From: a virus
Taxonomy: Duplodnaviria > Caudoviricetes
IMG/VR virus record: IMGVR_UViG_3300024493_000235
Coordinates: 64,001 to 128,000 of that record
DNA: 64,000 nucleotides
Strand: one strand, 5' to 3'
Below the pieces are notes generated by a model that was not told the DNA's origin, did no database searches, and was given only the letters and a program-made list of their open reading frames with translations. Made by a program: the position numbers and the translations under genes. Positions 1 to 64,000 of this stretch are shown piece after piece (position 1 is the first letter of the stretch; the number at the start of each line of letters is the position of its first letter).

Positions 1-73
1 TAAAACCCTGCGAAGAATTCACAGGGTTATTTTTTGTTTGAGTATATATAATATCAACATGAAGGAGAATGTA

Positions 74-502
74 ATGATATACACATCGTATTTCGCTATT
101 TCAAAAAGTTGTCCGTTTCCGATATCTATTACGGCAACACAACCGACGGGATTTTCGTATCCAAGCCTATCAATGCTTGCTGTACCGAAAGATCTTTCTG
201 ATGAATATAAAACTCGTCTTATAAAAGATGAGAAATATATTGAAAGATACAATGAAATGCTTAAAACACTCAATGTATCTGATGTACTTGAAGCTATTGA
301 AGGATTAAAAAGACAACGTTACTATTATGGTAGCGATTGTACATTGATTTGCTGGGAGAAACCTGGGATATTTTGTCATCGTAATCTCGTCGCAGAATGG
401 CTTAAACGTGAAGGACATCTTGTGGCAGAATTTGATGTAAATTCCTATGTTCCTAAGAAACAAGAAGGTCCGACATCTGTATACAAGCCGGGTAAAAAAT
501 GA
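74..502 (+). CDS. DUF488-family protein
   Basis: MIYTSYF start after AAGGAG; CWEKPGIFCHR motif; paralogue at 22810. Confidence 0.7.
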   Translation: MIYTSYFAISKSCPFPISITATQPTGFSYPSLSMLAVPKDLSDEYKTRLIKDEKYIERYNEMLKTLNVSDVLEAIEGLKRQRYYYGSDCTLICWEKPGIFCHRNLVAEWLKREGHLVAEFDVNSYVPKKQEGPTSVYKPGKK

Positions 503-1029
503 AGGAGAATTATATGGACGAAGAAAATGCCGAGGTTATCACTACAGATAAACCACCTGAAAAAGAGGAAGAAGACGTTACATGTCATGCCATAGACAAA
601 CCGCCTGAGAAAGAACCTGAAGTCGAAAAGACTGAAATGGACTTCGAAGATATTGCAAAGAATGTGCTAGGTCCCATTATGCAAAAAGTGGACGAAATGG
701 CCTTCGATTGCATTTCTTCTTATAAAGGAGATAGCGATACACCAACACACCATCCTTTCTATGTGAAAGACGGAGTCCTTAAGAAGTTAAACGAAGTAAT
801 AACTTACTTAGAAGACAGAGAAAGTTATTACAGAAACGCCAGCCTTATAGCATTTGCCTTGAAAAAGGATGGTGATAAACCTGCAAGGAAATACAAAGGG
901 ATGCTCTCAGTAGCTAAAGCTATATGGGGTCTTATCGTAGCAAGGCAAGAACAAATACAAGCCGAAATTGACAGTGCACAAAAAGATCAAAATTATGATG
1001 AAATTGCACGCAAACTCGGCTTTGATTAA
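499..1029 (+). CDS. hypothetical protein
   Basis: 176 aa ORF in the operon; acidic N-terminus with DKPPEKE twice. Confidence 0.7.
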   Translation: MKENYMDEENAEVITTDKPPEKEEEDVTCHAIDKPPEKEPEVEKTEMDFEDIAKNVLGPIMQKVDEMAFDCISSYKGDSDTPTHHPFYVKDGVLKKLNEVITYLEDRESYYRNASLIAFALKKDGDKPARKYKGMLSVAKAIWGLIVARQEQIQAEIDSAQKDQNYDEIARKLGFD

Positions 1030-1040
1030 AAGGAATTTTT

Positions 1041-1670
1041 ATGACACAGACAGATATGTATAATTATCTTCTTTCGCCTCCACATCCATGGAAGAAAGAA
1101 GAACTTGTTGTCCTGCAAAAGATGCATTTGGATGCAAGGCTTTCTATATCGTATAACCTTGTACGTTTAGGATTTGAACCGGCTGCTGAGAAAGGATTTG
1201 TAGAACACATACTTTCTAATGGAACGTGCAATGATATACATCTAAATTTTGACATCGGATATATTCAAGTCTTTAACGAAAGTTTAGACGAAAGGGTGTT
1301 TCAAGGAAGGGCACATTTGCATAATATTGCAACAAACGGCCGTGGATTCGGCTATAGCTACAGTGCTGACAAATGGGATCTTCGTGACGAACAAGAACTT
1401 GACAGACAGTATATCAATAATGCTTTAAATAAAATCGTGAACTCGTTTGATATCATCATCAAAGGTAAAACCGAATTTGACTTACAGTTAAAATTCGTTG
1501 ATTATAATTACCCTAAACCTCGTGGAATAGAAATAATCAACGAGAATGCGCTTAAAGAATACAGAGAAAAAAGTGCATCACGACTGTTTATTCATAAGAA
1601 CAAGCGCCTTGATATCGATTACTGCCGGTATACGGTTAAGGTTCACGACCGTACGATTCCTGTATCCTAG
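1041..1670 (+). CDS. hypothetical protein
   Basis: 209 aa ORF with AAGGA RBS. Confidence 0.75.
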   Translation: MTQTDMYNYLLSPPHPWKKEELVVLQKMHLDARLSISYNLVRLGFEPAAEKGFVEHILSNGTCNDIHLNFDIGYIQVFNESLDERVFQGRAHLHNIATNGRGFGYSYSADKWDLRDEQELDRQYINNALNKIVNSFDIIIKGKTEFDLQLKFVDYNYPKPRGIEIINENALKEYREKSASRLFIHKNKRLDIDYCRYTVKVHDRTIPVS

Positions 1671-1678
1671 GACAGCAT

Positions 1679-2023
1679 ATGACAGAAAAAGATACACTTA
1701 AAATGATCCAAGATCAAACTGCTGTCGATGATTGGAGACAAATGCAAACTGACCTTGTCAATTTGTTAAATAGAACAAGGGATGCCGAGGGGCTGATACA
1801 TGTTTATCTTACAAATCTTGTACAATTTCTTACACAAGCGACTGCACAGACAATAAAAATAAACACAGCCCATGAATCAAGGGTGATATCGGAAGAAGAA
1901 TTCTTAAGACAAATAGAAGATCTTACTCCCGAAATTCACCATAAACTTTCAAAGAAAGAAATCGTCATTCAATTATTGTTTGATGCTCTTTCTATGGACG
2001 GAGGAGTTCCACATGCCCAATAA
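1679..2023 (+). CDS. hypothetical protein
   Basis: 114 aa ORF with AGGA RBS. Confidence 0.7.
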   Translation: MTEKDTLKMIQDQTAVDDWRQMQTDLVNLLNRTRDAEGLIHVYLTNLVQFLTQATAQTIKINTAHESRVISEEEFLRQIEDLTPEIHHKLSKKEIVIQLLFDALSMDGGVPHAQ

Positions 2024-2567
2024 CGATGATAAAACAAAAGAATTGCGTGAATTGACAATTCACGCAAAATTTACAGCAACAGTCAACATTTGCAGAATTG
2101 ACGATCTCAAAGCTACAAACGTGCTTATAAAAGTTTTGGAAGACCAAAACGCAGTTTTTCATTTTCTAAAGATTAATCCTGTAATTCATGCAGGCGATTC
2201 GCACAAGATAAGACATTTACGTGATCATGATGTGATTCATTGCAAAACTCCAGATTTTACACAATCAGATTTACATCTACTTATACTGCATTGTGCTGGC
2301 CTTCCGCATCATATCGAGGGGTATAATTGCAATCCTGAAAAGGCTATTGTGACTAAAATTCAACACCTTATTCATGAACGTACAAAGGAGTTGCTGCGAA
2401 AGTGCATATTTTATCCTCCTGTAGATCAACCGGGAAAAATTGAACTTCCTTACGATGATCAAGTCGGTCAAATCGCTACAGTGGCACGTGCAGACATTAC
2501 TCCAATTGATACGCTAACAGTTTACATCGACAGCATAAAGCCTGTTAGAACGTTTTTCAAAATATAA
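2013..2567 (+). CDS. hypothetical protein
   Basis: Start MPNN after GGAGGAG; followed by a terminator. Confidence 0.7.
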   Translation: MPNNDDKTKELRELTIHAKFTATVNICRIDDLKATNVLIKVLEDQNAVFHFLKINPVIHAGDSHKIRHLRDHDVIHCKTPDFTQSDLHLLILHCAGLPHHIEGYNCNPEKAIVTKIQHLIHERTKELLRKCIFYPPVDQPGKIELPYDDQVGQIATVARADITPIDTLTVYIDSIKPVRTFFKI

Positions 2568-2571
2568 CAAC

Positions 2572-2595
2572 AAGGGAGCTATTCTTAGCTCCCTT
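2572..2595 (+). terminator. intrinsic terminator
   Basis: AAGGGAGCT-attctt-AGCTCCCTT followed by a T-rich tail. Confidence 0.75.
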
Positions 2596-2855
2596 TATTT
2601 TTCTTTAAGGAATGTGGTTACATAAATAGATAAAGAAGTAATCGTTTTAAAAGACTTGAGATTGTGCACACAAATGTCTCTTGTTTTATCGACAGTGTCA
2701 TTCGGACAATACCAAGAAAAATTTTATTATCCTGAAACATGTCGAGAGCATAACGTATCCTAATGATACGCACAAACTGTTTTAAAACAGCGATTTAACT
2801 CCTTCTGGCTTTTGCCAGAAGGTTATTTTCTTTTTGGAGTATATATAATAAAAAC

Positions 2856-4160
2856 ATGGAAACACAAACAACGGAAATCATATCCAATTTTAATTTCAAT
2901 GCGATGTTTATAGCTGTCATTTCGATGTTTGCTATAACACTATTGTCAACGGTTTACAAGAAAGGTGTCGCCGGTTTATTTAAACTTATCTTTAAACACC
3001 TTACAACCCGTGTCGAAGTATCTTCAAGTCATTGGGCATACTTTCAATTAATCAGGCTTTTAAATATCAATGATGAAAAAGAAAAAAGAATTCGTACCTT
3101 TAGACTTAATAATGGCAGATGGGGAGATGAAAAGTTCATATCCTTAGGGATAGGAAAAGGCACACACTTACTTAAAATTTACTGTAAATTGTGTATAATA
3201 AACCTAGAAGAAAAAGACACACAATGGAATGAAGAAAAATTCATTCTAAATATTGTACTTTTTGGCCGTAATTTAGAATTTATTAAGCTCTTATTGACAA
3301 GGCTCTACGAGATTAAAAACAAACCGGATATCAACAACAACGAGATTGTGATTTATACAATCGAAGATAACACTTGGAAAGAGACAATCGTACTTGAAAA
3401 ACGTGCAGAAGATACAATCTTTATAGATTATCTTGCAAAACAAAAAGTGTTTAACTTTGTCGATAACTTCTATAATCGTAAAGATTGGTACGTTGAAAAA
3501 GGTATCCCATATCAAGCTGGTATATTATTATACGGGCCTCCAGGAACAGGAAAGACTTCGTTTGTTAAAGTGATAGCATCTAAGTTTAACAAAAATATTT
3601 ATTATCTTAAAGCAAGCGAACTTTCAAAACTTCAAACAGCTTTAGTAACACTCCCAAAAGATTGTATCCTTCTAATCGAAGATATCGATTCGAACGATCT
3701 AGTGCTTGATCGAAGTAAACGAGAGCAAAATAACGAAAAGCTCAATATCGAAACGAATGCTGACGGTAAAGCAAAAATCGCCGTCGAGAAAATAAACCTC
3801 TCGGATATTCTTAACTTCATGGATGGAGTTCTTTCTATTCCAGGAAGATTTTTAATTGCTACAACAAACAAAAAGGAGAAAATTGATCCTGCATTGCTTA
3901 GACCGGGAAGGATTGATATGGCTATTGAAATCGGTTATATCCATTACGGGAATTTCCTTGAGTTTATAGTAAAATATTACAACGATTATCTTACAAGCAT
4001 TCCTGATTATGGCCAATTCTTTGCACAAAAATCGGCGTTAAAGAAACTGAAAAGTGATACTCTTACTATTTCAGAATTGCAAAATGACTTCTTAGTTAAC
4101 GAACTATCGTTCGATGCAATGTTTGAGAAATATACTGAGTATTCAAAGGAGCTACCATGA
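2856..4160 (+). CDS. BCS1-like AAA+ ATPase with N-terminal membrane segment
   Basis: KGIPYQAGILLYGPPGTGKTS (Walker A), LLIEDID (Walker B), DPALLRPGRID (SRH). Confidence 0.85.
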   Translation: METQTTEIISNFNFNAMFIAVISMFAITLLSTVYKKGVAGLFKLIFKHLTTRVEVSSSHWAYFQLIRLLNINDEKEKRIRTFRLNNGRWGDEKFISLGIGKGTHLLKIYCKLCIINLEEKDTQWNEEKFILNIVLFGRNLEFIKLLLTRLYEIKNKPDINNNEIVIYTIEDNTWKETIVLEKRAEDTIFIDYLAKQKVFNFVDNFYNRKDWYVEKGIPYQAGILLYGPPGTGKTSFVKVIASKFNKNIYYLKASELSKLQTALVTLPKDCILLIEDIDSNDLVLDRSKREQNNEKLNIETNADGKAKIAVEKINLSDILNFMDGVLSIPGRFLIATTNKKEKIDPALLRPGRIDMAIEIGYIHYGNFLEFIVKYYNDYLTSIPDYGQFFAQKSALKKLKSDTLTISELQNDFLVNELSFDAMFEKYTEYSKELP

Positions 4161-4588
4161 AACTATATGTATTTTGGGGTGAAACACCAAGTTCTTTTCC
4201 ACCCTTAGTGTATCGAAATTCCATTGATTATCCTGAGATGTTTCACGACTATGATCCAAAGTATAGTCGTCCAAGACATCCTAAGACAATTGAAAAATAT
4301 ATCCGAGAATATGTCGAACGCGAATATGCTAAACCGGCTGATAATGATATATTTTTCATACGTACTTACTCAGAACTCGTTATAGATATTATTCGAGTTC
4401 TTGCGAAGAAAGCTTTACATGGAAATGACGGTATTCAATTTCCACATTACGACGAAATCACTTTCGTTGTCCCTAACGAAGAACGTGATGGCTATGAAGA
4501 AATCGGTTTGGATGAACATTCGATGATTGATTACTGGCCTCCTGGATTTTGCGATACCCACGAAAAAATTCGCATGCAACTTATCTAG
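4157..4588 (+). CDS. DUF3696-like / ABC-ATPase C-terminal fragment protein, paralogue 1
   Basis: YPE..HP, RTYSELVIDIIR, IDYWPPGFCD; ATGA overlap with the ATPase stop. Confidence 0.6.
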   Translation: MKLYVFWGETPSSFPPLVYRNSIDYPEMFHDYDPKYSRPRHPKTIEKYIREYVEREYAKPADNDIFFIRTYSELVIDIIRVLAKKALHGNDGIQFPHYDEITFVVPNEERDGYEEIGLDEHSMIDYWPPGFCDTHEKIRMQLI

Positions 4589-4646
4589 CGATAAAAACAA
4601 TCTAAATCTTAGATGTGTATCATCTAAGTGATTCAAAGGAGGTATT

Positions 4647-4933
4647 ATGAACCTATATGTATTCTGGAGCAATATCCCAGAATAATTTCCGAAATCATTA
4701 TTGATATCATAAGGTTGCTTGCCAGGTATTCTCTTTTGGATACAACCGATATCGAATTTCCCTTATATACGGAAATTACTTTTATCATTCCTGATAACGA
4801 TAATAACGATTATCTTGCATACCTTATGGATAAAAATTCGGCGATTGATAGTTGGCCTGCAGGATTTTGCGATGTATCAGGAAAAAATTCAAGCCAAACT
4901 ATTGGAATGTACATCATAACAAAAACAATTTAA
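4647..4933 (+). pseudogene. internally deleted, frameshifted paralogue 2
   Basis: AGGAGG + MNLYVFWSNIPE-stop, then SEIIIDIIR...IDSWPAGFCD in another frame; the middle of the family protein is missing. Confidence 0.7.
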
Positions 4934-4945
4934 AGGAGGCTATTT

Positions 4946-5410
4946 ATGCACATGTATGTGTTTTGGGGCGATATTCCATCGTCATTCATTCGCAAAGGCG
5001 ATGCTTTTAAGTACGGTTATCCTGAAATAAAGCGTAATGGAGGAAGTTATGGAGGCTTTCCGATTCATCCTAATGATATACAGAAGAGTATACAAGATCA
5101 TATAAGAAACTTATATGAGAATGGTATCAGGACTGTATATGTCACAACGTATTCGGAACTCGTCATCGATACCATAAGACTTCTTTCCTTAAAAGCATTA
5201 TTGAAATATGATGACGTGAGATTTCCATTACACGACCAAATAACCTTTATCATTCCAGACGAAAATGGTGTAGGGTTTTACGAAAAATATATAGACAGGC
5301 GTTCAATAATGGACAGTTGGCCTATAGGATTCTGCGATCAGCATTCCAAAGTAATGGATTTACTTTTGCAATATTCCGGTGACATAAAGGATGAAAATTC
5401 GAATGCCTGA
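4946..5410 (+). CDS. DUF3696-like / ABC fragment protein, paralogue 3
   Basis: YVFWG, YPE..PIHP, TTYSELVIDTIR, MDSWPIGFCD. Confidence 0.6.
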   Translation: MHMYVFWGDIPSSFIRKGDAFKYGYPEIKRNGGSYGGFPIHPNDIQKSIQDHIRNLYENGIRTVYVTTYSELVIDTIRLLSLKALLKYDDVRFPLHDQITFIIPDENGVGFYEKYIDRRSIMDSWPIGFCDQHSKVMDLLLQYSGDIKDENSNA

Positions 5411-5669
5411 CGAACACGAAATGTGCCTACCTCATGAGATACTTTCACGAATAGAAGAATCCGGGCATTTCAACAATGAAGCTGGAGACGGATCCTATAC
5501 AATGAAAGATATTTTACAATTAGACAGAGTGCCCGGCGACTTTCCTTGTTAGGAGTGTGATGGAAATTCAAACACTAAAATATGCCAAAATCTAATTGCT
5601 GCGGGACAGGGTCCATGTATGAATGATAACGGACTGGTACAGATGGCAGACTGGTATTATACACAGTAA
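5391..5669 (+). pseudogene. 92-codon ORF with one internal TAG (5550-5552)
   Basis: Frame open from ATG 5391 to TAA 5667 except for a TAG inside C-*-E-C. Confidence 0.45.
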
Positions 5670-5672
5670 TTT

Positions 5673-5696
5673 ATCGGGGCCAATTTCGGCCCCGAT
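5673..5696 (+). terminator. GGCC-core hairpin terminator
   Basis: ATCGGGGCC-aatttc-GGCCCCGAT followed by a T run. Confidence 0.8.
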
Positions 5697-5745
5697 TTTT
5701 TATTTTTATTCGTATCTACATGGTAATTAATTATATATTATAATT

Positions 5746-5820
5746 ATGAAAGATAAGAAATTGATTATAGTAGCTTACAGATCGTTGATCTGCGCGTATA
5801 ACAATAATCTTATCTTTGAA
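5746..5820 (+). ncRNA. structured leader motif, copy 1
   Basis: AAAGATAAGA...CAGATC-GTT-GATCTG...TCTTATCTTT nested stems. Confidence 0.6.
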
Positions 5821-5834
5821 AGAGGAGTTCCGAT

Positions 5835-6599
5835 ATGAAAAAGATTTGGGTAATCGCCTGTCTTATTCTAATCGCATTTGCAATCGTAAGTTGCAAAGCG
5901 AAGAACAAAGTCGTCGATGTGAAAAGCCAGGTAGAGGAAAGATTGCGTGCATATGTTGCACACGACCTTGAAACAGGGTCCGGAAAGGTTACAAAAGTTA
6001 CATTGAGTGATGCCCCCGAAGGCTCCGACCTTACATGGACTGCGTTTGCAACGTATACGCCAGATGCGGGTGATAATTATGATATTGAGTTATTGGTACA
6101 ACATCTTACCGCTACGAACTCTATCACATGGTGGTATGCAGCTAATTATCCGTATGGCGATAAAACAGTACCTCTTACAGGTGATATCGTTTTTGAAGAA
6201 CCGCTGAAATACCGAATGGAATACGATGTCCCATATGAAGAAGAGATGCCGGTACAATCTGTTTCAAATTCAAAAAATAAACAATCAGCAAACAATGAAT
6301 CGGCAGTTATTCTTGGCAAAGTGGAACAGAAAGGAAGTAAGTTTACTCTTTTTGATACAAACAAAAGAGAAATAACGCACATTGACATGCCAAATAGAGA
6401 GCTAATGGGCTGGGGCAATGATTTCTTCCTTACAAAATCAAAGGACAATACATTCAGATCGTATAATCTCAGAGGCACAGAAATCGGCTCAATAACCGTC
6501 AGTAATGTGGAGTCTGTAACCTTTGATAACGAAGGGTTTATTTTGAAACAAAAAGGATCGTCGCCGAGAAAATACAAAAAGAACGGACAATCAAGATAA
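5835..6599 (+). CDS. putative lipoprotein
   Basis: Signal peptide MKKIWVIACLILIAFAIVS-C. Confidence 0.75.
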   Translation: MKKIWVIACLILIAFAIVSCKAKNKVVDVKSQVEERLRAYVAHDLETGSGKVTKVTLSDAPEGSDLTWTAFATYTPDAGDNYDIELLVQHLTATNSITWWYAANYPYGDKTVPLTGDIVFEEPLKYRMEYDVPYEEEMPVQSVSNSKNKQSANNESAVILGKVEQKGSKFTLFDTNKREITHIDMPNRELMGWGNDFFLTKSKDNTFRSYNLRGTEIGSITVSNVESVTFDNEGFILKQKGSSPRKYKKNGQSR

Positions 6600-6668
6600 G
6601 TAATATCGGGGCCAATTTTGGCCCCGATATTTCCGTTTTTATTTGTATTTTAAATATACATAATCTAT

Positions 6669-6750
6669 ATGAGAAATAAGAAGATTAGATTATATGATTT
6701 GGGATTGTCAATCCTCGTCATTAACAAATACTTCTTAAAGTATCAAAGAG
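6669..6750 (+). ncRNA. structured leader motif, copy 2
   Basis: TAAGAAG...ATGA..GGATT-GTC-AATCC..TCAT...CTTCTTA. Confidence 0.6.
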
Positions 6751-6756
6751 AAAAAT

Positions 6757-6924
6757 ATGGACGACGATGAAGTGCTTACAGCAACGGTAGAATTGTATCT
6801 TTCTGCAGATAGAACTTACAAGCAACTACGTTTGGTACAGCTTATGCAGAAGGTATACGAAATCAACGACAAACTGGAAAGAGAAGCACAAAAGAAAAAG
6901 AAGCGCACGATTACAACACAATAG
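6757..6924 (+). CDS. small hypothetical protein (55 aa, not in the ORF track)
   Basis: MDDDEVL...KKKKRTITTQ-stop downstream of the leader motif. Confidence 0.55.
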   Translation: MDDDEVLTATVELYLSADRTYKQLRLVQLMQKVYEINDKLEREAQKKKKRTITTQ

Positions 6925-7126
6925 GAGAAATTAACCATGGAAAACGACGATCATTTTTTGATACTAAACAACCTTTTTGATTACTATTATAATAATTTAC
7001 AACGCGGGGATTTATTATCTGTGATACGTAACATCATCCTAGGGCCATTACGGCCCTAGGTGTTATTTTTTTGTATAAGTGAAATAAAATTTAAAATATA
7101 TATAATAAAAGATAAGGAGTCCTTTA

Positions 7127-8428
7127 ATGACAAAAGAAGATAAATATATAGTGAAAATGCTTGACTTACTTGAAAGAGATTCTCATTTAGATACACTTAC
7201 AAGGCCCATATTCTCCATCGTTCGAAATGATCCTAAACGTACAACATTTTCAAATAAGGGAATGCACTATACTTACTTAGCTACAATCCTTGATGAAAAC
7301 GGAAAAGTAATTATCGTAATAGACTATGACGGAGATCATTTCGGCAAAGATTACGCTATCGATATGAAAAAAGATATTCGTATCTCTTGCAGACCGAAAG
7401 GATCGAAGTTACTTGTACTCTTATCTAATATGCCGGAATTTCACGTTCAACAATGGATACTTAAATATTTACAGCAAGATGAAAAAACATTCTTCGAAGA
7501 TCGCTTTAAAACGTGGATATCAAGAGGATACTTTTGGTATAAAGATGTAAAAGATTTTAACACTCCCGATATTTTATTAAAAGATTGGAGCAACTTAAAA
7601 CATTTTACACCAAAAACAAGCGACACAAAGTCGTATTCAAATGTTATAAACGGAATTTCAAACATCGGAATGACCCTCATAAAATACTTTCATCCGTCGA
7701 TATATCGTTGTCGTATGAAAGACAGACAAAGCCCTGAAAATATATGGTACCACCAAGATAAAGATGGAAACTTTGATTTGTTGTTACAGATGTTTAATGA
7801 ACACAGAATGTATTTAGATTGGTTCATGTGTTACAGAGTGATCCAAATGTTTGAGACTACAGACGTTGCGCCAAGAATTCCGATATTAACTCCTTCACGA
7901 GCTAAACTATTGCTATATAAATATGCAGGAGAATTTAACGAAATCTTCAATCCATTTTCAGGATTCTCAAGCGTATTATTAGCCGCAACTTCTCTTGGAA
8001 AAAAATACCTTGGCTACGATATCAATCGTACAGTTGTGCACGAATCTCAATGCATGATAGAATGGTTTGAAAAACATAAAATTCCCATTGATGCACACGT
8101 TGACAGAAAAGACGCATTTATTGATAACGACAGCAATAACCCGTTTCAAAATACATCGAATACATACGGTTGTCTATTCTCGTGTCCTCCTAATGGAGAT
8201 ACAGAAATATATTATGACAACATGATACAAGAAGAATTCTCATCATCGTATTCCTGTGAACAATGGGTACAATGGTGTCTTGATACATACAAATGTAAAA
8301 GATACATCTTTGTTGTAGACTCTAGGTGTAATAAGTTTCAAGGATATGTACAAGAAATTCTTACAACTAAAAGAGTTTCAAGATATCCTTTTAGCACACA
8401 TGAGAAAGTGTTGGTGTTTGACAGGTAA
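7127..8428 (+). CDS. degenerate endonuclease-like + DNA methyltransferase-like fusion (paralogue A)
   Basis: IDYDGDHF; FNPFSGFS (motif I variant); SCPPN (motif IV variant); C-terminal HEKVLVFD shared with paralogue B. Confidence 0.7.
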   Translation: MTKEDKYIVKMLDLLERDSHLDTLTRPIFSIVRNDPKRTTFSNKGMHYTYLATILDENGKVIIVIDYDGDHFGKDYAIDMKKDIRISCRPKGSKLLVLLSNMPEFHVQQWILKYLQQDEKTFFEDRFKTWISRGYFWYKDVKDFNTPDILLKDWSNLKHFTPKTSDTKSYSNVINGISNIGMTLIKYFHPSIYRCRMKDRQSPENIWYHQDKDGNFDLLLQMFNEHRMYLDWFMCYRVIQMFETTDVAPRIPILTPSRAKLLLYKYAGEFNEIFNPFSGFSSVLLAATSLGKKYLGYDINRTVVHESQCMIEWFEKHKIPIDAHVDRKDAFIDNDSNNPFQNTSNTYGCLFSCPPNGDTEIYYDNMIQEEFSSSYSCEQWVQWCLDTYKCKRYIFVVDSRCNKFQGYVQEILTTKRVSRYPFSTHEKVLVFDR

Positions 8429-8441
8429 TGGAGGAAAACAC

Positions 8442-9503
8442 ATGATAGCAGACATAATTGTAGGTATGCAATACGGTTCGGAAGGGAAAGGTGCTTTTGT
8501 AAATCACGCATTACAAATGGAAACCGGTTATAATATGTCGATGAGAGTCCAGTCAACACAATCGGGACATACTATATATTTTAAAAATCAAAAATATATA
8601 ATGAGGTCCATTCCTTGTGCATGGGTAAACCCGAATGTCGAATTATTGCTAGGTCCCGGCGCTTTTACAGAAAGGGATATTCTTTTGGATGAAATAAAAA
8701 GTATAAATGGATCTCTTGGAGGAGATGTGCGCGATCGACTTTTTATAGACAAAAGAGTATTTGAAGTTGAGGACCGTGATAAGCGAAAAGAAGCAGATCA
8801 AAAACTTGATAGCAGAATTGGAAGCACAATTCACGGATCAGGTTCCGCACTAAACGAAAAAATATGGAGAAAACGCACAAGAGGTAATAAAAATTTTATC
8901 GAATGGTGCCTTGCAAATAAGATAAATGTCGTTGACACAATAGACCATATACAAAAAGGAACTCTTTTAATAGAAGGATGCCAGGGAGCTATGCTTTCTA
9001 TTCATACATCACCTTTTTATCCGTATGTAACATCCAGAGAAGCCACAGCTTCAGGAATCTTATCAGAATGTGGAATATCCCCACGTGATGTAAGAAATAT
9101 CTTTGGTGTCTTTCGTACATTGCCAATCAGAGTAGGAGGGAACTCAGGACCTACAGGATCAGTTGAAATTACTTGGGAAGAAGTTTCTAGGAGAGCAGGA
9201 TATAATGTAACACCAGAAAAGACTTCCGTTACTGGCAGAATTAGGCGTATCTTCGAGTTCTCATATGATGATATGGCTCACGCTATTAGAGTAAATAAAC
9301 CCACGCACTTAATTATGACCTTTGCAAATTACATCGCTCCTTGTTTTGGAATTGATTCATGGGACAAAATTGACATCAATTCCAAAAGAAACATAGATAC
9401 ATATACATCTGTAGTAAACAAGCTTTGCAAAAATATTACACCTAACAATACTTATGGTATTGTATCAATTAACACAAATCCAATTAATTGGATAGATATC
9501 TAA
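8442..9503 (+). CDS. purZ: PurZ-like adenylosuccinate synthetase family protein (2-aminoadenine pathway)
   Basis: GMQYGSEGKG (Ser in place of the PurA Asp), RTLPIRVGGNSG, TSVTGRIRR, TFANY; 353 aa from the ATG after GGAGG. Confidence 0.75.
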   Translation: MIADIIVGMQYGSEGKGAFVNHALQMETGYNMSMRVQSTQSGHTIYFKNQKYIMRSIPCAWVNPNVELLLGPGAFTERDILLDEIKSINGSLGGDVRDRLFIDKRVFEVEDRDKRKEADQKLDSRIGSTIHGSGSALNEKIWRKRTRGNKNFIEWCLANKINVVDTIDHIQKGTLLIEGCQGAMLSIHTSPFYPYVTSREATASGILSECGISPRDVRNIFGVFRTLPIRVGGNSGPTGSVEITWEEVSRRAGYNVTPEKTSVTGRIRRIFEFSYDDMAHAIRVNKPTHLIMTFANYIAPCFGIDSWDKIDINSKRNIDTYTSVVNKLCKNITPNNTYGIVSINTNPINWIDI

Positions 9504-9593
9504 TTGATAAATAAATAAAACCAAGGGGCCAAATGGCCCCTTGGAGTTTTTCTTTTGACTATTCGCCACCCGATGCTGGAAAGACGCTCATCA
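9504..9593 (+). repeat. relic duplicate of 11695-11767 joined to 11881-11898
   Basis: 38 bp identical between 9543-9580 and 11730-11767. Confidence 0.85.
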
Positions 9594-9653
9594 TTTTTAA
9601 AAATAAATTAGAATATATATAATAATGGTATATTAAATATAAGGAGAATACTT

Positions 9654-11705
9654 TTGAAAGATATGGAGCTTACATGCACTAAATGTAACAAAACATTTTC
9701 ATTAACACGTAACGCATTTTTGAAACGGCAATACAGAGGTGTCGATACATCTCTATGTCAATGGTGTAGTAAAGCACACACAGAATTCAAAGATCATATA
9801 TATGTGCCAAAGTCAGAAAATCATATTTGCCAAAAATGCGGTAAATCCTTTACACTTACAAGAAGTGCATTTAATAAACGGAAATGCAAAAAACAAGATA
9901 CTACATTATGCAATCCGTGCAGAACAACTCAAACTACTTCTGATCGTCACGGATATGCATCTCCGCTTGCAAATCCTAATATATTACAGAAAACAAAAGA
10001 TACAATGCAAGAAAAATACGGTACAACATACGCACTACAGATTAAAGACGTTGAGGGTGTAGGATATCAAAAAGCTGTCACAACATTTCAAGCTAATTAT
10101 CACACTAATGCAGCAAATCCGTTAATGCATGCAGAAACACTTGAAAAAATAAAAGCAACAAATGTGGATAGATATGGAGATGCTAACCCATTGAATAATC
10201 CTGAAGTCAGAGCAAAGCAACAACAAACAATGATTAAACTATATGGAGGAAAACCCCAAGCAGAATCGGAAGAATGTAGAAAAAGAGCACTAGAAGTATT
10301 TCGAACAAGATACGGTCAAAATTGTTATTTGCAGTCTGCTCATTTCTCTGAGAAGATGGTACTAAAATTTGGAACAAGATACCCACAACTTACAACTCAT
10401 AGTAGTAGCAAAGAAGAAAGACATGTGTTCAGCAAAATTGAAGAACTCTTTTATCACGGTTTACTTAAAAATTCCAAATATACATTTATTTACAATGATC
10501 GAGAAAAATATAAAAACAGTGCTTTATTCACTTTCTCTTATGGTGATACCGATCATCCGTGGGACGGAATAGTGCTCAACGAAGATTATAGTATTGCACT
10601 CGTAATCGATTATGATGGTGAATATTATCATGGCGATTATCCTGACTATGATGGCGTACATTCTTCAGAAGAAAGGGATTCTATCAGAATGAAATGTGTT
10701 CCTAAAGATGCTAAGATACTTATCATCTATAAAGATACTCAGGATTACATTAAAGATATCGTTGACATACTTGGTATGGATTACGACGAATGGCTTAATA
10801 AGTTATACAACTATTGTTGTGGTATCGATTTTCCATTCTATCACAATTATTATTACGAAAAACAACTTTTACACAGTTGGAAAGCGCTTGCACTATTTAC
10901 TCCTGAGAAATGTGATAAAAAATCGTGGACAAAGCTCACCCAAGGACGCTCTACACTAGGTGGAAAACTTATTAATTATTTTCACCCGTCTATTTATAAA
11001 TGTCACACCAAAGGAAAAATATCACCATATGATGCATGGTATCATACCGATGAAAATGGTAATCGTGATTTACTTCGTAAATGTATTCGTAATAGAAGTA
11101 TTTATGCAAATTCGTATAAACCATATCGGATACTGCAAGGTTTTAACATTTCTGATATTGCACGAAAAATAACTACATTTTCAGCATCCAGAGCAAAAAT
11201 GTTACTCATAAAATATGCGCAAGAATTTGACCAAATCTTTGATCCTTTTATGGGATTTTCCGGTCGTCTTCTTGGAACTGTGGCTCTTAAAAAAGCATAC
11301 ATAGGAAACGACATAAATAAAACCATTATACAAGAAGCAAAAAATCTTATTAGATGGTTTGAAAGGCATAACATCGAAAATAGAGTTATTTTGACAAACA
11401 ATGATATACAATCGATCCCAAAAGAATATTCGATGCATAACGACGAATGCTTGTTTACGTGTCCTCCATACAAAGATACCGAAATTTGGTACGACGAAGT
11501 ATCAAAGCGAGAGATTAGATCTAATATGACAGCGGAGCAATGGGTTGAATTTTGTCTTGACACATTTAACTGTAAAAGGTATATATTCGTCGTCGATTCA
11601 CGATGTAACAAGTACAACAGCAATGTACAAGAAATATTTGTTAATAGAAGATCTGCAAAATACCATGTAAATCTTCATGAAAAAGTACTTGTTTTTGATA
11701 AATAA
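9654..11705 (+). CDS. Zn-ribbon + YG repeats + endonuclease-like domain + amino-type DNA methyltransferase (paralogue B)
   Basis: CxxC pairs; KYG/RYG repeats; IDYDGEYYHG; FDPFMGFSGRLLG; TCPPY. Confidence 0.75.
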   Translation: MKDMELTCTKCNKTFSLTRNAFLKRQYRGVDTSLCQWCSKAHTEFKDHIYVPKSENHICQKCGKSFTLTRSAFNKRKCKKQDTTLCNPCRTTQTTSDRHGYASPLANPNILQKTKDTMQEKYGTTYALQIKDVEGVGYQKAVTTFQANYHTNAANPLMHAETLEKIKATNVDRYGDANPLNNPEVRAKQQQTMIKLYGGKPQAESEECRKRALEVFRTRYGQNCYLQSAHFSEKMVLKFGTRYPQLTTHSSSKEERHVFSKIEELFYHGLLKNSKYTFIYNDREKYKNSALFTFSYGDTDHPWDGIVLNEDYSIALVIDYDGEYYHGDYPDYDGVHSSEERDSIRMKCVPKDAKILIIYKDTQDYIKDIVDILGMDYDEWLNKLYNYCCGIDFPFYHNYYYEKQLLHSWKALALFTPEKCDKKSWTKLTQGRSTLGGKLINYFHPSIYKCHTKGKISPYDAWYHTDENGNRDLLRKCIRNRSIYANSYKPYRILQGFNISDIARKITTFSASRAKMLLIKYAQEFDQIFDPFMGFSGRLLGTVALKKAYIGNDINKTIIQEAKNLIRWFERHNIENRVILTNNDIQSIPKEYSMHNDECLFTCPPYKDTEIWYDEVSKREIRSNMTAEQWVEFCLDTFNCKRYIFVVDSRCNKYNSNVQEIFVNRRSAKYHVNLHEKVLVFDK

Positions 11706-11745
11706 AACCGAGAGGCCATTTGGCCCCTCGGAGTTTTTCTTTTGA

Positions 11746-12801
11746 CTATTCGCCACCCGATGCTGGAGCAGGATTAAAGCCTGCGGCCATACCATTCTCG
11801 TAGAAACCGGCAGCGCTGTATTGCGTAGCGGCTCCTTGTTGCGGTTCGAGACCTGCAACATTCGGAGCTGTATCATCAGTGCTAGAAAGACGTTCATCAA
11901 CACCGTGCCATACCGAAACACCGAGGTCGAAATTAGAATAGTTGTCAGCATAGAAATTACTCTTTTCGAGTATTACTGCGGCTAAGCTGTTGACAGCGTT
12001 GTTTTCATGGAAGATACCAAAGAACGGAATATCCAGTTCCATCGGAGAATGCTCCCCTTGAGTATACTCGAAGTGACTGTTGGGAACTTGGTTCGGGAAT
12101 GCGCCAAACCATATACAGGCAAACTCGATAGAGTCTAATCCGTAAGCACCGCCTGAGTTATCAGTTAATGCATAAAGGATTATACCTGAATGGTTAATCG
12201 GTGAGAAGCGCAGATTACTTCCGTCGAAGGTCTTACCATGGTATGTACCATAGCCAGAACCTAGATCCGAAATACCGGTTACCCAATATTTTGAAATCTT
12301 ACGGAACATTCCGCCTTGCGTTTCTTGGAATTTGAGATTGAAGTTATTATTCCCTTTCTTGATGCCGGTTGGAACGCTGTAGCTTTCTGCGTTATTACCG
12401 TAAGTAATTTCGGCAGTCTGCAATTCGTAGTTTCCGATACCAGAGAGTCCCTTACACATACGCTCAATCATCCTCTGGCTTAAGCCCCTAATTGAAGGCT
12501 CAAAGAAGCGAGGCATGGAAAGAGCCCAGACACGTCCATAGCCGCCAATGAATGGCTCAATAAAAGGAAGAGTGTCCTGGGTGACGTTGGGAACGCCAAG
12601 GAATATGTTGTTGTTTGCAAAGTCGGGAATTACGTTTCTTGTGTTATCCCAACCGCGAGGGGGAGATCCGCCCCAGTCTATTATGGTTGTTGCGTCGGTG
12701 TAATCTCCAGGAGCCGGGAAGGTTACTTCGGAAGTTCTAAGTCGTCTATCCTCGGCATTACTGCCTTGAACGACAGTTTTTCCATCAAATGTTACAGCCA
12801 T
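11746..12801 (-). CDS. putative tail tube protein
   Basis: 351 aa directly downstream of the sheath gene; tube-like FQE..G, YWVTGI, GAFP pattern; raised GC as in highly expressed genes. Confidence 0.7.
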   Translation of the reverse strand: MAVTFDGKTVVQGSNAEDRRLRTSEVTFPAPGDYTDATTIIDWGGSPPRGWDNTRNVIPDFANNNIFLGVPNVTQDTLPFIEPFIGGYGRVWALSMPRFFEPSIRGLSQRMIERMCKGLSGIGNYELQTAEITYGNNAESYSVPTGIKKGNNNFNLKFQETQGGMFRKISKYWVTGISDLGSGYGTYHGKTFDGSNLRFSPINHSGIILYALTDNSGGAYGLDSIEFACIWFGAFPNQVPNSHFEYTQGEHSPMELDIPFFGIFHENNAVNSLAAVILEKSNFYADNYSNFDLGVSVWHGVDERLSSTDDTAPNVAGLEPQQGAATQYSAAGFYENGMAAGFNPAPASGGE

Positions 12802-12812
12802 GTGTTACCTCC

Positions 12813-14996
12813 TTACCGTGCTGCCACGACGTAGAAGTTCCACGTCTGTATGAAGTCCGTAAACTTCATTTCGATATACAAGGACGCAGCATTATCGTAT
12901 TTGTCCTGCAGCGTCTGCTCTGTTTTGATGGTCATCCTTTCAACCGGGCCGTTCATCTGGAGGTATGCAAGGTCACGTCCTACTTTCTCTTTAGCTTTCA
13001 CCATTGCGATTTCGGGTTTTTCCTCAAAGCGCAGGTCGGTAAGGATTTGCCTTCCCACCCATATCGCTTCACATACAGCATGGCAATTGCGGATAACAGC
13101 GAGATAACTAAGACGTTTAAGATACATTGTCCTAACGCTCATAATGGCGTATTGATTGAGGCGTACTTCTTCAACGTAGTTCATCTGCTCTTTTATGAGC
13201 TCGGTCTTCTGGTCTTCATCAGGATACCAAGAAAGGCTTGTCATGGTTTGTAAGATACCCTTTTCGGTTCCCGCCATCAATCGGTTCGGACCATAGTTCG
13301 CACGAAGCCAAGGAAGCTTAAATGCGATATCGTAGCAATACGTAACGTCAATGTTGCGTCTGTTGTACGCATCCCACGCAACGCCTGATTGCGGCCACAA
13401 TGAAGACTGCCAATCCTGAAGACCGTTAAGAACAGTCTTCTTGTAATTGATGGCGGCAGAACAGCTTGCGATGAATCCGCAGTCGATATATGCCATAACA
13501 TCCAATCTTTTGCGGCAGAAATAAATCATTTCTTTCTTAACAGCATCGACGTTTGCGGCATCAATTACGGCCGATATTTGATACTTATACGGAGAAAGTA
13601 TATTGGAATCTATTTCTCCCGCATAAGCTCTCCTGAAGAGCTCGTTTTTAACGGCGTCATAGGCTTCGTCGGCTTCTTTCTTACTTGCGTAATACTTAAG
13701 GTTGTCATTTACAGACGGATCTTTTGTTCCAACGACGTAGCGATCCCTATCGAGATCCCCATCATCTCCACCAACAAAAAAGTTATCACTTGCAGAAAGA
13801 TCCATATCGGGTTGTTTCTTGTTGTCAAAGAAAACAAGGTCTTCTTCGGCGGGGTTTATAAACCTTACGTACGGTTTTCCACTTCTGTCAGCAAGAGAAA
13901 TAAAATCGATAAACCTCGGATCCTGTGCTTCAGAGAGAATAAGAGTTCCAGTGGCATCTTTTACTTCGTCACAGTAAGGCTCGAATTGCCTTTGCAAACT
14001 TTCCCATGTATCATCGGATGTGAGAATTCCAATGTTGTCAATTTTCTTGATGTAATCCGTATCGGTGATTTTGGTGTCGATGAATTCAGAAACTGTCCCT
14101 GTGGAATCCACTGCGTCAGGATTAAACGCTACGGATATTGTGCTTCCTGTGGCGGCAAGAGCGATATTTCCTTTATCATCCTTTTCAAAGATGCTGTAGA
14201 AATACCGTCTGCCATCTTCGAGATCTTCTTCCCTTGTTTGATCGAGAGTTAAAGATACCGAATAGTTGTTTCCGAATTTACCGGATCCGCGGAGTTTGAA
14301 AATTGTAAGATAATTGTTTGTCCATCCGTTACCGGCATCGGAAGTTGTTCCGTTAAGGCGCGTTAAAAGCTGCTTTAACATAAGGGGTTCTGAAAGGCCT
14401 AATGTGGCCATATTCAAGAAGCTATCGGGAACACCGCAAATTGTCGGGGATATCTTGAGAGTCGGAATCTGAAGATTGACATCACCCAATTCTTGGAAGT
14501 TGTCTGTTAAATAAACAGAACCTGCTACAGCGCCTCCAGCGGGGACGACAGTAGTTTCCACTGTGCATTTGTATAATTTGCCGTTAAATGACCCGATTTG
14601 ATTTAATTTGAATTCTTCGCCTTCGCCTATAAGTCTGGCCGAAGCGCTCGTAAGAGTAACTGTCGAGGGTTTTGTGCGAATATTAAGAACTGCAAACGCA
14701 GGTTTAGCATTATCTGCAGTAACCCGCAACCCTAGTAACGTCCCACCACCTTTCAGCCATTGAATGCCGTTATAGATGTGCTGTCCATCCCTTGTGATAC
14801 GCGGGACACCAGAACGCCGGACATAATCCGTTTCGTTAAGGAACCTTCGTACTTTACCGTCCATCCCTTTCTGTGAGATATACGGCTGGAATAAGACAAA
14901 CCCTATAGGGGTAGTCGTCACTTCATCCACGATCGAATTATCGATAATCGCGGTAGTTACTCTGGAGTGTATATAATTATTAGAGACATCAATCAT
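12813..14996 (-). CDS. putative tail sheath protein
   Basis: 727 aa; GGTLLGLRVT, GGDDG, RLDVMAYID and sheath-type C-terminus; late promoter upstream. Confidence 0.8.
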   Translation of the reverse strand: MIDVSNNYIHSRVTTAIIDNSIVDEVTTTPIGFVLFQPYISQKGMDGKVRRFLNETDYVRRSGVPRITRDGQHIYNGIQWLKGGGTLLGLRVTADNAKPAFAVLNIRTKPSTVTLTSASARLIGEGEEFKLNQIGSFNGKLYKCTVETTVVPAGGAVAGSVYLTDNFQELGDVNLQIPTLKISPTICGVPDSFLNMATLGLSEPLMLKQLLTRLNGTTSDAGNGWTNNYLTIFKLRGSGKFGNNYSVSLTLDQTREEDLEDGRRYFYSIFEKDDKGNIALAATGSTISVAFNPDAVDSTGTVSEFIDTKITDTDYIKKIDNIGILTSDDTWESLQRQFEPYCDEVKDATGTLILSEAQDPRFIDFISLADRSGKPYVRFINPAEEDLVFFDNKKQPDMDLSASDNFFVGGDDGDLDRDRYVVGTKDPSVNDNLKYYASKKEADEAYDAVKNELFRRAYAGEIDSNILSPYKYQISAVIDAANVDAVKKEMIYFCRKRLDVMAYIDCGFIASCSAAINYKKTVLNGLQDWQSSLWPQSGVAWDAYNRRNIDVTYCYDIAFKLPWLRANYGPNRLMAGTEKGILQTMTSLSWYPDEDQKTELIKEQMNYVEEVRLNQYAIMSVRTMYLKRLSYLAVIRNCHAVCEAIWVGRQILTDLRFEEKPEIAMVKAKEKVGRDLAYLQMNGPVERMTIKTEQTLQDKYDNAASLYIEMKFTDFIQTWNFYVVAAR

Positions 14997-15084
14997 AGGT
15001 TATTTCCTCCTAGAGTGTTAGTAAACCTTTTAAAACCTTTCTCTCCGGCCGAACGACGGGGAGACAAGTTTTTCAAGGCTTGGT

Positions 15085-15096
15085 TATTAAAATGTT
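15085..15096 (-). promoter_or_regulatory. late promoter AACA-N6-TA
   Basis: AACAttttaaTA on the minus strand. Confidence 0.7.
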
Positions 15097-15193
15097 TTTT
15101 TAAGGCCTCAATTTCTGGGCATATTTTATAGAAGTTTGGGGCTAAAACATGGATTTAATGCCAAAATCCTGATAGTTCTATATTGATTTTGCG

Positions 15194-15203
15194 TATATAT
15201 AAT
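15194..15203 (+). promoter_or_regulatory. early-type promoter TATATATAAT
   Basis: Recurrent motif just upstream of an RBS. Confidence 0.7.
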
Positions 15204-15223
15204 ATAAATATAAGGAGTACCAA

Positions 15224-15418
15224 ATGAAGACTATGAGAAATATAGTTATCGGCTTTTGTCTTTTTATAACAAGCATTTTTGCTATATTAAAGACAACACA
15301 AATAACTAATTGGTCGTGGCTATGGATTCTAAGCCCTATTTGGATTCCTTTGTTGGCATTCACAGTTCTTTATATTATTTGTATGCTGCTCGCTCTATGT
15401 ATAGTAGACGAGATTTAA
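15224..15418 (+). CDS. small membrane protein
   Basis: NWSWLWILSPIW, two hydrophobic segments. Confidence 0.7.
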   Translation: MKTMRNIVIGFCLFITSIFAILKTTQITNWSWLWILSPIWIPLLAFTVLYIICMLLALCIVDEI

Positions 15419-15434
15419 TCAAAGGAGGATTATT

Positions 15435-15704
15435 ATGGCGGCACAATTTATAGGAATTCCTATAAAACGGTTGGGTCCGAAATGGACGTTTATAAGCTAT
15501 CTGTTTCAGAATACGCTTATAGTTATTGCGATAGGCATGTTTGCACCTAATGTATTTGGGCCATGGACACTTGATACAATCGTAAGGGCATGCTTTTTAA
15601 TCATTGCGGTAAGCGCAATAAAATCTGTCATGCAATTCGATTCAAACGAATTTAAAGCGAAAGCTAAAAAAGCAAATATGCAGGAGGAAAAGAAAGATGA
15701 ATGA
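15435..15704 (+). CDS. small membrane protein
   Basis: AGGAGG RBS; two hydrophobic segments. Confidence 0.7.
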   Translation: MAAQFIGIPIKRLGPKWTFISYLFQNTLIVIAIGMFAPNVFGPWTLDTIVRACFLIIAVSAIKSVMQFDSNEFKAKAKKANMQEEKKDE

Positions 15705-15954
15705 AAAGGCCAGCGGTGCTGCACGTGGAGGAATTGGATTCTGCGGGATTTTAACGGTGCTCTTTATTGCGTTAAAATTACTTGGAAAAATTGATTGGGG
15801 GTGGCCGTGTGTTTTATCACCATTATGGGCACCTACAGCCATTATACTCCTAATTTTACTTCTTATCGTTGTTATCGCGTTTCTTAAAGCTTTCATAATG
15901 GTTTACAATATAAAATTATACAAAAAGTTTCGCATAAAGCAGAAGACATCGTAA
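15697..15954 (+). CDS. small membrane protein, paralogue of 15224
   Basis: DWGWPCVLSPLW. Confidence 0.7.
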   Translation: MNEKASGAARGGIGFCGILTVLFIALKLLGKIDWGWPCVLSPLWAPTAIILLILLLIVVIAFLKAFIMVYNIKLYKKFRIKQKTS

Positions 15955-15982
15955 TGCTGTGGGATAAAGGGGAATTTTTGAA

Positions 15983-17428
15983 ATGAAAAGAATCTTAGCG
16001 GCGTTCATATGCATATTGTGTTCTTTTGCTATAATGTCTCACATCGTAGAGAACACAATATCCAGTTATATGGAGGTGCCGGAACTACAAAAATTGCAAG
16101 ATATGGTTCTCTTGCATACCAACAATAGTTTGTCTATAAATCATCCAGAGAAAAGACAAAGGAACCATTTTGAAGGATCTAAGTTCATGCGAGAATGTAT
16201 CGGAAACAAAAACGCAACGATACAAACTAACATGCAGCCTGATACGATAAAACACCACATCGAAAACGGGAACGAAGTTCTTATTGCAAAAGGTTATTCT
16301 AATTCTGTTTTACGTGTTTTTGCCTATGATGCATTTTCGCAATTATTTTCAGTAATGGCGGAAGATGATACGACATTTACAATCCGCGAAATCGATATCA
16401 CGTACTATGGACAAAGTATAACAGGTGTTGTAATCGGCAAAGAAGGAAAGAGTCATCATATGAAAATACGTGATGACCTTTTTAATTCTCTTTTTAACTA
16501 TGAAGGAGTGACGAAAGAAGAACCTATAAGGTTTTTAAGCGCTGATGCAAGTTTTTATAACTACAGCGAACAACAATGGTACGCGCAGTACGTACGTGAT
16601 ATAGCGTTTTCAATGAATGCTATTCCTATAATAAGGTACGAAGATTATGCGCGTTATGCCGAGTTTTGGAAAAAATACATCCCAGAGCATTTTGTATATG
16701 CCATGATTAACGCGTCTATAATACATGACGTTCCCATGGACTACATTTATGCTATAAGCCGAATAGAAAGTGTTAATTACAAACACTTCTCATCATTAGA
16801 AAAAAATAAAAATGGAACTATCGATTATGGTGTTATGGGCCTTAACTCCGCCAACTTCGATACATCCAAAAAACATGGAAGAGAGTTTCTACAGAAGTTC
16901 TACTATAATGACAATTATCACGGCGTTTTTGACAGTGAAAACCAGCTACACATTATTAAAGTGTGTGTAAAGTATCTTAAAGCTTTAACACGTGAAGTTG
17001 GTTCTTATTGGAATGCTGTTATTGCATACAATGGAGGATCTTCTAGGGTACTTAGCGGAAAGATTCTCTCTGCATCTTTAAGATACGCAGAGAAAGTGTG
17101 GGATATAAGAAGAACTGTAAAATCTTTTTCGACAGTCGTTCAGAACGCTACATGTAAGGCTTCGGCATTATATGAAGTATTTGTATATTACACTGATAAA
17201 GAAATTGCAGAGGCCTCAAAAAAGCACAAAGAAAAGGATACGAAAAAACAGATGTCCCTTAAAATGAATAGATCCAAAGTGTCACATCTTTTAACATACA
17301 CAGTCCGCGAAATGTACAAAGCATTAGTTTTACAATCTTTCGATAAAAAGAAGATTGTCGAAGTACATGAAGACGAAGGAGTATTCTTGGGTACTTTATC
17401 GGAGAATGGAAATTACATTATTATGTAA
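15983..17428 (+). CDS. secreted or anchored lytic transglycosylase (SLT domain)
   Basis: AISRIES, GTIDYGVMGLN, AVIAYNGG, YAEKV. Confidence 0.8.
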   Translation: MKRILAAFICILCSFAIMSHIVENTISSYMEVPELQKLQDMVLLHTNNSLSINHPEKRQRNHFEGSKFMRECIGNKNATIQTNMQPDTIKHHIENGNEVLIAKGYSNSVLRVFAYDAFSQLFSVMAEDDTTFTIREIDITYYGQSITGVVIGKEGKSHHMKIRDDLFNSLFNYEGVTKEEPIRFLSADASFYNYSEQQWYAQYVRDIAFSMNAIPIIRYEDYARYAEFWKKYIPEHFVYAMINASIIHDVPMDYIYAISRIESVNYKHFSSLEKNKNGTIDYGVMGLNSANFDTSKKHGREFLQKFYYNDNYHGVFDSENQLHIIKVCVKYLKALTREVGSYWNAVIAYNGGSSRVLSGKILSASLRYAEKVWDIRRTVKSFSTVVQNATCKASALYEVFVYYTDKEIAEASKKHKEKDTKKQMSLKMNRSKVSHLLTYTVREMYKALVLQSFDKKKIVEVHEDEGVFLGTLSENGNYIIM

Positions 17429-17479
17429 CTGTACTTTACTTCGATTTTGACTATATAATTTAAGTAGGAGGAAAGACGC

Positions 17480-17839
17480 ATGAAAAAGTTTATCATGCTC
17501 GCAGGATTTATTATCCTTGCGACGATTTTTGGTTTTAGTCTTGTTTCATGCTCCAGGGGTTTTCACAGGTGGCAAGCCAAACGAACTGGAGATATCGGCG
17601 AAGCATATAAAGTGCAAGATGCCGATAAAAGATTAGCCGATTTACACTGGTTTGAGGAACAGTACCAGGTAATACAATCAGCTAAAATCAAATACAATAA
17701 CGCTGTTCCCGAAGACAAATCTTCTTTAAGAAACATACTGAACGATTATATCGGGCAGTACAATTCGCGGATGCGGCAATATGACCGTGCTATGTGGGCA
17801 AATAGTGACTTGCCTGAAAGACTTGACATGGTCGAATGA
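17480..17839 (+). CDS. putative lipoprotein
   Basis: Signal peptide ending SLVS-C. Confidence 0.75.
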   Translation: MKKFIMLAGFIILATIFGFSLVSCSRGFHRWQAKRTGDIGEAYKVQDADKRLADLHWFEEQYQVIQSAKIKYNNAVPEDKSSLRNILNDYIGQYNSRMRQYDRAMWANSDLPERLDMVE

Positions 17840-17859
17840 TTTATATAGGAGGAAAAGAA

Positions 17860-18408
17860 ATGAGAAAATTAAAACTGAATCTTCAAACAATCTTTGCGTT
17901 CATCGCAGTAGTAGGAATTATTCTTGCTATTTTTGTGTCATCGTGCGACGCGCCGAAACCGAAGCCGAAATCTTCGACGGAAGTGTCGAATGAAAACAAT
18001 GAGGCAATTGCCTTAGCTGCACAGCTTGCATATCCCACCCCCATGGTTACAAACTTCAATGAGCGCAAAGTTCTCGATCAGTATATCCGTTACTTTGACA
18101 AGCCAGGTGTTATCACCTACGTTTACCTTTATAGTTTCGGCGTTTTCATCGATTACTTTATTTGCGGCGATAAACCCATATCCACTAGAAGTTACATGGA
18201 ACCGGAAGAAAGATATTATATGAACGGCGCCTTGATTCAAACTCCGTCCCTCGATGGCACTTGGGGACAGGATAACATTGGATGGATATTTAAGCGCGAT
18301 GATGGTACAATAGGCTCATGGCAGGGATCCGGTGCTAATTTATTATTCTTTACCGAAAAGCCCACTCCCGACCGACACGCCCGTCTTATAAGCGCTGGAG
18401 TAAAATAG
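17860..18408 (+). CDS. putative lipoprotein
   Basis: Start MRKL after AGGAGG; FVSS-C. Confidence 0.7.
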   Translation: MRKLKLNLQTIFAFIAVVGIILAIFVSSCDAPKPKPKSSTEVSNENNEAIALAAQLAYPTPMVTNFNERKVLDQYIRYFDKPGVITYVYLYSFGVFIDYFICGDKPISTRSYMEPEERYYMNGALIQTPSLDGTWGQDNIGWIFKRDDGTIGSWQGSGANLLFFTEKPTPDRHARLISAGVK

Positions 18409-18411
18409 CCT

Positions 18412-18771
18412 ATGAAATACTTAGGGCTTATACTCTTACTCGCTGTGCTTTGTATGCTCTTTTTCTCGTGTTACGATTACCGAACAGTAACCAACGATCC
18501 GACTAAAGCCGGATGGTTTAAGAACGGCGTCGGAGAATGGGAGTGGAACAGAGACCGCGACAGGAAAGAATGGATTAGAGGAGAAATGAAAATACAAACC
18601 TTCGAAATCGGAGATACAACGTACTCCTTTACTCCAGGCTCTGTCAAAGCAATGAAGTGGATTGCAAGCAGACGTGCCAGATTGCGAGCCACCGCCATAG
18701 AACTTGGGAAAAATCCCGATTTCTATATTGACAGAAATATCCAAGAAGGGGAGAGAAGGGGTCGGCCATGA
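18412..18771 (+). CDS. putative lipoprotein
   Basis: LFFS-C. Confidence 0.7.
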   Translation: MKYLGLILLLAVLCMLFFSCYDYRTVTNDPTKAGWFKNGVGEWEWNRDRDRKEWIRGEMKIQTFEIGDTTYSFTPGSVKAMKWIASRRARLRATAIELGKNPDFYIDRNIQEGERRGRP

Positions 18772-18929
18772 AAAAGAAATACAGAACGAAAGTCAAGATA
18801 CTTATTGCGATAGCAATAATTCTTGTAGTCGGCCTTATCGTATGGTTTACAGCCGACGAAATTCTTTGGTCTGGTCACACAGAAAGAGACATGTGGCCGC
18901 AGCCTCCGAGACTCCATCAAACCAAATGA
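18768..18929 (+). CDS. small membrane protein (53 aa, not in the ORF track)
   Basis: ATGA overlap; MKKKYRTKVKILIAIAIILVVGLIVW; ends before the terminator. Confidence 0.6.
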   Translation: MKKKYRTKVKILIAIAIILVVGLIVWFTADEILWSGHTERDMWPQPPRLHQTK

Positions 18930-18986
18930 TTACTATCCGGGGCCACAACGGCCCCGGATATTTTATTAATAGCGAAGGAGAAACCT

Positions 18987-19595
18987 ATGAAATTAGGAAA
19001 CAAAACAGTCCTACAAAACGTGCATATAGGGCTGTCACTTGATGTCGGAATCTTAATAAAATTCGACAGCAACAAACCTACTACCGATGTAGGAACAACG
19101 GCAAGAGTTCGCTGTAAACGTGTTGAGAATGTTCCATTTGAAATTCTCATTGACGAGATGGAAGTCCCCGATGTACTGCCTACATCAATAACAACTCCAA
19201 AAGATATACTCAGATACATGTTCAAGAAAGAAGACTTTACTGCCAGGATGATAAATACCGACAGTTATCTTGCTCTCATGGCTCATAGTACAAATAAAGA
19301 TGACCAAGATTTATTGCGAGAGATGTGCGAACTTCTGAAAGAAATGGCGGATTTAGTGGAGATAACAATCGGTCAGGGAAAAATACGGGGAAAAGAAGAG
19401 GAGTATCCTGAAAACAGGGATACCTGTATTATGTTATGCAAACCTACGTGGAACCAGAGCACAAAAGAATACACCAACAAATACTACAGCGAGCTGTCAG
19501 TATGCGTCACAGAAACCAAAATTACTTCATACGAATTCTCCGTCAAAAACCTGGAATACCAATATCCTGAAAAAGGAAATGATGTAAATCCGTAA
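18987..19595 (+). CDS. hypothetical protein
   Basis: AAGGAG RBS; 202 aa. Confidence 0.75.
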   Translation: MKLGNKTVLQNVHIGLSLDVGILIKFDSNKPTTDVGTTARVRCKRVENVPFEILIDEMEVPDVLPTSITTPKDILRYMFKKEDFTARMINTDSYLALMAHSTNKDDQDLLREMCELLKEMADLVEITIGQGKIRGKEEEYPENRDTCIMLCKPTWNQSTKEYTNKYYSELSVCVTETKITSYEFSVKNLEYQYPEKGNDVNP

Positions 19596-19684
19596 TAAAC
19601 TACCGTGGCCATCATTATGGCCACGGTATTTCCGTTTTTATTTGTATTTTAATTATATATCATATTAATATCAAGGAGATTAAT

Positions 19685-20047
19685 ATGACAACACAACTTA
19701 AAAAAATGACTCCAGAATTATTTTTAGATCTCTTTTCATATGCAAAGAATCATCAGGATTGTGAATCCTCTGCATTTCTCACAGATCTAAATCGGGTTAC
19801 GGAAAAGTTTCTATCTGCTCTTAGAAGTTTTTATCCTAATGTCGTTGATAATCCTTATCATCCGGATCGAAAAGCAATCATCGATGGTATTGAAGATTAT
19901 GTTATAACAGACATTGCTAATTGCATCAAAACTTATAATGCCGAAGGAAAAGATTTTACCGTAACGGATTTCCAAGCAATATGTGATGAATACGTAAGTG
20001 GAGCTAAAAATTTCGTTATCGAGATCCATAAAAAAACCGGAGAATAA
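19685..20047 (+). CDS. hypothetical protein
   Basis: TATATATCAT promoter at 19654 plus RBS. Confidence 0.75.
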   Translation: MTTQLKKMTPELFLDLFSYAKNHQDCESSAFLTDLNRVTEKFLSALRSFYPNVVDNPYHPDRKAIIDGIEDYVITDIANCIKTYNAEGKDFTVTDFQAICDEYVSGAKNFVIEIHKKTGE

Positions 20048-20080
20048 AATATCCTCAATGGCCAAATGGCCATTGAAGTA

Positions 20081-20368
20081 TTATTTCTTTTTTGTTCGAT
20101 ATTTAAGGCATACAATAAGTGTAAATAAACATACTACACCCTCAGATATTTCTGTTATAAAAAAGACGATATCGGAAGAGAATATAAAAGAATATGCCGC
20201 CATTAAAGAATATCCTATGATCCAAACGATCCAGCTTGAAATTGCAATATCATCGGATTTCTTTGTACGAATTGTTTTTACTATTTGTGGAAAGAATGAG
20301 AAAAATCCAAAAGCATTACATACGATAAGCATAACAGCCGAAATAAAATTAGGTTCAAGTCCTAACAT
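20081..20368 (-). CDS. PQ-loop / SemiSWEET-like membrane protein
   Basis: FFPQIVKTIRTKKSDDIAI; three hydrophobic segments; AGGAG RBS. Confidence 0.75.
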   Translation of the reverse strand: MLGLEPNFISAVMLIVCNAFGFFSFFPQIVKTIRTKKSDDIAISSWIVWIIGYSLMAAYSFIFSSDIVFFITEISEGVVCLFTLIVCLKYRTKKK

Positions 20369-20496
20369 ATTTTCTCCTGATATTATTTAAATTAAAGATA
20401 GTTTTAGCTATATATAATATAACTAATAAAAGACACTTTAAGGTACTTCGATTAACCCAATGTTACTCTAGTACCGCAACACAAAAGGAGAAGTAT

Positions 20497-21093
20497 ATGA
20501 TGACATACAAAAACCAAAGCGAAATTCTTGATGTATTATTGGGAGTATCGTATGGTATTATCACAGGTACGAGTAAAACTAATAGTATCGATATTCTCGA
20601 TGTCGGAAGTGGTAAAACGAGTATCACAAGCATTGTAAACTCGTGTGAGGTTTTGGGTTTTAAAGCAAAAGTCGATGCCATTATTCATCCTGACGACAGC
20701 ATGAAAATTAAGTCTGTTAAAAATTTGCATCTTCCAAGTTATGTGCATATACATACCGAAGATATGAAAGATCTCAAATGGGAAAAACAGTACGATATTG
20801 TGTTTGCGCATTTATTTTTGGGATTTGCTTCGAGTTTTAACAGTTCGCTAAATTCCTATATGGCTTTAATGTCCGTATTTGGCATTAAAAGTAAAATATA
20901 TGTTATCATGGATTATAAGGAAAATCCGGATATTGCCTGGGATAATATTCGTATGCATCTTAGTGCTGTAAGAGACCATGAATATGGTAAGACTGTATTG
21001 TTGTACAACGAATTTCCGCTACAGAAACCTGTCAACTTTGCACAATTTACAGGGAAGACGGTTGTTAGCTATATTATTGCTAGCAAGAAATAA
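20497..21093 (+). CDS. class I SAM-dependent methyltransferase-like protein
   Basis: ILDVGSGK, YDIVF. Confidence 0.6.
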   Translation: MMTYKNQSEILDVLLGVSYGIITGTSKTNSIDILDVGSGKTSITSIVNSCEVLGFKAKVDAIIHPDDSMKIKSVKNLHLPSYVHIHTEDMKDLKWEKQYDIVFAHLFLGFASSFNSSLNSYMALMSVFGIKSKIYVIMDYKENPDIAWDNIRMHLSAVRDHEYGKTVLLYNEFPLQKPVNFAQFTGKTVVSYIIASKK

Positions 21094-21104
21094 TTGGAGG
21101 ATTT

Positions 21105-21409
21105 ATGAAAGTAAACAACGATTTGTTCAAACTGCATTCCCTCACAGTGTTTTGCAAGTTAAAAAAGTATATCTTACATTTCATGTGACAGATGAGACCG
21201 GTGATGTCGTTATAGAAGATATAAAGAATCTCACTCCAACAGATGCCGATAGAGATATCTTTCTTTCTGATCTTTCATTTGCTGCAACAAATGTCACTGT
21301 TAATTTAAAAAGTGAAAGTGCAAAAAATTCTGTTTATGATGGTGTATCTGTTGTAATTAGAAAAACAAGCATCGATCATTATGAATTTGTCTATGCAGAA
21401 CCGCACTAA
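21105..21409 (+). CDS. hypothetical protein requiring a -1 frameshift
   Basis: GGAGG + ATG 21105; in-frame A_AAA_AAG at 21161-21167; -1 frame open to 21409. Confidence 0.45.
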
Positions 21410-21438
21410 ATTTGTTTCTATTTACACAGGAGGAAAAC

Positions 21439-22122
21439 ATGACCACAAACGAAATCATGTCAAAGATTTGGGAAAACGACATGAACAAGCGACAGAAGGA
21501 CCATGAAGAAGAAAGAGAAAAGAGAAAATCGTATCGTAATGATTTTCTTCACTGGATGGATATGGTAACTCGTGACATTGCAAAAGCCGTGAGTACCATT
21601 TGTACCAATTTCATACTCGATACATCAAACAATGTTGAAAACGAAGTTGATGGTAAACATACTACCAAGTGTGTTGAAATCGGGGCTGGAAAAATTACAT
21701 TCGCTATTCCAATAAACAGTACAAGGATTATAAACTTTTATGGAAGCAGCGCAGAGAACTTCAACGACTTCGCAGACGGCATTACCTGGAAAATATTGTA
21801 CGTTCATCCGAAGGTGCTTCATATTCCAAATAACCTTAGAAAGGTTTTTCGAAGAATCATAAAAGATGAACCTCTTATTACAAAAGGTGCCATCAGTAAT
21901 GATGTACTTTCCGATGACATATTTTATGAAATCGTCGTTCCGCGCATTAGTTTTAAACAATGGGCAATTACATGTATAGAACGTTTGGAAAAACAAATTC
22001 GAGAGAATATGTCAAAAACGTTTGATACGATCGAATCTCTTAGCATTGTCGTCACAGAAATTAACGGAACGGATGAGACATTTACTTTCACTTGTGATAT
22101 TACAATTCCCTTTAATATCTGA
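21439..22122 (+). CDS. hypothetical protein
   Basis: Start MTTNE after AGGAGG. Confidence 0.75.
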   Translation: MTTNEIMSKIWENDMNKRQKDHEEEREKRKSYRNDFLHWMDMVTRDIAKAVSTICTNFILDTSNNVENEVDGKHTTKCVEIGAGKITFAIPINSTRIINFYGSSAENFNDFADGITWKILYVHPKVLHIPNNLRKVFRRIIKDEPLITKGAISNDVLSDDIFYEIVVPRISFKQWAITCIERLEKQIRENMSKTFDTIESLSIVVTEINGTDETFTFTCDITIPFNI

Positions 22123-22209
22123 TAATTATAGGGGCTAAAATTAGCCCCTATAATTATTTTTGTTTCTATATTATTTTTAGGTATATATCATTTATCTGGA
22201 GGAATAAAA

Positions 22210-22716
22210 ATGAATATAGCGTCATATAAATGTCTTACCATAGATCAGATAGAAGATGTCGTTAAAGTACTTCATCGAATTGTCCCGACTCTTAAAGTGT
22301 CATATGATCTTGGTAAAGCGGCTGTCCGTGTAGAATTTCCGGACAAATCATATTTTTGGATGATGGGTACGCATTTCGTTCCTGCAAGTGTGCATGACGA
22401 AGTTGATCTCGTTATCCATATCGATATGCGTGATAGAAACGAAGTAGATTTTGTACACACACTTTTAGCATCAGACAGATTCTTTCAATCGCTTATCAAA
22501 AACCATACTGTGTGGAGTTTTATGGAACCGGGCTTTATAGAAGAATGTGATAACGAATATTACTGTTTCACTTTCAGAGTCCATACTCTTCACTTTGAAG
22601 TCTGTTACGACGGTCCACACAATTGGAAGGACGAAATTAATCATGATTCTAAAGACTTCGATGAAGACATCAAAAAGGTATTTGAAAATGTAAAACAGCA
22701 CATGATGTCTTTGTGA
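22210..22716 (+). CDS. hypothetical protein
   Basis: Promoter at 22182, GGAGG RBS, terminator. Confidence 0.75.
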   Translation: MNIASYKCLTIDQIEDVVKVLHRIVPTLKVSYDLGKAAVRVEFPDKSYFWMMGTHFVPASVHDEVDLVIHIDMRDRNEVDFVHTLLASDRFFQSLIKNHTVWSFMEPGFIEECDNEYYCFTFRVHTLHFEVCYDGPHNWKDEINHDSKDFDEDIKKVFENVKQHMMSL

Positions 22717-22809
22717 TATAACATACGCCGCAAATGCGGCGTATGTTATTTTTTTGTTGCAATAATTTATTTAATTATATATAATAAAAATACACAGAGG
22801 AGATTTAAA

Positions 22810-23262
22810 ATGATTTATACGTCTTATTTCGCTATAGCGCAACATGTACCGTTTCCAATATCGATCGCTTTAAGGGAGCCTGGAAACTACCCTAAAATAC
22901 CGTTTTTAGCCCCAACAAGTGAGCTATTATATGCGTACAAGCATAAAAACGTTAGTGAGACCCAATATATCGAGATATACAACGAAATGCTTCACAAAAT
23001 AAAGCCCGAAAGGATTATCTCTGAAATAAAGAAATTAAAGAAGAATTTTTACTATACTGAAGAAGATGTCACGTTGTGTTGTTGGGAAAAATCTGGTTAT
23101 TTTTGTCACAGACATTTAGTATCACAGTATTTATCTGAAGCTGGATATATGGTGGCAGAATGGGCGAAATCACCATCTTTATATATTGCTAACGCTCCAA
23201 AACATGGAAAACTTGCACCGGGATCTTCTGTTTCAGAATCAAATCCTGACGGATGGATTTAA
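22810..23262 (+). CDS. DUF488-family protein (paralogue)
   Basis: MIYTSYFA, CCWEKSGYFCHRH. Confidence 0.7.
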   Translation: MIYTSYFAIAQHVPFPISIALREPGNYPKIPFLAPTSELLYAYKHKNVSETQYIEIYNEMLHKIKPERIISEIKKLKKNFYYTEEDVTLCCWEKSGYFCHRHLVSQYLSEAGYMVAEWAKSPSLYIANAPKHGKLAPGSSVSESNPDGWI

Positions 23263-23288
23263 AAATATTTTGAGTATATATCATCTAT

Positions 23289-23370
23289 ATGAGAAAATAT
23301 AGAGATTAGATTATTAAATCTTGAGTCGTTGACTCGTGTTAGTAACAATATCCTGTATAAGTATCAAAGG
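23289..23370 (+). ncRNA. structured leader motif, copy 3
   Basis: ATATAG...TCTT-GAGTC-GTT-GACTC-GTG...CTGTAT. Confidence 0.6.
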
Positions 23371-23377
23371 TTGTTAT

Positions 23378-23824
23378 ATGACTACAGCAATATATTTTAG
23401 AGACTTCACGATGACACTTCCTGAGAAAGACCGGAGAATAACCGCATTCTTAAGAATGATAAATTATCTCGCGGAGAAGAATGTCCACGCTTCAATACGG
23501 CACGAATCGGTTGAAGAAATGGAACTCACTGTATTCCGTACATCAAAAGAAAACGGTTACAGAGTTCTGTACTACGCGCAAGGCGATATTAAAATCGTCA
23601 TAGCCGATACATTTGGCAGTATCAACCAGCCCGCGATGTATACTAACATGGTGCAGGGCATTGTCGGCAAAGACGCTAAGGAAAATCTCGTCCACATCGA
23701 AGAGATCTATACATGCGACAGGAATCTCATTGGAAAGGTTATCAATGCGGACAGCGAAGAGAAAAAAGCTGCCGCAAAAGAAAATCTCAAGAAGTTTATT
23801 TACACAAACGATCCGATTCAGTAA
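23378..23824 (+). CDS. hypothetical protein
   Basis: Start MTTAIY after the leader motif; terminator follows. Confidence 0.7.
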   Translation: MTTAIYFRDFTMTLPEKDRRITAFLRMINYLAEKNVHASIRHESVEEMELTVFRTSKENGYRVLYYAQGDIKIVIADTFGSINQPAMYTNMVQGIVGKDAKENLVHIEEIYTCDRNLIGKVINADSEEKKAAAKENLKKFIYTNDPIQ

Positions 23825-23866
23825 ACGTATATGGAGACCAAAACGGGTCTCCATATATTATTTTTT

Positions 23867-24499
23867 TTACACTAAAGGATACTTAGCATTTTCTGGTCTA
23901 TCTGTTAATGCGAGTTTTCTTAAAGCAGCATTCCTGTCTACACCACCAGCTTCATCTGCTTGTTTTTCGGACCATCGAGTTTTGTAGTACCAATAGTGCC
24001 TATCGTATATACACCAAGCTACATGGAACCACCTATCCCACATGTTGCAAAACACCGAACTGTATACACCAACAGTTGGCAGGTATAGCCACCCTAATGT
24101 TTCTGATTGTCCTATTTTATGTCCTTTTTCATGTCGTATGGTATATAAATCATGGGCTGTATTTAAACAGATATATTTTCCCATTGAAAACCCTGAAACA
24201 TTACCAAGTATTTTATCATTTTTATGGGAACAATAATCTGCTACATAAATTTTAAAGCCGGTTAATTCTTCCATTCCGTATAGGAATTTTAATTCTCTCT
24301 GACTTAGCACAATAAGTCTTTCTTTCCATAAACGACTCATTCCATAACCCAATGCGTTCTGAGGTAATTGCCACACCCATTCAAATAAAAACTTACCAAC
24401 CTTTTTGGCGTAAAGTTTTATATAATCCAGTGCAGTTTTAAAAAATGGCAATATTTTGGTAGATAAAAATATACCGATTTTTGTAAATAGATTTTTCAT
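23867..24499 (-). CDS. late-expressed HExxH-containing protein
   Basis: WQLPQN, RHEKGH, LGWLYLP; late promoter 24513-24524 and GGAGG RBS. Confidence 0.65.
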   Translation of the reverse strand: MKNLFTKIGIFLSTKILPFFKTALDYIKLYAKKVGKFLFEWVWQLPQNALGYGMSRLWKERLIVLSQRELKFLYGMEELTGFKIYVADYCSHKNDKILGNVSGFSMGKYICLNTAHDLYTIRHEKGHKIGQSETLGWLYLPTVGVYSSVFCNMWDRWFHVAWCIYDRHYWYYKTRWSEKQADEAGGVDRNAALRKLALTDRPENAKYPLV

Positions 24500-24574
24500 A
24501 TATACCTCCATTTACAAAAATGTTTTTCTACGATCCTATCGTATCTACATAAATCTTAAATATATATCATATTA

Positions 24575-24655
24575 ATGAGAGATAAGATATTTAGATTATA
24601 ATGTCTTGGATCGTTGATCCGCGCATGTAACAAGTATATCTTATGATATCAAAGG
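24575..24655 (+). ncRNA. structured leader motif, copy 4
   Basis: ATAAGATAT...TCTT-GGATC-GTT-GATCC-GCG...ATATCTTAT. Confidence 0.6.
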
Positions 24656-24663
24656 TGATAATT

Positions 24664-25338
24664 ATGAAAATTAATAGCATGATGTTTCAAAAGAAACGTA
24701 TACCTCTTACATGTTTAAAAAGCATTGTTGACATGCATCAGAAAGCGTGGTCTTTCGATTTGGGATCTCCATTCCTAAATTGGATTGCGGTTCTTGTAAA
24801 AGTGTGCGATAAAAAGAACCGAAAGCACAATGTATGTGTTTTAACGTTTGATATGAGCGAATTAGATTGTAAAACACTTAAACTCAGAGTTGACGAACTT
24901 ATTGGTTTTGCTCTAGTGTACAATGCGAATAAGCCAAAACAGTACCACCCGATTTTATGTATGATATACTGGTTTTGTTATATCATACTCCTATTTTCAA
25001 AACATGGACGTGGGTGTCTACGATGGAGAAAAATGTTCGCGTCACATCAAGAAGCTGCCTTAACTCTAGGAAAACAAGCATTATTCGGTTTGACAAAAGG
25101 AAAAACTTCGGAAGGCCTCGTTATTGTTACAGACCCAAAATTTCAAAAACAAGGTGTGTACACAGGTATGATGAATGCGATATTCAAAAATATGAAAGGA
25201 TATTTTATATTTCACACATCGACAGATTGTACATACCAAGCACATAATCGTTTTGAATGTAAAAAGATTTTTGAGGTTCCAATGTTTTTCCCTGAAAAAG
25301 AAATAACGTTTATAATGTACAAGAAGCTCGAAGTCTAA
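24664..25338 (+). CDS. GNAT-like acetyltransferase
   Basis: VTDPKFQKQGVY resembles the acetyl-CoA-binding motif A. Confidence 0.5.
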   Translation: MKINSMMFQKKRIPLTCLKSIVDMHQKAWSFDLGSPFLNWIAVLVKVCDKKNRKHNVCVLTFDMSELDCKTLKLRVDELIGFALVYNANKPKQYHPILCMIYWFCYIILLFSKHGRGCLRWRKMFASHQEAALTLGKQALFGLTKGKTSEGLVIVTDPKFQKQGVYTGMMNAIFKNMKGYFIFHTSTDCTYQAHNRFECKKIFEVPMFFPEKEITFIMYKKLEV

Positions 25339-25350
25339 AGGAGGCGCAGC

Positions 25351-25521
25351 ATGGAAAAGATAAGATGTAAGAAATGCGGCAGAGCGCTGAAGTCCTGTGA
25401 AAAGAATTTATGTCCGTATCACCGAAACTTACTTGATAGAAAAATCAAGGTGTTCACAATAGTATGCGGTGTCGCTGTTATCATCTTTATAATCATCGGT
25501 GCTATTTCAAAGATGATGTAA
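25351..25521 (+). CDS. small Zn-ribbon + transmembrane protein (56 aa, not in the ORF track)
   Basis: AGGAGG RBS; CKKCG...CPYH then a hydrophobic segment. Confidence 0.65.
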   Translation: MEKIRCKKCGRALKSCEKNLCPYHRNLLDRKIKVFTIVCGVAVIIFIIIGAISKMM

Positions 25522-25537
25522 TGCATAGGAGCGAAGT

Positions 25538-25795
25538 ATGAAAAAGAAAGTTCAGTATTACACCATTCAAGAAACGTGCAAAATAATGCATATAAGTTTA
25601 AGTACTGCAACACGTGGATTACGAGCATTAAAAGATAAACCTTGGACTGAGGCTGTTCGCTTAAGAAATCGTCGTGTACTAATACCTCGGAAAGTTGTTG
25701 ACAATCTTTCAGACATACATCCGTACATTCCAATGAAGTATAAAAAGAAAAAGGCAGAAATAAAGCCGATTAAAAGAAAAAGTACAAAACGATAA
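25538..25795 (+). CDS. excisionase/MerR-like HTH DNA-binding protein
   Basis: YYTIQETCKIMHISLSTATR. Confidence 0.6.
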   Translation: MKKKVQYYTIQETCKIMHISLSTATRGLRALKDKPWTEAVRLRNRRVLIPRKVVDNLSDIHPYIPMKYKKKKAEIKPIKRKSTKR

Positions 25796-25884
25796 ATCAT
25801 TGGGGAGCTATTAGCTCCCCAATGTTATTTTTTTTAATATACATTTTACCTATATATAATTAACTTAAGATAAGGAGAATAAAA

Positions 25885-26289
25885 ATGATAAAAAACATAT
25901 ATGTCAATGATGATGACGACAGTGAGTTTGTCGGCGATGTATTTGTTGAATTACAACAACACAAGATACGTAATTTTAATGCTTTTCGTAAAAAGAAAAA
26001 TCATGATCCACACCTTTATATTGAAACGGTATACGATCTTTCAAAACAACCGATTCCAGATAGAGATGATGTACGATCTGGTATTATGATACCAGACGAA
26101 ACATTTTTCATACGCGTTCCAAAAGAAGAGTTGGATAAAGGTTTAATATCAACTGTCATATTAGTAAAACTTTTCGAGCATTATATCGACAGTAAGATAC
26201 TTAAAAAGCTTTTACCAAATGAAGAGAATCTGCGAGACATGATTAATACCGCCTTAAGGACAAGCAAAATGAGGTGGATTTATACATGA
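25885..26289 (+). CDS. hypothetical protein
   Basis: Promoter at 25851 plus RBS. Confidence 0.7.
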   Translation: MIKNIYVNDDDDSEFVGDVFVELQQHKIRNFNAFRKKKNHDPHLYIETVYDLSKQPIPDRDDVRSGIMIPDETFFIRVPKEELDKGLISTVILVKLFEHYIDSKILKKLLPNEENLRDMINTALRTSKMRWIYT

Positions 26290-26316
26290 TTCATACATAA
26301 CTCTGGAGGGCACTAT

Positions 26317-27075
26317 ATGGCTAAAACGAAAAAATGCACTTGTTGCAAAAAAATAAAGCCCTTATCAGAATTTCACAAACAAAAAGCCTATAAGGACGGA
26401 TATCGTAGCCAATGTAAAAAATGTTTACGTAAAAAAGATAAACATCGATACAATAACGATCCGGAGGTTATTAAAAAGAGAAAAGAAAAAGAAGCGCAAA
26501 AGAAGTTATTTCAGCAGCATTTGAAAAAACGATGCGCATGTTGTAAAAAAATAAAACTTTTATCTGCGTTCAGTAAAAATTCGGCAACAAAAGACGGATA
26601 TCAATATTTGTGTAAAAAATGCACAAGTGAAAAAGATAAACGTCGATACAATAACGATCCAGAAGTTATTGCAAAAAGGAAAGAAAAGGAGGTACGAAAA
26701 GAGTTATTTCAGTATTCGAAAAAATACTGTACCTATTGTAAACAGATAAAACCTTTATCTGCATTTCGCAAAGATTCAAGAACAAAAGATGGATACCGAT
26801 ATTGGTGTAAAGAATGCGTAAATACATATCAGCAAACACCAAAATGTAGAGAACGACGACGTAATGGTGCAAAAATATATTACAAAACCCACAAAAATAA
26901 TTGTAGCACATTACGCAGACTGGCAAAGGCATACTTTAAAGAATTAGGACTGGATCCTAAAAATGTAAGCGAAGAATTTCTGCTATTAAAAGCAGAGCAT
27001 ATAAGATTACGACGACAACTCAAATCAAAGGAGAAGAAAAATGGCAGTTCCAAAACCGGAGTTAAGCGTGGATGA
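26317..27075 (+). CDS. triple Zn-finger basic protein (homing-endonuclease-type N-terminal repeats, no nuclease motif seen)
   Basis: Three copies of CxxCK-IKxLS-F-K...DGY...CK-C. Confidence 0.65.
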   Translation: MAKTKKCTCCKKIKPLSEFHKQKAYKDGYRSQCKKCLRKKDKHRYNNDPEVIKKRKEKEAQKKLFQQHLKKRCACCKKIKLLSAFSKNSATKDGYQYLCKKCTSEKDKRRYNNDPEVIAKRKEKEVRKELFQYSKKYCTYCKQIKPLSAFRKDSRTKDGYRYWCKECVNTYQQTPKCRERRRNGAKIYYKTHKNNCSTLRRLAKAYFKELGLDPKNVSEEFLLLKAEHIRLRRQLKSKEKKNGSSKTGVKRG

Positions 27076-27280
27076 TGTTTATGAGACTATCGCAGAACAG
27101 ATACAAAAACTAAGAGCGAAAACGGTGAAAACAAGCGACATCGCAACAGCGAATGCTATTGCAAACCAGATCGGAAAAGGCTTAAAAGCTGCAGCTCTTC
27201 AGATCAAATATACCGAGTTAAAGAATACTGCAGCAGGAAAAAATATGTCGGTACCTATTGTCGAACCAAGGAAAAAGTAA
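27041..27280 (+). CDS. hypothetical protein
   Basis: AAGGAG RBS; terminator follows. Confidence 0.7.
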   Translation: MAVPKPELSVDDVYETIAEQIQKLRAKTVKTSDIATANAIANQIGKGLKAAALQIKYTELKNTAAGKNMSVPIVEPRKK

Positions 27281-27317
27281 ATTTATCCAGGAGCCTTAAG
27301 GCTCCTGGATTTGTGTT

Positions 27318-27827
27318 TTATTCTGTCCCTATTTTTTCTTTGAGTTTCTGCGAATAATCTGATATTTCATCTATTATGTTAGACACTTTATCGCAGAACC
27401 CTTTGGGCCGATTGGTCAACGTTGTATACTGATCCATATCGACATTGTCGTAAAAGTCTGGATCCAAAGCGTCAGGTACAACAAATCGTATTTCTTTGGG
27501 GAAAGGAAATACGACGCTATAGCAATCCTTTAAGAAAGCTTTTAATGATACAAGACGAATAAGTTCAATTACGACATCAGAATATGTATAAATACACGCA
27601 GGAAATGCGTGATGTACATATAACTTTTCTCCGAAATCAAGTAATTTCTTTTCAATCTCGTCGGGATGAATTGGAAGTCCTCCGTTAACTTCGATGTTAG
27701 ATTCCCTTAACGTTTGAGTAACTTCAGGCCAAAATAATTCCGACTCAAAGAAATGTACACCCTCCCATTTTTTCAAATCAAAATTCTTTGGAACTGAACC
27801 CCAAAATACATATAATTTTTTATCCAT
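27318..27827 (-). CDS. DUF3696-like / ABC fragment protein, paralogue 4
   Basis: LYVFWG, WPE..PIHP, YTYSDVVIELIR, PKGFCD; minus-strand promoter 27846-27855. Confidence 0.6.
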   Translation of the reverse strand: MDKKLYVFWGSVPKNFDLKKWEGVHFFESELFWPEVTQTLRESNIEVNGGLPIHPDEIEKKLLDFGEKLYVHHAFPACIYTYSDVVIELIRLVSLKAFLKDCYSVVFPFPKEIRFVVPDALDPDFYDNVDMDQYTTLTNRPKGFCDKVSNIIDEISDYSQKLKEKIGTE

Positions 27828-27980
27828 TTTTGTCTCCTTACCTCAATGATATATATTTATTTCAAAGGATCATACATAACAATCATAGATATTTTTCATA
27901 GTTATGATAGACCTAATATATCGTAAATACAAAGGTTAGGAGTATATATCATTTTGATATGTAAAAGGAGAATTACAAAA

Positions 27981-30029
27981 ATGGCAAGACCGAGAAGTTT
28001 TGAGCCAGGAAAATCTAAGCATTGCAAGTACCGGACTTTTGGGAAAACGTGCACATCGTGTGGAAAAACGTTTTTAATCACTAGCCGCAACATCTTACGT
28101 CGTCAAGGAAGAAAACGGCCGACAGATATATGCGAGGTATGTCTTAGGGCCCAAGACAACCAAACAAGATTTGGAGAAAACTACGAAGAATGGAAAGATG
28201 ACGTAAACGCAAAAAGAAAGAAAACCGTACAAAAACATTACGGCGTTGATCATCAAATGCGCAGCAAAAAAGTTAAACAGAAAGTTGTTGCAACAACACG
28301 TAAATGCTACGGAGTTGACAATGTTGCCCATTGTCCAGAAATCGTCGAAAAACGAAAAGCGACAATGAGGAAACGACATGGTGTGGATTATTCGTTATCA
28401 TCGGCAGTTCTAAGAAAAAAGGCACGACAAACGACGTTTAAAAGATTTGGCGTAGAAAATGTAGCATTACTTCCTGAGAATCAAGCAAAATTGCATTCTG
28501 CAGAAACACAAGCAAAACGTAAAGCTACTATGTTAACACGATTTGGTGTCGACTCGATGTTTAAGTTGAAAAATTTTCACGACATGAGAAGAAAAGGATG
28601 CATCAGAAATAGCGGAGAACCAGAACCTCAACTTAGAAAAAGTGGAAAGTCAGAAGCAGAAAAATCTATCACATCGAAACTGATGTTTATTTGCACAGAA
28701 GGGTTGTTAAAAGACAAACACCTTGTTGTATGCGATGATCCAAAAGATAATACAACCTGTATTACTGTACATGGTGTATTATATAGCCATAGTTGGGACA
28801 TCACAATCAGAGATCAATCTGGCAGTTTAATTCTTGTAATAGATTACGACGGTGATTATTATCATGGGGAAAAGTTTGCTGATTATGATGCTATCATACA
28901 AGCCGAATACAAAGATACCGAACGGTTTATGACAATACCAAAAGGTGTAATGTGGCACATCATAAATGAAAACGGTTTCGATACAGCCATTGAAGATGTC
29001 GTAAAGATTCTTGGATACGATTACTCCGGATTTTTGAAAAGCCTGTATGACTTTGCATGCTCCATTCAATTCCCATTCTGCAAAGACTATCCAGAATACT
29101 ATAATGATAAAACGTTATTAGGAAGTTGGCATAGACTCTGTAATTATGGCGAAGAAGACATAACAAAACCGCGATATAAATATTACAACTATGACAAACT
29201 TGAAAAGGTTGCGGACAAGTCCCGTACAGGAGGGAAACTTATTAACTATTTCCACCCATCTATTTACAAATGTAGATCTCGTGATAAGCCATCTCCATAT
29301 GAAGCATGGCACCATGTTGATGAAAATGGGGATCGCAACTTGTTAATGAAGGCAATAAAAAACCGCATGATATATTCTGCACGATATCAGCCGTTTAGAA
29401 TTCTTCAAGGCTTTTCTAATTCGTATATTGCACCGAAAGTAACGGTATTTTCTCCATCACGAGCACGACTCTATTTGCACAAATATGCACGAAAATTCAA
29501 TACAGTATTTGATCCGTTTATGGGTTATTCAGGTCGTATGCTTGGTGCATTATCTCTTGAAAAAAATTACATCGGATCGGATATAAATCCGACCATTTTT
29601 GAAGAAGCTGGAGACATCGTCAAATGGTTGGACAAAAATAAAGAACTCGCCGCCGATGTTTGCATTACATGCAAGGATATTTTAACATACGAAAGAGGTA
29701 CACAATACGAATGCTTATTCACATGTCCTCCGTATAAAGATCTTGAAATATGGTGGGATGATTTGACACAGACGGAAATACGATCAAACAATACTGCTGA
29801 AGAATGGGTTATGTATTGTCTTGAAATGTTTGAGTGTACGCGATACATTTTTGTTGTTGATGCTCGTTGTAACAAGTTTCAACCATACGTTGTTCATATT
29901 TGTAATTCTATAATAGAAAACAAATATAACTCGTATAAACGGGAAAAAGTTCTTGTTATAGATTTTGAAGACAGGAACAGAATGGGGTTTGGACAACAAA
30001 ATTTCAAATTTAGTATCGTTAAAGAATAA
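27981..30029 (+). CDS. Zn-ribbon + YG repeats + endonuclease-like domain + DNA methyltransferase (paralogue C)
   Basis: HYGVD/RFGVE repeats; IDYDGDYYHG; FDPFMGYSGRMLG; TCPPY. Confidence 0.75.
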   Translation: MARPRSFEPGKSKHCKYRTFGKTCTSCGKTFLITSRNILRRQGRKRPTDICEVCLRAQDNQTRFGENYEEWKDDVNAKRKKTVQKHYGVDHQMRSKKVKQKVVATTRKCYGVDNVAHCPEIVEKRKATMRKRHGVDYSLSSAVLRKKARQTTFKRFGVENVALLPENQAKLHSAETQAKRKATMLTRFGVDSMFKLKNFHDMRRKGCIRNSGEPEPQLRKSGKSEAEKSITSKLMFICTEGLLKDKHLVVCDDPKDNTTCITVHGVLYSHSWDITIRDQSGSLILVIDYDGDYYHGEKFADYDAIIQAEYKDTERFMTIPKGVMWHIINENGFDTAIEDVVKILGYDYSGFLKSLYDFACSIQFPFCKDYPEYYNDKTLLGSWHRLCNYGEEDITKPRYKYYNYDKLEKVADKSRTGGKLINYFHPSIYKCRSRDKPSPYEAWHHVDENGDRNLLMKAIKNRMIYSARYQPFRILQGFSNSYIAPKVTVFSPSRARLYLHKYARKFNTVFDPFMGYSGRMLGALSLEKNYIGSDINPTIFEEAGDIVKWLDKNKELAADVCITCKDILTYERGTQYECLFTCPPYKDLEIWWDDLTQTEIRSNNTAEEWVMYCLEMFECTRYIFVVDARCNKFQPYVVHICNSIIENKYNSYKREKVLVIDFEDRNRMGFGQQNFKFSIVKE

Positions 30030-30082
30030 AGTAAATCCACAGGGCCATTATGGCCCTGTGGATATTTTTTGTTTGTGTTTCC

Positions 30083-31870
30083 TTACGGAGTCGTCGGGGT
30101 AGCGGCAGTTTTCGGTTTGGTGAACTGAGTTCCGTCGTTTCCTGTAATCTTCAGGTTGAAGTTCATCGGCAGGAAGCTCTGGAAAGTATGGCGCTTTGTA
30201 ATCATGATTGAGGGCACGACGCTGTTATGCGGATTCTGATACCCACGTGATACCGTATAACTGAAAGGATGATATAAAGCAGTTGGTCTCTTATCATCCA
30301 CCGAGGTGAAGAAGCCAAGAATACCGGTGTCCTGTTGAATTTCAGGAGTATAGATACAGCGTACCTTACCGTTAATGATGTTTGTCGAGAACCCGAAGGT
30401 GTAACCGACTTTAAAGCCGAACACATCGTCCCTGTTCGTATCGGCATCACCGTTCAACTGGGCGAAGCCTTCGTACTTGAAATCGGGAACGTGCATCATG
30501 TTGTTCGCGTGTCCCACCATACACCAGTAGCCGTCTTCAATACGGGAAGCTTGCCTTATAGTGTTGATGTAGAATGACACGCACTTCTTGAGCATGACAT
30601 CGACGTAGGAGGCCGGATTTTCTCCGTGGGCAACCCTTATATCAAATTCGGCGTTCGGGATATTCATTCCGCGAAGAACGTTCTGCGGAATGTAGGCGGC
30701 AGCAGCGGAACCTTTAAGCTCGTTCTTGTAGAACTGAAGCATTTCAACGTTCATAACACCGGCGTAAGTCTCGGATGCGATATCGGTCATCGCAACAACA
30801 TAATCACTTCCCTGGTGGCTTGTCGGATATTCCTGCAATAGCTCAACCGGGGTATTGATCATGACGTGCTGTCCGGCACCAATCATGACTTCCAGGCTGT
30901 GCTGTTCTTGCTTTAACTGAACAGGAGTTCTGTTGTCTTCTGGAGACAGGAACGCTTCAATTTCGAAACTCAAAATGTTGGCGTCGGTTGTCATCGCTCT
31001 CATGCGGCCAGTTCCCAAGTCAATGATGACTGTGAGGGCAGCCGGGTTGTCGGCATCATCCGGATCCAAGACGATATCGGTATTAAAAAGGAGGTCCCCT
31101 GCTTTACCGGTTTTGCTTGACGGTTGAACTTTGGCCGGGAAGGTCTGCGTTGTGCCAGCTTTATCTTTGTATGTGATATTGCGAACGCAGATTCTCCTGT
31201 CGATAGCACGGCCATCATACTTCTGGCGTACGCTCGAATCAAGACATATATCCAAGAAGTTATCGGAGAAGGATTGTTTGCCGGATCCGAAAGTAATCTT
31301 TGTGAATCCGTCAGTCGTCTTTGACGCTTGAGGATGGATTCCCGCAGGAGCGAGCCGTCTTAACCCGATAACAGGTTCGGCGTCATCAACCATTGAATAA
31401 GGAAGATCCTTGCGGGTTGCACCGTCGACAATGTACGGTATATCGAAGGTCAAGGTATACGTCGGCTGCTTTAAGGCTACAACGCGCATAAGAGCCGGGA
31501 CTATACACCTCGCCCAAATGGCACGGATTACAGGTCCATTAAGGTATGCGAATGTCGTCACGTTTCCGACAGAACCGTCTTCAGCGGTGATATCTTCGCC
31601 ATGACAGACAATACTTCTGTCACGATCGAGGAGTTCACCCATTGTGGCTTTAGCGTCTTCGTTTGCGATATCTCCAAACATGGATTCTTTGTACTTTGCA
31701 TACTCATTTGAGTCTTCAAATACGGAGATTATTCCAGCTTTGGAACCGATAGAAATTCCTCTTTCGGCGAAAGCTTCCATAGTGAGAGTGAGGGCGCTGT
31801 TAAACGGATGGTTTCGCGGCTTGGGGATTTCTTTTGTCTCGTAGGTAATACTACCAACATTTATAGGCAT
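30083..31870 (-). CDS. putative major capsid protein
   Basis: 595 aa, strong expression-type codon bias, last gene of a late operon, N-terminal x-x-E propeptide sites. Confidence 0.7.
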   Translation of the reverse strand: MPINVGSITYETKEIPKPRNHPFNSALTLTMEAFAERGISIGSKAGIISVFEDSNEYAKYKESMFGDIANEDAKATMGELLDRDRSIVCHGEDITAEDGSVGNVTTFAYLNGPVIRAIWARCIVPALMRVVALKQPTYTLTFDIPYIVDGATRKDLPYSMVDDAEPVIGLRRLAPAGIHPQASKTTDGFTKITFGSGKQSFSDNFLDICLDSSVRQKYDGRAIDRRICVRNITYKDKAGTTQTFPAKVQPSSKTGKAGDLLFNTDIVLDPDDADNPAALTVIIDLGTGRMRAMTTDANILSFEIEAFLSPEDNRTPVQLKQEQHSLEVMIGAGQHVMINTPVELLQEYPTSHQGSDYVVAMTDIASETYAGVMNVEMLQFYKNELKGSAAAAYIPQNVLRGMNIPNAEFDIRVAHGENPASYVDVMLKKCVSFYINTIRQASRIEDGYWCMVGHANNMMHVPDFKYEGFAQLNGDADTNRDDVFGFKVGYTFGFSTNIINGKVRCIYTPEIQQDTGILGFFTSVDDKRPTALYHPFSYTVSRGYQNPHNSVVPSIMITKRHTFQSFLPMNFNLKITGNDGTQFTKPKTAATPTTP

Positions 31871-31930
31871 ATGTTTCTCCTCTTCACAGGTTCGACTGTG
31901 ATTGTTTAAAAATAAAGGCGGGATATAACA

Positions 31931-32572
31931 CTACTCTTTCGCTTCTTTTCCAGAGTTCGGCTTCTGGTCTATCTGCAATCGAGCAAGTTGTTCGAGTATC
32001 AATGAACTTCGTTCCTTCAATAACTCGAAGTTAATTAAGCAGTCCGCTTCGGAATAATCCTCGAACTTGCTTATTACGAGCTTTCCGTCATCATAAATCT
32101 TCTGTAGTTGGGCGACACAAGATTTAATCTCGGTTTGCGTTGTGTCAATTTTCAACAACGCGTCAACAGACTCTTTTAGGACCGATAAGATCCTATTAAA
32201 TTCCGAGTAAAGCGTTAATTTCCGGTTTAAACCTCCTATGGGAGAAGTTTTTTCGTCCATAGGATTATCCTGACCGGACGACGCTGCATTTGGATCAGAC
32301 TCTCCGGTAGAAAGGCTATCTGGGTTCCCCAGATTTCCTATATCACCGCCGCCTTGATTGTCATCTCCACTCGACGAATCCACCGGATTTTTGGCGTTTG
32401 GGTCAGCATCTCGTTGTTCACGAGTTTTTTGTAGCTCAGCATCCAAACTGTCGTCACCGGGGTTATTACTAGATTGTTGTGTGTTTTCTGCTTCAAATTG
32501 CAGGTTTCTGCTAATGAAGCTAAAAGCGTTTTCTCGGGTTATTTTTGGCTTAGTTATCGTTGCAAATGCCAT
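31931..32572 (-). CDS. putative head assembly/scaffold-like protein
   Basis: Acidic low-complexity N-half with helical C-half, upstream of the capsid gene. Confidence 0.45.
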   Translation of the reverse strand: MAFATITKPKITRENAFSFISRNLQFEAENTQQSSNNPGDDSLDAELQKTREQRDADPNAKNPVDSSSGDDNQGGGDIGNLGNPDSLSTGESDPNAASSGQDNPMDEKTSPIGGLNRKLTLYSEFNRILSVLKESVDALLKIDTTQTEIKSCVAQLQKIYDDGKLVISKFEDYSEADCLINFELLKERSSLILEQLARLQIDQKPNSGKEAKE

Positions 32573-32583
32573 ATACCCTCCCT

Positions 32584-33627
32584 TTAATCCACGGGCCTGT
32601 CGACTTTGTGTCGAAGACCGTAACGCAGTTTTGCATGAGCTTGTATAGCCGTTCTTTTTGCAATTAAAAGATCGGCCTTTTTATCGTAATCACCTTCTTG
32701 TTCGGCTTTTGCTATAAGAGCATCTATTTTAAGCACTTCATGCTGTAACTCTTCTGCAGCAGCTCTTTTGTTTTTAGCTGAAATCGCTTTTGATGTTACA
32801 ACTACAGCGGCGGCTATAGGAAGATTCACCATAGCAAGTCCTAATATAGCAACCCCTTTTCCTGCAGTCTTAAGTCCTTTCTTTAAATGCTCTCCTAAAG
32901 TTTTAGGATCTTCTCTTGCTTCCGCCATCTGTTGAGTAATAGCTTTCTCCTGCTGTTCGATTGGCATGTTATTTACCTTTGCAACAGAAGATTTTGTAAA
33001 GTCTTGCACCTTTACTGCGGTTTTCTTCACAGCGGCGATTGCTTTTTGTGTTGTCGGATTATTTTTGAAGTCGCTAAATTTTTTCTTAGCGGCATCTTTT
33101 GTATTTGTAAGTTTTGTTTTAAAAGAAGTTTTCTCTTGTAATCCTCCACCTGCAAATGCCGATTTATTAGGAGTTGCATCTTTACTTCCAGAAGATAATC
33201 TCGATGGAGGGATGCTTCCACTTTTTGGATCCGGCTTCGCAGGCTGTTTCACTTGGGCTTCGGGTTTTTTTGCAGGCTGCACATTTGCTTTTTGTCCCTG
33301 CGCTGTATTTTTAGGATTAAGAGGATCTTCTTTTTTCTTTTGAGGATTTACAGGTTTTTCACCTGGCTTTTTCTCATCAGGTTTTTTTGCTTCCTGTGTA
33401 ACCTCTCCTTCTTTTTTATCGTCAGTTTCTTTTGCTTCAGTTAACGGATTATATCCTGCGGCACTTATTGAGTTGCCGGCATTGGAAACTGATCCGTCTT
33501 CTGCTTCGGGAAGAAGAGATTCGTATATTACAGGGATAGCTGGAGTAATTCTTAAAATCTCAAACTCTTCGCTTATTCCAAGACGAAGATATTCCGAGTT
33601 CTCAAATGATATAGGAGCGAACTGCAT
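32584..33627 (-). CDS. putative virion protein
   Basis: K/P-rich linker plus hydrophobic C-terminal helix; in a late operon. Confidence 0.55.
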   Translation of the reverse strand: MQFAPISFENSEYLRLGISEEFEILRITPAIPVIYESLLPEAEDGSVSNAGNSISAAGYNPLTEAKETDDKKEGEVTQEAKKPDEKKPGEKPVNPQKKKEDPLNPKNTAQGQKANVQPAKKPEAQVKQPAKPDPKSGSIPPSRLSSGSKDATPNKSAFAGGGLQEKTSFKTKLTNTKDAAKKKFSDFKNNPTTQKAIAAVKKTAVKVQDFTKSSVAKVNNMPIEQQEKAITQQMAEAREDPKTLGEHLKKGLKTAGKGVAILGLAMVNLPIAAAVVVTSKAISAKNKRAAAEELQHEVLKIDALIAKAEQEGDYDKKADLLIAKRTAIQAHAKLRYGLRHKVDRPVD

Positions 33628-36350
33628 TATGTGCCCTCCTTTAATAAGTCTTCAAGATGAACAGGTTTTACCTTAAACGATGTATCGGCATTTTCTGTAG
33701 CAATAGGCGGCATCGTGTCATTGTCATTCCAGTTCGTTCCGCCTCTTTTTATTTCCCAATCCTTCTTGTCAAGTTTTTGTCTTACAAGAGAATCGAAGGA
33801 ACAAGCTGCAACAGAAATATCATGCTGAACAGCAGTGAGGTTTGTATAATCAGGAGGTTTTATTACATGGGACATTTCACATATTCCGTACATCTCTCCC
33901 ATATCTTGACCCGAATATCCTGGGACATGTATCTTATGAGAAAGCTCTTCGTTGTATTGTTTTATAAGATCCATTCTCTGGAGTATTGTTATAAACGATA
34001 AAGATTCAAGAACAGGAAGAAGCCATTCTTGCATTTCCTTTGAATTCATGTCGACACCGTTGTGTTTATCCATATCCGTCGGTGTACTGAATAGTGCACA
34101 ATCGTCTATAACAGCAGGAGTTTCAAAGTATTCAAAGAATGTAGAATCCCTTGAAAAAAGCTTATTGATGAGTATCTTTGTGATATCTACAATAGGATGA
34201 AAATCGTTTGAATCTCTAAGACTCAAAGTCTTTTGTGTTGAAGGATTGTACAATTCAAAAAGCATCACTAACGCATATTCTGCGCTCATGACATTCTCGA
34301 TGATGGCATTCGACAGATATTCCAAAAGGTTCCGATACTGATTTCTATCATCGGTTACGATGCTATTGTCAGCTCTGTTGGCCCTTCTAAATATTTCAAG
34401 TAAATCTTTTCTGATTCTTTCTTGTACATCCCAGGTGTTGTTATAAACAGAGTTTGCAATATTTTCTTCTTTGCGATATTGAAACTCGGGAAGATGAATT
34501 GACCTATACTGGTATTTTACGGAAAGATTAAAAAGCGTATGAAGCAAATGCGGAGAGCCTTGAAAAACACTATTTGATAACGCGCATGCCATAAATGTAA
34601 GCCACATGGAGTATACAGAGATTGGTCTACTTGCTATGGGATTTTGACTTGGATCTCTTAGAGCTCCGTTAGTAAGAGTCAGAATCGCAATATCAACCAC
34701 CCCGTTTTCAATAAGCATACCTAAAGACCCGTTGTTGTTAAACTGATCAAAAGTTATAGCGGAGACAACCCTTGCAAGATACGTGTGATCTCTTATTGGA
34801 TATACATGGCACGGATCTTCATTTCCATCTCCCATTACTTTCTGGTATATATCGCTTATACCTTCGCCGAATAAAAATTCAATATGACGCATGATTTTTT
34901 GCGACCATGAATGCGGGTATCTTTGTAAAAAAGATTCGTAGTTTGCTCTTGTCATACCGATGTCATCGGCATCACTTTGACCGTTTCTGATATTTTTAAC
35001 AGCCTCATAAATCTTATCAAAAGAAAGAGCGTTGTAGAACGAATAGAAGTTAAGGTTGTTAAAGTTATATAATACAGGACTTCCTATACGAAGTTGATAC
35101 AAATTCATCCTGCATACAAACGAAGATTTTTTTAGCATCGAGTAGATATTGTTGATAGAATCTTTGAGTCTATCTTTTTCAGAATATTCTGTAAAGAAAC
35201 CATCACAATATCCTGCTAACACTTTCTTAAGAAAAGTGACCATATGCTTGAAGTGAAATTTTTCAACATCCAAAGATTGTTGCAGTTTAACTTGTATTAC
35301 TTCGGTTTTTCCTTTTCCGTCTCCAAAACCACCACCGAAAAGTAAGTTGTCTTCTTCGATAACTTCCGAAAGACGAATAAATGTTGCAGCTAGGATAATA
35401 AACTGTTCGAAGTTTTCCACAATGCCGTTATATTCTTTTGACACCGCAATTTCTTGTTTTTCAATCCATTTTGTATATATGTCGTTTCCCATGTTGTATT
35501 TACAAATAAGGATTAGATACATTCCAAGTGTCGAAGTTATCACATTAAGGTCATATCGGTTTAAAATGTTTCTCGGATGATGCATCACATTTCCTATCAT
35601 TGAACTGAAAAGGGTCTTAAACGAGTATTTCATAACCGAAAGATTCCATGTAGAAGAATCTGATACGGCTTTTGAAAACATCGCATGAAAATTGTTATTG
35701 CGAAGATATTGTTTGTGTTTTAAATACTCGTTACATAATTTAAGAGTGCGACTTAAGTATATATTGTACGCATTTGTACTTACTTCTTTATTGCCTTTAA
35801 CTTCGGCAAGACGTACTTCTTCGGATGAAGACAATCCGTTTTTTATATGGACTATATCTTCAAAGGATTCTGTAGCCGCAGCGAATATCGTTGCGTTTAT
35901 AATATTGATAATTCCAAGGGTTTCAGCTCCAGTAAGATCATCTTTGATGATGGCGTTGTAGCCTGTCATACCTTCAAATTTATCAATATTAAAGTATTTT
36001 TCGTATTTGGATAAGGTGCTGCAGATATCTACAGTCCCGTATGGAGCGACAGATTGGCTTGCGTTGTAAAAAGCGCTCATCATATTATAGTCTTCTTTAG
36101 GAAGACTTTCGTCGTTGTTTCCTTTTGTCGTAAGGTATGCCGATTCTAATATTTCGCACCGCTTTGACAATATGGCTATAACCATGGGAATAAGAAACAT
36201 TTTACATGAAAAAATATTGTCTTTGGATACCTCAAATAAGGCATCCATTGTATTTATTTCATGTACTTTTATACGTCCATTCGAGTTCCCATTGTCACTG
36301 CTATCGTTCAGTTTTTGACGTAAAAAGTTGTCAACTTTATTGTATTGCAT
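33627..36350 (-). CDS. large late-expressed hypothetical protein
   Basis: 907 aa; late promoter 36377-36388. Confidence 0.7.
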   Translation of the reverse strand: MQYNKVDNFLRQKLNDSSDNGNSNGRIKVHEINTMDALFEVSKDNIFSCKMFLIPMVIAILSKRCEILESAYLTTKGNNDESLPKEDYNMMSAFYNASQSVAPYGTVDICSTLSKYEKYFNIDKFEGMTGYNAIIKDDLTGAETLGIINIINATIFAAATESFEDIVHIKNGLSSSEEVRLAEVKGNKEVSTNAYNIYLSRTLKLCNEYLKHKQYLRNNNFHAMFSKAVSDSSTWNLSVMKYSFKTLFSSMIGNVMHHPRNILNRYDLNVITSTLGMYLILICKYNMGNDIYTKWIEKQEIAVSKEYNGIVENFEQFIILAATFIRLSEVIEEDNLLFGGGFGDGKGKTEVIQVKLQQSLDVEKFHFKHMVTFLKKVLAGYCDGFFTEYSEKDRLKDSINNIYSMLKKSSFVCRMNLYQLRIGSPVLYNFNNLNFYSFYNALSFDKIYEAVKNIRNGQSDADDIGMTRANYESFLQRYPHSWSQKIMRHIEFLFGEGISDIYQKVMGDGNEDPCHVYPIRDHTYLARVVSAITFDQFNNNGSLGMLIENGVVDIAILTLTNGALRDPSQNPIASRPISVYSMWLTFMACALSNSVFQGSPHLLHTLFNLSVKYQYRSIHLPEFQYRKEENIANSVYNNTWDVQERIRKDLLEIFRRANRADNSIVTDDRNQYRNLLEYLSNAIIENVMSAEYALVMLFELYNPSTQKTLSLRDSNDFHPIVDITKILINKLFSRDSTFFEYFETPAVIDDCALFSTPTDMDKHNGVDMNSKEMQEWLLPVLESLSFITILQRMDLIKQYNEELSHKIHVPGYSGQDMGEMYGICEMSHVIKPPDYTNLTAVQHDISVAACSFDSLVRQKLDKKDWEIKRGGTNWNDNDTMPPIATENADTSFKVKPVHLEDLLKEGT

Positions 36351-36457
36351 AAAAACTCCTTATTCGAGTTTGTGTTTATTAACATGTTTAATGCAGGATT
36401 TTAAGAGGGTATCAACATTGTCTTAAATTATATATCATGTAAGTAAGGAGATAAAAT

Positions 36458-36853
36458 ATGTCAAATAAAGCATATAATAAGAAACGACGGGAAGCTGCTG
36501 AAAGACGGAAATATATAAATAAAAAGAATGTGGAAGAAAGACGTAAACTTGCAGCGGAAATAAATAGTAAGCCACTTCCTGGTAACACAATACCCGCTAC
36601 ACCAATAACCGGAAATACTGACGGGATACACATTTCATATAAAGAACACAGCGGTCATGAAGATATGATTACAAGCATCGAGTTATTAATGTCGTATGCG
36701 GGTATGGGTTCTTTTTACTTCCAAAAACCGGTTGTTGATAGAACGGAAAAGCCACATAAAGAGAAAAGACAAGAAGGCGATACCGAAGCTCAATGGGAAG
36801 TTGTTGACACAAAAGAACTTCCAGATGGCAGGAAGCAACTTATGTTACAATAA
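36458..36853 (+). CDS. hypothetical protein
   Basis: Promoter at 36429, RBS, terminator. Confidence 0.7.
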   Translation: MSNKAYNKKRREAAERRKYINKKNVEERRKLAAEINSKPLPGNTIPATPITGNTDGIHISYKEHSGHEDMITSIELLMSYAGMGSFYFQKPVVDRTEKPHKEKRQEGDTEAQWEVVDTKELPDGRKQLMLQ

Positions 36854-36936
36854 TATCCGGGGCCAAATCGGCCCCGGATATTATGTTTTTAATTGAAGTA
36901 TAATTATATATAATGTCAGTAAACAGGAGGGATATT

Positions 36937-37614
36937 ATGAGCGTAGAAGAAATATCACTAGAAGCTATTCTAAACGATGATGTAGGTAAAACTATTATTC
37001 ACGGCATTGGTGATAAATTTAAATTCTCAGAAGACGCGTTTTATAACGAAGAATTTGACAAAATACGGGGTGACTTAGACAATCGAAACGTTGAAGTCAT
37101 TGATCGCGAAAAAGAAACTGGCCATATCGATCATTTCATCTGGAATATCGGAAAAAGCAATGAAAACATTACCGACACAAGCGAAGAGAAAGACGGGTTT
37201 TCATTTTATATGGCAAGATTTATCCATTACGATCCATACAAAATGGAAGTACCAGAACTTGCAGACCAATCAAAAGGAGAAGACCGAACGGCCTTCATAG
37301 GACAAATTTTTGATCCTTTACATCCGACATTATCAAAGAAAGATCCTGTACTTGCTATTATTCAACTTAAAAAAGAATATAAAGGCAGAATACGGATTAT
37401 ATTTTGTTACAGAAAAAATCTTTCAAAAGAACTTCGACTGGCATATTTTGAACGCGCTACTGCGATGTCGCGTACAGAAAACAGACGAAAACCTGTAACT
37501 AAAGAAAGTGCAGCTCAAAACGGGGAAATATACGATGATCCGTATGGCGGCGACTTTCCGAAGGCGCTTGATCGACTTCGTAAAATAGTCGACAATTGGG
37601 AAGAGTCTGATTAA
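36937..37614 (+). CDS. hypothetical protein with EISLEAIL N-terminal motif
   Basis: Start after AGGAGG; early-type promoter at 36905. Confidence 0.7.
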   Translation: MSVEEISLEAILNDDVGKTIIHGIGDKFKFSEDAFYNEEFDKIRGDLDNRNVEVIDREKETGHIDHFIWNIGKSNENITDTSEEKDGFSFYMARFIHYDPYKMEVPELADQSKGEDRTAFIGQIFDPLHPTLSKKDPVLAIIQLKKEYKGRIRIIFCYRKNLSKELRLAYFERATAMSRTENRRKPVTKESAAQNGEIYDDPYGGDFPKALDRLRKIVDNWEESD

Positions 37615-37655
37615 TCATATAATATCTGGGGTCATTTGGCCCCAGATATTATTTT

Positions 37656-38459
37656 TTAGCATTTGTACTTACACGCTTTTACAAACTCAATCCATTGATG
37701 TGTATCATCAACGAATGGCTTCGGGCATATTTTTCCTGTAAGGTCATAATGCCTTAGAAGCAGTATCGTTCCAAGTTCAGGTGTCTGCATAACAGTATTA
37801 GGTGAAAGAGAACCTTCTTCATCAATGAATAAAGAGAGTTCTCTTGACACCCATTGGATAAACGTGGCGGCATTTATAGCTGCTTTTTCCCAATTACCGT
37901 TATTGCAAATTTCGATTTGTAAACACTTGAAATTCTGAGCGTTGTTAAACGCGTTGCGTGCTATCTGTGTCTGATTTTTATTTACAGGATTTACGATGAT
38001 TCGTGCGTCTCCTGCACCATGACATCTTTCGTTAAACGGAAGTGCCATACACATGGAATTTTCATCAAAGAGAACTTGAGTTGAACCATGTCCGAAAGGC
38101 ACAATTTTTTCAACGGTGCTACTTATTTCTTGTAACATCTCTTCTTTGACAATACCTTGCTCGGTTTTTCTTTCGACTGTTGTCCTTTTCCAACCCCTAC
38201 AAAAATATTTTGCATTTGCAAGAGCTGTTGCGCCAGGATTTGCATTTGCCGTATAATGAACGACAATGCCATTAAAATTGGTAAGCAATCTTCCGTCACG
38301 ATTAGGATGTCCGTCAGGAATTATGTTTGTCTGAACCTTTATTCCGCTTTTCTTTTCGAAGTCAGCTACACGGGCAGGTTCACTTAAACGACCTAATGCG
38401 TTTACGATACTTTGATCGCTTGAATAAATTCGAGATTCCTCTTTTGTGATCATTCCCAT
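37656..38459 (-). CDS. N-acetylmuramoyl-L-alanine amidase (Amidase_2), probable endolysin
   Basis: IVVHYTAN, IEIC, RHYDLTGKICP; late promoter 38487-38498. Confidence 0.85.
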   Translation of the reverse strand: MGMITKEESRIYSSDQSIVNALGRLSEPARVADFEKKSGIKVQTNIIPDGHPNRDGRLLTNFNGIVVHYTANANPGATALANAKYFCRGWKRTTVERKTEQGIVKEEMLQEISSTVEKIVPFGHGSTQVLFDENSMCMALPFNERCHGAGDARIIVNPVNKNQTQIARNAFNNAQNFKCLQIEICNNGNWEKAAINAATFIQWVSRELSLFIDEEGSLSPNTVMQTPELGTILLLRHYDLTGKICPKPFVDDTHQWIEFVKACKYKC

Positions 38460-38519
38460 AATTTTCTCCTTAATAAAAGTACTCTACATGATGATGTTTC
38501 AAGGACTCAAATGTGTATT

Positions 38520-39035
38520 TTATTTAGAGATAATGAGATGAAATCTTTTATTGACAACGTCACTTGATATATATATTTTTGACATAAGATATGTAGCAAG
38601 ATAATTATGATATTTTGCTAGTGCATCTTCTTGTACAAATGAAGGAGTATATTCTCTAAATTGTTCAAATACAATTCCTCTTGCGACATTAGATATATCC
38701 GCATTTGCAACATCGGTGGCTTTCATCATGATGTCGTATGTAGGTTCGATGTGAACGCCCCAACCGATAAGATGATATAATTTCATTGTCGGTTTAAAAG
38801 AAATACTATACCATTGCTGTGTCTGGTGTAAGAAATTCTCTTGTAACATTTGAAATCGTTCTGTTGTGATATTAGCTTTTAGGATATTTTGTATTTGAAA
38901 TAACCCTAGTTTTTCATTTATCCACGAATGATACACTTGAGCTATATATTTACAAATGTCAGAAACACCTAAATAGACTATATTATCACTCTTCTTGGTC
39001 TGTGTCGTCGGCTGTTGAGTCTTTTCCTGTTTCAT
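38520..39035 (-). CDS. hypothetical protein
   Basis: 171 aa in a late operon. Confidence 0.65.
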   Translation of the reverse strand: MKQEKTQQPTTQTKKSDNIVYLGVSDICKYIAQVYHSWINEKLGLFQIQNILKANITTERFQMLQENFLHQTQQWYSISFKPTMKLYHLIGWGVHIEPTYDIMMKATDVANADISNVARGIVFEQFREYTPSFVQEDALAKYHNYLATYLMSKIYISSDVVNKRFHLIISK

Positions 39036-39654
39036 TTTTGCTCCATCTTTCTTTTCGGTATTTAATAGCTTCTAAGTGTTCGGGTATTATAATACTTGAT
39101 GTATTATAACATATGAGCACCTCGATTCTTGGGTTAACTGAGTAATATTTGCTGGTGACATTTGTCACTACTTGTGAGTCATCATAAATTAAGAACTCTT
39201 TAACTGTGTCAAAAACAATCTTTTCCATGTTGTCATTATCAAACCTTCTGTATGCTGGACGCAGAATTTTTGCTTCACATAAATATCGTTTTTCTCTTGA
39301 AAAAAATTGTGGTGTTTTGATATAGTAGTTAAAATGAAGAATCACTTCTTCATACCTTGGGAATGAGCCATCTAAAAATGGGGAGCTTCCTAGCTGTTCT
39401 GTTATCATAGCCCTTAACATTTTTACAGTTTTCTCTTTATCAGGCACATAGATTCTCCATAATTTAGGATTAATGCGAATAGGTTTATACGGATGAGGAT
39501 CAATATTAAGTACAAATGGAATAAAAAACAAAGACGCAGGATTTGCATAAGATGCGTATTTTTCATTTATATTTTTAACCTGTGTTTCAGTTAATTTACA
39601 ATCCCGCATAACCTTTTGAATGTATATGGAATTATCAAAGAAGTTATCCATCAT
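38986..39654 (-). CDS. rusA: RusA-like Holliday junction resolvase
   Basis: DNDNMEKIVFD...IYDDSQVV...PRIEV. Confidence 0.8.
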   Translation of the reverse strand: MMDNFFDNSIYIQKVMRDCKLTETQVKNINEKYASYANPASLFFIPFVLNIDPHPYKPIRINPKLWRIYVPDKEKTVKMLRAMITEQLGSSPFLDGSFPRYEEVILHFNYYIKTPQFFSREKRYLCEAKILRPAYRRFDNDNMEKIVFDTVKEFLIYDDSQVVTNVTSKYYSVNPRIEVLICYNTSSIIIPEHLEAIKYRKERWSKNETGKDSTADDTDQEE

Positions 39655-41351
39655 TGAAAAAAGTCCCTCACTCCTGTGACTATGCGAGCAGGAATTCCTA
39701 ATAATGGATTACTCGCAACTCCAGCTATCCAAGTGCGAGGATCAAAAAATCTTTGAAATTTAAACTTTGCAGCTTTCCATGCGTTTTGCCATCTTGAAGA
39801 TAATGTACTCGATGCAAAAGCGTCAACTCCGCCTAATACGTTTAAGTAATCACGAAGCATACTGTTTTTATTAAAGAACGTTCTTCCAGCCCATTTATGA
39901 CTCATTGACATAACAAGGGTTCCGAATAAATCCTTTACAGTGAGGGTTATTTCAACAGTACGAGCTAACCTGCTTATTGTCCAATCGTTTGTATCGGATC
40001 CTCTTTTTATGGAAACACTTGTTATCATCCCCATATCACAACTAAACCACCCTTTTGAATACATACGTATTAACGGAGGAGATGAATAAACAGAAGAATC
40101 GGATTGACGCGGCATAATAAAACCCAATATACACGCTATAGGAAAGAGTATATTTTCAATGTAACAATTAGGTTCCCCATTTGGAGCGTGAAGTTTTATT
40201 TGTATTGTAATATTTTTTGAATATGTGGATTCTTTCCATATTTCCGGGAATAAAAGATTTCCGCCAGATTTGATAACAGATTCCGCAGTTCCAGAAAGAG
40301 TTCCTGCAATACCGCCTAGTGCATTCGCAGCACCAGAAAGTGAAAAACCTTTTCCGTCATGAGCATCATTTGTTAAAAACAATACTTCTTTTGCTTGATC
40401 TGATATTCCTTTTGCTTTTTCAGCCGCAGCCGATTGCCCTGTTGTGTTATCAAAAGAATCTCCGGCATCAGTAGATTTCTCAACACGGAACGGGATGAAC
40501 GAAGGTTTTGAAAGATAATTGCTTTTATTGTTATTCATGGCATCCGCAAAATCCCAGAAACCGTAATACCTTGAAAACATTGTAAGATAATCATTTACGG
40601 TATTAAATAATCCTTCACCATAAGCTGTAGCTGGAATATCAATATGCATACGCACCATAAGTTCATTTAATATGCCAGAGACATACATACGATATGTTTT
40701 AAAGTCTGGTTGAAAATCGTAGAATTTCATTGGACCTGATTTTCCGTCTGTCTGTATGGTCGTAGAATCTTCTGTGAGTTCAGTTAAAAAATCTTCTAGT
40801 GTAAAAGTTTGTACACCAAGTTCAGAATCACTTTCAAAGTTTTTTTCTAATATAGCAGTCCTTAAATGATCGGCGTCACTTCCTGAAATACCACCTGTAA
40901 GTCCACCGAATAAAGTTTGAGTTAACCCAAAGAATTTCGGTTTTCCAGGCTGAATAAAAACAATTGGATTATTAGGTCTTATTCTTTTATTATACACTCT
41001 TCCGTAATATGGAGCGGCAATACCGGCAGTTCTCGGATCGGCTAACATGTTGTATTGCCATAACGGATTGAGAATTCCTCTTTCTCCAAGTTTAAGAGAA
41101 GTTAAATCCGGCTTTCCTTCCCCTTTGGCTCCTTCACCTGGAAACGGAATATCTGTAGATATATTATATCCTGACGGGTCCATTCCTAATGCGAAAGGAG
41201 ATGCAAAAAATACCGCATTGCTAGCGGATAAAGGTTCTGTATCTTCAAGAGATTCTTCGTGCCATTTTTTTGATGTGGGAATACCCATAGTATATTTACT
41301 TTCTATATCGTCTTTGTCTTCTTCTTTAATCCCGTGCCATAAAAGATACAT
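39651..41351 (-). CDS. putative baseplate/tail-tube-like virion protein
   Basis: FPEIWKESTYS, YSSPPLIR, GMITSVSIKRG pattern; late promoter 41377-41388. Confidence 0.55.
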   Translation of the reverse strand: MYLLWHGIKEEDKDDIESKYTMGIPTSKKWHEESLEDTEPLSASNAVFFASPFALGMDPSGYNISTDIPFPGEGAKGEGKPDLTSLKLGERGILNPLWQYNMLADPRTAGIAAPYYGRVYNKRIRPNNPIVFIQPGKPKFFGLTQTLFGGLTGGISGSDADHLRTAILEKNFESDSELGVQTFTLEDFLTELTEDSTTIQTDGKSGPMKFYDFQPDFKTYRMYVSGILNELMVRMHIDIPATAYGEGLFNTVNDYLTMFSRYYGFWDFADAMNNNKSNYLSKPSFIPFRVEKSTDAGDSFDNTTGQSAAAEKAKGISDQAKEVLFLTNDAHDGKGFSLSGAANALGGIAGTLSGTAESVIKSGGNLLFPEIWKESTYSKNITIQIKLHAPNGEPNCYIENILFPIACILGFIMPRQSDSSVYSSPPLIRMYSKGWFSCDMGMITSVSIKRGSDTNDWTISRLARTVEITLTVKDLFGTLVMSMSHKWAGRTFFNKNSMLRDYLNVLGGVDAFASSTLSSRWQNAWKAAKFKFQRFFDPRTWIAGVASNPLLGIPARIVTGVRDFFQ

Positions 41352-41440
41352 AGAATCTCCTTAATAAGGATAAGATTACTACAATGTTTTTCGCTCATTA
41401 TTTTACAAAAAATCGAGGGCGAAACCGCCCTCGATATACG

Positions 41441-42103
41441 TTACATAACACCTGTTGAAGCTATTGAAGCTCCACCTTGATCGATAAGGGCCAACCTACT
41501 TTGAATTGAAGCGAGATAATTCATTGTCTCTGATGTAAGGTTCTTGAAGTCTATCGACTTCAAATCCTGAATCAACGGACGAATTGATTCCAGTTGTTTT
41601 ATCTCTCCGAAGAACCCAAAAGCTACGTCAACAGCGCTTCTCATCATTTCAAGTTCATTTTCAGAGACATTTGTGATATCTGTCCAGTCGATAATAATTT
41701 CAGGAAAATCGATTTTACATCGTTCCTGAAGTCTTCGTATGATGCTAGACATTTGTTCTACAGGTTTTCCAGCTCTTCCTTGTAAAGCGATAATATCCAA
41801 TCTGTATATCACTTTTCTTTGGAGATGCACAGTTTTGGAATGATCGAGAATTTGATCCCAGAGTATGACATTCATAAATTCAGGAGAATCTCCCTGAATC
41901 GAACTGCATACGTAAAAGAGCGTTTTTTCATGATCGACTATATCATTAGGCGGAGCGTATCCTTGAGCTAGTATATCGATATTCATAAGTTGGGAAGCAA
42001 CTTTGTAATTGTTTACAGCATCGATATTTACCCTATATACTTTTCCACGCAAGTCAACTAAGGACAGTTGATCTCCAACTGAGTATTTAGCGTCATCGTA
42101 CAT
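41441..42103 (-). CDS. late hypothetical protein
   Basis: 220 aa with AAGGAG RBS. Confidence 0.7.
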   Translation of the reverse strand: MYDDAKYSVGDQLSLVDLRGKVYRVNIDAVNNYKVASQLMNIDILAQGYAPPNDIVDHEKTLFYVCSSIQGDSPEFMNVILWDQILDHSKTVHLQRKVIYRLDIIALQGRAGKPVEQMSSIIRRLQERCKIDFPEIIIDWTDITNVSENELEMMRSAVDVAFGFFGEIKQLESIRPLIQDLKSIDFKNLTSETMNYLASIQSRLALIDQGGASIASTGVM

Positions 42104-42113
42104 ACGTTTCTCC

Positions 42114-43385
42114 TTATCCGTATTTTGTGATACAACCGGCTATGTACAAAAAAATACTTTTTCTAAAAGCAGATCTTGTAGCTGGTCGATTGAGTTTTAA
42201 AAACTGACTTCCATAAGCCACCACAATATCATCCAAGTTTTGTTTCAACTCTTCCAAAAGAGGATCTATCGTATTCGAAATACGATACATTTTTATGCAG
42301 TATATCATAAAGTATTTGCTTTTGACATACTCGACTTTATTCTTCGGATTCTTCAAAAATATCTGAAGTATCTTTATGATGATATTTTGAATCGCCTTTG
42401 TCTCTTTTTGAAAAATCATTTCCAGAGTGTTGCAAATTGTCTCACTCGATATTTTGCAAGTAGTGGCCGCATCACGAAGTATAGCTTTATCAACAGGTGT
42501 TGATTTTATTTTATTGTACACTTTTTGAGTGAGATCTGTTATTATACTGGAAAGATTATCAAGTGGCTTCATTGTTTGTGTGCCATCGTCTCCCTGATAC
42601 CAATCGCTGCTTTCTCCAAGATATTTCTGTTTTTCAACGTTCTTTCTATACTCGTTAAAAACGTTACGAAGAAAGTTGTTAATACGCATAGAAAGGTTTG
42701 TAATGTACGTTTTCATGTTGTGGTCTGTGTGGCTTTTGTACAATCTTAAACCTAAGTTAGAATCGTTATCGGATGATATGTATTTCAATACGCCAAGAAT
42801 TGTACTTTCTTTTCGTAAAAGATATTTCTCTGTCATATTATTTATAGTGTATTCCATGATGTCTTTATTTGCATCGTATTTCCACAGATGTTGCTGTCTT
42901 GACGAATAAAACCGTAATGCCATGAAAAGAGAAGAATAATTGACACATTCTCTTGCTAATTCTTTTGAAGGATAATCCCTGTACATTAAGTTCAGCATTG
43001 TTAAAAGAAAAAATAAAGGATTTCCAAGAGTTATAAATGTGTCAGATAAAAGCGGAGATTTTTTCATAATGCTTTTAACTTCACTTTTTATTAACCCAAA
43101 CATATTAAACAATGGATCTGAATCCTTTTGTTCTATAAACCAAAGCTTTTTATATGGGCCGGATATTAAAAGGGATTCGGCGTTTTTATCGATATACGTA
43201 GCACAGTGCGTTAAAAACGGTTTTGCTAAATCCATTATTTTCGGTTTAAATAATGCATATAAGCCATCGTATATTATCGTATTTTTAAGCGGATCTGTAT
43301 CTTCAAAATTGATAGACTCCCAGTCTGCAAAATCTTCACTTTCAAACTGGATTGTGGGGTTTTCTTCAAACTCGATCATATCCAT
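42114..43385 (-). CDS. late hypothetical (probably virion) protein
   Basis: 423 aa with acidic x-F-E N-terminus; late promoter 43400-43411. Confidence 0.65.
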   Translation of the reverse strand: MDMIEFEENPTIQFESEDFADWESINFEDTDPLKNTIIYDGLYALFKPKIMDLAKPFLTHCATYIDKNAESLLISGPYKKLWFIEQKDSDPLFNMFGLIKSEVKSIMKKSPLLSDTFITLGNPLFFLLTMLNLMYRDYPSKELARECVNYSSLFMALRFYSSRQQHLWKYDANKDIMEYTINNMTEKYLLRKESTILGVLKYISSDNDSNLGLRLYKSHTDHNMKTYITNLSMRINNFLRNVFNEYRKNVEKQKYLGESSDWYQGDDGTQTMKPLDNLSSIITDLTQKVYNKIKSTPVDKAILRDAATTCKISSETICNTLEMIFQKETKAIQNIIIKILQIFLKNPKNKVEYVKSKYFMIYCIKMYRISNTIDPLLEELKQNLDDIVVAYGSQFLKLNRPATRSAFRKSIFLYIAGCITKYG

Positions 43386-43503
43386 AAAAGTACCTCACTT
43401 ATAACGATGTTTCCACCATATCAAATTCAAGAAATGAAATGTTTTTATGTTATTTTTTTTCATAGTTCAGAAACTAAAATATATTTAACTATATATCATT
43501 ATT

Positions 43504-43582
43504 GTAAGAAATATAAGATAAGATTGCAAGGATCTAGGATCGTTGATCCGTGTCCTGTGACGAAACTTATATACTAAAAAGG
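43504..43582 (+). ncRNA. structured leader motif, copy 5
   Basis: ATATAAG...AGGA-TCTA-GGATC-GTT-GATCC-GTG-TCCT...CTTATAT. Confidence 0.6.
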
Positions 43583-43590
43583 ACAGTATT

Positions 43591-44991
43591 ATGAAAGTAG
43601 TGATTTGGTACCATAAAGCCGACTTTGACGGCTATCTGTCAGCGTATCTTTTGCACAAATACTTCACAACAGATTGTGAAGAAAGCCCGTTCCTGCCAAA
43701 ATTCAAAGATGCGGAAAAATTTGTCTATGTTCCGTATAATTATACGGATTCGATACGTGATAGTATCGAATTTGTCGCATCGGACGATGTGCTTATTTTC
43801 GCAGATGTCCTTCCGTATTCAAGGAAGGATCAGGCCACTATTCTGGATATCGCGCAAGGCCAGAATAAAGGAAACGTATATCTTTTTGATCATCACGTAA
43901 GCGCGGTTAATTACCTTAATGCTCCTGAGAATAAAAAGATTCTCAGTGATAGAGAGGTTCATGATAACTGTGTCGTCGGAATGTCTTCTTCAATGCTTTT
44001 GTACATTTCACTATATCTTCTTACAAACACTTCGCAAGTTCTCAAAAAGGCAAGCGACGCGTGTATTGAAGAGGTGCTTCCGATAAAAGAAAAAGCGGCA
44101 AAAGAATACGCCAAGAAATTTCCAAACAACTCAAACCCAACTTTTAACGACCTCTACGAACTTATGAGTCCGGAAGAAAAAATCATTGCTGACGATTCCA
44201 CAATGATTTGCAACGACATCATCGACGTGCAGAAAACCGCCAGCAGCATGTATGCAATCATGAAGAAGTATCCGAAGTGGTTTGGAATGTATGGCAACGG
44301 CGTTACGATGTGGCTCGTATGGCTTATAAACCATCACGATGTGTATGATCGTGACGACAAACAATTCTTCAATAATGCCGTCGAGCCGTTCCAGTTTTTC
44401 TTGAGGTCGAGAGTTACGCCGAAACCTGATTTTTGGAATCCGGACATGTCTCTTGCCGACGCAGTGTTTTCTCAGTTTGAAGGTAAGAGTGGGATTTACA
44501 ATACGGAAGAGGGAATAAAAACCGGCGTTGACCTTCGTGAAGATTTAAGAGTTCGCAACCTTAAAGTATTCCAAGCTACCGGCTTTGCTGGATTGTTATG
44601 GGTGCCCGAATATAACAACACTATTATTCCAACGGTATTCGCTCAGGACATTCTCAATAACTCTTCAATCTTTGAAGACGCCGAAGACGCAAAGAAATTC
44701 AACAACAACGGCATTAAGCTCTGGGTTATCGAAACCTATTCTTTACGGCTCAATTCTTACAAGATTACGATGTACTCAAGAACAGCAGATTGCAACGGCG
44801 CAGAATTATGTACAGTGCTTGAAGGCGGCGGACATGAAGGCGCTGCCGGATGCCAGCCTAAGTATTCTTGTACCGGAAAAGTCATATTTTGCGACGAGCA
44901 TCCTCATTTTGCAGGTTCGACGATTGTGGCATTAAGTAATAAACCAATTGATTGGTCAAGGCTTGAAGGCACCAAAATCGAACCTGTATAA
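43591..44991 (+). CDS. DHH-family phosphoesterase
   Basis: YHKADFDG, FAD, FDHH, GGGHEGAAG. Confidence 0.85.
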   Translation: MKVVIWYHKADFDGYLSAYLLHKYFTTDCEESPFLPKFKDAEKFVYVPYNYTDSIRDSIEFVASDDVLIFADVLPYSRKDQATILDIAQGQNKGNVYLFDHHVSAVNYLNAPENKKILSDREVHDNCVVGMSSSMLLYISLYLLTNTSQVLKKASDACIEEVLPIKEKAAKEYAKKFPNNSNPTFNDLYELMSPEEKIIADDSTMICNDIIDVQKTASSMYAIMKKYPKWFGMYGNGVTMWLVWLINHHDVYDRDDKQFFNNAVEPFQFFLRSRVTPKPDFWNPDMSLADAVFSQFEGKSGIYNTEEGIKTGVDLREDLRVRNLKVFQATGFAGLLWVPEYNNTIIPTVFAQDILNNSSIFEDAEDAKKFNNNGIKLWVIETYSLRLNSYKITMYSRTADCNGAELCTVLEGGGHEGAAGCQPKYSCTGKVIFCDEHPHFAGSTIVALSNKPIDWSRLEGTKIEPV

Positions 44992-45141
44992 CCGTTAATT
45001 CACGGGGCGAAATCCCCGTGAATTAAATTCTTTTTTGGGTATATATAATTTTAGTAAGCCGAAAGGCGCTCTTGGATCATACACAAAACCGACATTAGCT
45101 TTGGGGTATGTAATTTTTGTATCGTATTTGGAGGACAATAT

Positions 45142-45450
45142 ATGTGTTTTTTAAGTCGAAAAGAAATTGTTGGAGTAATAATAACTCTTGTTGTATTAAT
45201 CGGACTTGTTTTGTTCATGTACGGTTATACAAAAGGGGTTTTTATTTCTGAATCTATGTATGAAATGATTCAAAAACATGACACTGAGTTACGGCAAAGT
45301 AACATCGAATATGATGTCGTGCATGCCATTCTTAAAATAAAATACGGATCATTTACGTATGACCAGTATATATACAAATGGGATCGTGACAGAAAGCAGC
45401 AATATTTACAAAAAGCACAATTATACTTACAAACGGAGGGTAATCAATGA
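45142..45450 (+). CDS. membrane-anchored hypothetical protein
   Basis: N-terminal transmembrane segment; GGAGG RBS. Confidence 0.7.
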   Translation: MCFLSRKEIVGVIITLVVLIGLVLFMYGYTKGVFISESMYEMIQKHDTELRQSNIEYDVVHAILKIKYGSFTYDQYIYKWDRDRKQQYLQKAQLYLQTEGNQ

Positions 45451-46178
45451 AACATCCTACGATTAAATGCGGCATTTTTGTTGAACCGTTTCGTCCAAAA
45501 AATCTTGGACTTAGCGTCGAAGAAGATGTGATTAAATATCATATGTCCAGAGAGGAAGCGACAGAACTTGCAAGACAAACAAGCGATTTTGCCGAACTAA
45601 ATGATTACAATGTTGACGGAAGTACACAGTTCGTCGAATTGCGAACGTTCGATTTGTTTAAGCCGCTACAACCAAAAGTTGTAAAAAGTGAAGATCCTAT
45701 GGATGACATCAACGATTTTGCTTTAAACGGTATTACAGCAAAAAGTAAGATACGTCATGGTATACCGCCTATGACATCAAGAATTATATACAGCGGATTT
45801 CCAAAGTATTTTCCAATAGCTATGGTGCAAAATCAAAAAGAAGGAGATATTCTAAAATTTAAATGCATGCTTGCAAAATATAAGTTCAATTCGGAAACTA
45901 TCTCCATATCCGAAACGTACAAAAAGGGCATACATTTAAAAGAGCAGTATAACAATCCATGCTTTTTCGGTTACAGACTCGTATATTTTAAATGCCTTTG
46001 TTACCAAGCCGCTTGTGCAAGAGAACCTTACACTGTTAAAGAAATTCACAGAACTGAAGATTCTACTAATCCTGTATCAGGAGAAATACAAAGCGGACAA
46101 GCGTTTACAAAAAGTTTTCCATGGAATCATCAAATGTTTCAAGTGGCTTTAAAAGCCTGCTACGACTTAAAGTATTAA
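45447..46178 (+). CDS. hypothetical protein
   Basis: ATGA overlap with the upstream gene. Confidence 0.7.
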   Translation: MKHPTIKCGIFVEPFRPKNLGLSVEEDVIKYHMSREEATELARQTSDFAELNDYNVDGSTQFVELRTFDLFKPLQPKVVKSEDPMDDINDFALNGITAKSKIRHGIPPMTSRIIYSGFPKYFPIAMVQNQKEGDILKFKCMLAKYKFNSETISISETYKKGIHLKEQYNNPCFFGYRLVYFKCLCYQAACAREPYTVKEIHRTEDSTNPVSGEIQSGQAFTKSFPWNHQMFQVALKACYDLKY

Positions 46179-46214
46179 AACACTTCGGGGCCATTTGGCC
46201 CCGAAGATGTATTT

Positions 46215-47951
46215 TTATGCAGCAATCTTGCCTATGAACTCTCTAAACATTCTTCTCACACTCGTGTTTTGGAAATCCAAGAACCTAAGAGTATGAAACG
46301 TTTCGAGAGTTGTAAGGTATATTGTCGCTTCTTGCACAACCTGTTCTCCTGGAATTTTTGTAATGGCAACTTCCGGAGTGTATCCTTCCATTGTGAATCT
46401 TTCTTTGTACCTGGTTCCTATATTAAGAACCAGATTATCAAAAATTGTACGGGCACTTTCTGTTGTCGTTACTTTTCCTTGAATGGCCTTATTTATTTCA
46501 AACGAAATATTTTTTGTAAGGTCATCCATTTTCTGTAACGTATCGCTGTATTTTTTATTCGACGAATCGGAAATTGTTCGAAGAGCATCGGCAGCAGATT
46601 TACTATTTGCTTGTAATGTCGCCATTTCATCTAAGTTGCCAGAACTTACGGCATCAACAAGCTGCAGTGAAATCTTTTCGTGAATCTTTTCAAACTTCTC
46701 ACTTCCTGTATTAAACGTATGGTTGTTAGCTTGTGCGAAAGATGACGCATCTTCGATTTCTTCTGCAATGGTAAGAGGTGTTTTTACACCTTGTTCTCCT
46801 CCGTCTGTTGTACCATCGCTTTCCGTTGTGGGCTTAGTACTACTCTCGACATCAGACTGCTTTTCTGTGGTTCCGTCTGTTGCTGTCGAAGCCCCTTCTT
46901 CCTTTTTGAGTTCTTCTCCAGTTTCTCCTGCATTTCCTGAATCGCCTTCTTTCTTTCCTGCGAGCTCTTCTTTACCTTCTCCAGGGTTTCCGCCAGTTCC
47001 TTCCGTCCCCGCGCTGGTGTCGGCTGAGGCTCCTGGCTCTGTTCCACTTCCGGCTCCTGCGTCGGCTTCGGTTTTTTGCTCTTCGCCATTTGCATCTCCT
47101 TGATCTTTATTGAGGGGATCCGCCTTTGTAGAAGATTCGATTTCTTCTTTTGCACTTGCGATTTTTTGTGCAGTTTGTTTATACTTCTCGATTTCCCCTG
47201 AAACCTTGTTTTTTATCTTTTCGATAATGTCGAGGTTTTCTAGTACAATAGTTGCGGCATAAGCTGAAAATTGGGTATTGAGTCTGTCGTTTTGAACAGA
47301 AACTAAACTCACTTCTTCTTGCACATAGGTGTTTATCTTCGCAATTTCAAGTCCGCATTCTTTTGTGACTGTATCATAGTCAAACCTTTCTGCAGCTTCT
47401 AATGATGCAACTTCTTTAGCTTCTTCGGCTAAGTCCTGAATAAAGCTTGGAAATTTGTAATCCTTACTTTCAAAGTTGCAGACAGGTTTTAGCTTCGAAT
47501 AGATGTCATAAGCCATTTCGGCTATATAAGCTTTTATCGGTTCTTTACTGCGAATTTCATCCGGTATAGGACAAGCCTCGGTTATAATAATAGAGATAGT
47601 TTCCATGATAAGTCTGTCCCCAAGAACTTCTTCAAAAGCATATTTCGCCGTTCGAAGATATTTTTCCACTTCCGGCCGTGTCGAAAACTTGTTTTCAACT
47701 GTAACCGGAATATTACCGATACTATCTCTCGTTTTAACAGAACCTGGAAAGAATGTGGCTTCTTGTTTTACAAGATTTTTTGAATTGATGTCTGCTAAAG
47801 CGTTGTTGTGTTTTTCAAGTGCGAGCTTTCGTTGTTGAATTACCTCTGCTGGTAATTCTTTTTTAGATTCAGTAGTTACAGGTTTATGACTTAAAAAGTT
47901 ATTTCCTATTACAACTCCTGATTTCTTCGAAACACCATCGAATAAACCCAT
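46215..47951 (-). CDS. putative virion/head protein with acidic G/E/T linker
   Basis: 578 aa, last gene of a late operon. Confidence 0.6.
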   Translation of the reverse strand: MGLFDGVSKKSGVVIGNNFLSHKPVTTESKKELPAEVIQQRKLALEKHNNALADINSKNLVKQEATFFPGSVKTRDSIGNIPVTVENKFSTRPEVEKYLRTAKYAFEEVLGDRLIMETISIIITEACPIPDEIRSKEPIKAYIAEMAYDIYSKLKPVCNFESKDYKFPSFIQDLAEEAKEVASLEAAERFDYDTVTKECGLEIAKINTYVQEEVSLVSVQNDRLNTQFSAYAATIVLENLDIIEKIKNKVSGEIEKYKQTAQKIASAKEEIESSTKADPLNKDQGDANGEEQKTEADAGAGSGTEPGASADTSAGTEGTGGNPGEGKEELAGKKEGDSGNAGETGEELKKEEGASTATDGTTEKQSDVESSTKPTTESDGTTDGGEQGVKTPLTIAEEIEDASSFAQANNHTFNTGSEKFEKIHEKISLQLVDAVSSGNLDEMATLQANSKSAADALRTISDSSNKKYSDTLQKMDDLTKNISFEINKAIQGKVTTTESARTIFDNLVLNIGTRYKERFTMEGYTPEVAITKIPGEQVVQEATIYLTTLETFHTLRFLDFQNTSVRRMFREFIGKIAA

Positions 47952-47978
47952 GGTTTATATCCTCCTTAAGCGTAAAAG

Positions 47979-50900
47979 TTAATCGGAGAGCATGTTGATG
48001 TTAATATCAGCTTTCATCTCCACCGTCCCGTCAGCCTTAAATTTACCTTCGTCAATTTTTTGATTGACGGTTACATACTCAGGGATTGCTTTACTGTCGT
48101 ATGCTGTTTTATCGGCGCCTTTTATTGTTTGCACTTTCGTTTCTGCGCCGTTTAAACTTTCGAACTCGATATAATTAATGTCAGGATATTGTGTCTTTAA
48201 ATACACTAAAAGACCATCCATAGTGAACTTACCAGATTTCATACTATCCGTTAAATAATCCATAGCGGATCTTGATATCGGGTTACGTAAAGATTCTGAC
48301 ATCTCAGGATCGTTAAGACGGCAATTAAGTGTTATCGAAAGGTTTAACTTAGGAAGATTTGTGTAATTTGAAACATCACCAAACCCTTGGATAAACATCA
48401 TCGACGGTCCTACTGTATTATAAAGACCTACGTGAATCGAACTGTTTTGAACAAGTTGTGGAAGAACAGTTTTATGAATAACATCCGTAAGGCTTTTAAG
48501 CTTATTGTAAATCAAATCCTTGTAATAAGGATTTAAAAGTGCCATCATAGAAATCATTGGAAGCCTTTTTATGATAAAGGCATTTTCAGATTCTACTTCA
48601 TATATCGGTTTATTGGTTGTCGGATCATATAAGATTTTTAAATCCCCTTTTAGATGCTCATTTACTTGTTGGTCATGCTCATCCATTACAGGATCTCCTA
48701 ATCTGTTTCCGGGTTTAATAAACGGTTGAGTAGGATCGCTTGGATCCATTTTAATAGTTCCATCTTCTTCATATTCGTAAATTGGAACCTTTCTATATGC
48801 TGGAACGTTTTCTGCATATACTGGCCATACAGGAGGAGTTGCTATAACTTCAAGAGCTGTTGAAAAGGAATTCGATACGTCACGAATAAAATAAAATTGT
48901 TCCGGAATATCAAATACATCAGTTACAACAAATCCGTCTTCAATTTCATCTTTTCTAAGAATGTAGTCCCACGATTTTGTTCCTCTTTTTGTCGACTTGT
49001 AATCGTATAAACTATATGCAACATGGGCTCTTAGGTATACCCTAAATGGTATAAAATACCTATCGGGATTTACAGTAGTTCCGATGTCTTTTAACTGATC
49101 ATCTCCTGTAGGAAATATCTTTTTACCGATAATTCTAAACATGTCATCATTATGAAGACAGTTATCGGTTTCAAGATAAGATGTAAAAATTAACTTTGTG
49201 CCACTGCTATTTGCTTGAACGCTTTCTCCAGCATTGATATATCCGTACGTTCTCTTTTTATCGTCAAGAAGTTCGAGTTTTACTCTCACCTTAAAACGAT
49301 CAAGATCATACGGGCCTAACAGTAAAAATTCCTGCATTAGCATATCGCTAAGGGATACTTCAGTTTTGATTACATATACATTACTCATGATACTTTCACG
49401 TGTTATTGTAATCTTACTTATAGCAAATTTTTCGGGAGAATCAGAATTGCTAAAAACAAACGAGGTACCCAGTATTGTATCACATTGCACATCGTATAGA
49501 GATACAAAGTACGGGTCTTTAAATATTTTTATAAAATATGGGCACATCATAAGTATGCCGTCATACTGCATATATTTGTCGTATATGTATGTCCAATCAG
49601 GTACTTGAGGTATATCTTCTCCCCTGGTGTTTCTTTTCTTTTCGGGGAACATCGCGCTCATTATCGATTTTCCGTCACTATCCGAAGGAGATATTATATA
49701 CCTTGTAAAGTTAAAATATTTAGGATCATCTGCAAGCCAAAATTGATACACATTATTCGGATTTAGGAATCTTGCATCAACGCCTTCCATTTCAAGGGTT
49801 TCTTTCTTTTCATTCACATAGATGTCCCCAGTACGAGATGGAATTACGAATTTATTTTCTGTGTCTTCCAATAAAGTATACGCCATGAATTCTCTATTAA
49901 AAATGTCGTCACGCTGTTTTACAGATTGTACTCCATAACTTTCAAGATACTGACGTAGATCTTCATCAGAGACAATAAGGTGTCTTGAACTCTTATAATC
50001 TACAATAGCAAGACGCAATTCATCAAGAGTTGGTTTGTCTTTTCCATCGCTTGCAGTCTTGTTAAGAATTTCGACATATGGAATTATACCAGAAAAAGCG
50101 TTTTCAAATTTATTTTCGGAGTCTTGAGATAACTCTTTTAAAATCTGATCTCCTGTAAATGTAAAGTTTCCAGCTTTTCCTTCGGTTGTAAATATATCAA
50201 TGCGTAAACGGGAATTAAACTCAGGTGACCAGTGCCTTGGGTCGTTTGAAAAAGAGATGGTGAAAGTATTATCATCCATAAGTCTGTAATAACAGAACGG
50301 ATTTCCAGATGACATTAAAGTTCCGAGATAAAGTTTGTTTAACTTCATCCATTCTCTTTGATCATTGTTTCGTTTATACAAAACTTCAAAACCGGCAAGT
50401 TGTCCTTCAAAAGAAAAGGTATATATGTCGGCTGTAGCAATATTTGGCACATATGTAAGTTCTCGTTTTTCATATATAAGCTGTCTTACCGGTGTTTTAA
50501 ATATAAAATACTCAATTCCATCAAGAAATTGTGTCTTCCCTATCATAAGAGGAGCTTGGATATCCGAATATGGATTTTTTGTAGTCATATCATAGCTACA
50601 AGAAATGCTTTTACTCGTTTCGTTAAGACCAGGCTGCACAATGATATTAATAGGATAATCAAGTTTAAACCTGAATCTATCTAATCCTATCACCGTGTTT
50701 TCAGAGAGGGTAAGCATGCTGTAACTACGAGTAAGATTTCCGGGTTCTGTATACGGAATAGCCTTTCGCTTTATATCCTTTACAGGGATTGCAAATAATA
50801 TCTCGATTTTTGACGGTTTTGCAAAAAAATCATGGATGTGTGCAACCGTAGCGTGCAAATACACGCTATCGTCAAATTTTGCCGCTGTCGGAAATATCTC

Positions 50901-51104
50901 TTTACTGCGAGAGTTTACATTGAAGTATTGGTCTTCTATGGCGTTAGCTATAAAATCAAGTGTAACACCTATTATACCTGCATTAAGATTTGATACATCG
51001 GCTCCATCTGCCCTTTCTTCAAACTTCTCTCTAAGCGTTTGTATAAACTTCGACTTGATAGCGGCAGAAGATTTGCCGTAATCAAGGATATCGTCACCTA
51101 CCAT
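47979..51104 (-). CDS. putative baseplate wedge protein
   Basis: 1041 aa; N-terminal EIFPTAA..SVY.HA, TTEGKAGNF and DGKD..LDELR as in baseplate J/gp6-like proteins. Confidence 0.65.
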   Translation of the reverse strand: MVGDDILDYGKSSAAIKSKFIQTLREKFEERADGADVSNLNAGIIGVTLDFIANAIEDQYFNVNSRSKEIFPTAAKFDDSVYLHATVAHIHDFFAKPSKIEILFAIPVKDIKRKAIPYTEPGNLTRSYSMLTLSENTVIGLDRFRFKLDYPINIIVQPGLNETSKSISCSYDMTTKNPYSDIQAPLMIGKTQFLDGIEYFIFKTPVRQLIYEKRELTYVPNIATADIYTFSFEGQLAGFEVLYKRNNDQREWMKLNKLYLGTLMSSGNPFCYYRLMDDNTFTISFSNDPRHWSPEFNSRLRIDIFTTEGKAGNFTFTGDQILKELSQDSENKFENAFSGIIPYVEILNKTASDGKDKPTLDELRLAIVDYKSSRHLIVSDEDLRQYLESYGVQSVKQRDDIFNREFMAYTLLEDTENKFVIPSRTGDIYVNEKKETLEMEGVDARFLNPNNVYQFWLADDPKYFNFTRYIISPSDSDGKSIMSAMFPEKKRNTRGEDIPQVPDWTYIYDKYMQYDGILMMCPYFIKIFKDPYFVSLYDVQCDTILGTSFVFSNSDSPEKFAISKITITRESIMSNVYVIKTEVSLSDMLMQEFLLLGPYDLDRFKVRVKLELLDDKKRTYGYINAGESVQANSSGTKLIFTSYLETDNCLHNDDMFRIIGKKIFPTGDDQLKDIGTTVNPDRYFIPFRVYLRAHVAYSLYDYKSTKRGTKSWDYILRKDEIEDGFVVTDVFDIPEQFYFIRDVSNSFSTALEVIATPPVWPVYAENVPAYRKVPIYEYEEDGTIKMDPSDPTQPFIKPGNRLGDPVMDEHDQQVNEHLKGDLKILYDPTTNKPIYEVESENAFIIKRLPMISMMALLNPYYKDLIYNKLKSLTDVIHKTVLPQLVQNSSIHVGLYNTVGPSMMFIQGFGDVSNYTNLPKLNLSITLNCRLNDPEMSESLRNPISRSAMDYLTDSMKSGKFTMDGLLVYLKTQYPDINYIEFESLNGAETKVQTIKGADKTAYDSKAIPEYVTVNQKIDEGKFKADGTVEMKADININMLSD

Positions 51105-51119
51105 TGCAAATCTCCTTTT

Positions 51120-52433
51120 TTAGAACGACCTGTATACCAATTTTCCCTCATACACCCAAGGATGAGCAACCCACTGGTTTTGTACATCAGGATAAAATAT
51201 ACCGTGTTCGTATTTTGGTTTCTTAGTATCAGGATTAATTCCTGTTGACATAAGACGAGAATACTTATTGTTCTTTATTTGAGTTTCAAGATCCTTTTCG
51301 GCTTTTTCCCAAGTAATGACAAAGTTATTCTTTCTGAATTTCATAAGCTCGTTGTTAAAAGTCATCACATCATTTTCAAGACGTTCCTGCGGAAGCTGAT
51401 CTTTCATGTATTGAATAGTATGATTAAAGTCCCATATAATTTCAGGATTCATGATTTCCGCATGATTGTAATGATATGTAATTGTCATACTCGGATCTGC
51501 GGGGGTTCCTCTTTTACTTGGAATTAAAGCTGTTGCTGGGAGATTGATAGGAAATACTCCTGTAAGTTTTCCATATATCTTTATAGACATTCCATCAGGA
51601 CCCGTTACAAACCAATAAATCGATGCCATGTAATCATAGTACAATTCGACTATCGATTTCATGCTTGGAACCATTATGCCCTTACCTGTCTTATCCATGT
51701 ACATCATCCAAAGATAATGCATCATAAGAATATCAAGATTTGAAGTTTCGTCGTAAGTTATAGTAACTTGTCCTGAAGAAGTTGATTCATCCATACCTTT
51801 GGCATCAGATGTTTTATTTCCGGCTTGATCTCCATCATAGTCATATTTTTCCATGACAAAATCTTGCATACCGCTTATGCTTGTTGAAAGGTTTGATAAT
51901 AACGGTATAAAAGGGGTTCCACGAAGTTGATTTAATCCATGCGTCCTTACATTTTGCCATAGGGCCTTTCCGTAATTGGATTTACTTTCTCCAACACCTA
52001 CAATACCATCCCATTTACTTACAAGATCTTCAGGGGATTGATTGTTATAACCATCATCAGAAAGAGGACCTAAAAACATGCCATACGGAGGCATAAGAGA
52101 TCCCAATAAAAGACATCCTTCAAAACTGGAAGCGGCTAATGCTAATGACGGATCCATCGTAAGATTGTTGGCTGTAAAAGCACAAAACGGACGAGTTATA
52201 AAAATATGTAATCCGGACGCTACATGAGGGTTAAAATAATCTAATCTGTGAAGAGAATTGTATAATCTTAAATATGAAGAATCGTCCATGACATCTTGTC
52301 CGGACATAATCATCGCTTCAAAATATTTTTCCATTATATCGTCATTTGTTATCTCCATCTTCTCTCTAGGAGGATGGACTGAAAATGGATTTATAGGCAT
52401 TTCCGCACCAGAAGATTTGTTGGCCATATTCAT
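51120..52433 (-). CDS. putative tail-tube-initiator/baseplate protein
   Basis: HIFITRP, YDYMASIYWF, GVFP tube-like pattern; late promoter 52461-52472. Confidence 0.55.
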   Translation of the reverse strand: MNMANKSSGAEMPINPFSVHPPREKMEITNDDIMEKYFEAMIMSGQDVMDDSSYLRLYNSLHRLDYFNPHVASGLHIFITRPFCAFTANNLTMDPSLALAASSFEGCLLLGSLMPPYGMFLGPLSDDGYNNQSPEDLVSKWDGIVGVGESKSNYGKALWQNVRTHGLNQLRGTPFIPLLSNLSTSISGMQDFVMEKYDYDGDQAGNKTSDAKGMDESTSSGQVTITYDETSNLDILMMHYLWMMYMDKTGKGIMVPSMKSIVELYYDYMASIYWFVTGPDGMSIKIYGKLTGVFPINLPATALIPSKRGTPADPSMTITYHYNHAEIMNPEIIWDFNHTIQYMKDQLPQERLENDVMTFNNELMKFRKNNFVITWEKAEKDLETQIKNNKYSRLMSTGINPDTKKPKYEHGIFYPDVQNQWVAHPWVYEGKLVYRSF

Positions 52434-52548
52434 TATTCTCCTATTAAAGATGTCCTACATTATCCAGATGTTTCACGATAAAAATTAACTTAAAATATAA
52501 GTATATATAATAAAATTGGCACTAGAAGATATAAAAGGAGCTAGTACT

Positions 52549-52857
52549 ATGAGTGAATTTGTAAACAAAAAAGACAAAGACTCGGCTATCTACAAAGACG
52601 ACCAGGAAATCGCAGATGTCATCTTAGAAGAGATAAATCCGCGAGTATTAACGACAGAAATCGTAGACGCAGATGTAATCAGCGTGCTACGAGAAGCAAA
52701 GAAAAACGTTAGGGTGAATATAGATCCTAACAAAATCTTAGAACCATATATCAATACACGCACAAAACGAACAAGGGATCCATCAGGAACTACGGCTCCA
52801 AGACACAGACGAAGAATCAAAGTAAGAGATCATGAAGCAAATTCAAAAAGATTTTAA
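52549..52857 (+). CDS. hypothetical protein
   Basis: Promoter at 52502; start MSEF after AAGGAG. Confidence 0.65.
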   Translation: MSEFVNKKDKDSAIYKDDQEIADVILEEINPRVLTTEIVDADVISVLREAKKNVRVNIDPNKILEPYINTRTKRTRDPSGTTAPRHRRRIKVRDHEANSKRF

Positions 52858-52953
52858 TAAGTAAAGGAAGGGGAAACCCTTCCTTTATTGTTCTTTTTTG
52901 TAAGTGAAAAACATCATAGTAAGCAGATTTTAGCCTAAAATGAGGAGGATTAT

Positions 52954-54288
52954 ATGCTGCATTCTTTAGGTATGGTTTCAGATATCGTAAGATACGTTTC
53001 AAGTAAAAGAGGCACATTAACCGAAGATGAACAACAAAGTCTTTTAAATATGTATGGAGAATTAAAGACTTTGTCACAACCCAAATCGATAGCATCGGAA
53101 TCAAAATCGAGTATATTTGATTATCCGTTTTTAATATCGAGCAACGTTTCACAATTGGAACACATAGCTGGTATTATGAAGGGTTGTGAAATCGAATATG
53201 CTAACATGATTATTCTTATGAGTGGAGTAAATCCAACCATAGATAACGATCAGCAAATTAAGATAAAAAGAACCCTCTCAAAATATCACACTTCTGGAGC
53301 TGATTACTCTGCCAAATACGAAGATTACAGCGTAGATAACGTTGTAGAAAAAACAATTGATGAATCGTGGAAAGCTGTCGCCATGGAAGATGACGATGAT
53401 AAAGATGAAAAGGGCGGCGGTAAAAAGAAAGGCGGTAGACAATGGGGCGGAAATCCAGATCCCGAATTTGACAAAAAGGGGAATCCGAACCCTAGAAATC
53501 CATTAAAGGTAACTGAAAACGAAATTAATAGTGCAAAAGCCGCAGCACAATTTGATGGCAGTGGCGCTAACAAATGTTACTCAACAAAGGTTGTGCATGA
53601 CAAATATGCAAACATGTTTAACATGACCATCATTGAAATTGTCGTAAGACTTGACAGCACAGACGACACATCGATAAAGATTCCAATCGGTGTTCATGGC
53701 ACAGCACACCATCTTCCTTTCCAAGAGCTTATATATGTGATGACTCGGTACATAACGGGAAGAGCCCAAGGGTTTTTAAACCGGTTTATTCGCTGGACTT
53801 CCGGTGAAATAAAAGGCCTTCACAATCTCTTATTCCGATACAGTGAAATAAAGAGCGATATCGAATACGAAAGACGTGTCGGAACAAGTAACTCTTGGAT
53901 TAAGGTTCTTCGTTCTCGTGCAAATAACCGCAGGGTAAATATTTTGCAAAGGTCGATAGGACTTGCAAAAGACGGAAATTGCACTTATCCTAACTGCAAC
54001 GACATACTTCCTGATTGTACATTCGTTATAAGCATGGGAGATGTCGATGTTATCGAACAACAGACCGGCATTAACATTTTTCAAGATCCTATTAAAGCTA
54101 AGAAGTTCTTGGACGATGCTATGGGATTGGGTCTTGTAATTGTTGACGATGTACACGATATCGTTCATGTGCTTTTTGCATCTTACACAAAGTTCCAATC
54201 GAACCCTATAAAAGCGTTCGCATCGGAATACAGATCAAAGGGAGATAATACAAACATATTAATCGACCTTATGAAGAAATTAGGATAA
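52954..54288 (+). CDS. putative virion protein
   Basis: Late promoter 52910-52921; internal AME site. Confidence 0.65.
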   Translation: MLHSLGMVSDIVRYVSSKRGTLTEDEQQSLLNMYGELKTLSQPKSIASESKSSIFDYPFLISSNVSQLEHIAGIMKGCEIEYANMIILMSGVNPTIDNDQQIKIKRTLSKYHTSGADYSAKYEDYSVDNVVEKTIDESWKAVAMEDDDDKDEKGGGKKKGGRQWGGNPDPEFDKKGNPNPRNPLKVTENEINSAKAAAQFDGSGANKCYSTKVVHDKYANMFNMTIIEIVVRLDSTDDTSIKIPIGVHGTAHHLPFQELIYVMTRYITGRAQGFLNRFIRWTSGEIKGLHNLLFRYSEIKSDIEYERRVGTSNSWIKVLRSRANNRRVNILQRSIGLAKDGNCTYPNCNDILPDCTFVISMGDVDVIEQQTGINIFQDPIKAKKFLDDAMGLGLVIVDDVHDIVHVLFASYTKFQSNPIKAFASEYRSKGDNTNILIDLMKKLG

Positions 54289-54300
54289 TAAGGAGAGACC

Positions 54301-55416
54301 ATGTCAGAAATATTTGGACACGATCCTGCAACACCAAAAGACAAGCCGAAACCAGAGGTTTGGACAGAGGACTTCATGCAGATCCTTACTAACGAAAAAT
54401 CCCGTTCATTTTTTTGTGAAAACGTGGACGGGAAACTTACTGTTACAAACGAATCGGTAAAATCTTTTGTACTCGAGAAGTTATATGAGTTGGTTTCCAA
54501 AAAGATATCCCAACTCGATCCCGACTATCAGGAGATTTTAAACACCAAAGGTGATTACACAAAGTACAAATACTACGCCATAATATCCCAGACTGTAAAG
54601 TCCTTAAGCTCTCTTATAAAAGAGCAAAAAGGAAAAATGTCCGATATAAGCACGTACCAACTTGAAGAGGTGTTTAAAGCTCATGACAACCTCGTTAAGA
54701 ATGTCAAGAGTATAAAAGATGCTTTTACATACGATATAGTAGTTGTAAAACAGTATTACCTTGTCGTAGTTTCTTCAATTATTTACTCACTGGGATTTGT
54801 CGTTTCAACAATGATTGATTACGAAAGGCGGGATGCGAAAGTTCCATACGATCTTATATTCAAAAACGTCAACATTATGGAACGAGGGCTTCCAAAAAAC
54901 ATGATGAGCACAATTCAGATGTTTAATACCGATATCCAAAAAGGCGCAATCATTAAAACCGTGAATACCATGAAAAATAAAAAACCTTCTGCCATGGTGC
55001 AAAAAGAAGGAGCGAAAGTTTCCATGGAATTCGGTATCACTACTGCTACGGCTTTGTGGGTTGGTGTTGGCATTATAAGCATCATAATTTTACTTCCGCT
55101 TATAAGACACCTTATATACTTTTTCTTACATACAAAGGTCCGTCTTTCCGAATATTGTGAACAGCAAGCAAACTACTTAGAGCTTAACATTAGAGCTTTA
55201 AGAAGTCAAGGCGCTGATCCGAAAATAATCGAGAAACAAGAAAAAGCTGTAAAGAAATTGCAAGATTTTGCAGCTAAGCTTTCTGGCGATATATACAACA
55301 CACAGAAAAAGGTCGACAGTGATATACAAGATGAAGATAGGGATGTCGTTCGTGAAGCCGATAGAAAGGAAAAGGATTCAGGAGACGATTTATCTGATTC
55401 TGAAGTAGTCCTGTAG
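54301..55416 (+). CDS. putative virion protein with hydrophobic segments
   Basis: Late operon; SME followed by a hydrophobic helix. Confidence 0.65.
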   Translation: MSEIFGHDPATPKDKPKPEVWTEDFMQILTNEKSRSFFCENVDGKLTVTNESVKSFVLEKLYELVSKKISQLDPDYQEILNTKGDYTKYKYYAIISQTVKSLSSLIKEQKGKMSDISTYQLEEVFKAHDNLVKNVKSIKDAFTYDIVVVKQYYLVVVSSIIYSLGFVVSTMIDYERRDAKVPYDLIFKNVNIMERGLPKNMMSTIQMFNTDIQKGAIIKTVNTMKNKKPSAMVQKEGAKVSMEFGITTATALWVGVGIISIIILLPLIRHLIYFFLHTKVRLSEYCEQQANYLELNIRALRSQGADPKIIEKQEKAVKKLQDFAAKLSGDIYNTQKKVDSDIQDEDRDVVREADRKEKDSGDDLSDSEVVL

Positions 55417-55424
55417 GAGGATGT

Positions 55425-56528
55425 ATGGAAACAGATATCACCCAGGACTCAAGCGATGCTATTGCAATTGAAGCCGAAATGGTTAGCCTCATGACAGAAG
55501 CAGGGGAGCTCGAAATAACTCTTGGAGAATTGTTTACGGACTTAGACGGACTTAAAAATGCAAGACTTGTAATTGAGGCATCCGTAACCCAAGAACAATC
55601 GCAGCGGTTCGCTTTTGAAAGTATTATCGATGAAGAAGATTCCGTATGGAAAAAAATTGTCGATACCATAAAAAAATGGATTGAGAAGATAAAGGAACTA
55701 TGGGGCAAATTTATTCAGTGGCTTAAAAGCTGTTCCTATGAAACTGAAAGTGACAGATATTACAAACACCGAGGTCTCTGTGCAGTAGGAATAGAGCATG
55801 CCACAGCAGGAGATACTGTAACGATAAAAAATTACGTTATCGATAATCCAATGGAAACCGTTGTTTCTGATATACTTGCAATAAACTCAAGCCTTGATGC
55901 GTTCTATGAACTTGCAAAAAAGACTGTTACAGATTTTCTCAATCCGTCTCCCACAGTTCGAAAGTCATTTTGGGAGAAACTCAAGGAAAAATTCAAAGGC
56001 GCTCCACCTGCACAAGCTCACGTATCAGAAGTTATACGCGCGGAATGGGAAAAACTCGAAGTACAAATAGGTATCAAAGGGATGGAAGGATCTTTTACAT
56101 CTCAAAATGTAAAACACATGATATCCCTTAAGTACTTCAAAAACGGTGACAAAAAAGAAAAGAAAGAAGTCCCTGTAAAGGACTTTGCCAAAACCATTCA
56201 AATAATTGATTCTTTTTTAGAGCAAAGCAAAATAAAAGAGCTTGAAAAAATGTGCACGGTTATTCGCAATGGTTCGACAGAACTGCAAAAACTACTTCAT
56301 GATATCGAGAAATACAAAATGCAGGATCTGTCCAAAGAACAGGATGCTGAGCTTATGAAGGATATTGCAATGGGTAAAAATGGATCAATTATAATCATTC
56401 GTAATACCCTTTCTATCTGCAATGCGATAGGACAGTTATACTGGGGTATCTTTCTTATGATACGGGAAGATGTCAAAAAATGCGTATCGACGTATTGTAA
56501 AATCGCAAAAAAGCGAAAGAAATCCTGA
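55425..56528 (+). CDS. putative internal head protein
   Basis: Acidic propeptide, then amphipathic WKKIVDTIKKWIEKIKELW. Confidence 0.6.
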   Translation: METDITQDSSDAIAIEAEMVSLMTEAGELEITLGELFTDLDGLKNARLVIEASVTQEQSQRFAFESIIDEEDSVWKKIVDTIKKWIEKIKELWGKFIQWLKSCSYETESDRYYKHRGLCAVGIEHATAGDTVTIKNYVIDNPMETVVSDILAINSSLDAFYELAKKTVTDFLNPSPTVRKSFWEKLKEKFKGAPPAQAHVSEVIRAEWEKLEVQIGIKGMEGSFTSQNVKHMISLKYFKNGDKKEKKEVPVKDFAKTIQIIDSFLEQSKIKELEKMCTVIRNGSTELQKLLHDIEKYKMQDLSKEQDAELMKDIAMGKNGSIIIIRNTLSICNAIGQLYWGIFLMIREDVKKCVSTYCKIAKKRKKS

Positions 56529-56533
56529 TTATC

Positions 56534-56609
56534 CCTAGGGCTATAATGGCCCTAGGGTATTTTTCTTCAATTTACCCCCCCCCCCGATATTGAAACAATA
56601 TAATAATCT
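56534..56609 (+). repeat. terminator + poly-C(11) + late promoter module, copy 1
   Basis: Identical to 60422-60495 except for C-tract length. Confidence 0.9.
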
Positions 56610-56642
56610 ATAAGATAATTTTTTATAAAAAGGAGAAATATC

Positions 56643-57368
56643 ATGGGAGAACGAATAAAAGAAGTAACTCTCGAAGAACTTCTTGAAGAACCCGAAGTTG
56701 TTATAGAGCAAACCGAAGGAATCGAAGCGTACGAATGTTTCATTGACAACCCAAATATGGGTTTAGCTTTCGCCGATATGGGAGAAGTTACCGTTGAAAA
56801 ATGGATTGGACATGCTGCAGATAAGAAAGCTCCAGATGCGATTAAACTTCGTATTTCAAAGTTGGGATTTGGGGGCGATGCGATCCTTCCCGACGGTTCA
56901 AAAGTAAAATTAACGTACAAAGATGTGTTAGGCTCCACGTATGTTAAAAACGCCCTTAAAGAGTGGGATGATTATTACGTCAAACAACTCGGATACAGGC
57001 AATTCACTCAGGAAGATAAAGGTAAAATGAAAACCGATTTCTCCCAATATCTGTGTAAGTTATTTAGCCTTACTTGGACATCTAAACTTTCTTGTGAGGT
57101 GATAGACGGTCACGGATATTTCTCACAATTTGCAACAACTTTGGGAAAAGAGATCATCGATAATTTGGAAAGACCACAAAACGAGATGAAGTGGGCTGCA
57201 AATCAAGGTGGTGTATTTATCATCTATGTGAAGCCTAGCCAAGACGGAAAACCGGATAAAGTTTTCTCAAGACGTTTTATTACACTCGGTGTTATCACCA
57301 AAAAAGCGAACTATTTCGAAAAAAGAGGCGGCTCGGGCGGTATCGATATCGGAAAGATAAACAAATAA
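56643..57368 (+). CDS. putative internal head protein
   Basis: KEVTLEELLEEPEVV N-terminus; late promoter. Confidence 0.6.
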   Translation: MGERIKEVTLEELLEEPEVVIEQTEGIEAYECFIDNPNMGLAFADMGEVTVEKWIGHAADKKAPDAIKLRISKLGFGGDAILPDGSKVKLTYKDVLGSTYVKNALKEWDDYYVKQLGYRQFTQEDKGKMKTDFSQYLCKLFSLTWTSKLSCEVIDGHGYFSQFATTLGKEIIDNLERPQNEMKWAANQGGVFIIYVKPSQDGKPDKVFSRRFITLGVITKKANYFEKRGGSGGIDIGKINK

Positions 57369-57522
57369 AAATATACGAGGGGCTATATAGCCCCTCGTAT
57401 ATTTTTAAAAGCTACATTATATTATTCTGTACCTTTTTCTTCTGTCGACACTTCTACAAATTCTCCGTTATAAAATACGTTAAAACAAACAAAAAATATA
57501 AGGGGCTTTAAAGCCCCTTATA

Positions 57523-58104
57523 TTAATCATTTACGCCTTTGATATAATCGGGAATTGTTGGTTCTTCTTTTGTATGCTTGTCACCTTTATTATCTCCCAC
57601 AGTACGTTGTATGATCTTCTTTACCTCATATTCAAGATTATACTCTTTTCTTATGAGAAGATCCTCCATTTGCCGTCTACATTTTCTTTCCATTGATGTG
57701 CGGTTTATTAAGAATGCTGTAATCCACCCGATGAAAAGAAATATTCCTGCACACGATGTGTATAAAGTGACCATCTCAACAAAAGGATTGTTCTTCATAG
57801 TTTGGTGTGCAGCAACAACAAGACATACAGTGCCGATTAAAATTAGAATCCCAAATGTGGCGAAGATAAAAGCTTTAAACGTTGTTGCGGCTTTGACATC
57901 CTTATATAGCAATAAAAGTGATCTTTTGCACATGTATATACATTCTTTCACATGATCCCGCATCTCATTCTTTAAGACTTCGATTTCAGGATCATCTACT
58001 GACATCATCCATTTCTTGCCGTCAATTTCGTCAAATGCCTTGGTAAAAGACCCTAATGATCTTTCTAAAATATTAGCTAATTCGGTTCTTTCTTTTTTAT
58101 TCAT
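57523..58104 (-). CDS. two-transmembrane membrane protein
   Basis: Two hydrophobic segments; early-type promoter 58124-58133 on the minus strand. Confidence 0.7.
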   Translation of the reverse strand: MNKKERTELANILERSLGSFTKAFDEIDGKKWMMSVDDPEIEVLKNEMRDHVKECIYMCKRSLLLLYKDVKAATTFKAFIFATFGILILIGTVCLVVAAHQTMKNNPFVEMVTLYTSCAGIFLFIGWITAFLINRTSMERKCRRQMEDLLIRKEYNLEYEVKKIIQRTVGDNKGDKHTKEEPTIPDYIKGVND

Positions 58105-58175
58105 TTTTATTCCTCCTAACCTTATTATATATAGGTATTAAAAGCTTTGAAACAAGTAGATAAAAGGAGACATAT

Positions 58176-59123
58176 ATGGACGAAATATCATTAAATTCTC
58201 TTCTGGGAGAAGAATATACATATTGTAAAGAAGATCCTATGAATGTGATGATCGAATGTATGGATATACAAAACGAGATTATATCGCATTATGAAAATCT
58301 TCTAACACTCGAAGCCGCAAAAGAAGTGAAAAAACATAAGAAATCTTTTACAGGTGGGACAGGTCCACTTCCTACAAATACAAAACCGACCCTTACAATC
58401 GATGATTTTGATGAAGGACATGATAAAACTGTCGAAGTTGATTTCGAAGAAAAAATCGGAACTGAAAAGAATTCTCTTTACACTTCTGTAAAAAGACTTC
58501 TTACAAAAATAAAAGAGTGGATCCAAAGCATTGTGTTTAAATTGATAACTCTTATAAGGAAAGATGAACTTACACTTAGGAATCCTACAAATATACATAA
58601 AATAAACACGTTCTTAACACAAGGAAAAGCTCTTAATACTTATCCTTTTCCAAGAGAACCTGAAACTCTGGTACAGGAAATATTACAAGATATATCCCGT
58701 ATCTGTAATAAAGTATTAACACCTTCTTTTAAATCTCAAATAACAGATTCAGCAGACCTTCCATTTGTGAATGAAACTGTAATGGGAATTTCTCTTAACC
58801 TTTCTAGGGAAGATATATTAAAAGAACTAAGAAAGAAATTACTTGGAGGTGCTTTAACTACTAGATCCGTTCCCTTACTTGATGCGCATATTACGATTGC
58901 AACCTTTGATTATTTTATCAAAAAAGCACCAGCGGATTTAAAAGACGTACAAAAAAGCTTTCATGTGGCAGAATCTGTGTTTCCCTCGTATGATGTGGCT
59001 TCAGATACCTTAAACACATATAAAGTATCAATATTTGTGGCTCAAAAGGCCATTTTTACCTCATTGCAGGCCGTTTCTAAAATTATCTTCCACATATCTT
59101 CTCTTATCCACCAATGTGTCTAA
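58176..59123 (+). CDS. putative internal head protein (paralogue of 59251)
   Basis: EISLNSLL, IECMDI, LLTLEAAK, GGTGPLPT; late promoter 58151-58162. Confidence 0.65.
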   Translation: MDEISLNSLLGEEYTYCKEDPMNVMIECMDIQNEIISHYENLLTLEAAKEVKKHKKSFTGGTGPLPTNTKPTLTIDDFDEGHDKTVEVDFEEKIGTEKNSLYTSVKRLLTKIKEWIQSIVFKLITLIRKDELTLRNPTNIHKINTFLTQGKALNTYPFPREPETLVQEILQDISRICNKVLTPSFKSQITDSADLPFVNETVMGISLNLSREDILKELRKKLLGGALTTRSVPLLDAHITIATFDYFIKKAPADLKDVQKSFHVAESVFPSYDVASDTLNTYKVSIFVAQKAIFTSLQAVSKIIFHISSLIHQCV

Positions 59124-59250
59124 ATACTTAACATTTATGTAAACGATACAAGGTAGAATACTATATATCGTTTGGGCGACAATATTATTAGCATTCTACC
59201 AAAAGATGCGTTTCGAAAACAATACTAATTCAAGAAGGAGAATTAAAGTT

Positions 59251-60408
59251 ATGGCCAGAATTGAAGAAATCACACTCGAAAGTTTGTTAAATCCGCAGAG
59301 CGAATTGTATGTCGATCCGGCTGATGCTCTTGTAAGCGACGACCCAGCCGAGGTTGCCATCGAATGTATGGATATCCTTGATGAACTCCACACGCTCCAG
59401 GGAAATCTTCTGTCATACGAAGCTGCCAAGGCTGTCAAGAAAGCCAAATCCGCTTCTAAGAAGAAGAAAATCGTGAAAACGAAAATGAAAGCCAAGGACG
59501 CCAAAGCAAAACTCAAGGATCCGAAAACACTTAAGGTGAAGAAAGTCACCAAGGAATCCGATGCCGCCACCGACGGTGGAACTGGCCCGCTGCCGACAAC
59601 CGCCGATACGAATGGTCTTACCGAAACCGATTTGGATGTTGACCCGGATGCCGAAGTCGAAGTTTCCGAAGTTTCCGACGAGACACTGCCCGATGACAAC
59701 TCCGCAAATGCTGCCGCCACAGAAGGCGTTGATTTCTGGGTTGAATACGAAGATGCAGGAATCGTAACATTGGAAGCGAACGTGAAAGAAAATCTCAAGA
59801 AGTTCGGCGAAGCCATCGTTAAGATGCTTAAAGCCGTGGCCGATTTCTTTGTATCAATTGGAAAGAAATTTATCGGGATTTTCCAGAACGTCGAGCAGTA
59901 TTACAAGACAAACAAAGCCGCCGTTGATGCCGGATTTACAGACGGGTTTGAAATGCAGTCGAAATTCAAACTCGATGCCGGTGTGCTCGCCAAAATCGGC
60001 GAAGCCATAAAAACTCAGATGGATTCCGCCGTTGATACGGGCGAAGAGCAAAAAACAATTACTGGCCTCTTTACTGAACTTGGCGAAAACGGGAAGGTAA
60101 CCAATAAGGATTGTGGATTCTCAAGTGGAAACGATATTGTCGGATGCTTTAACGGCACAGTAAAGAAAGCCGTAAACGACTGTATTGCTGCGGCCAAGAA
60201 AAAGGGTGCCGAGAAAACTGCTGCGGCCAAGAAAGCTGCCGACAGTGGCAACAAGGAAGAACTCACCAAGATTAAAAAGGATGCCAGCAATATGCAGAGG
60301 AGTGCATCCACATTGTACAAAGAATACGGAAAAGCTGCTGCATACGGAATGAAAATTCTCCATGCCGCCGCTGCCGCCGGTTCAAAGAAAGCCCCCGCGG
60401 CCAAATAA
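59251..60408 (+). CDS. abundant internal head protein candidate
   Basis: EITLESLL, IECMDI, LLSYEAAK, GGTGPLPT; K/A-rich with strong codon bias. Confidence 0.65.
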   Translation: MARIEEITLESLLNPQSELYVDPADALVSDDPAEVAIECMDILDELHTLQGNLLSYEAAKAVKKAKSASKKKKIVKTKMKAKDAKAKLKDPKTLKVKKVTKESDAATDGGTGPLPTTADTNGLTETDLDVDPDAEVEVSEVSDETLPDDNSANAAATEGVDFWVEYEDAGIVTLEANVKENLKKFGEAIVKMLKAVADFFVSIGKKFIGIFQNVEQYYKTNKAAVDAGFTDGFEMQSKFKLDAGVLAKIGEAIKTQMDSAVDTGEEQKTITGLFTELGENGKVTNKDCGFSSGNDIVGCFNGTVKKAVNDCIAAAKKKGAEKTAAAKKAADSGNKEELTKIKKDASNMQRSASTLYKEYGKAAAYGMKILHAAAAAGSKKAPAAK

Positions 60409-60421
60409 CTGATTTTTAAAT

Positions 60422-60495
60422 CCTAGGGCTATAATGGCCCTAGGGTATTTTTCTTCAATTTACCCCCCCCCGATATTGAAACAATATAATAATCT
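60422..60495 (+). repeat. terminator + poly-C(9) + late promoter module, copy 2
   Basis: Duplicate of 56534-56609. Confidence 0.9.
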
Positions 60496-60516
60496 TAGAA
60501 TTGGAGGATTTACATC

Positions 60517-61614
60517 ATGTATGTAAAAGAAGTTACCCTTGAAGAATTACTTGATGATAATTATGGTAAAGATACAACCTTGGAAAACGTAATATCCGAA
60601 GAAGATTATGAACTTATAGATATTACAACCACATGTGATTTACTTGATATGGCGGTGGATATGAATGACGGCATCGATTATCTAGCTGCATGTATGATGC
60701 ACGGTACCAAAATAGGCGATACCATATACACCATAGAAGGTGTAAAAGAAGCGGCAAAAACTATTATTGCTTTCATAGGTAAAGCAATTCAATTATGTCT
60801 TTCGTTATTGTCCCGATTAGGCACAATAATAGTCTTTCCAGTCTTACTTCTCATAAAATTCTTCGGAAAAATTCCAATGAAAAAGTTTTTAAACGCCATA
60901 AAAGAAAGCTGGCATGAAACAGATCAACTGTTTTTAAACGCACTTGTTCCATTTGTAAGTTCAGACATAACTCAAGAAATAAACAAAATTGATCTTGAAC
61001 TTAGAAGAGAAACGAATGATGGTATTTCACTTCTGGAAGACGCCATATTAAACGCTAAGCATGATTTGGCGGTTATCTCTATAAAAAATACACGTGACGC
61101 TATGGAACGTCAACAGAAGAAAAACGAATTCCAAGTGAACTCATTTAATATGCAAATTGATGAGATATTATCTTTATATGATGATATCGAAAAAGAGTCT
61201 AAATCAAGAAAAGAACAATGGGAAAATTCGACTAGCAAACAGTACCAAAAAGATTTTGACAGTATATACAACAACTTTTCTGATGCACATGTATTCGGCG
61301 ACATTGAAAGATGGGGTGCAAATAATATAAAGCGACAATGCGAAGAGAGTGAAAAACATCTTCAAAAAATAGCAAAAGATATTCAAAATATATCTTTCGA
61401 TGATACCGATGCAACCATTCCTGAAGATGAAGTACGAAATTTTAGGGTGTGTATATTAAATATGGTAAACGGTGTTAGAAGTATAATACAATGCCGTATT
61501 AAATTATGCACAATTAGGAATAAATTTTCATTTCGCGTATGCCAAAATGTAAAAAAAATTTACGATTCTATAGGGCGTAAACAGCAAGATGAAAATCTTG
61601 AACTGCGGAAATGA
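60517..61614 (+). CDS. putative internal head protein
   Basis: KEVTLEELL; TIE followed by an amphipathic helix. Confidence 0.6.
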   Translation: MYVKEVTLEELLDDNYGKDTTLENVISEEDYELIDITTTCDLLDMAVDMNDGIDYLAACMMHGTKIGDTIYTIEGVKEAAKTIIAFIGKAIQLCLSLLSRLGTIIVFPVLLLIKFFGKIPMKKFLNAIKESWHETDQLFLNALVPFVSSDITQEINKIDLELRRETNDGISLLEDAILNAKHDLAVISIKNTRDAMERQQKKNEFQVNSFNMQIDEILSLYDDIEKESKSRKEQWENSTSKQYQKDFDSIYNNFSDAHVFGDIERWGANNIKRQCEESEKHLQKIAKDIQNISFDDTDATIPEDEVRNFRVCILNMVNGVRSIIQCRIKLCTIRNKFSFRVCQNVKKIYDSIGRKQQDENLELRK

Positions 61615-61653
61615 TACAAATAATATCCGGGCCATTATGGCCCGGATATATGT

Positions 61654-63312
61654 TTAAAAGAATGCGAATCGCGTTCTCAATGCTGCTTTTACATCGTCAC
61701 CAAAAGGAAGACTTAACATAAGCAATTCATTCGGTAACCCATTTTGCACACAATATTTTATTGCAATCTTTCGTAAGCGAGGAATATCTGCTAACACCTG
61801 TCTAAAAATATCCATTTTCTCTGCCGCCGATATTCCAGAAATATTTCCGCCAAAACGATCTGGATCCACCTCATCTGCAAGTTCCTGTTGACGATTCTTT
61901 CCAGAAGCATGAGTTCCTGTACCGGCATTTCCTGCATATGCCATGTGCCCATATTCATGACCTACGATAAATAAATACCAATTATTTTTATCGGTATCTT
62001 TCCAACTTGCAATCAGGGACGAGACGACAATTGCAATATTTTTTGTCGCATTATTGATGCATTGTTTTACCTCATCAATTGACATTTCACGCCGTGAACC
62101 ATCTGAGTTTATTTGTAACAATGTTTCCATTACAGGAAGACATACGGCTCCTCCGTGTATTGCAACTGTTGCATCGTCAACATATACGCTTATATCACCA
62201 ATTGTATCAATAGGATCTTTGCTTCCATCTCTAGGTACAAATATACCGTCATGAATAGCACCGCCTATTTTTGCTATATTGTGTACAGAGGAATCGATGG
62301 TTCTAAAATACTTTGCAATTGCAACATTTTGTTTTGCAATTTCATTCACATCGTAACGAATGCAGTTCAATGCTTGTTGGATTATTTGCCTATATTTTGA
62401 TGGCATCTTTTCAAAAAGAGTTTGACTTGTCATTCTTTCAAATATCTTTTCAACGTTAGATAATTCTTTTGTAAAATCCAAAAGTTCTTTTGAAAGATTT
62501 TTCGTGTCTGAGTCGAGTTTTTCTCGAAGATTCTCAGAAAGAGTCAATATTTCTCCTAAGCTGCGTACAACTTCAGGACCCTTTAAATCTTTAAATGTCC
62601 TGTCGCTATTTAATACTTCAAGATTCTGTAAGAGGGTCTCTGCATTAAACGAGTTTCTCTCATCCTTTTTTTCTTCGCGAATTCGTACATGATCCACAAG
62701 TTTTCCGAATTCAGAAGACGAGTCTATTTTATGTACATCATTTACAACACCGTTTACAGTTTTAAAATCTCCTGCGAATAACCAAGAAGCAGCACTTTCG
62801 ATTTCTTTCAAAAACTGTCGTAATTCTTTTGCGTTTTCGTATTCCCTTGGAATAAGTGCTTGTAACTCTTTGTATGTTTTGGGGGCGTCACGTGCAATAT
62901 CACCGATGTTTGTTTTTACACGAACAGAATCGCAACTTAATCCGCCACTACCCGTTTTTAAATATGCGTCAACGTTTTGTTTAGTTTTCCATCTCATAAT
63001 CATTCTGAGAGGCCATGTGATTATGGAAAAAATAAACTTCATAACGTTATTTATAAAACGCGTAATTGCAAGAAAAACATTTTTAGCTCCGGTCTTAAAT
63101 TTGTTCCAAGCTTCCCCTTCTGTTGTAATGTTTAACGTATCGCATACAACACTTGCAGATTCAAACACCATACATTCCTGAATGAGTTCCATAACTTCGA
63201 TATTTTCACATTGAAGTTCAATGAATTGACCTGCAAGTTCGTCGTAATCTTCGCATACAACTTCAGGTTCTTCTTCTTTAAGTAATTCACTTAAAGTTAC
63301 TTCTTTCACCAT
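61654..63312 (-). CDS. putative internal head protein with C-terminal HExxH metallopeptidase-like domain
   Basis: KEVTLSELLKEEEPEVV; TTE-GEAWNKFK; IVGHEYGH...EVDPD; late promoter 63336-63347. Confidence 0.65.
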   Translation of the reverse strand: MVKEVTLSELLKEEEPEVVCEDYDELAGQFIELQCENIEVMELIQECMVFESASVVCDTLNITTEGEAWNKFKTGAKNVFLAITRFINNVMKFIFSIITWPLRMIMRWKTKQNVDAYLKTGSGGLSCDSVRVKTNIGDIARDAPKTYKELQALIPREYENAKELRQFLKEIESAASWLFAGDFKTVNGVVNDVHKIDSSSEFGKLVDHVRIREEKKDERNSFNAETLLQNLEVLNSDRTFKDLKGPEVVRSLGEILTLSENLREKLDSDTKNLSKELLDFTKELSNVEKIFERMTSQTLFEKMPSKYRQIIQQALNCIRYDVNEIAKQNVAIAKYFRTIDSSVHNIAKIGGAIHDGIFVPRDGSKDPIDTIGDISVYVDDATVAIHGGAVCLPVMETLLQINSDGSRREMSIDEVKQCINNATKNIAIVVSSLIASWKDTDKNNWYLFIVGHEYGHMAYAGNAGTGTHASGKNRQQELADEVDPDRFGGNISGISAAEKMDIFRQVLADIPRLRKIAIKYCVQNGLPNELLMLSLPFGDDVKAALRTRFAFF

Positions 63313-63397
63313 ATAATTCTCCCTTTCTTTTATTTTATCAAAATGTTTTTGCGTATTAAATCAATACTTCTAGGGCCATTATGGCCCTAGAAGATTA

Positions 63398-64000
63398 TTA
63401 TGTATTAGACATAGCTTGTGCTTTTAATACCTTGGTACACTCTATGGAAATCTCTGCACACTTAGAAAGTACATCTTTCCATGCAGCATCCATCGCCTCA
63501 TATTTCTCAGTTGAAATCGTTGCAGGGTTTGCATTATCCCGTACAAATTGATAAAACAGCCTTTTTTCAATGGAACTGTCTTGAATGTTTGGAGTATAAT
63601 GCTTATACCACTGTCGTACAAATAATACCGATAGCACTAAAAGCGGAGAATCAAATCTCTCCAGTGTGACTTCATCTTCTTCTATACCTGCAAGAAGTGC
63701 AAGACGAGATCTATTCCATCGTAGCATACTTCCAACAAAGTTACCAATTGTATACTCCTTGTTGTTTGTTGTAAGCATACCGGAAAACAACAGTTTATTT
63801 GCACGGGCAATAATATCGTGAAGTTTCTTGGAGTCGTTGAGCTCGTTATATAAAAAGCTTTTTGCGGCATCCGTTTCAGTTCTCGAATCAAGATACTTTT
63901 TGAAAGATTCAAGTATCCAAGCAGGCCCCTGTGTGGCATATTCACTGAATTTTTTATCAAAGACTTTTTGTGCGATACCGGTATCTTCAAATTCTTTTTG
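63398..64000 (-). CDS. partial hypothetical protein (5' end outside the window)
   Basis: Frame of the 63398..63790 ORF stays open to position 64000. Confidence 0.7.
   Translation of the reverse strand, partial: QKEFEDTGIAQKVFDKKFSEYATQGPAWILESFKKYLDSRTETDAAKSFLYNELNDSKKLHDIIARANKLLFSGMLTTNNKEYTIGNFVGSMLRWNRSRLALLAGIEEDEVTLERFDSPLLVLSVLFVRQWYKHYTPNIQDSSIEKRLFYQFVRDNANPATISTEKYEAMDAAWKDVLSKCAEISIECTKVLKAQAMSNT

Follow-up and report, generated by a model that had tools for sequence, protein, structure and literature searches.

The 268-kb genome of a jumbo phage was found to carry five genes of a phage-specific family, whose products are miniaturised and catalytically dead forms derived from Menshen-type ABC ATPases (NsnB-like, AAA_15/AAA_21 + DUF3696), hereafter called mini-NsnB. 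Four of them lie within the window, i.e. the whole stretch of 64,000 nucleotides that was analysed, to which all positions refer unless otherwise indicated. As for their role, the sequences and the structural models tentatively suggest, with a likelihood that we place a little short of even, that the mini-NsnB proteins are decoys jamming the Menshen-type defence of the host.

Mini-NsnB copies in the phage genome

As a whole, the window contains three intact paralogues and a broken one. Paralogue 1 (143 aa, delimited by ORF and alignment) spans positions 4157 to 4588 and paralogue 3 (154 aa) positions 4946 to 5410, both on the plus strand, while the broken copy is located between them on the same strand (4628/4647-4933; profile match 6.3e-42). 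Paralogue 4 (169 aa, positions 27318 to 27827, profile match 7.8e-70), also delimited by ORF and alignment, is a solitary minus-strand gene flanked by plus-strand genes, and its tail motif reads RPKGFCD. The fifth copy (P0005, 155 aa), equally intact, lies 863-396 bases upstream of the window start, at positions 63137-63604 of the source genome (G000), and has no WPxGFCD motif. A promoter and hairpin-leader cassette, common to at least six other genes, was observed upstream of this fifth copy.

When all six frames of the 268-kb genome were scanned with the HMM, exactly five mini-NsnB loci were obtained, the next match having an E-value of 0.6, and the family profile recovers every copy in the genome well beyond chance (E 6e-32 to 2e-78). 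The four window paralogues align across their full length, with identities of 33-43%. A preliminary description of this DNA had assigned a set of shared motifs to these four; all the ORFs were recovered where it had placed them and the motifs were confirmed by alignment, as YVFWG, PE...HP, TYSE-VI--IR and [WR]PxGFCD.

In the broken copy, read directly from the sequence, the ATG at 4647 is followed by 12 codons (MNLYVFWSNIPE) and then by a TAA stop at 4683-4685. Its C-terminal two-thirds are open (101 codons, 4628-4933) in a different frame, with the motifs of that part intact, and about 55 codons are absent between the N-terminal and the C-terminal pieces. The early stop and the change of frame agree with its initial description as a pseudogene, and the copy is probably a pseudogene, although it might instead be a short form. 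Paralogue 1 groups with it as its sister in the tree (support 99/87), which supports the birth-and-death turnover that had been proposed.

Relationship with NsnB and the DUF3696 ATPases

An hhalign comparison of the family with 24 full-length DUF3696 ATPases gave a probability of 98.7% (E 1.7e-16), with family residues 20-139 corresponding to positions 517-635 of 640, i.e. the C-terminal ~120 residues of the AAA_15/AAA_21/DUF3696 ATPases. NsnB is the sole PADLOC defence model matched by the window copies: paralogue 1 matches it at 1.3e-5, over model positions 271-342 of 345, and paralogue 3 at 2.4e-5. Short relatives of the family match the same model at 1e-21 to 1e-25. In the other direction, the family HMM matches a bona fide NsnB at 5.9e-13, at its C-terminus; this NsnB is part of a complete NsnA/B/C cassette in Vibrio phage L9-1. 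An exhaustive profile search launched from the family arrives at a full-length ATPase. None of the window copies matched any Pfam family, DUF3696 (PF12476) included, at E<=1, and the cut-off of PF12476 (22 bits) was passed by the relatives P0017 (44.3 bits), P0006 (25.5) and P0011 (23.4) only.

The hhalign probability, the PADLOC matches and the profile search reaching a full-length ATPase uphold the homology to DUF3696/AAA_21 proteins that had been proposed from motifs. The reference motifs quoted at that time for DUF3696 ATPases were also right: FEQPELHLHP, VETHSEYFIDRLR and WPEGFFDQ are present in the consensus of the 24 proteins, as well as in the bona fide NsnB. As for the long DUF3696 ATPases, their downstream partner (316-352 aa) has no Pfam or PADLOC match, with the exception of a Treponema case in which the partner (490 aa) matches NsnC at 7e-10.

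The mini-proteins share a core fold with both the NsnB of Menshen and the ~640-aa DUF3696 ATPases of two-gene modules. Common to all are the Walker B strand, the PE..HP loop and the H-loop strand, followed by a helix, a hairpin, WPxGF[FC]D and a tail helix. Whereas NsnB-type parents range from 345 to 660 aa, however, the mini-proteins have about 150 aa, possess neither the Walker A lysine nor the Q-loop/signature lobe, and carry a Tyr in place of the H-loop His. In contrast to NsnB, they are also encoded by a phage without NsnA or NsnC partners, as judged by screening the genome for AAA_21, NsnB and DUF262. The mini-proteins are NsnB derivatives and not working NsnB members.

Loss of the ATPase motifs

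Read from the N-terminus, the mini-proteins open with a pre-Walker A beta-strand. Next come the Walker B strand, to which the PE...HP loop belongs, and the H-loop strand with one helix behind it; a beta-hairpin leads on to WPxGF[CF]D and to the C-terminal DUF3696 helix. At the Walker A level, the strand and the first Gly are kept (LYVFWG), and the loop that follows, xxPS/K-x-F, contains no Lys-Ser/Thr; in the alignment, GxxxxGK[ST] of the full-length ATPases corresponds to G-x-x-P-S/K. The first strand is separated from the Walker B strand by 13-20 residues, vs. roughly 230-480 in the parent, and the Q-loop and signature-motif region is absent. Alignment with the full-length ATPases therefore confirmed the reported absence of both Walker A and the signature motif. 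Nevertheless, the mini-proteins are not the plain C-terminal fragments that they had been taken for: because their first strand matches the strand feeding Walker A, they resemble ATPases that have undergone an internal deletion.

A Tyr stands in place of the H-loop His in each of the four intact copies (TYSE/TYSD, ETHSE having become TTYSE), as had been noticed, and the broken copy has IISE. The Walker B acids had likewise been described as lost, which holds only in part, since the acidic residue before QPE is mostly lost whereas the PE found in the Walker B/D-loop region never varies. With the P-loop, its helix, the Q-loop/signature lobe and the H-loop His all gone, these proteins should be unable to bind ATP, to dimerise as an ATP sandwich or to carry out hydrolysis.

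Predicted structure

The structure of paralogue 3 was modelled by AlphaFold2 with high scores (pLDDT 93.8, pTM 0.85). In a structure search independent of Foldseek, about 45 of the best 50 matches were ABC ATPases, with Z-scores up to 7.0, which are moderate values within the range that the search tool calls common. These matches include Rad50 (Z 7.0, rmsd 2.8, 84 residues aligned), FbpC (7.0), the retron Eco8 ATPase (6.7), UvrA (6.3), GajA (5.5) and PtuA (about 5), and the structural alignments with ABC ATPases begin at the P-loop strand. In the Atlas, TM-scores by query of 0.51-0.65 were obtained over residues 1 to ~148 against bacterial DUF3696-type ATPases. Foldseek against the PDB returned nothing significant, its best matches being PtuA and OLD (E about 0.1). 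The suggested similarity to ABC nucleotide-binding domains was thus recovered by the Z-scores and the Atlas TM-scores, although not by Foldseek against the PDB alone; it is the consistency of the matches, together with the sequence homology, that argues for an ABC ATPase-like fold of the predicted core.

Relatives and distribution among viruses

Most relatives are viral. Viruses account for 67-100% of the nearest Atlas clusters, and viral clusters of 50-187 members carry similar features. The family is also present in virulent phages, i.e. Pseudomonas phage pf16, as the tandem pair gp152/gp153, and Milchi (CDS0023), which the family HMM matches at 2.8e-19, 4.7e-16 and 2.4e-16, respectively; in both phages, the members sit within runs of small hypothetical genes. 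Weak matches to phrog_12026 were obtained for paralogue 3 (2.3e-4) and paralogue 1 (4.9e-3), the other two scanned copies being unmatched. The proteins of PHROG 12026, pf16 and Milchi belong to the same family by HMM, and those of pf16 are likewise tandem-duplicated. They differ from the window copies in their size (~100-125 aa), in having neither the P-loop strand nor the Walker B strand, and in forming a separate group in the tree, with weak support (89/51).

The ~150-aa type, including metagenomic relatives, forms a clade with a support of 97/97. In this tree, the L093 row, badly extracted and with a very long branch, is to be ignored; as the backbone is unresolved, the tree does not decide between a single and a repeated origin of the phage forms. 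Single-protein scans of the viral collection gave no match, and in a word-indexed search a single-copy query returned only itself and the family profile only six proteins.

The phage genome was also searched for the remainder of a Menshen system. It has no AAA_21 match, its NsnB model matches are confined to the mini-NsnB family, and for DUF262 the whole genome gave only a sub-threshold GmrSD_N match (16.9 bits), far away. Neither a full-length ABC ATPase of the NsnB type nor a clear NsnA was found in this genome, and a phage-borne Menshen system was rejected on these grounds.

Could the family then be a set of decaying, now functionless relics, either of a once-complete phage-borne Menshen-like system or of a captured host gene? 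One copy is visibly broken, the fifth has no tail motif, and complete Menshen cassettes do occur in temperate phages. This explanation nevertheless appears extremely unlikely. Although their identity has fallen to 33-43%, the four intact ORFs retain the shared motifs and a fold predicted with very high confidence, the ~150-aa architecture is a supported clade with metagenomic relatives, and similar features recur in the large viral clusters mentioned above; such persistence and expansion are not expected of relics. At that level of divergence, the shared motifs and the confident predicted fold of the intact copies, along with the 97/97 clade, were counted as pointing to selection.

The operon and its AAA+ ATPase

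The gene upstream of the operon ends with a terminator-like hairpin (positions 2572 to 2595, plus strand; 10-pair stem followed by a T run), and a second one (2801 to 2822, plus strand; 9-pair stem, then a T run) is found directly 5' of the operon, with an AT-rich TATATATAAT element on its 3' side. An AACA-N6-TA match upstream of the operon was given no weight, its occurrence being that expected by chance. The first gene of the operon codes for an AAA+ ATPase of 434 aa (2856 to 4160, plus strand; Pfam AAA 1.7e-18, phrog_7485 2.9e-73), the N-terminal hydrophobic segment of which probably spans the membrane. Its stop overlaps the start of paralogue 1 (ATGA at 4157-4160). The last ORF before the terminator is a small candidate gene (53 aa, 5391 to 5552, plus strand) that overlaps the end of paralogue 3 and has no PHROG match. 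The operon is closed by a terminator-like hairpin at 5673 to 5696 (plus strand; 9-pair stem with 7 GC pairs, then a T run), and no plus-strand terminator-like hairpin was found between 2801-2822 and 5673-5696.

With its ATGA overlap, and terminator-like hairpins outside the unit and none inside, this arrangement upholds the preliminary view of three copies in one operon behind an AAA+ gene. The BCS1-like nature then given to the AAA+ ATPase is only partly shown: the AAA domain stands, and the BCS1_N match is below threshold (E 0.0034, 17.8 bits vs. a cut-off of 28.1 bits).

Compared with phage records by megablast, the operon gave no match. Homologues of the AAA+ ATPase were found in 223 phage records, mostly of jumbo phages, in which their annotation reads "mitochondrial chaperone" or "AAA-ATPase". 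The small family was not found by tblastn in these 223 records, nor did the neighbourhoods of the AAA+ homologues in Noxifer, Moabite and EarlPhillipIV contain any family member (family HMM E>0.1). The AAA+ ATPase was consequently rejected as a conserved partner, the linkage not being kept in other phages.

The translational coupling of paralogue 1 to the AAA+ gene hints at a phage-internal role, in which the mini-proteins would be adaptors, substrates or regulators of the membrane-anchored AAA+ ATPase, or would control a phage-encoded toxin-like RNase. Such a role, which the stop-start overlap and the presence of three copies in the AAA+ transcription unit would both suit, is considered unlikely, since the AAA+ homologues of the 223 records occur without the small family, while the pf16 and Milchi members and two of the five copies studied here have no AAA+ neighbour.

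Proposed function as decoys

According to Li et al. 2025 (PMC12065111), AlphaFold 3 predicts NsnB4-NsnC2 complexes in which, for 23 of the 24 systems, paired DUF3696 tails clamp the N-terminal domain of NsnC, a domain that is extremely polymorphic. In these models, the DUF3696 tails of two protomers adjoin at interface 1. Among the phage proteins, the tail region is the module common to all forms, the ~100-aa ones included. The decoy reading becomes more concrete because the parent is NsnB and because the published models put effector docking on the part that has been retained. Early in infection, the mini-NsnB proteins would mimic the effector-docking module of the host ATPase, most likely by binding the N-terminal docking domain of NsnC-like effectors, and the bound toxic nuclease would be held away, or uncoupled, from its controlling ATPase. 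A less likely mode would be the capping of NsnB itself. Several diverged copies would suit highly polymorphic effector docking domains. The removal of NsnC could, however, harm the phage if NsnB keeps NsnC inactive, unless the mimic silences NsnC too. The missing WPxGFCD motif of the fifth copy, the modest structural scores and the lack of a DUF3696 match for the window copies also weigh against the decoy reading.

Capping is central to another explanation, in which the mini-proteins would act as poison subunits: co-assembled with host NsnB-like ATPases, they would cap an oligomer interface and so prevent ATP-driven switching or the assembly of tetramers. Two elements near the canonical ABC dimer interface have indeed been kept, namely the core strands and the D-loop-like PE...HP. 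The published model (PMC12065111) places the DUF3696 tails of two protomers side by side, and AcrIF3 is one precedent for a dominant-negative mimic of a defence subunit. On the other hand, the canonical ABC dimer requires a Walker A and an opposite signature motif, both of which are missing here, and the ~100-aa relatives devoid of the Walker B strand retain the tail, which designates the tail as the working part. The poison-subunit explanation is therefore regarded as rather improbable.

In a further scheme, considered very unlikely, the operon would be a two-part counter-defence machine. Its mini-NsnB proteins would be recognition adaptors docking on host Menshen-type ATPase-effector complexes or on free effectors, which they would pass on to the BCS1-like AAA+ ATPase, co-translated and anchored in the membrane, to be unfolded or extracted. 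The five diverged copies would then be a panel for different polymorphic docking domains.

If the decoy reading is true, the mini-NsnB proteins would be the first candidate anti-Menshen proteins, no published one having been found in the literature searched. They would provide an independent test of the NsnC docking site on NsnB, the mechanism of Menshen being known from prediction only, and would be a clear further case among the few counter-defence proteins that phages have made from defence genes. The five-copy expansion in one genome may reveal a phage strategy against highly polymorphic effectors, and the members present in cultured Pseudomonas phages (pf16 gp152/gp153 and Milchi) make the idea open to direct bench testing.

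Comparison with known counter-defence systems

A recent review (PMC11656645) mentions AcrIF3, which mimics the Cas8f helical bundle, as well as viral Cas4 homologues and a nuclease-dead phage Cas9, and points out that protein mimics derived from defence systems are puzzlingly rare in phages. The logic proposed for the mini-NsnB proteins would be the same, that of a dead or partial immune component competing for a partner. The immune system and the fold are different, however, and these three cases are experimentally backed, whereas the mini-NsnB proteins are candidates.

Gad1, for its part, wraps around the target complex, to which it is unrelated. Gad1 and other inhibitors of defences based on ABC ATPases (Gabija GajAB; PDB 8u7i) resemble the present proposal in the class of their target, an OLD/ABC-type ATPase-effector complex. 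Unlike Gad1, the candidate inhibitor would in the case of mini-NsnB be a homologue of a subunit of its target.

Mini-NsnB copies and their arrangement

The small proteins of the window belong to a phage-specific, expanded family of apparently dead mini-NsnB proteins, as the analysis shows, in which the DUF3696 tail module is retained. The anti-phage system Menshen (NsnA-NsnB-NsnC) has NsnB as its ABC ATPase, with DUF3696 as the C-terminal tail of that protein (PMC12065111). Open reading frames (ORFs) of the family were found at 4157-4588 (+, 143 aa; copy 1), 4946-5410 (+, 154 aa; copy 3) and 27318-27827 (-, 169 aa), the last one standing alone amid plus-strand genes. Aligned end to end, the window ORFs are 33-43% identical, and the copies have in common an N-terminal YVFWG, PE...HP, TYSE-VI--IR and [WR]PxGFCD. 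A further, frame-disrupted plus-strand copy starts at the ATG at 4647 and runs for 12 codons (MNLYVFWSNIPE) up to a TAA, while its C-terminal two-thirds, with the motifs intact, are in another frame (open part 4628-4933); about 55 middle codons are absent. With a profile of the four window copies, a fifth, intact copy of 155 aa, devoid of the WPxGFCD motif, was found just before the window (genome positions 63137-63604). As for the whole virus record (268,442 bp, CheckV completeness 91%, its bases 64001-128000 being the window), a six-frame HMM scan gave no sixth locus and nothing further below E 0.6.

A single unit comprises the AAA+ gene (2856-4160), copy 1, the broken copy, copy 3 and an ORF of 53 codons, the stop codon of the AAA+ gene and the start codon of copy 1 overlapping each other. 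Hairpins resembling terminators occur upstream (2572-2595 and 2801-2822) and downstream (5673-5696) of this unit, and no terminator-like site was found on its plus strand between them. The tree built from the shared region pairs the broken copy with copy 1 as its sister (support 99/87), pointing to a tandem duplication that was recent and after which one duplicate decayed. Four paralogues with these motifs, the one at 4647 being a pseudogene, an operon of three copies behind the AAA+ ATPase and birth-and-death turnover had all been proposed in the preliminary description, and all are borne out. That the family consists of functionless relics is regarded as very improbable.

The fifth copy is preceded by a cassette made of a conserved AT-rich promoter-like element and a hairpin leader (core ATCGTTGATyCGyG), which also immediately precedes at least six further genes in this phage, hence at least seven in all. 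Such cassettes are located at about 5720-5834, 23280-23377, 24560-24642 and 43490-43590 in the window, and at 1380-1500 of L005, the stretch read around the fifth copy.

Homology to NsnB and predicted fold

Despite the lack of any Pfam match for the window copies at E<=1 and only a weak one to PHROG 12026, deeper searches agree on homology to NsnB and the DUF3696 ATPases. An exhaustive profile search of 1.84 billion representatives yielded 27 proteins, nearly all short and metagenomic, among them P0021, a 661-aa AAA_15/AAA_21/DUF3696 ATPase aligned at its residues 543-651. Short relatives matched PF12476 (DUF3696) directly (P0017, 2.2e-11; P0006, 1.6e-5; P0011, 7.3e-5). The PADLOC NsnB model was matched by copy 1 (1.3e-5) and copy 3 (2.4e-5) at about positions 254-343 of 345, and by P0011 (1e-25) and P0017 (1e-21). 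In a profile-profile comparison between the family alignment (21 sequences) and 24 full-length DUF3696 ATPases, family residues 20-139 fell on positions 517-635 of 640, with a probability of 98.7% and an E of 1.7e-16. Finally, the family HMM matched the C-terminus of a bona fide NsnB, that of Vibrio phage L9-1 (5.9e-13), and its best full-length scores were obtained with long (about 640 aa) DUF3696 ATPases, P0021 being the top one.

The AlphaFold2 model of copy 3, for which the family alignment was the input (pLDDT 93.8, pTM 0.85), consists of strands 2-7 and 21-24, helix 42-58 and strand 63-68, followed by helix 71-85, hairpin 99-116 and helix 132-153. Foldseek gave no significant match for this model, the top ones being the defence ATPase PtuA and OLD (E about 0.1). 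In a search independent of Foldseek (48,161 chains), ABC ATPases predominated, with Rad50 (Z 7.0, rmsd 2.8 over 84 residues), FbpC (Z 7.0), UvrA (Z 6.3), the retron Eco8 ATPase (Z 5.9) and GajA (Z 5.5), and a second structural alignment was concordant (Eco8 Z 6.7, PtuA about 5). Since these Z values are moderate, the case for an ABC fold rests on the consistency of the matches together with the sequence homology. Over its residues 1 to about 148, the ESM Atlas model of copy 3 matched ATPases of the AAA_15/AAA_21/DUF3696 type from bacteria, which are 331-502 aa long (TM by query 0.51-0.65). Both the AAA_21/DUF3696 homology and the ABC likeness, initially suggested from motifs, are thus upheld.

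Apparent internal deletion and loss of catalytic motifs

In all structural alignments, residue 1 of the model pairs with residues about 23-36 of the matched chain, that is, with the strand feeding Walker A, and an unguided MAFFT alignment placed the phage LYVFWGxxP on LTIFCGANSSGKS of the full-length ATPases. In the same alignment, the metagenomic P0011 (176 aa; ITLITGYNNTGKT) is intermediate, keeping GxxxxGKT, the H-loop His and the DUF3696 tail; its model (pLDDT 76) is a mini ABC core, in which a Walker A helix is followed by the same C-terminal module. P0011 may represent a stage between NsnB and the dead phage proteins at which nucleotide is still bound. Based on the strand alignment and on this intermediate, the window proteins resemble ATPases that have lost all that separates the P-loop strand from the Walker B strand, the P-loop itself having decayed.

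The preliminary description had considered these proteins as C-terminal fragments lacking Walker A: the loss of Walker A stands, but a simple C-terminal fragment does not, the P-loop strand being present. Concerning the Walker B acids, said to be lost, VIE-QPELHLHP of the ATPases corresponds to KYG-YPE, an insert of 9-14 residues and HP in the phage proteins, so that the preceding acidic residue is mostly gone whereas PE, like HP, is kept. The absence of the signature motif and the change of the H-loop His to Tyr (ETHSE to TTYSE) agree with the motif alignment, and WPxGFFD of the tail becomes WPxGFCD. Deprived of the Walker A lysine, Q-loop, signature motif and H-loop His, the family must, judging from its sequences, be enzymatically dead. 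In the relatives of about 100 aa (gp152 and gp153 of Pseudomonas phage pf16, CDS0023 of Milchi and many metagenomic ones), the first two strands are missing as well, and only the H-loop strand, helix, hairpin, WPxGFCD and tail helix remain; the DUF3696 tail module is therefore the core common to all forms.

Distribution and neighbouring genes

The family is essentially viral. Its nearest ESM Atlas feature clusters (50, 61 and 187 members) contain hypothetical proteins of 123-131 aa, 67-100% of them viral, with PF12476 in 10% of the members of one cluster. Members are also encoded by cultured phages, namely pf16 (two genes in tandem), Milchi, Astolliot and the jumbo Vibrio phage D479; in the two phages inspected, pf16 and Milchi, they sit within runs of small hypothetical genes. 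One metagenomic relative lies on a 34-kb contig, where the neighbouring genes code for products with a weak likeness to phage tail/Ig-like proteins and to a radical SAM enzyme. In the tree of the shared region, the type of about 150 aa (the five copies, P0006-P0009 and P0147) is a clade (97/97) and the full-length ATPase C-termini form a separate one (96/89); the backbone is poorly supported and so favours neither a single nor a multiple origin of the phage forms.

The unit shared with the AAA+ gene raises the alternative of a phage-internal role, with this ATPase or with a phage toxin, which is considered unlikely. Homologues of the AAA+ protein occur in 223 phage records, mostly of jumbo phages, none of which gave a tblastn match to the small protein, and the family HMM found nothing around the AAA+ gene of Noxifer, Moabite and EarlPhillipIV. 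Conversely, an AAA+ gene is absent beside two of this phage's five copies and beside the members in pf16 and Milchi. The AAA+ ATPase was therefore rejected as the defining partner of the family, and its coupling to copy 1 is particular to this phage. In Serratia phage Moabite (region L016:548-6542), the homologue is flanked on both sides by tightly packed hypothetical genes of 89-184 aa, none of which matches the mini-NsnB family.

Several other genes of this phage are of note. The one at 8439-9503 (+) codes for an adenylosuccinate synthetase homologue (PF00709, 4.4e-38), shorter than cellular PurA, which could be a PurZ-type enzyme for 2-aminoadenine DNA; this would be relevant here because the DUF262 sensor class of Menshen is said to read modified DNA. 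Two paralogues (7127-8428 and 27954-30029, both +) have a weakly DNA-methylase-like C-terminal half (N6_N4_Mtase, 0.0012; phrog DNA methyltransferase, 2e-5; the longer paralogue also has DUF7487). The first is situated about 1.7 kb away from the operon with three copies, and the second about 130 bases away from the single copy on the minus strand. A 264-aa DUF488/DUF488-N3a protein (1.4e-6) is encoded between the fifth copy and the operon (L005:2072-2866, window start to 502), and a 252-aa protein with three Cys-rich repeats (CxxC...CxxC) and a Stc1-domain match (7.5e-7) at 26317-27075 (+).

Possible interference with Menshen

In AlphaFold 3 predictions, NsnB is a tetramer whose DUF3696 tails, in pairs, grip the inPIN domain at the N-terminus of NsnC, the effector, in 23 of 24 modelled systems, and the NsnC N-domains are extremely polymorphic (Li et al. 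2025, PMC12065111). On the rationale of these predictions, mini-NsnB proteins would interfere with Menshen-type defence: the free-standing tail module would occupy the predicted docking site, uncoupling or sequestering NsnC, and several diverged copies would provide a panel against polymorphic targets. To this effector-docking decoy, which relies on modelled complexes, we would tentatively give a little less than an even chance. As the canonical dimer contacts are absent, a poison subunit, by which mini-NsnB would cap NsnB, is less likely and, as such, doubtful. What probability remains is left to some explanation not yet conceived.

Parts of a phage-borne Menshen system were rejected as an identity for the copies, since the whole phage genome has no AAA_21 match, NsnB-model matches in the mini-NsnB family only and a DUF262 match only below threshold. 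No anti-Menshen protein was found in the searched literature, and, according to a recent review (PMC11656645), phages rarely have counter-defence proteins that descend from defence proteins.

A complete Menshen cassette is carried by the temperate, P2-like Vibrio phage L9-1 (L013:1264-5334), with NsnA (4.8e-108), NsnB (4.7e-103, the middle gene) and NsnC (6.7e-27), all three annotated as hypothetical; the cassette is flanked by the genes for a cytosine methyltransferase and the cI repressor. As for the long-type DUF3696 ATPases, they are present at more than 566 loci in reference genomes and are located in defence islands, e.g. adjoining BREX PglX (L020). At all three loci examined (L020:5001-7968, L059:4989-7854 and L042:5001-7854), the gene of the long ATPase (about 600-645 aa) is overlapped at its 3' side by a partner gene of 316-352 aa, with no Pfam or PADLOC match, and in a Treponema genome the 490-aa partner of such an ATPase matches NsnC. 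The long DUF3696 ATPase and its partner are a two-gene, sensor-less relative of Menshen.

Follow-up and report, generated by a model that had tools for sequence, protein, structure and literature searches.

What is the irregular hairpin that recurs between early-type promoters and the start codons of unrelated genes in a jumbo phage genome, and does it act as RNA? The 268-kb genome comes from an uncultured AR9/PBS1-like jumbo phage of the termite gut, and comparison of major capsid proteins shows its kinship with AR9, PBS1 and staphylococcal jumbo phages. To our knowledge, what is known of early gene control in giant phages that bring an RNA polymerase concerns promoters almost exclusively. 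A sequence-only reading of one 64,000-nt stretch of this genome (the window) had proposed a new structured leader RNA in five copies, at 5746–5820, 6669–6750, 23289–23370, 24575–24655 and 43504–43582. These coordinates hold (Table 1), but the total does not: a genome-wide covariance search gives nine full copies and one variant, all on the + strand.

Copy number across the genome

The covariance model built from the five copies matched nine sites in the 268-kb genome, each on the + strand and with E values of 1e-8 to 1e-16; beyond these nine, nothing in the scan fell below an E value of about 1. The apical module, searched as the pattern 5 bp, GTY, 5 bp, GYG, occurs 10 times compared with 0.45 expected, and nine of these occurrences are leaders. 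The variant, k10, retains the apical hairpin, GUU and GUG only. About 10 of the roughly 65 gene-directed AR9-type promoters in the genome carry a leader.

Table 1. Promoters, leader hairpins and associated features of the five copies in the window (window coordinates)
Feature	Position	Strand	Details
Intrinsic terminator	5673–5696	+	GGGGCC..GGCCCC and T-run; ends the unit upstream of the copy 1 cassette
Copy 1 promoter	5732–5748	+	Box TATATATTAT, N6, predicted +1 G at 5748; AR9 rule (PMC5312081)
Copy 1 leader hairpin	5749–5817	+	P1 AAAGAUAAGA/UCUUAUCUUU, UGA/CAA loop, P2, P3, P4 CAGAUC/GAUCUG, GUU loop
Copy 1 ribosome site			SD AGAGGAG, 3′ of the hairpin; ATG at 5835
Copy 1 gene	5835–6599		254-aa putative lipoprotein
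Terminator 3′ of copy 1 gene	6602–6631	+	
Copy 2 promoter	6655–6671	+	Box TATACATAAT, N6, predicted +1 G at 6671
Copy 2 leader hairpin	6677–6737	+	P1 UAAGAAG/CUUCUUA, P4 GGGAUU/AAUCCU, GUC loop
Copy 2 ribosome site and gene			SD AAAGAG, weak; ATG at 6757, 55-aa ORF
Copy 3 promoter	23275–23291	+	Box TATATATCAT, N6, +1 G at 23291; RNA contig starts, two runs
Copy 3 leader hairpin	23297–23358	+	P1 AUAUAG/CUGUAU including a G–U pair, P4 UGAGUC/GACUCG, GUU loop
Copy 3 gene			ATG at 23378, 148-aa ORFan
Copy 4 promoter	24561–24577	+	Box TATATATCAT, N6, predicted +1 G at 24577
Copy 4 leader hairpin	24582–24644	+	P1 AUAAGAUAU/AUAUCUUAU, AGA/CAA loop, P4 UGGAUC/GAUCCG, GUU loop
Copy 4 ribosome site and gene			SD AAAGGUGA; likely ATG at 24664, 224-aa ORFan
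Copy 5 promoter	43490–43506	+	Box TATATATCAT, N6, predicted +1 A at 43506
Copy 5 leader hairpin	43511–43572	+	P1 AUAUAAG/CUUAUAU, AGA/CGA loop, P2 UUGC/GUGA
Copy 5 leader, apical part			P3 AGGAU/GUCCU, P4 GGAUC/GAUCC, GUU loop
Copy 5 gene			ATG at 43591, 466-aa DHH-type phosphoesterase

Conserved loops on covarying stems

Each leader is an irregular hairpin of 61–74 nt (roughly 65) that folds within 0–6 nt of the RNA 5′ end. From base to tip it comprises a variable stem, P1; an internal loop with a conserved AGA opposite CAA, which is better described as symmetric than, as at first, asymmetric; P2 (UUAU/RUAA); a bulge; a second variable stem, P3; a small loop with a conserved 3′ G-Y-G; and P4, closed by a GUY triloop. 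Folded alone, each of the five copies gives the same nested hairpin, with a minimum free energy of −15 to −21 kcal/mol and z of −1.7 to −4.3. The outer stems had been drawn correctly from the start (AAAGATAAGA/TCTTATCTTT, TAAGAAG/CTTCTTA, ATATAG/CTGTAT, ATAAGATAT/ATATCTTAT and ATATAAG/CTTATAT), as had the GATTR...TRACRA segment, the short variable stem and the apical 5–6-bp hairpin with its GTY triloop.

First, the stems keep pairing. Of the 202 pair cells in an alignment made by hand, 197 (97.5%) are canonical, compared with 74.7% (s.d. 2%) after shuffling, and none of 20,000 shuffles matched the observed pairing; the corresponding values for the model alignment are 90.1% and 71.2%, and slid controls give 37–43%.

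Second, they do so through compensatory change: 17 of the 19 model pairs have changed on both sides, and P1 pairs at 100% with its own partner but at 57% with the partners of other copies.

Third, the alignment holds 20 G–U pairs and not one A–C pair, so the folded molecule is the + strand RNA. The covarying, top-strand structure that had been proposed is thereby upheld.

Fourth, sequence conservation is highest in the loops, with mean pairwise identities of 0.93 for both AGA and CAA, 0.87 for the triloop and 0.73–0.78 for P2, compared with 0.44–0.51 for P1 and P3 and a random expectation of 0.29; loop conservation is measured here among paralogs, and gene conversion between cassettes could partly account for it.

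Promoter, transcription start and ribosome site

All nine copies follow one promoter rule, TATA[TC]AT[ACT]AT-N6-G/A (in general form TATAYATNAT-N6-R), and share with AR9-type promoters an AT-rich, extended box, (A)TATATATTAT, the N6 spacer and a purine at the start; in AR9, the early consensus mapped by experiment is AAATATATATTAT-N6-G(+1) (PMC5312081). Judging by kinship with AR9, the box would be recognized by an injected multisubunit virion RNA polymerase, without need of host polymerase or protein synthesis. Only one copy has a fair −35/−10 match; copy 1 reaches 10/12 as a sigma-70-like site, so use of the host polymerase may occur. The link between leader and promoter stands as first described, and its geometry needs restating: instead of a leader beginning about 5 nt after the promoter, the predicted +1 lies 6 nt past the box, with the outer stem beginning 0–6 nt after +1. 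At copy 3, metatranscriptome contigs from two runs have their 5′ end exactly at 23291, the predicted +1, and hence upstream of the hairpin rather than downstream of it, and they continue through the leader into the ORF; assembled contigs are a weak indicator of RNA ends, and both runs belong to a single study.

The geometry from leader to AUG is constant, with UTRs of 84–89 nt. The hairpin base lies about 18–19 nt (range 10–22) 5′ of the AUG and directly adjoins the Shine–Dalgarno sequence (SD), which is unpaired in every leader fold. SD pairing averages −6.6 kcal/mol for leader genes, whereas 42 early genes with short UTRs average −9.7 kcal/mol (Mann–Whitney p = 2e-4), the latter being a control set called by an SD of −4 kcal/mol or better and therefore biased towards stronger values. 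The original impression of unrelated downstream genes with weak ribosome sites is thus borne out, and only the label 'GNAT' for the gene after copy 4 lacks Pfam or PHROG support. The genes are mostly ORFans in single-gene, terminator-flanked cassettes: 8 of the 10 units consist of one gene and an immediate strong terminator, followed in five of the eight (k1, k2, k6, k9 and k10) by a fresh promoter. Two leader genes encode small basic proteins, and searches with these returned no informative matches.

Very probably, then, the leader is a cis-acting structured 5′ RNA family that belongs to AR9-type early promoters, with +1 placed 6 nt past the box and a 5′ hairpin abutting a weak SD.

Databases and related phages

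Rfam 15 gave no match at gathering score across the 64-kb window, and even at E values up to 10 nothing overlapped the leader on its strand at the seven loci holding copies; that the leader resembles no known family, as was suspected, agrees with this. The covariance models found no copy in AR9 or in four other AR9-like phages (LPJP1, SA1, PALS_2 and BpSp), and none appeared in 85 kb from phages with 50–66% capsid identity. Viral, metagenome and genome collections, scanned by pattern, yielded chance single matches only. The leader family is so far restricted to one uncultured genome, and all evidence for it comes from the paralogs in that genome.

AR9 itself has a nearly equal promoter consensus and +1 spacing, and a minority of its early genes have UTRs of about 80–120 nt (PMC5312081). 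A motif was predicted in AR9 early UTRs, to which the authors assign no function (Lavysh et al. 2017, PMC5312081). The long AR9 UTRs differ from the leader, however, in having 5′ AAAGGAG runs that resemble an SD, and hairpins of an unrelated kind. In a relative with 66% capsid identity, the nested hairpin at +1 of this promoter type is a different one.

A candidate operator of early messages

The combination of conserved loops and drifting stems favours a specific binding partner. Our best reading, which we hold tentatively, is a factor-binding operator that controls the translation, and hence the stability, of a small early regulon; among the four mechanisms listed by the sequence-only reading, it would correspond to the protein-binding operator. 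The loops together with P2 would serve a trans-acting factor as its recognition surface. This factor would most likely be an RNA-binding protein encoded by phage or host, and by binding at this spacing from the ribosome site it would govern how translation starts and thereby stability. Such a regulon would consist of monocistronic early accessory genes, separate from the roughly 55 early genes whose leaders are short and whose ribosome sites are strong. A further probable role of the conserved cassette ends is to aid the shuffling of ORFans by recombination.

Operators of translation to which a protein binds shortly 5′ of the ribosome site include the E. coli thrS operator and those of the phage T4 RegA regulon. 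By analogy of mechanism only, one factor could likewise govern several unrelated mRNAs here through a shared 5′ element adjoining the SD. The forms differ: RegA binds unstructured sites that overlap the AUG, and the thrS operator mimics a tRNA arm. A more specific proposal, possible but doubtful, is that the leader is the operator of a new phage post-transcriptional regulon in which a dedicated protein reads the AGA/CAA loop and GUY/G-Y-G, timing or throttling about 10 accessory genes. This protein might be delivered by the virion or be among the first early products, and a small basic leader-gene product could act on its own message.

Other explanations for the leader

Conservation of the loops also bears on a second, unlikely explanation, a generic 5′-terminal protective hairpin that shields the triphosphate end from pyrophosphohydrolase and from exonuclease or endonuclease entry, giving a longer half-life without any specific partner. 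The position of the stem may suit it, since units k1, k2 and k10 have their stem at +1 or +2 (a tail of 0–1 nt) and the others no more than 6 nt in; so do the weak SDs, poorly translated mRNAs being those that need such shielding. RNase action in B. subtilis is governed by 5′-proximal structure (PMC4838370), and the unlike hairpin at +1 in the relative with 66% capsid identity and the 5′ hairpins on some long AR9 early UTRs point the same way. Protection leaves unexplained, however, why identity stays at about 90% in unpaired AGA/CAA, the triloop and G-Y-G when the stems have become near random, and why the multi-loop architecture is constant; moreover, six of the nine copies, or by another count all seven units other than k1, k2 and k10, have a single-stranded 5′ tail of 5–6 nt. 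In the stabilizer hairpins of the ermC, aprE, ompA and T7 gene 10 leaders, structure and not loop sequence is what matters, whereas the loops are the most conserved parts of the leader.

Rather improbable is an RNase III-type processing site, at which the host nuclease would cut the irregular helix and so alter downstream translation or decay. Such sites reportedly occur in SP82 early mRNA, in work by Panganiban and Whiteley in 1983 and by Mitra and Bechhofer in 1994 (both cited in PMC4838370). By description, not alignment, the leader is like the T7 and SP82 sites, which are several irregular hairpins of about two turns with internal loops in early RNA; it provides irregular double-stranded RNA of about 20 bp or more, and a coaxial stack of P1–P4, about 22–27 bp with internal loops, falls in the size class of RNase III substrates. 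The narrow specificity of the B. subtilis enzyme, which has known targets in phage SP82 (PMC4838370), could explain the conserved loops. The T7 and SP82 sites are, however, intercistronic in polycistronic RNA and are cleaved, whereas the leader occupies the extreme 5′ end of monocistronic units, with no upstream cistron to separate or stabilize. Contigs of two runs join +1, leader and ORF, so unprocessed molecules exist, with which partial cleavage would be compatible. No RNase III, dsRBD or L7Ae protein was detectable among the phage-encoded proteins. Processing thus loses ground among the original options, and the idea of an excised small RNA finds no support, as no terminator or U-tract follows the hairpin and the copy 3 contigs run on into the ORF.

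We consider it less probable still that the leader senses a ligand in the manner of a riboswitch, contacts the ribosome or acts as an enhancer recruiting 30S subunits to weak sites. Conserved internal loops in a compact hairpin, the weak SDs and a hairpin base at about −19, the edge of the 30S footprint, would all fit. An expression platform is nevertheless missing: alternative folds sequestering the SD reach only −2 to −6 kcal/mol and are inconsistent, and no terminator follows the leader. Rfam gave no riboswitch match even at an E value of 10, and UAACAA, a mere 6-mer that matches the 16S 3′ region, is expected by chance.

The arrangement promoter–leader–ORFan–terminator recalls the PeSL cassettes of the T4-type phages RB49 and phi1, which are promoter-early stem-loop units (Arbiol et al. 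2010, PMC2839356). These repeats of about 100 bp couple an early promoter to a stem-loop and prefer ORFans with their own terminators, and their mosaic upstream parts suggest shuffling. Upstream parts are mosaic here as well: the 25-nt sequence preceding the copy 2 box is found again at window position 19654, ahead of a leaderless promoter, an 18-mer is common to k8 and k9, and CGTATCTACAT to k2 and k5. On this precedent, the promoter–leader unit of about 100 bp could be a pure recombination or mobility cassette, kept as homology and without function at the RNA level. But the PeSL promoter is of the host sigma-70 type rather than an AR9-type virion-polymerase box, and PeSL units have as their stem-loop a simple, GC-rich terminator that lies within the promoter or upstream of it (PMC2839356), whereas the leader is a transcribed, AU-rich, multi-loop structure downstream of +1, with conserved loops and without a U-tract; the role of the PeSL stem-loop is taken here by the separate GGGGCC..GGCCCC terminator. 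Conservation driven by homology predicts identical stems, not compensatory double changes, yet P1 falls to 45% identity with pairing still at 100%, and the 20-to-0 excess of G–U over A–C indicates selection on RNA. Given this covariation, mobility can only be an added role; as the sole explanation it is contradicted and very unlikely. Processive antitermination or a polymerase-modifying RNA, like HK022 put and lambda nut/boxB, is as hard to credit: put and nut are compact stem-loops close to early promoters, which the leader recalls in shape and in its site just past such a promoter, but with 8 of 10 units ending at a strong terminator after one gene, and five then meeting a new promoter, there is nothing to read through.

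Implications for early control in jumbo phages

A subset of early messages in this phage carries a strongly covarying leader RNA, absent from Rfam, whose loops are conserved and which precedes weak ribosome sites. Within the scope of a single uncultured genome, and with the operator role as a candidate, it provides a handle on how early genes are sorted after transcription, in the choice and timing of those translated and in the lifetime of their messages. The leader is compact enough for direct reporter tests and could enter RNA family databases. If a dedicated reader protein exists, the two would make a new RNA–protein pair and a new layer of early control in AR9-like jumbo phages with multisubunit polymerases.

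Leader copies in a single phage genome

The five leader stretches named in a sequence-only reading, which proposed a new structured RNA and a shared post-transcriptional regulon, are present as described, and each copy folded alone gives the same nested hairpin, with minimum free energies (MFE) of −15 to −21 kcal/mol. The window spans positions 64001–128000 of a single virus record of 268,442 bp (36.8% G+C; completeness 91% by CheckV estimate), the sequence of which is present in both DNA and RNA runs of termite-gut metagenomes. A covariance model built from the five copies and searched against the whole 268-kb genome recovered nine copies, all on the + strand, with E values of 1e-8 to 1e-16 and no other match below E of about 1; a second model, trained on all nine, returned an identical list. 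A tenth unit, k10 (k1–k10 denoting the ten units), has only the apical part: a stem of 5 bp carries a GUU loop and has GUG on its 3′ side, and the whole is embedded in a different long stem. The genome holds 10 occurrences of the apical pattern 5 bp-GTY-5 bp-GYG, where 0.45 would be expected; nine of these occurrences are leaders. The major capsid protein is a distant relative, at 20–22% identity, of its counterparts in Bacillus phages AR9 and PBS1, Listeria phage LPJP1 and staphylococcal jumbo phages.

Coordinates of the leaders and of other features discussed in the text
Feature	Coordinates	Strand
Leader copy 1	window 5749..5817	+
Leader copy 2	window 6677..6737	+
Leader copy 3	window 23297..23358	+
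Leader copy 4	window 24582..24644	+
Leader copy 5	window 43511..43572	+
Variant unit k10	genome 25232	
Start of both RNA contigs (copy 3)	window 23291	
Repeat before copy 2 and before another early promoter	window 6627-6664 and 19626-19663	
Leaderless early promoter	window 19654	
Short element upstream of box	window 5710-5722 and 24543-24555	
Match to 240-nt DNA contig (copy 1)	window 5728-5762	
UTRs of 70–100 nt with other folds	genome 25914, 84409, 109040 (window 45040), 196277, 253844	
UTR of 70–100 nt with another fold	genome 268385	-
Adenylosuccinate synthetase-like protein	window 8346-9503	+
DUF7487 paralogs	window 9654-11705 and 27954-30029	+
DUF488-family protein	window 22810-23262	+
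Promoters before ORFs with an N terminus similar to that of the DUF488-family protein	genome 64043 and 86776	
Unrelated leader in a related phage	L157:9560-9695	-

In all nine full copies the UTR totals 84–89 nt, with 10–22 nt, usually 18–19, between the hairpin end and the AUG. The Shine-Dalgarno (SD) sequence is unpaired in every predicted fold, and removing the 5′ strand of P1, the basal helix, gave no consistent SD-sequestering helix among the predicted folds.

Elements of the leader from base to tip, with mean pairwise identity among copies (random expectation at this base composition, 0.29)
Element	Description	Identity
5′ tail	from +1; 0-6 unpaired nt, often GAGAAA	
P1	6-12 bp; purine-rich 5′ strand; different sequence in each copy	0.44-0.51 (strands)
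Internal loop	after P1; symmetric; inner part AGA (5′ side) opposite CAA (3′ side)	AGA 0.93; CAA 0.93
P2	UUAU/RUAA, then 1-2 nt bulge	0.73-0.78
P3	3-5 bp; variable	0.44-0.51 (strands)
Small loop	after P3; YU on 5′ side, one pyrimidine on 3′ side; framed by conserved G-Y-G	
P4	5-6 bp; capped by GUU or GUC triloop	triloop 0.87

Eight of the ten units consist of a single ORF with an intrinsic terminator directly after it, followed in five of the eight (k1, k2, k6, k9 and k10) by a fresh promoter. The leader genes encode unrelated products, for the most part ORFans. They comprise a putative lipoprotein, a P-loop protein, products of 55, 75, 148, 155, 171, 198 and 224 aa without family matches, and a DHH-type phosphoesterase, for which a word-based search of 5.8 billion proteins returned no close homologue. 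The gene after copy 4 was earlier labelled GNAT, a label that neither Pfam nor PHROG supports. Pairing of SD with anti-SD is weaker in leader genes than in 42 short-UTR early genes (mean −6.6 versus −9.7 kcal/mol, p = 2e-4); k10, which is without the AGA/CAA core, has AAGGAGG, a strong site. Upstream of the promoter boxes the DNA is mosaic. A stretch of 25 nt (TATTTCCGTTTTTATTTGTATTTTA) precedes both the copy 2 box and another early promoter, which is leaderless and runs straight into a strong ribosome site, and the leader is thus a separable module; other copies have upstream 11–18-mers in common.

Early promoters and transcription

The early promoters of AR9, read by an injected virion RNA polymerase, have been mapped experimentally, with the consensus AAATATATATTAT-N6-G(+1) (PMC5312081). 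In the present genome, TATA[TC]AT[ACT]AT-N6-G/A lies upstream of 9/9 full leader copies; the box has 88 matches genome-wide, about 65 of them directed at a gene, and most are followed within the next 10–25 nt by a strong AAGGAG-type ribosome site. Because the box resembles the AR9 consensus and most boxes have such a site nearby, what the sequence-only reading called a promoter very probably represents the phage's class of early promoters, of which few carry the leader.

RNA contigs from two metatranscriptome runs, both from one study, start at the exact predicted +1 of copy 3 and extend for 183 and 213 nt, through the leader and into the ORF. The end of a contig is a weak guide to an RNA end; even so, two starts that match an independent prediction to the nucleotide are difficult to discount. 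It follows that the leader is transcribed and remains joined to at least part of its mRNA. Stretches without RNA contigs, including copies 1, 2 and 4, are uninformative on expression.

A short element, CGTATCTACAT, lies about 12–13 nt upstream of the box and has an AR9 counterpart, CCGTATTAAA, in about nine early promoters (Table S2 of the AR9 study). In both phages it recurs in a subset of early promoters, and it may act as an upstream promoter element; together with copy 1 it gives a 10/12 sigma-70-like match. Separately, the source sample has a 240-nt DNA contig that aligns over 35 nt, with three differences, to the promoter and leader start of copy 1 and diverges on either side; it may come from a related phage of the same gut with the promoter and initial transcribed sequence in common.

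Conservation of fold and unpaired bases

Several comparisons bear on the fold. First, in a hand-curated alignment, every letter of which was verified against the genome, 197 of 202 pair cells (97.5%) are Watson-Crick or G-U. Shuffling partners among copies lowers pairing to 74.7% (sd 2.0), and 0 of 20,000 shuffles reach the observed value; the P1 5′ strand pairs at 100% with its own 3′ strand and at 57% with those of other copies. Second, the model alignment, which owes less to hand fitting, has 90.1% of its cells paired, compared with 71.2% when shuffled; 17 of 19 pairs have two-sided changes, and sliding partners by 1–3 columns reduces pairing to 37–43%. Third, the leader pairs include 20 G-U and no A-C, which excludes both a DNA cruciform or protein-bound palindrome and a minus-strand RNA. 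The copies are paralogs of one genome, some in close pairs (k8/k9, k1/k4), so that independent events are fewer than the cells counted.

Against stems that have drifted far, the unpaired bases and P2 are conserved. The case for a partner that reads the loops, be it a protein, a second RNA or a tertiary fold, rests mainly on this contrast.

Searches for relatives

No Rfam family matches the leader. A loose IUPAC pattern gave 119 single chance matches in viral contigs, none passing the model; a stricter pattern gave none in viral contigs, six in metagenome contigs and four in species genomes, all single and none passing the models. Neither leader covariance model (R1 or R2) found anything credible in AR9, LPJP1, SA1, PALS_2 or BpSp, the best AR9 match, at 65243, being an unrelated fold. 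Queries with the DHH protein, the capsid protein or a capsid alignment found no relatives in IMG/VR, and megablast against phage records gave no match. For phages with 50–66% capsid identity, the 85 kb searched near the capsid gene held no leader, only a terminator (E 0.02–0.06).

Other structured UTRs and neighbouring genes

Six promoters of the same class have 70–100-nt UTRs with other folds, which may be further leader types or attenuators; that at genome 25914 has a +1 hairpin, GAGATATA..TATATCTT, and that at 196277 a terminator-like hairpin within the UTR. From +1 of the same box, a phage with 66% capsid identity (contig L157) has an unrelated leader that forms a nested GC-rich hairpin, together with a second strong hairpin (MFE −46 kcal/mol, z −5.0). 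In contigs L153, L154 and L156, at a syntenic site, this box precedes long structured RNAs. In AR9 (NC_031039), the long early UTRs of g024, g044, g087, g104, g132, g253 and g270 carry an SD-like AAAGGAG/AAAGGAAG run that lies 15–30 nt into the RNA, well away from the true start codon, and resembles a STAB-SD-type stabiliser. This run may correspond to the 'early UTR motif' for which the AR9 paper gave a prediction only (PMC5312081).

Among neighbouring genes, one encodes a product that matches Adenylosuccinate synthetase strongly (Pfam E 6e-38) and is possibly PurZ, which would imply a 2-aminoadenine genome. Two paralogous proteins of ~690 aa with DUF7487 and homing-endonuclease-like PHROG matches, one adjoining the major capsid gene, may be mobile insertions. 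Just upstream of copy 3 lies a 150-aa DUF488-family protein (Pfam E 5e-9); two ORFs after promoters elsewhere start with a similar N terminus (IYTSYFA), and the three look like a small paralog family.

Candidate mechanisms

We tentatively favour a factor-binding operator, an assignment in which the mechanistic step is inferred. The conserved loops and P2 would form the recognition surface and, because the helix base at about −19, the edge of the 30S footprint, adjoins the weak SD, a bound factor could block or assist initiation, thereby altering stability. Among the phage proteins, no RNase III, dsRBD or L7Ae family member is recognisable, and atlas look-ups with the basic 75-aa and 55-aa leader-gene products gave no informative match.

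A generic 5′ protective hairpin is an unlikely alternative to the operator: it would suit the position of the leader, and both a relative and AR9 have +1 hairpins that are analogous, though unrelated, but a plain protective hairpin is insufficient because the unpaired bases and P2 are conserved while the stems drift. Processing of the RNase III type, for which the leader has a fitting size, is more doubtful still, given that the units are monocistronic and the contigs span the leader. We consider a ligand sensor or direct ribosome enhancer improbable, as there is no expression platform. Antitermination, with nothing to read through, is scarcely credible, and the same holds for a purely recombinational cassette as the sole role, although it is plausible as a side role.

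Other candidates were rejected. Alternative pairing of the pyrimidine-rich P1 3′ strand with the SD is weak and inconsistent. A leader peptide meets in-frame stops after 6–8 codons in copies 3 and 4, its ATG lies at −2 to +1 and so outside the RNA, and the copies are separated by indels. The GUU/GUC loop has no U33-like base, which speaks against mimicry of a tRNA anticodon or TGT. With the 16S 3′ region, as a target of mimicry, the leader has just the 6-mer UAACAA in common. Kissing of the loop with AAC of its own stem finds no covariation, and for a K-turn reading of the internal loop the non-bulged strand is unsuitable.

The cassette logic of the leader units is similar to that of the PeSLs of T4-type phages (PMC2839356), from which the leader differs in promoter type, fold position and fold complexity. 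In the phiKZ-like phage 201phi2-1, small RNAs derived from 5′ UTRs are reported to arise by premature termination (PMC11512511), which is not the case here. The leader is a real, cleanly defined RNA family, so far confined to one uncultured genome.

What the first reader, a model, noticed from the sequence alone, without database searches (positions are those of the whole stretch)
7127..30029. Three endonuclease-like/DNA-methyltransferase fusions, two parked at the ends of core structural genes
Seen: the genes at 9654 and 27981 share the architecture Zn ribbons, (K/R)YG repeats, SK.E...WD...IDYDGxYYHG...D..R, then a methyltransferase with FDPFMG.SGR.LG and an unusual TCPPY motif IV (canonical D/N/S-PPY). 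Each has its own early-type promoter and converges on the 3' end of the tail tube or capsid gene. The 7127 copy lacks the N-terminal repeats and has FNPFSGFSS and SCPPN, so it is probably inactive or repurposed. Established: the N-terminal half resembles free-standing phage homing endonucleases of the Vsr/DUF559-like fold (IEFDGxYWH). Inference: a selfish single-chain homing-plus-self-methylation element, or a sequence-targeted methylase, possibly working with PurZ in a DNA-modification locus.
Basis: partly seen in the sequence, partly recalled or inferred. Interest (0 to 1): 0.75.

Follow-up and report, generated by a model that had tools for sequence, protein, structure and literature searches.

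The report
Homing endonucleases fused to DNA methyltransferase
An uncultured giant termite-gut phage carries three copies of a selfish DNA-cutting gene (a Vsr-like homing endonuclease) fused to a DNA-methylating domain; two look active and sit against the tail-tube and capsid genes, one is decayed, and they belong to a large unnamed phage family that comes and goes between related phages.

Summary
Three paralogues (7127-8428, 9663-11705, 27981-30029; 34-40% identical) share a Vsr-like nuclease and a C-terminal methyltransferase. The two long copies add Zn ribbons and DUF7487 repeats.

- **Folds:** the nuclease model best matches a Neisseria endonuclease-like protein (3hrl), Bax1, I-Bth0305I and Vsr (Z 7.2-8.0). 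The C-domain model is a class I SAM methyltransferase (pLDDT 92.9, Z up to 14.9).
- **Motifs:** motif I is intact, the motif order is permuted, and motif IV is TC(P/S)PY across the family.
- **Family size:** 908 representatives, almost all unnamed, with 1-3 copies per phage.
- **Neighbours:** capsid, tail tube, terminase, NrdD, RNA polymerase and other homing endonucleases.
- **Mobility:** at one tail-tube site, 16 of 64 related phage loci are occupied and 48 are empty. One locus holds a deleted remnant.
- **This window:** a 70-nt duplication (terminator plus tube gene end) brackets the 9663 gene.
- **7127 copy:** it has lost key residues of both domains.
- **PurZ:** absent from 26 other carrier phages, so that link is not supported.

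Best reading: free-standing EDxHD-type homing endonucleases whose methyltransferase probably protects the carrier's own target site. The scan has noted similar nuclease-methylase fusions on other DNA. No biochemistry exists.

The parts
7096..7108 (+). Promoter-like motif ATATATATAATAA upstream of the 7127 gene
   Evidence: Six matches in the window against 0.47 expected. An identical copy lies at 9613-9625.
7127..8428 (+). Degenerate paralogue (P0001, 433 aa): a Vsr-like domain remnant plus a methyltransferase-like domain, with no Zn ribbon or DUF7487 repeats. It shares one terminator-bounded unit with the PurZ-like gene (about 8442-9503).
   Evidence: 38% identical to P0005 over 407 aa. It mismatches 22 of 67 conserved C-domain columns (family median 3), the worst of 77 members. 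Substitutions include D527N, G534S, R535V, T599S and Y603N. In the nuclease domain D301L, H323G and D339K are changed and D328 is deleted. Terminators lie at 7038-7060 and 9521-9544.
9511..9580 (.). Left copy of a 70-nt direct repeat: a relic terminator plus the last codons of the tail-tube gene. It is followed at 9574-9593 by an 18/20 match to tube-gene positions 11880-11899.
   Evidence: the repeat finder family D1, 93% identity, spacing 2187 nt. Sequences read directly.
9613..9625 (+). Promoter-like motif ATATATATAATAA upstream of the 9663 gene
9663..11705 (+). Full-length fusion gene (P0005, 680 aa). Two Zn ribbons (aa 5-86, nt 9675-9920), DUF7487 repeats (about aa 95-245), a Vsr-like nuclease (about aa 245-375, nt 10395-10787) and a helical subdomain plus methyltransferase (aa 380-680, nt 10800-11702).
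   Evidence: Pfam DUF7487 at 1.1e-15 and PHROG 'homing endonuclease' families. AF2 models and fold searches. Nuclease residues D301, D316, D318, H323, D339 and R342, and methyltransferase residues D527, G531, G534, R535, D550 and TCPPY, are all present.
11698..11767 (.). Right copy of the 70-nt repeat: the functional bidirectional terminator (11708-11731) plus the real 3' end of the tube gene
11746..12801 (-). Virion structural protein (putative tail tube), convergent with P0005. The tail sheath follows at 12813-14996 (-).
   Evidence: phrog_21257 at 2.5e-32 and sheath phrog_19666 at 1.4e-48. The ortholog in the relative is 74% identical and carries a faint Phage_TTP_14 hit.
27981..30029 (+). 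Full-length fusion gene (P0006, 682 aa): one Zn ribbon, about five repeats, a Vsr-like nuclease and a methyltransferase. It converges on the capsid gene.
   Evidence: DUF7487 at 6.7e-18. 40% identical to P0005 over 650 aa. Conserved residues are intact.
30035..30063 (.). Bidirectional hairpin terminator between P0006 and the capsid gene
30083..31870 (-). Major head protein gene, convergent with P0006
   Evidence: phrog_20655 at 1.9e-31. About 20-22% identity to AR9/PBS1-type major head proteins.

Best explanation
The 9663 and 27981 genes are free-standing homing endonuclease genes of the Vsr-like 'EDxHD' (I-Bth0305I / Hef) kind that carry a C-terminal DNA amino-methyltransferase. Shown: the domain folds, the conserved catalytic residues, the family's patchy and mobile distribution next to highly conserved phage genes, and an insertion scar at the 9663 gene. 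Inferred mechanism: the variable N-terminal Zn ribbons and DUF7487 repeats read a long target in a conserved gene (here the tube or capsid gene end) of a phage that lacks the element. The Vsr-like domain then cuts it, and repair from the carrier genome copies the element in. The same DNA-binding module tethers the highly conserved methyltransferase, which has no variable specificity domain. It would methylate the cognate site in the carrier's own genome, so a target that cannot mutate freely because it lies in a structural gene becomes immune to self-cleavage. The 7127 gene is a decayed or repurposed copy that has lost its DNA-binding repeats and the catalytic residues of both domains. Its position before the PurZ-like gene is local, not a family trait. 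The confidence given is for the whole statement. Taken separately, I put the selfish homing-type nature at about 0.8, an active DNA methyltransferase at about 0.7, and the self-immunity role at about 0.45.
For: - **Nuclease fold.** The model has pLDDT 85.9. An exhaustive structure search ranks the endonuclease-like protein 3hrl (Z 8.0, 85 aligned), Bax1 (7.4), I-Bth0305I 3r3p (Z 7.3), Vsr 1cw0 (Z 7.2) and the FASTKD4 RAP domain (7.1) first. Some family members hit Pfam Vsr and MTES_1575.
- **Nuclease residues.** D/E316 96%, D318 87%, H323 82%, D339 85% and R342 87% are conserved. This matches the E-D-H-D scheme of Taylor et al. 2011, PMC3239194.
- **Methyltransferase.** The model has pLDDT 92.9. 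Z is 14.9 to METTL5 and 13.5 to aTrm11, with KsgA, TGS1 and HemK also high. A family profile hits the N4-cytosine DNA methyltransferase 8s9n at 1.2e-5. Thirty of 77 members hit PF01555, and several relatives pass its gathering score. D527, P528, G531, G534, R535, D550, C600, P602 and Y603 are 94-100% conserved.
- **Mobility.** The immediate neighbours of about 50 family loci are major head protein (11), tail tube (5), NrdD (4), RNA polymerase beta, head protease, terminase and other homing or HNH endonucleases. Among 64 evaluable phage loci that share one tail-tube protein, 16 carry a family member directly after it and 48 do not.
- **Occupied versus empty pairs.** One occupied/empty pair has 87-97% identical flanks. 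One locus keeps a deleted remnant at 94% nt identity. Some copies have in-frame stops, and copy number is 1-3 per genome.
- **This window.** A 70-nt duplication of the terminator plus tube gene end brackets the 9663 cassette.
- **Close relative.** Tube, sheath and capsid proteins are 74%, 63% and 65% identical. The occupants of the same two sites are only 36-42% identical to the window's copies, yet 89% identical to each other.
Against:
- Structure Z-scores for the nuclease (7-8) are only middling.
- The window's own proteins fall below Pfam's methyltransferase threshold (17.9-19.1 bits against 26.7).
- Motif IV carries Cys where every characterised amino-methyltransferase has D, N or S, so the chemistry and the target base are unknown.
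- The closest solved folds are RNA methyltransferases, not DNA ones.
- In the one lineage closest to this phage both sites are occupied in both phages. Presence/absence is therefore shown for the family, not for these two loci.
- A single chain that both cuts and protects the same site competes with itself. The self-immunity role is inference only.
Confidence: 0.55

Rival explanations
1. A phage-borne single-chain restriction-modification weapon. The methyltransferase marks the whole phage genome at a short motif, and the nuclease degrades unmarked host or superinfecting phage DNA. This is what Iyer et al. 2021 proposed for Mom-REase fusions of jumbo phages. Mobility would be secondary.
For: The order nuclease, helical region, methyltransferase recalls Type IIG enzymes, and BpuSI appears among the nuclease fold matches (Z 6.8). 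Iyer et al. predict exactly this logic for REase-Mom fusions (PMC7824862). The methyltransferase domain is much better conserved (46% mean column identity) than the rest (24%), as expected for a fixed short specificity.
Against: A general weapon would not need 1-3 divergent copies parked beside capsid, tube, terminase and NrdD genes. Nor would it show site-specific presence/absence with decayed remnants. The long, variable, modular N-terminal DNA-binding region is typical of homing enzymes with long targets.
Confidence: 0.17
2. The methyltransferase domain does not transfer methyl groups. It would serve as a DNA-binding, base-flipping clamp that helps the endonuclease recognise or distort its target.
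For: Cys replaces the canonical D/N/S of motif IV. No variable specificity domain is present. The closest folds are small RNA methyltransferases.
Against: The SAM-binding residues (D527, G531, G534, D550) and the motif IV Pro and Tyr are 94-100% conserved across 77 members. They are lost only in the decayed 7127 copy. That pattern indicates selection on catalysis.
Confidence: 0.1
3. Domesticated core genes of this phage lineage, for example with a role in DNA processing, packaging or regulation near the structural operons, and no longer mobile.
For: Both sites are occupied in the only close relative. The 7127 copy is kept as an open frame despite losing its catalytic residues.
Against: Occupants at the same sites are far more diverged than their neighbours (36-42% against 63-74%). 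The relative's two copies are 89% alike, which points to recent copying. The 70-nt duplication scar and the sporadic family distribution also argue against fixation.
Confidence: 0.06
4. Part of a PurZ-centred DNA-modification locus that methylates 2-aminoadenine-containing DNA.
For: The 7127 copy and the PurZ-like gene share one terminator-bounded unit, and the 9663 gene follows directly.
Against: None of 26 other carrier phage records has a PurZ homologue, and the control was positive. The copy next to PurZ is the degenerate one. No MazG or HD (MazZ/DatZ-type) domain was found in the genome.
Confidence: 0.03

Closest known systems
EDxHD / Vsr-like homing endonucleases: I-Bth0305I of Bacillus phage 0305phi8-36 (PDB 3R3P) and Hef-type enzymes of T4-related phages (Taylor et al. 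2011, PMC3239194)
   Same: Both have a Vsr-like PD-(D/E)XK catalytic domain with conserved acidic and His residues, preceded by a modular N-terminal DNA-binding region. Both are phage-borne, lie next to or inside conserved genes, and are patchily distributed.
   Different: This family adds a roughly 300-aa C-terminal methyltransferase. The DNA-binding part is Zn ribbon plus DUF7487 repeats rather than NUMOD/HTH. The genes are free-standing rather than intron-encoded, and there is no sequence-level hit to 3R3P.
Beta-class N6-adenine / N4-cytosine DNA methyltransferases (Pfam PF01555; M.MboIIA, M.RsrI, M.PvuII; N4CMT 8s9n), including the circularly permuted jumbo-phage forms noted by Iyer et al. 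2021
   Same: The motif X-I region (..FS..RA..L...Y....D.(I/V)FDPF.G.SG) and a T-x-P-P-Y motif IV resemble T(S/D)PPY. Relatives pass the Pfam threshold.
   Different: The motif order is permuted, X-I-II-III then IV-VIII. Motif I has one extra residue (G-F/Y-S-G-R). Motif IV has Cys, TC(P/S)PY. The domain is fused to a nuclease.
Jumbo-phage Mom-REase fusion proteins (Iyer, Anantharaman, Krishnan, Burroughs, Aravind 2021, PMC7824862)
   Same: Both are phage proteins that join a restriction-endonuclease-fold nuclease to a DNA-base-modifying domain. They are predicted to protect self DNA while attacking other DNA, and they occur in multiple copies per jumbo phage.
   Different: The modifying domain here is a SAM methyltransferase, not a GNAT/Mom acyltransferase.
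Type IIG / IIL single-chain restriction-modification enzymes (BpuSI, MmeI, Eco57I)
   Same: One chain carries an N-terminal PD-(D/E)XK nuclease followed by a helical linker and an amino-methyltransferase. BpuSI appears among the nuclease fold matches (Z 6.8).
   Different: There is no C-terminal target recognition domain, and recognition is presumably by N-terminal repeats. The nuclease subfamily differs (Vsr-like). These are phage-borne genes with homing-type distribution, not cellular defence genes.
dcm-vsr gene pair of E. coli (from general knowledge)
   Same: A methyltransferase is associated with a Vsr-fold endonuclease.
   Different: There the methyltransferase is a C5-cytosine enzyme and Vsr repairs T:G mismatches. 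Here the context is mobile and homing-like, and the methyltransferase is of the amino-methyltransferase type.

Membership tests
EDxHD / Vsr-like homing endonucleases | Vsr-like PD-(D/E)XK catalytic fold | tested here: met
   AF2 model with pLDDT 85.9. Top matches of an exhaustive PDB search: 3hrl Z 8.0 (rmsd 2.4, 85 aligned), I-Bth0305I 3r3p Z 7.3 (rmsd 3.7, 90 aligned), Vsr 1cw0 Z 7.2 (rmsd 3.6, 111 aligned). The Z values are middling, but the top of the list is coherent.
EDxHD / Vsr-like homing endonucleases | Conserved Glu, Asp, His and Asp catalytic residues | tested here: met
   D/E316, D318, H323 and D339 (plus R342) are 82-96% conserved and present in P0005 and P0006. A helix-1 Glu (KxE) is only about 50% conserved. 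The correspondence to Vsr D51, H69 and D97 is by sequence pattern and secondary-structure position, not by superposition. P0001 lacks H323 and D339.
EDxHD / Vsr-like homing endonucleases | Mobile, sporadic distribution at conserved target genes | tested here: met
   16 occupied and 48 empty loci among 64 tail-tube loci, an occupied/empty pair with 87-97% identical flanks, and a deleted remnant. Neighbours are capsid, tube, terminase, NrdD and RNA polymerase genes. A 70-nt duplication scar flanks P0005. For this phage's own two loci only one relative exists, and both its sites are occupied.
EDxHD / Vsr-like homing endonucleases | Site-specific double-strand cleavage that drives inheritance of its own gene | not testable with these tools
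   Needs enzyme assays and mixed infections.
PF01555-type (beta-class) DNA amino-methyltransferases | Class I Rossmann SAM-methyltransferase fold | tested here: met
   Model pLDDT 92.9. Z 14.9 to METTL5 6h2u (rmsd 3.4, 178 aligned) and Z 13.5 to aTrm11 5e71.
PF01555-type (beta-class) DNA amino-methyltransferases | Motif I (D-P-F-x-G-S-G) and the motif II acidic residue for SAM binding | tested here: met
   DPF(S/M)G(F/Y)SGR with D527 99%, P528 100%, G531 95% and G534 97%, plus D550 96%. There is a one-residue insertion relative to GSG.
PF01555-type (beta-class) DNA amino-methyltransferases | Motif IV (D/N/S)-P-P-(Y/F) | tested here: not met
   The family has TCPPY (101 of 150), TCSPY (26) and TSPPY (2), with Cys 96% conserved. 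It works like the motif but is not the canonical one.
PF01555-type (beta-class) DNA amino-methyltransferases | Pfam gathering score and beta-class motif order (IV..VIII, TRD, X, I..III) | tested here: not met
   Window proteins score 12.2-19.1 bits against a 26.7 cut-off, over motif X-I only. Six relatives score 27.4-33.4 bits. The order here is X-I-II-III then IV, which is permuted.
Type IIG / IIL restriction-modification enzymes | C-terminal target recognition domain shared by the nuclease and the methyltransferase | tested here: not met
   The protein ends about 75 aa after motif IV with the last strands of the Rossmann fold. No TRD follows.
PurZ / Z-genome modification module | Co-occurrence of the family with PurZ | tested here: not met
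   0 of 26 carrier phage records, 12 of them at least 90% complete, have a PurZ homologue. The control in the window's own genome was positive.

The most novel reading that the evidence does not exclude
The nearly invariant Cys in motif IV (TC(P/S)PY), at the place where amino-methyltransferases have D/N/S and C5-methyltransferases have their catalytic Cys, may mark a different chemistry or target. Examples would be covalent catalysis on a pyrimidine, or modification of a non-canonical base. Homing endonucleases of several unrelated nuclease classes would then have recruited this one methyltransferase clade as a portable self-immunity module. An Atlas lead also shows LAGLIDADG and DUF723 fusions. 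That would amount to a mobile, long-target 'restriction-modification in one chain'.
Probability: 0.12. Interest if true: 0.8.

Novelty: new variant of a known kind. Interest (0 to 1): 0.55.

Why it matters
Homing endonucleases are usually thought to avoid cutting their own genome because the insertion or a sequence change destroys the target. A large family (over 900 representative clusters) in which the nuclease is fused to a well-conserved methyltransferase suggests another solution. Epigenetic self-immunity would let the element sit beside targets in capsid and tail genes that cannot mutate freely.

If this holds, the proteins are natural single-chain enzymes that bring both a cut and a methyl mark to a long DNA site. 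That is of interest for phage-phage competition, for understanding methylation patterns in uncultured jumbo phages, and as scaffolds for targeted methylation or cleavage. The unusual Cys-containing motif IV is a direct biochemical question. The family is essentially unannotated ('hypothetical protein' or DUF7487).

Tried and rejected
- **Nucleotide search.** Megablast of 7000-12000 against cultured phages found nothing.
- **Protein search of cultured phages.** tblastn found only partial matches: repeats or nuclease in Asteriusvirus-like and Salmonella phages, and the C-domain in Lak megaphages. No full-length fusion was found.
- **Lak-A2 homologue.** The 634-aa protein has a different N-terminal half that the nuclease profile does not recognise.
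- **Sequence searches of the nuclease domain.** A profile search against PDB gave only noise, and Foldseek gave no match better than E 0.013. Only the exhaustive VIA search placed the fold.
- **NCBIfam.** Nothing useful.
- **Close relatives in IMG/VR.** Searches with the window's tube and capsid proteins found none, so presence/absence at the window's own loci could be examined in one NCBI relative only.
- **Scars at the other two genes.** No direct-repeat scar was found around the 27981 or 7127 genes.
- **Base composition.** It gives no sign of foreign origin. The fusions match the genome (about 0.35-0.37 GC), and it is the structural genes that are GC-richer.
- **Literature.** Searches for DUF7487, CPPY and homing endonuclease-methyltransferase fusions found no description of this architecture.
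- **Longer homologues.** That search listed 724 clusters, nearly all unnamed, and did not itself show the LAGLIDADG fusions that the Atlas suggests. These remain a lead.

Full report
**1. What is in the sequence**

The window is bases 64001-128000 of a 268,442-bp IMG/VR virus record, estimated 91% complete. Earlier notes of this scan describe it as an uncultured termite-gut jumbo phage. Its major head protein is 20-22% identical to those of AR9/PBS1-type jumbo phages.

Three ORFs fit the finding:
- 7127-8428 (P0001, 433 aa).
- 9654-11705, with the database gene call starting at 9663 (P0005, 680 aa).
- 27954-30029, with the gene call starting at 27981 (P0006, 682 aa).

They are paralogues. P0005 is 40% identical to P0006 over 650 aa and 38% identical to P0001 over 407 aa. 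P0006 is 34% identical to P0001. The genome holds exactly these three copies.

The gene between the first two copies, most likely starting at about 8442, is a PurZ-like adenylosuccinate synthetase homologue (Pfam 6e-38; phrog_1211 1.6e-60).

P0005 converges on a virion structural gene, the putative tail tube at 11746-12801 (-), which is followed by the tail sheath. P0006 converges on the major head gene at 30083-31870 (-). A bidirectional hairpin terminator lies in each gap.

A motif, TATATATAATAA, occurs six times in the window against 0.47 expected. It precedes the 7127 and 9663 genes but not the 27981 gene.

**2. Domain anatomy**

*N-terminal half.* It hits Pfam DUF7487 (1e-15 and 7e-18) and PHROG families labelled 'homing endonuclease'.

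*Nuclease domain.* A 67-sequence alignment of the middle domain (A3) gave an AF2 model with pLDDT 85.9.
- Foldseek gave only weak matches, though these were enriched in restriction-endonuclease-fold proteins.
- An exhaustive comparison with 48,161 PDB chains ranked these first: the endonuclease-like protein 3hrl (Z 8.0), Bax1 (7.4), the homing endonuclease I-Bth0305I (3r3p, Z 7.3), Vsr (1cw0, Z 7.2) and the Vsr-like RAP domain of FASTKD4 (7.1).
- Individual family members hit Pfam Vsr and MTES_1575.
- Conserved residues in P0005 numbering are D301 87%, D/E316 96%, D318 87%, H323 82%, D339 85%, R342 87% and K351 73%.
- These fall on a strand end, a loop and a helix, as do the Asp, His and Asp of the 'EDxHD' scheme described for I-Bth0305I and Vsr (PMC3239194).

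*C-terminal domain.* The last 300 aa (alignment A2, 77 sequences) gave a very confident model (pLDDT 92.9, pTM 0.91).
- It has a helical subdomain followed by a class I Rossmann methyltransferase.
- The best structural matches are exocyclic-amine methyltransferases: METTL5 (Z 14.9), aTrm11 (13.5), KsgA/Dim1 (about 13), TGS1 (13.0) and HemK (12.4).
- By sequence profile the best solved relative is an N4-cytosine DNA methyltransferase (8s9n, 1.2e-5). It matches over motif X-I and, separately and out of order, over TSPPY against TCPPY. aTrm11 matches colinearly (0.004).
- The window proteins are below Pfam's PF01555 threshold. However, 30 of 77 family members hit PF01555 and six relatives pass the threshold.

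I therefore read the domain as a circularly permuted relative of the beta-class N6A/N4C DNA methyltransferases. Iyer et al. 2021 noted permuted M.MboIIA-like methylases in jumbo phages (PMC7824862).
- SAM-binding residues are nearly invariant: D527 99%, P528 100%, G531 95%, G534 97%, R535 99%, D550 96%.
- Motif IV is TCPPY in 101 of 150 retrieved members, TCSPY in 26 and TSPPY in 2.
- The Cys is thus the family signature, not an oddity of this phage. I found no paper that mentions it.

**3. The 7127 copy**

P0001 lacks the Zn ribbons and repeats. At 67 conserved C-domain columns it mismatches 22, against a family median of 3, the worst of 77 members. The changes include D527N, G534S, R535V, T599S and Y603N.

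In the nuclease domain D301, H323 and D339 are substituted and D328 is deleted.

The frame is still open despite about 60% divergence from its paralogues. That leaves open a non-catalytic role.

**4. The family and how it behaves**

*Size.* An exhaustive HMMER search with the C-domain found 908 representative proteins at E up to 1e-3, and 199 at E up to 1e-30. Most are 500-830 aa with the domain at the C-terminus. A second search listed 724 clusters of 542 aa or more, almost all without any name and many on contigs of 200-560 kb.

*Architecture.* In IMG/VR, 78 loci were recovered. About two thirds of the proteins match the nuclease profile, and the others I checked still carry DUF7487. Copy number is 1-3 per phage genome, and some copies contain in-frame stops.

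*Neighbours.* I scanned 88 immediate neighbours of about 50 distinct family loci with PHROGs. The commonest were:
- major head protein (9 + 2)
- tail tube (5)
- NrdD (4)
- head-tail adaptor (4)
- RNA polymerase beta (3 or more)
- head maturation protease
- large terminase
- other homing or HNH endonucleases

This is the classic neighbourhood of free-standing homing endonuclease genes.

*Direct test of mobility.* I took the tail-tube protein that precedes the fusion in five loci and collected 78 related loci without regard to the fusion.
- Of 64 loci with enough downstream sequence, 16 have a family member directly after the tube gene and 48 do not.
- The gene that follows the fusion in one occupied locus is the gene that follows the tube directly in 17 empty loci.
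- L108 (occupied) and L110 (empty) have 87-97% identical flanks around a 2.1-kb against 0.7-kb replacement.
- L160 keeps a multiply deleted remnant of the gene that is intact in L122, at 94% nt identity.

Gain, decay and loss are therefore all seen.

**5. Evidence at the window's own loci**

*Insertion scar.* Following a lead from another first-stage note (e1-5511449), I confirmed a 70-nt direct repeat at 9511-9580 and 11698-11767 (93% identical, 2187 nt apart). It comprises the terminator and the last codons of the tube gene, and it brackets the promoter-like motif and the P0005 gene.
- The left copy continues with an 18/20 match to tube-gene positions 11880-11899, read.
- This looks like the relic of a displaced tube 3' end that later lost about 113 nt between TGCT(G/A)GA microhomologies.
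- This is what is expected if the cassette entered the end of the tube gene and brought a replacement gene end with it.
- No such scar is seen at the other two genes.

*The only close relative.* It is a phage present in NCBI assemblies GCA_001577415.1, GCA_001577405.1 and GCA_001577435.1. It has a fusion gene converging on the tube gene (P0007) and another converging on the capsid gene.
- Tube, sheath and capsid proteins are 74%, 63% and 65% identical to the window's.
- The fusion proteins are only 36-42% identical to the window's copies.
- They are 89% identical to each other.

So the two sites are conserved in this small lineage, while their occupants have been copied or replaced. A purely vertical history would make same-site copies in the two phages each other's closest relatives, and they are not.

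**6. PurZ**

None of 26 other phage records carrying the family, 12 of them at least 90% complete, has a PurZ homologue. The same query finds the window's own gene.

The copy beside PurZ is the degenerate one. Neither a MazG nor an HD domain, the families of the usual PurZ partners MazZ and DatZ (from my own knowledge), was found in the genome. The proposed link to a PurZ modification locus is not supported.

**7. Mechanism**

*Shown.* The folds, the conserved catalytic residues in both domains, the mobility signatures and the local scar.

*Inferred.*
- The variable N-terminal modules give long-target recognition.
- The Vsr-like domain cuts element-free alleles, and repair copies the gene in.
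- The methyltransferase has no variable specificity domain and is far better conserved than the rest (46% against 24% mean column identity). It is tethered to the same site and methylates it in the carrier genome, which prevents self-cleavage.
- This would explain why the family favours constrained structural-gene targets.

*Rivals.* A restriction-modification-like weapon, as Iyer et al. proposed for the analogous Mom-REase fusions; a non-catalytic clamp; domesticated core genes; and a PurZ module. They are weighed in their own sections of this report.

*Atlas lead.* The ESM Atlas places the same methyltransferase fold in viral clusters fused to DUF7487, LAGLIDADG_2, DUF723 and ParB_N. I could not verify this. 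If true, unrelated homing nucleases recruited the same domain.

**8. Comparison, novelty and limits**

The nuclease half fits the EDxHD/Hef kind. The methyltransferase half works like a PF01555 enzyme but fails two of its defining features, the canonical motif IV and the motif order.

The fusion is not described in the papers I could search. Earlier reports of this scan found similar nuclease-methylase and nuclease-Mom fusions in other genomes. I rate it a new variant of a known kind.

No biochemistry exists for any member. Mobility at the window's own two loci rests on one scar and one relative.

Noticed in passing
window 26317-27075 (+): A 252-aa protein with repeated endonuclease VII / HNH-type and Lar-like zinc modules (PHROG 1035, 2633 and 5558, E down to 1e-27). 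It lies 0.9 kb upstream of the capsid-adjacent fusion gene and may be another homing-type endonuclease in the same hotspot.
   Followed up: no
window 8442-9503 (+): A PurZ-like gene (GSEGKG in place of PurA's GDEGKG) is present. No MazG or HD domain, the usual MazZ/DatZ partners, was detected anywhere in the 268-kb genome, so whether the DNA really carries 2-aminoadenine is open.
   Followed up: partly
window 2839, 7096, 9613, 22775, 52501 (+) and 58134 (-): The motif (A/G/T/C)TATATATAATAA occurs six times against 0.47 expected, each time 15-40 nt before a gene start. It is a likely phage promoter element. Other notes of the scan link it to a repeated leader hairpin.
   Followed up: partly
L004/L163/L164/L166 (NCBI GCA_001577415.1, contig LSQA01000018.1): The closest relative shares rearranged synteny blocks with this genome. 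On the same contig as its tail and head genes it also encodes a reverse transcriptase, an NAD-dependent ligase, and FliM- and FliG-like proteins. The FliM-like gene had no tblastn match (E <= 1e-10) in the window's genome.
   Followed up: no
L167:8614-8678 and L004:8050-9432: In the relative, both fusion copies are preceded by an AAA-type ATPase gene of about 460 aa. The duplicated or copied unit may therefore be a two-gene module. The homologue in the window's genome lies far away, at about G000 265.8-267.1 kb.
   Followed up: partly
window 12001-14000 and 30001-32000: The structural genes (sheath/tube, capsid) are markedly GC-richer (0.45-0.47) than the rest of the window (0.33-0.41).
   Followed up: no
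L162 (Prevotella phage Lak-A2, MK250019.1 505299-507203): Lak megaphages encode a 634-aa protein with this methyltransferase domain (31-32% identity). Its unrelated N-terminal half of about 370 aa has no Pfam hit.
   Followed up: partly

Follow-up and report, generated by a model that had tools for sequence, protein, structure and literature searches.

In small phages, PurZ is the enzyme that initiates substitution of 2-aminoadenine (Z) for adenine in DNA. What is known of Z-DNA comes from small siphophages and podophages, which carry either PurZ with DatZ, MazZ and DpoZ, or PurZ0 with DutZ and DmtZ. The locus described here raises the question of what a purZ-like gene does in a jumbo myophage. 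The gene lies in a window of 64,000 nucleotides, the whole stretch of DNA that was analysed, corresponding to bases 64001–128000 of one linear 268,442-bp IMG/VR virus contig with a CheckV completeness estimate of 91%. Positions given below are those of the window unless stated otherwise.

The purZ-like gene (8442–9503, plus strand) is an intact open reading frame encoding a short PurA-family synthetase of 353 aa, P0001, with serine at position 13. The longest reading frame covering the locus runs from 8346 to 9503, with ATG 8442 as the assigned start and the stop codon at 9501–9503; a GGAGG ribosome-binding site (8430–8434, plus strand) lies eight bases 5′ of this ATG. The protein matched Pfam PF00709 (Adenylsucc_synt) at 4e-38 and 131.6 bits, against a threshold of 27, placing it within the superfamily, and matched phrog_1211, to which PurZ belongs, at 1e-60. 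Its best sequence match among solved structures was the short PurA of Pyrococcus horikoshii (1e-38), and the same search gave 5e-36 for PurZ0 of a Gordonia phage (7VF6), 2e-35 for phiVC8 PurZ (6FM1), 2e-23 for S-2L PurZ and 3e-21 for E. coli PurA.

An AlphaFold model of P0001 (pLDDT 86, pTM 0.87) superposed on PurA, PurZ and PurZ0 structures with TM scores of 0.76–0.87. It lay about equally near to P. horikoshii PurA, phiVC8 PurZ and PurZ0 (0.81–0.87) and further from S-2L PurZ (0.76). The best fold match in the PDB was the archaeal enzyme (2D7U/5K7X; TM 0.83/0.87), which shares the short architecture of P0001 but has Asp13 (GDEGKG) in place of Ser13; 5K7X was solved, according to its title, with GTP and IMP bound. 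Superposition on phiVC8 PurZ with bound dGMP and ATP (6FKO) gave TM 0.82/0.84, and both have the short PurA fold. Across the 19 closest relatives 68 columns are invariant, and P0001 retains 68 of 68. Because of these invariant columns and the superposition of the model, the motif matches of P0001 are far beyond chance.

Motifs were compared in an alignment of P0001 with E. coli PurA, three classic PurZ, two PurZ0 and metagenomic relatives. The first-pass annotation had pointed to serine in place of the catalytic aspartate of PurA in GMQYGSEGKG, and Ser13 indeed aligned to E. coli Asp13 and phiVC8 Ser14. Canonical PurA has Asp13 in 99% of sequences, and serine is found there in 147 of 147 phage PurZ-group proteins (PMC12884076). 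The segment RTLPIRVGGNSG, said to resemble PurZ and PurZ0, aligned to PFPIRVAGNSG of PurZ0 and HPIRVGGTSG of phiVC8, against STRVGAGPF in PurA, and the loop PIRVGGNSG is present. TFANY, taken for an ATP-type pocket, aligned to NFCNY of phiVC8 and NFAQY of S-2L, where PurA has TKLD and PurZ0 has MADQ. Serine at the Asp13 position and the PIRV loop are thus shared with the PurZ proteins of phiVC8 (DgsS; 6FM1/6FKO) and S-2L (7ODX), and PurZ0 (Gordonia phages Archimedes and Ghobes, Arthrobacter phage Wayne; 7VF6) likewise combines a GSE(G/A)KG P-loop containing Ser13 with PIRVxGNSG.

The substrate pockets gave a similar picture. Y11, S13 and T261 of P0001 aligned to phiVC8 F12, S14 and T262, positions whose roles are described in bioRxiv 10.1101/2025.10.22.683976. 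In the alignment the residues adjoining the guanine 2-amino group match PurZ, being an aromatic residue and threonine as in the phiVC8 and S-2L enzymes. Within TFANY, F294, N296 and Y297 correspond to phiVC8 F295, N297 and Y298, which have adenine-pocket roles, as do S-2L F306 and Q308 (PMC8342488); F294 and Y297 align to adenine-stabilising residues. The Phe/Asn/Tyr adenine pocket, common to P0001 and these PurZ enzymes, predicts use of ATP or dATP. Since both of its nucleotide pockets are PurZ-like, P0001 is predicted to be a PurZ-type enzyme that uses ATP and accepts guanine nucleotides. PurZ0 is a GTP user. The nucleotide preference of PurZ0 and PurZ has been given as 'ATP and GTP, respectively' (PMC12884076); PurZ structures with bound ATP or dATP conflict with that order, and the structures are followed here. 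The active-site residues bear out the view that this is a PurZ-type enzyme rather than PurA: judged by its sequence, P0001 is a short protein of the adenylosuccinate synthetase family with a predicted active site of PurZ type, not PurA type.

P0001 is nevertheless distinguishable from classic PurZ at several of the aligned positions. Its P-loop, GSEGKG, has Glu14 as in PurA and PurZ0, whereas PurZ has threonine (GSTGKG). The loop RVQSTQSGHT has glutamine in place of the asparagine of GxNAGHT, where classic PurZ has MPNAGHT. At the position of E. coli Arg303, which we take to contact the 2′-OH of IMP, P0001 has arginine (R266), whereas characterised PurZ and PurZ0 have lysine or leucine. The first-pass annotation had described the glutamine loop as atypical. 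It does replace GxNAGHT, but it is no oddity, since QS[IT]Q[AS]GHT is the signature of the gene's own clade and occurs in every member, the loop there reading RVQS[IT]Q[AS]GHT as a rule. The description of the signature residues as a 'mixed' set did not hold up as an oddity either. The pattern Y-S-E-P-W-T-F-Y at eight diagnostic positions, with its combination of Ser13/Glu14 and Phe/Tyr, was the commonest single pattern, occurring in 75 of 251 aligned homologues taken from a 5.8-billion-protein collection and a 1.8-billion-representative library.

Curated models left the protein between subfamilies. The best NCBIfam model for P0001 was NF038379 (PurZ), with 209.3 bits against a cut-off of 300; control sequences from Vibrio phage H1 (phiVC8-like), S-2L and Archimedes (PurZ0) scored 397, 350 and 325 bits, and three clade relatives of P0001 scored 198–228. 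The archaeal-type PurA model NF003295 gave 206 bits (cut-off 368), almost a tie with the PurZ model, and the PurA models TIGR00184 and NF002223 gave 143 and 122 bits against cut-offs of 395.6 and 402. With Ser13, TFANY and scores below all PurA equivalog cut-offs, P0001 does not classify as a canonical PurA.

A phylogeny of PurA, PurZ and PurZ0, which the first-pass annotation had proposed as a check, was computed with IQ-TREE (LG+C20 PMSF, quick search) from 63 sequences and rooted on four canonical PurAs. The Ser-type short forms, P0001 among them, formed one clade apart from canonical PurA with 100% support. Inside it, classic PurZ and PurZ0 (Archimedes and Benry) each formed a clade with 100% support, and P0001 fell in a third, outside both, consisting of 20 metagenomic sequences and again supported at 100%. 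There it was nested in a Ser-Glu subgroup with P0002, P0003, P0004 and P0021, amid mostly Ser-Thr sequences. A FastTree of 251 sequences gave the same topology picture, with 57 sequences in the P0001 clade. Forcing this clade together with classic PurZ cost 7.8 log-likelihood units (p-AU 0.36), and a sister grouping of the two is not rejected. P0001 and classic PurZ are about 30% identical and belong to separate clades; PurZ0 is set apart from P0001 both by the tree and by its NTP pocket, MADQ against TFANY. The P0001 clade is, as far as models and trees place it, a third lineage that belongs to neither curated PurZ nor PurZ0 and that the curated model misses.

The other members of this lineage offer a view of the gene in more familiar surroundings. 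The relatives P0002–P0048 (43–62% identity) come from uncultured phages on IMG/VR and Logan contigs and share with P0001 the glutamine loop, Ser13 and the F..Y pocket. The closest relatives on long contigs belong to phages of 46–57 kb with PolIII alpha, and the IMG/VR contigs found to carry clade relatives were all of 53 kb or less. In the 46–57 kb phages the purZ-like gene stands at the head of a replication module or within it. A gene of about 320 aa comes next, followed by RecA, primase-helicase, ADK-like kinase, dUTPase and PolIII alpha; of these the jumbo phage shares none beyond a weak dUTPase match. We considered the gene of about 320 aa as a metabolic partner and rejected it: it had no family matches, its counterpart in Bacillus phage vB_BpsS-140 looks SSB-like, and no homologue of it was found in the jumbo phage contig.

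Helper genes were found in the modules of several relatives. In the phage of P0015 a YfbR-like HD protein matched the 'dATP triphosphohydrolase' phrog_7076 at 3e-14, and in those of P0004 and P0021 DUF4406/NDT-like genes matched the nucleoside 2-deoxyribosyltransferase phrog_355 at 8e-24; the latter two phages also have the ADK-like kinase, dUTPase and PolIII alpha. A DatZ-type dATPase and an NDT-like gene are the two known kinds of adenine-clearing helper (PMC12884076). Because the modules of its relatives hold such helpers, there is indirect evidence that the P0001 clade works in Z synthesis. Ser-type homologues also occur in cellular genomes, where they adjoin a deoxynucleoside kinase; a separate canonical PurA is present alongside the Ser-type copy in four of the five cellular genomes checked. 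No description of a cellular operon with a Ser-type copy was found in the literature.

We think it fairly likely that P0001 makes dSMP from dGMP and that some Z consequently enters the DNA of this phage; the substrate, the early timing and the presence of Z in the virion are what we infer. In this scheme P0001 would join aspartate to dGMP, with ATP or dATP supplying the phosphate. The host would contribute adenylosuccinate lyase (PurB) and kinases to carry dSMP through dZMP to dZTP, and the phage's divergent family B DNA polymerase would place Z opposite T. Expression would be early, from a self-contained unit in which the gene is the second cistron, and replacement of A by Z would be partial, unless non-homologous helpers exist or sit in the approximately 9% of the genome that is unassembled.

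The same chemistry could be directed at a different 6-oxopurine nucleotide, giving a product other than dSMP. Candidates would be ribo-GMP, whose product 2-amino-AMP/ZTP could be reduced by the phage's own triphosphate-type class II RNR, or else dIMP or dXMP. For such a substrate it can be said that no assayed PurZ or PurZ0 falls in the P0001 clade, that the loop of this clade departs from xPNAGHT and has arginine at the Arg303 position to accompany it, and that the phage encodes PurC and an RTPR-like class II reductase (286 bits to TIGR02505). The residues beside the guanine 2-amino group are those of PurZ, however, and the neighbouring genes point to deoxynucleotides, both in the clade relatives, with their DatZ-type dATPase or NDT-like gene, and in the cellular homologues, with their deoxynucleoside kinase. 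We regard another substrate as unlikely.

The phage itself is a jumbo myophage. The contig encodes tail sheath, major head and other virion proteins, in agreement with the earlier suggestion of an AR9-like phage, and resembles AR9, PBS1 and phiR1-37. By tail sheath its nearest isolates are Staphylococcus phage S6 and relatives, Yersinia phage phiR1-37, Bacillus phage PBS1 and Listeria phage LPJP1, at 24–30% identity. These isolates have dU-DNA. For part of this group of jumbo phages, dU-DNA is documented in PMC12697855. No PF00709 gene was present in four of four isolated relatives searched, a tail-sheath pattern search of IMG/VR found no close relatives of the jumbo phage, and no DNA near-identical to this stretch was found among GenBank phages. 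PurZ-level matches (about 30% identity) in GenBank phages were confined to genomes of 83 kb or less among the matches listed, classic PurZ phages included, in contrast to the 268-kb genome with its family B polymerase described here; a 735-kb uncultured phage had a match at only 25% identity. The literature we searched does not connect PurZ with jumbo phages.

A Pfam inventory of 171 further genes of at least 110 aa, with five very long genes and short ORFs outside the scan, included the divergent family B DNA polymerase, topoisomerase II, helicases, tubulin, chaperonin and pieces of RNA polymerase. The PurC of the contig passed its equivalog cut-off and is a true PurC, which makes plain boosting of purine supply conceivable.

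The annotation had noted that DatZ, MazZ and DpoZ were missing from the window, and this absence extends to the whole 268-kb contig. Six-frame family searches of the entire contig (91% complete) found no HD, DUF550, DUF5664, MazG, NDT or Lyase_1 match, so that the whole-genome search suggested for an HD dATPase and DUF550 found neither; PF01966, PF04447 and PF03819 likewise gave no match, and a six-frame search of the whole contig for the dCMP deaminase family found none. Genes for PolA, PrimPol and PurB were not found in the same 91%-complete contig. In phmmer searches of the contig, S-2L DatZ, MazZ and PrimPol and the Vibrio phage H1 cluster and DpoZ gave no match, Archimedes PurB, DpoZ and gp47–55 found only a dUTPase, and module genes from three clade relatives picked up nothing beyond a weak dUTPase match and one 160-aa protein. 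The genome thus differs from classic PurZ systems, in which the gene is associated with DatZ, MazZ/DUF550 and usually DpoZ, in having none of these and no PrimPol, and from PurZ0 systems in having no DmtZ/NDT, DUF5664 or PolA.

In PurZ0 genomes, dutZ encodes a Dut-like dATP/dGTP diphosphatase and is often accompanied by dmtZ. Every PurZ0 genome carries a dUTPase-family gene (PMC12884076), and the jumbo phage shares this feature. Its dUTPase gene (positions 167071–167598 of the genome) keeps recognisable conserved dUTPase motifs when aligned to solved enzymes, and the protein scored 65 bits to solved canonical dUTPases but only 20 bits to gp55, the Dut-like protein of PurZ0 phage Archimedes, which it does not specially resemble. 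Because it looks canonical, a role as DutZ is conceivable but not supported. Points that stand against reading P0001 as a source of Z are its 209-bit score, nearly tied with that on the archaeal PurA model, Glu14, the glutamine loop, R266, the missing helpers, the canonical-looking dUTPase, the lack of a PurA-family gene in the four isolated relatives and the presence of PurC.

When incomplete S-2L Z clusters were placed in E. coli, substitution still took place, at lower rates than with the full triad (PMC8342488). Since incomplete clusters substitute less, and since the phage has no recognisable dATP-removing or dGTP-to-dGMP enzyme and no recognisable Z-selective polymerase, we expect A-to-Z substitution in this phage to be partial. 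It is unlikely that in a nucleus-type jumbo phage of the AR9/PBS1 kind an orphan third-lineage PurZ and a family B polymerase suffice to exchange most or all adenine for Z; much or full replacement without a known dATP-clearing enzyme would imply other helper functions or polymerase-based selection. As the nearest isolated relatives all have dU-DNA, the DNA of the jumbo phage might combine Z with U.

The gene appears to belong to a compact transcription unit. A terminator-like hairpin with a GGCC core and a T run (7038–7060, plus strand) closes the preceding unit. The candidate promoter motif TATATATAAT (7097–7106, plus strand) lies 21 nt upstream of the start of MT1 (7127–8428, plus strand), a methyltransferase-like first cistron of 433 aa with motif I FNPFSGFSS and a degenerate motif IV (CPPN). 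Only 13 nt, with no terminator, separate MT1 from the purZ-like gene, behind which lies a terminator hairpin of 10 bp, 8 of them GC, with a T run (9521–9544, plus strand). The arrangement fits a promoter-to-terminator unit in which the purZ-like gene is the second cistron, and to that extent the sequence agrees with the earlier proposal of co-transcription behind a methyltransferase-like gene.

A 70-nt direct repeat (copy 1, 9511–9580) starts 8 nt beyond the stop codon of purZ; it holds the terminator together with the relic 3′ end of a minus-strand virion gene. A second TATATATAAT motif, at 9614, precedes MT2 (9654–11705, plus strand), a protein of 683 aa with a Zn-ribbon/homing-endonuclease-like N-terminus (DUF7487) and a methyltransferase-like C-terminus. 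Copy 2 of the repeat (11698–11767), 93% identical to copy 1, contains the end of MT2, a bidirectional terminator and the true 3′ end of the gene at 11746–12801. MT1, MT2 and a third gene at 27954–30029 are paralogues (E 1e-74 to 1e-139), and two of the three, MT2 and the gene at 27954–30029, have the Zn-ribbon/homing-endonuclease-like N-terminus. MT1 gave weak DNA methyltransferase matches in PHROGs and PADLOC, and the family is rare beyond this genome, with five outside homologues, one of them with PF01555. Because the 70-nt repeat occurs both just after purZ and at the end of MT2, the locus has been rearranged around paralogous cassettes; MT1 has the look of a cassette that moves or rearranges rather than of any known partner in the Z pathway. 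PADLOC gave no defence-system match for P0001.

Such surroundings raise the alternative that the gene is a passenger, or is decaying, having come with the methyltransferase/homing-endonuclease-like cassettes, or that it serves to manipulate nucleotide pools, by draining dGMP or dATP or by making dZTP that harms host or rival replication, without substitution in the phage genome. Besides the paralogous cassettes and the duplication scar at its flank, the gene's absence from the four isolated relatives and the lack of helper genes in the contig would suit this explanation, and S-2L PurZ can consume dATP (PMC8342488). The state of the gene argues otherwise: the reading frame is intact, all clade-invariant residues are retained, and the gene has its own ribosome-binding site within a tidy promoter-to-terminator unit. 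Its base composition is also fully adapted, with 36.5% GC and 26% GC3 compared with 36.8% and 33 ± 6 for the genome, whereas GC3 in its nearest relatives is 36–90%. As this composition is the genome's own and unlike that of the relatives, the gene is no recent arrival, and we consider a passenger or a purely pool-directed role improbable. An ordinary auxiliary PurA, turning IMP into adenylosuccinate and boosting AMP supply with the phage PurC, is very improbable indeed, for although PF00709 membership, the near-tie of the archaeal PurA model, the P. horikoshii sequence match and the investment in purine and dNTP supply represented by PurC and RNR favour it, the catalytic aspartate is replaced, TFANY stands in place of the guanine-binding TKLD, every PurA equivalog cut-off is failed, the fully supported Ser-type clade lies apart from canonical PurA, and most of the cellular genomes checked keep a canonical PurA beside their Ser-type copy.

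Synthesis of dSMP from dGMP by P0001, leading to some Z in the DNA, is thus the reading that we prefer. What appears to be new here is a PurZ-type gene of a third lineage, present as an orphan in a jumbo phage and in an unusual context. A third PurZ lineage, missed by the curated model, would extend Z-DNA biology, and would place a PurZ-type gene in a jumbo phage with a family B replicase, where the largest GenBank genome with a PurZ-level match is 83 kb among the matches listed. A PurZ with no known pool-editing partner would provide a test of how much of the Z toolkit is needed. An active P0001 would offer a small ATP-type enzyme with which dZ incorporation might be engineered; an inactive one would mark a limit to predicting Z-genomes from a purZ match alone, which matters for the annotation of metagenomes.

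The purZ-like gene of the jumbo phage is flanked by two of three paralogous methyltransferase-like genes (window positions 7127–8428, 9654–11705 and 27954–30029). A separate TATATATAAT motif and terminator accompany each of the two flanking paralogues, and a 70-nt duplication (9511–9580 and 11698–11767) brackets the cassette of the second. Zn-ribbon/homing-endonuclease-like (DUF7487) N-termini are present on two of the three paralogues, and the methyltransferase-like family is very rare outside the jumbo genome.

A 214-aa protein with no assigned function (window 23867–24511, minus strand) is homologous (4e-11) to the product of a 160-aa gene in the purZ-bearing phage that encodes P0004, a metagenomic homologue from the same clade as P0001, the jumbo phage PurZ-like protein. 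The 160-aa gene (L019:18275–18757) lies between an ADK-like kinase and a dUTPase in the replication module of that phage, and, besides a weak dUTPase match, this pair is the only other gene that the jumbo phage shares with the module. The closest relative of P0001 is P0002 (59–61% identity), whose locus (L021:724–9392) includes an OLD-family TOPRIM ATPase and a UvrD helicase, which form a Gabija-like pair, together with a DUF1016/YhcG nuclease and an integrase. The purZ-like gene of this contig is in an integrative or defence-island context, not in a replication module.

The isolated phages nearest to the whole contig are S6, phiR1-37, PBS1 and LPJP1, all of which have dU-DNA; the tail sheath gene is at window positions 12813–14996 (minus strand). 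Yet the jumbo genome encodes an intact, canonical-looking dUTPase, which lies outside the window in an operon that also contains PurC and an RTPR-like class II ribonucleotide reductase (genome positions 167071–170899; L013:3071–6899). No dCMP/dCTP-deaminase-family gene was found in the jumbo contig. The PurC is bona fide (232 bits, cut-off 190). PurB is absent from the contig, and the products of PurC and of the PurZ-like enzyme would therefore both need a host lyase. An NCS2 nucleobase permease is encoded well within the phage genome, adjoining a phage chaperonin gene and also outside the window (genome 208209–209423; L015:6209–7423). It scores above the NCS2 superfamily cut-off, and its best match, to uracil permease, reaches 365 bits and so falls short of the equivalog threshold (477). 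Within genome positions 1–90 kb, two further proteins are encoded that match a Pfam domain of unknown function, DUF488-N3a ('active DUF488-N3 subclade').

Short PurA-like genes with Ser13 or Gly13 are also widespread in bacterial and archaeal genomes, with at least 573 matching stretches (for example L051:5964–10721 of Mariprofundus erugo; also L054, L072, L088, L039, L062 and others among L026–L105). A dCTP-deaminase-like gene (~340–370 aa) adjoins the PurA-like gene in 50 of 79 loci, a ~690-aa protein with RNase_H_2 and P-loop kinase domains is encoded upstream in about 40, a deoxynucleoside kinase is present in 22, and PurB or DUF7002 occurs in some. Four of five checked genomes also keep a separate canonical PurA. 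PADLOC gave no match for the cellular PurA-like gene, and our literature search found no paper on the operon. Together, the PurA-like gene and its cellular neighbours look like a self-contained deoxypurine-conversion operon.

Two metagenomic homologues of P0001, P0133 and P0233, carry Asp at the Ser13 position and are nested with strong support inside the Ser-type clade. This placement suggests that the family has seen a reversion or a switch of substrate.
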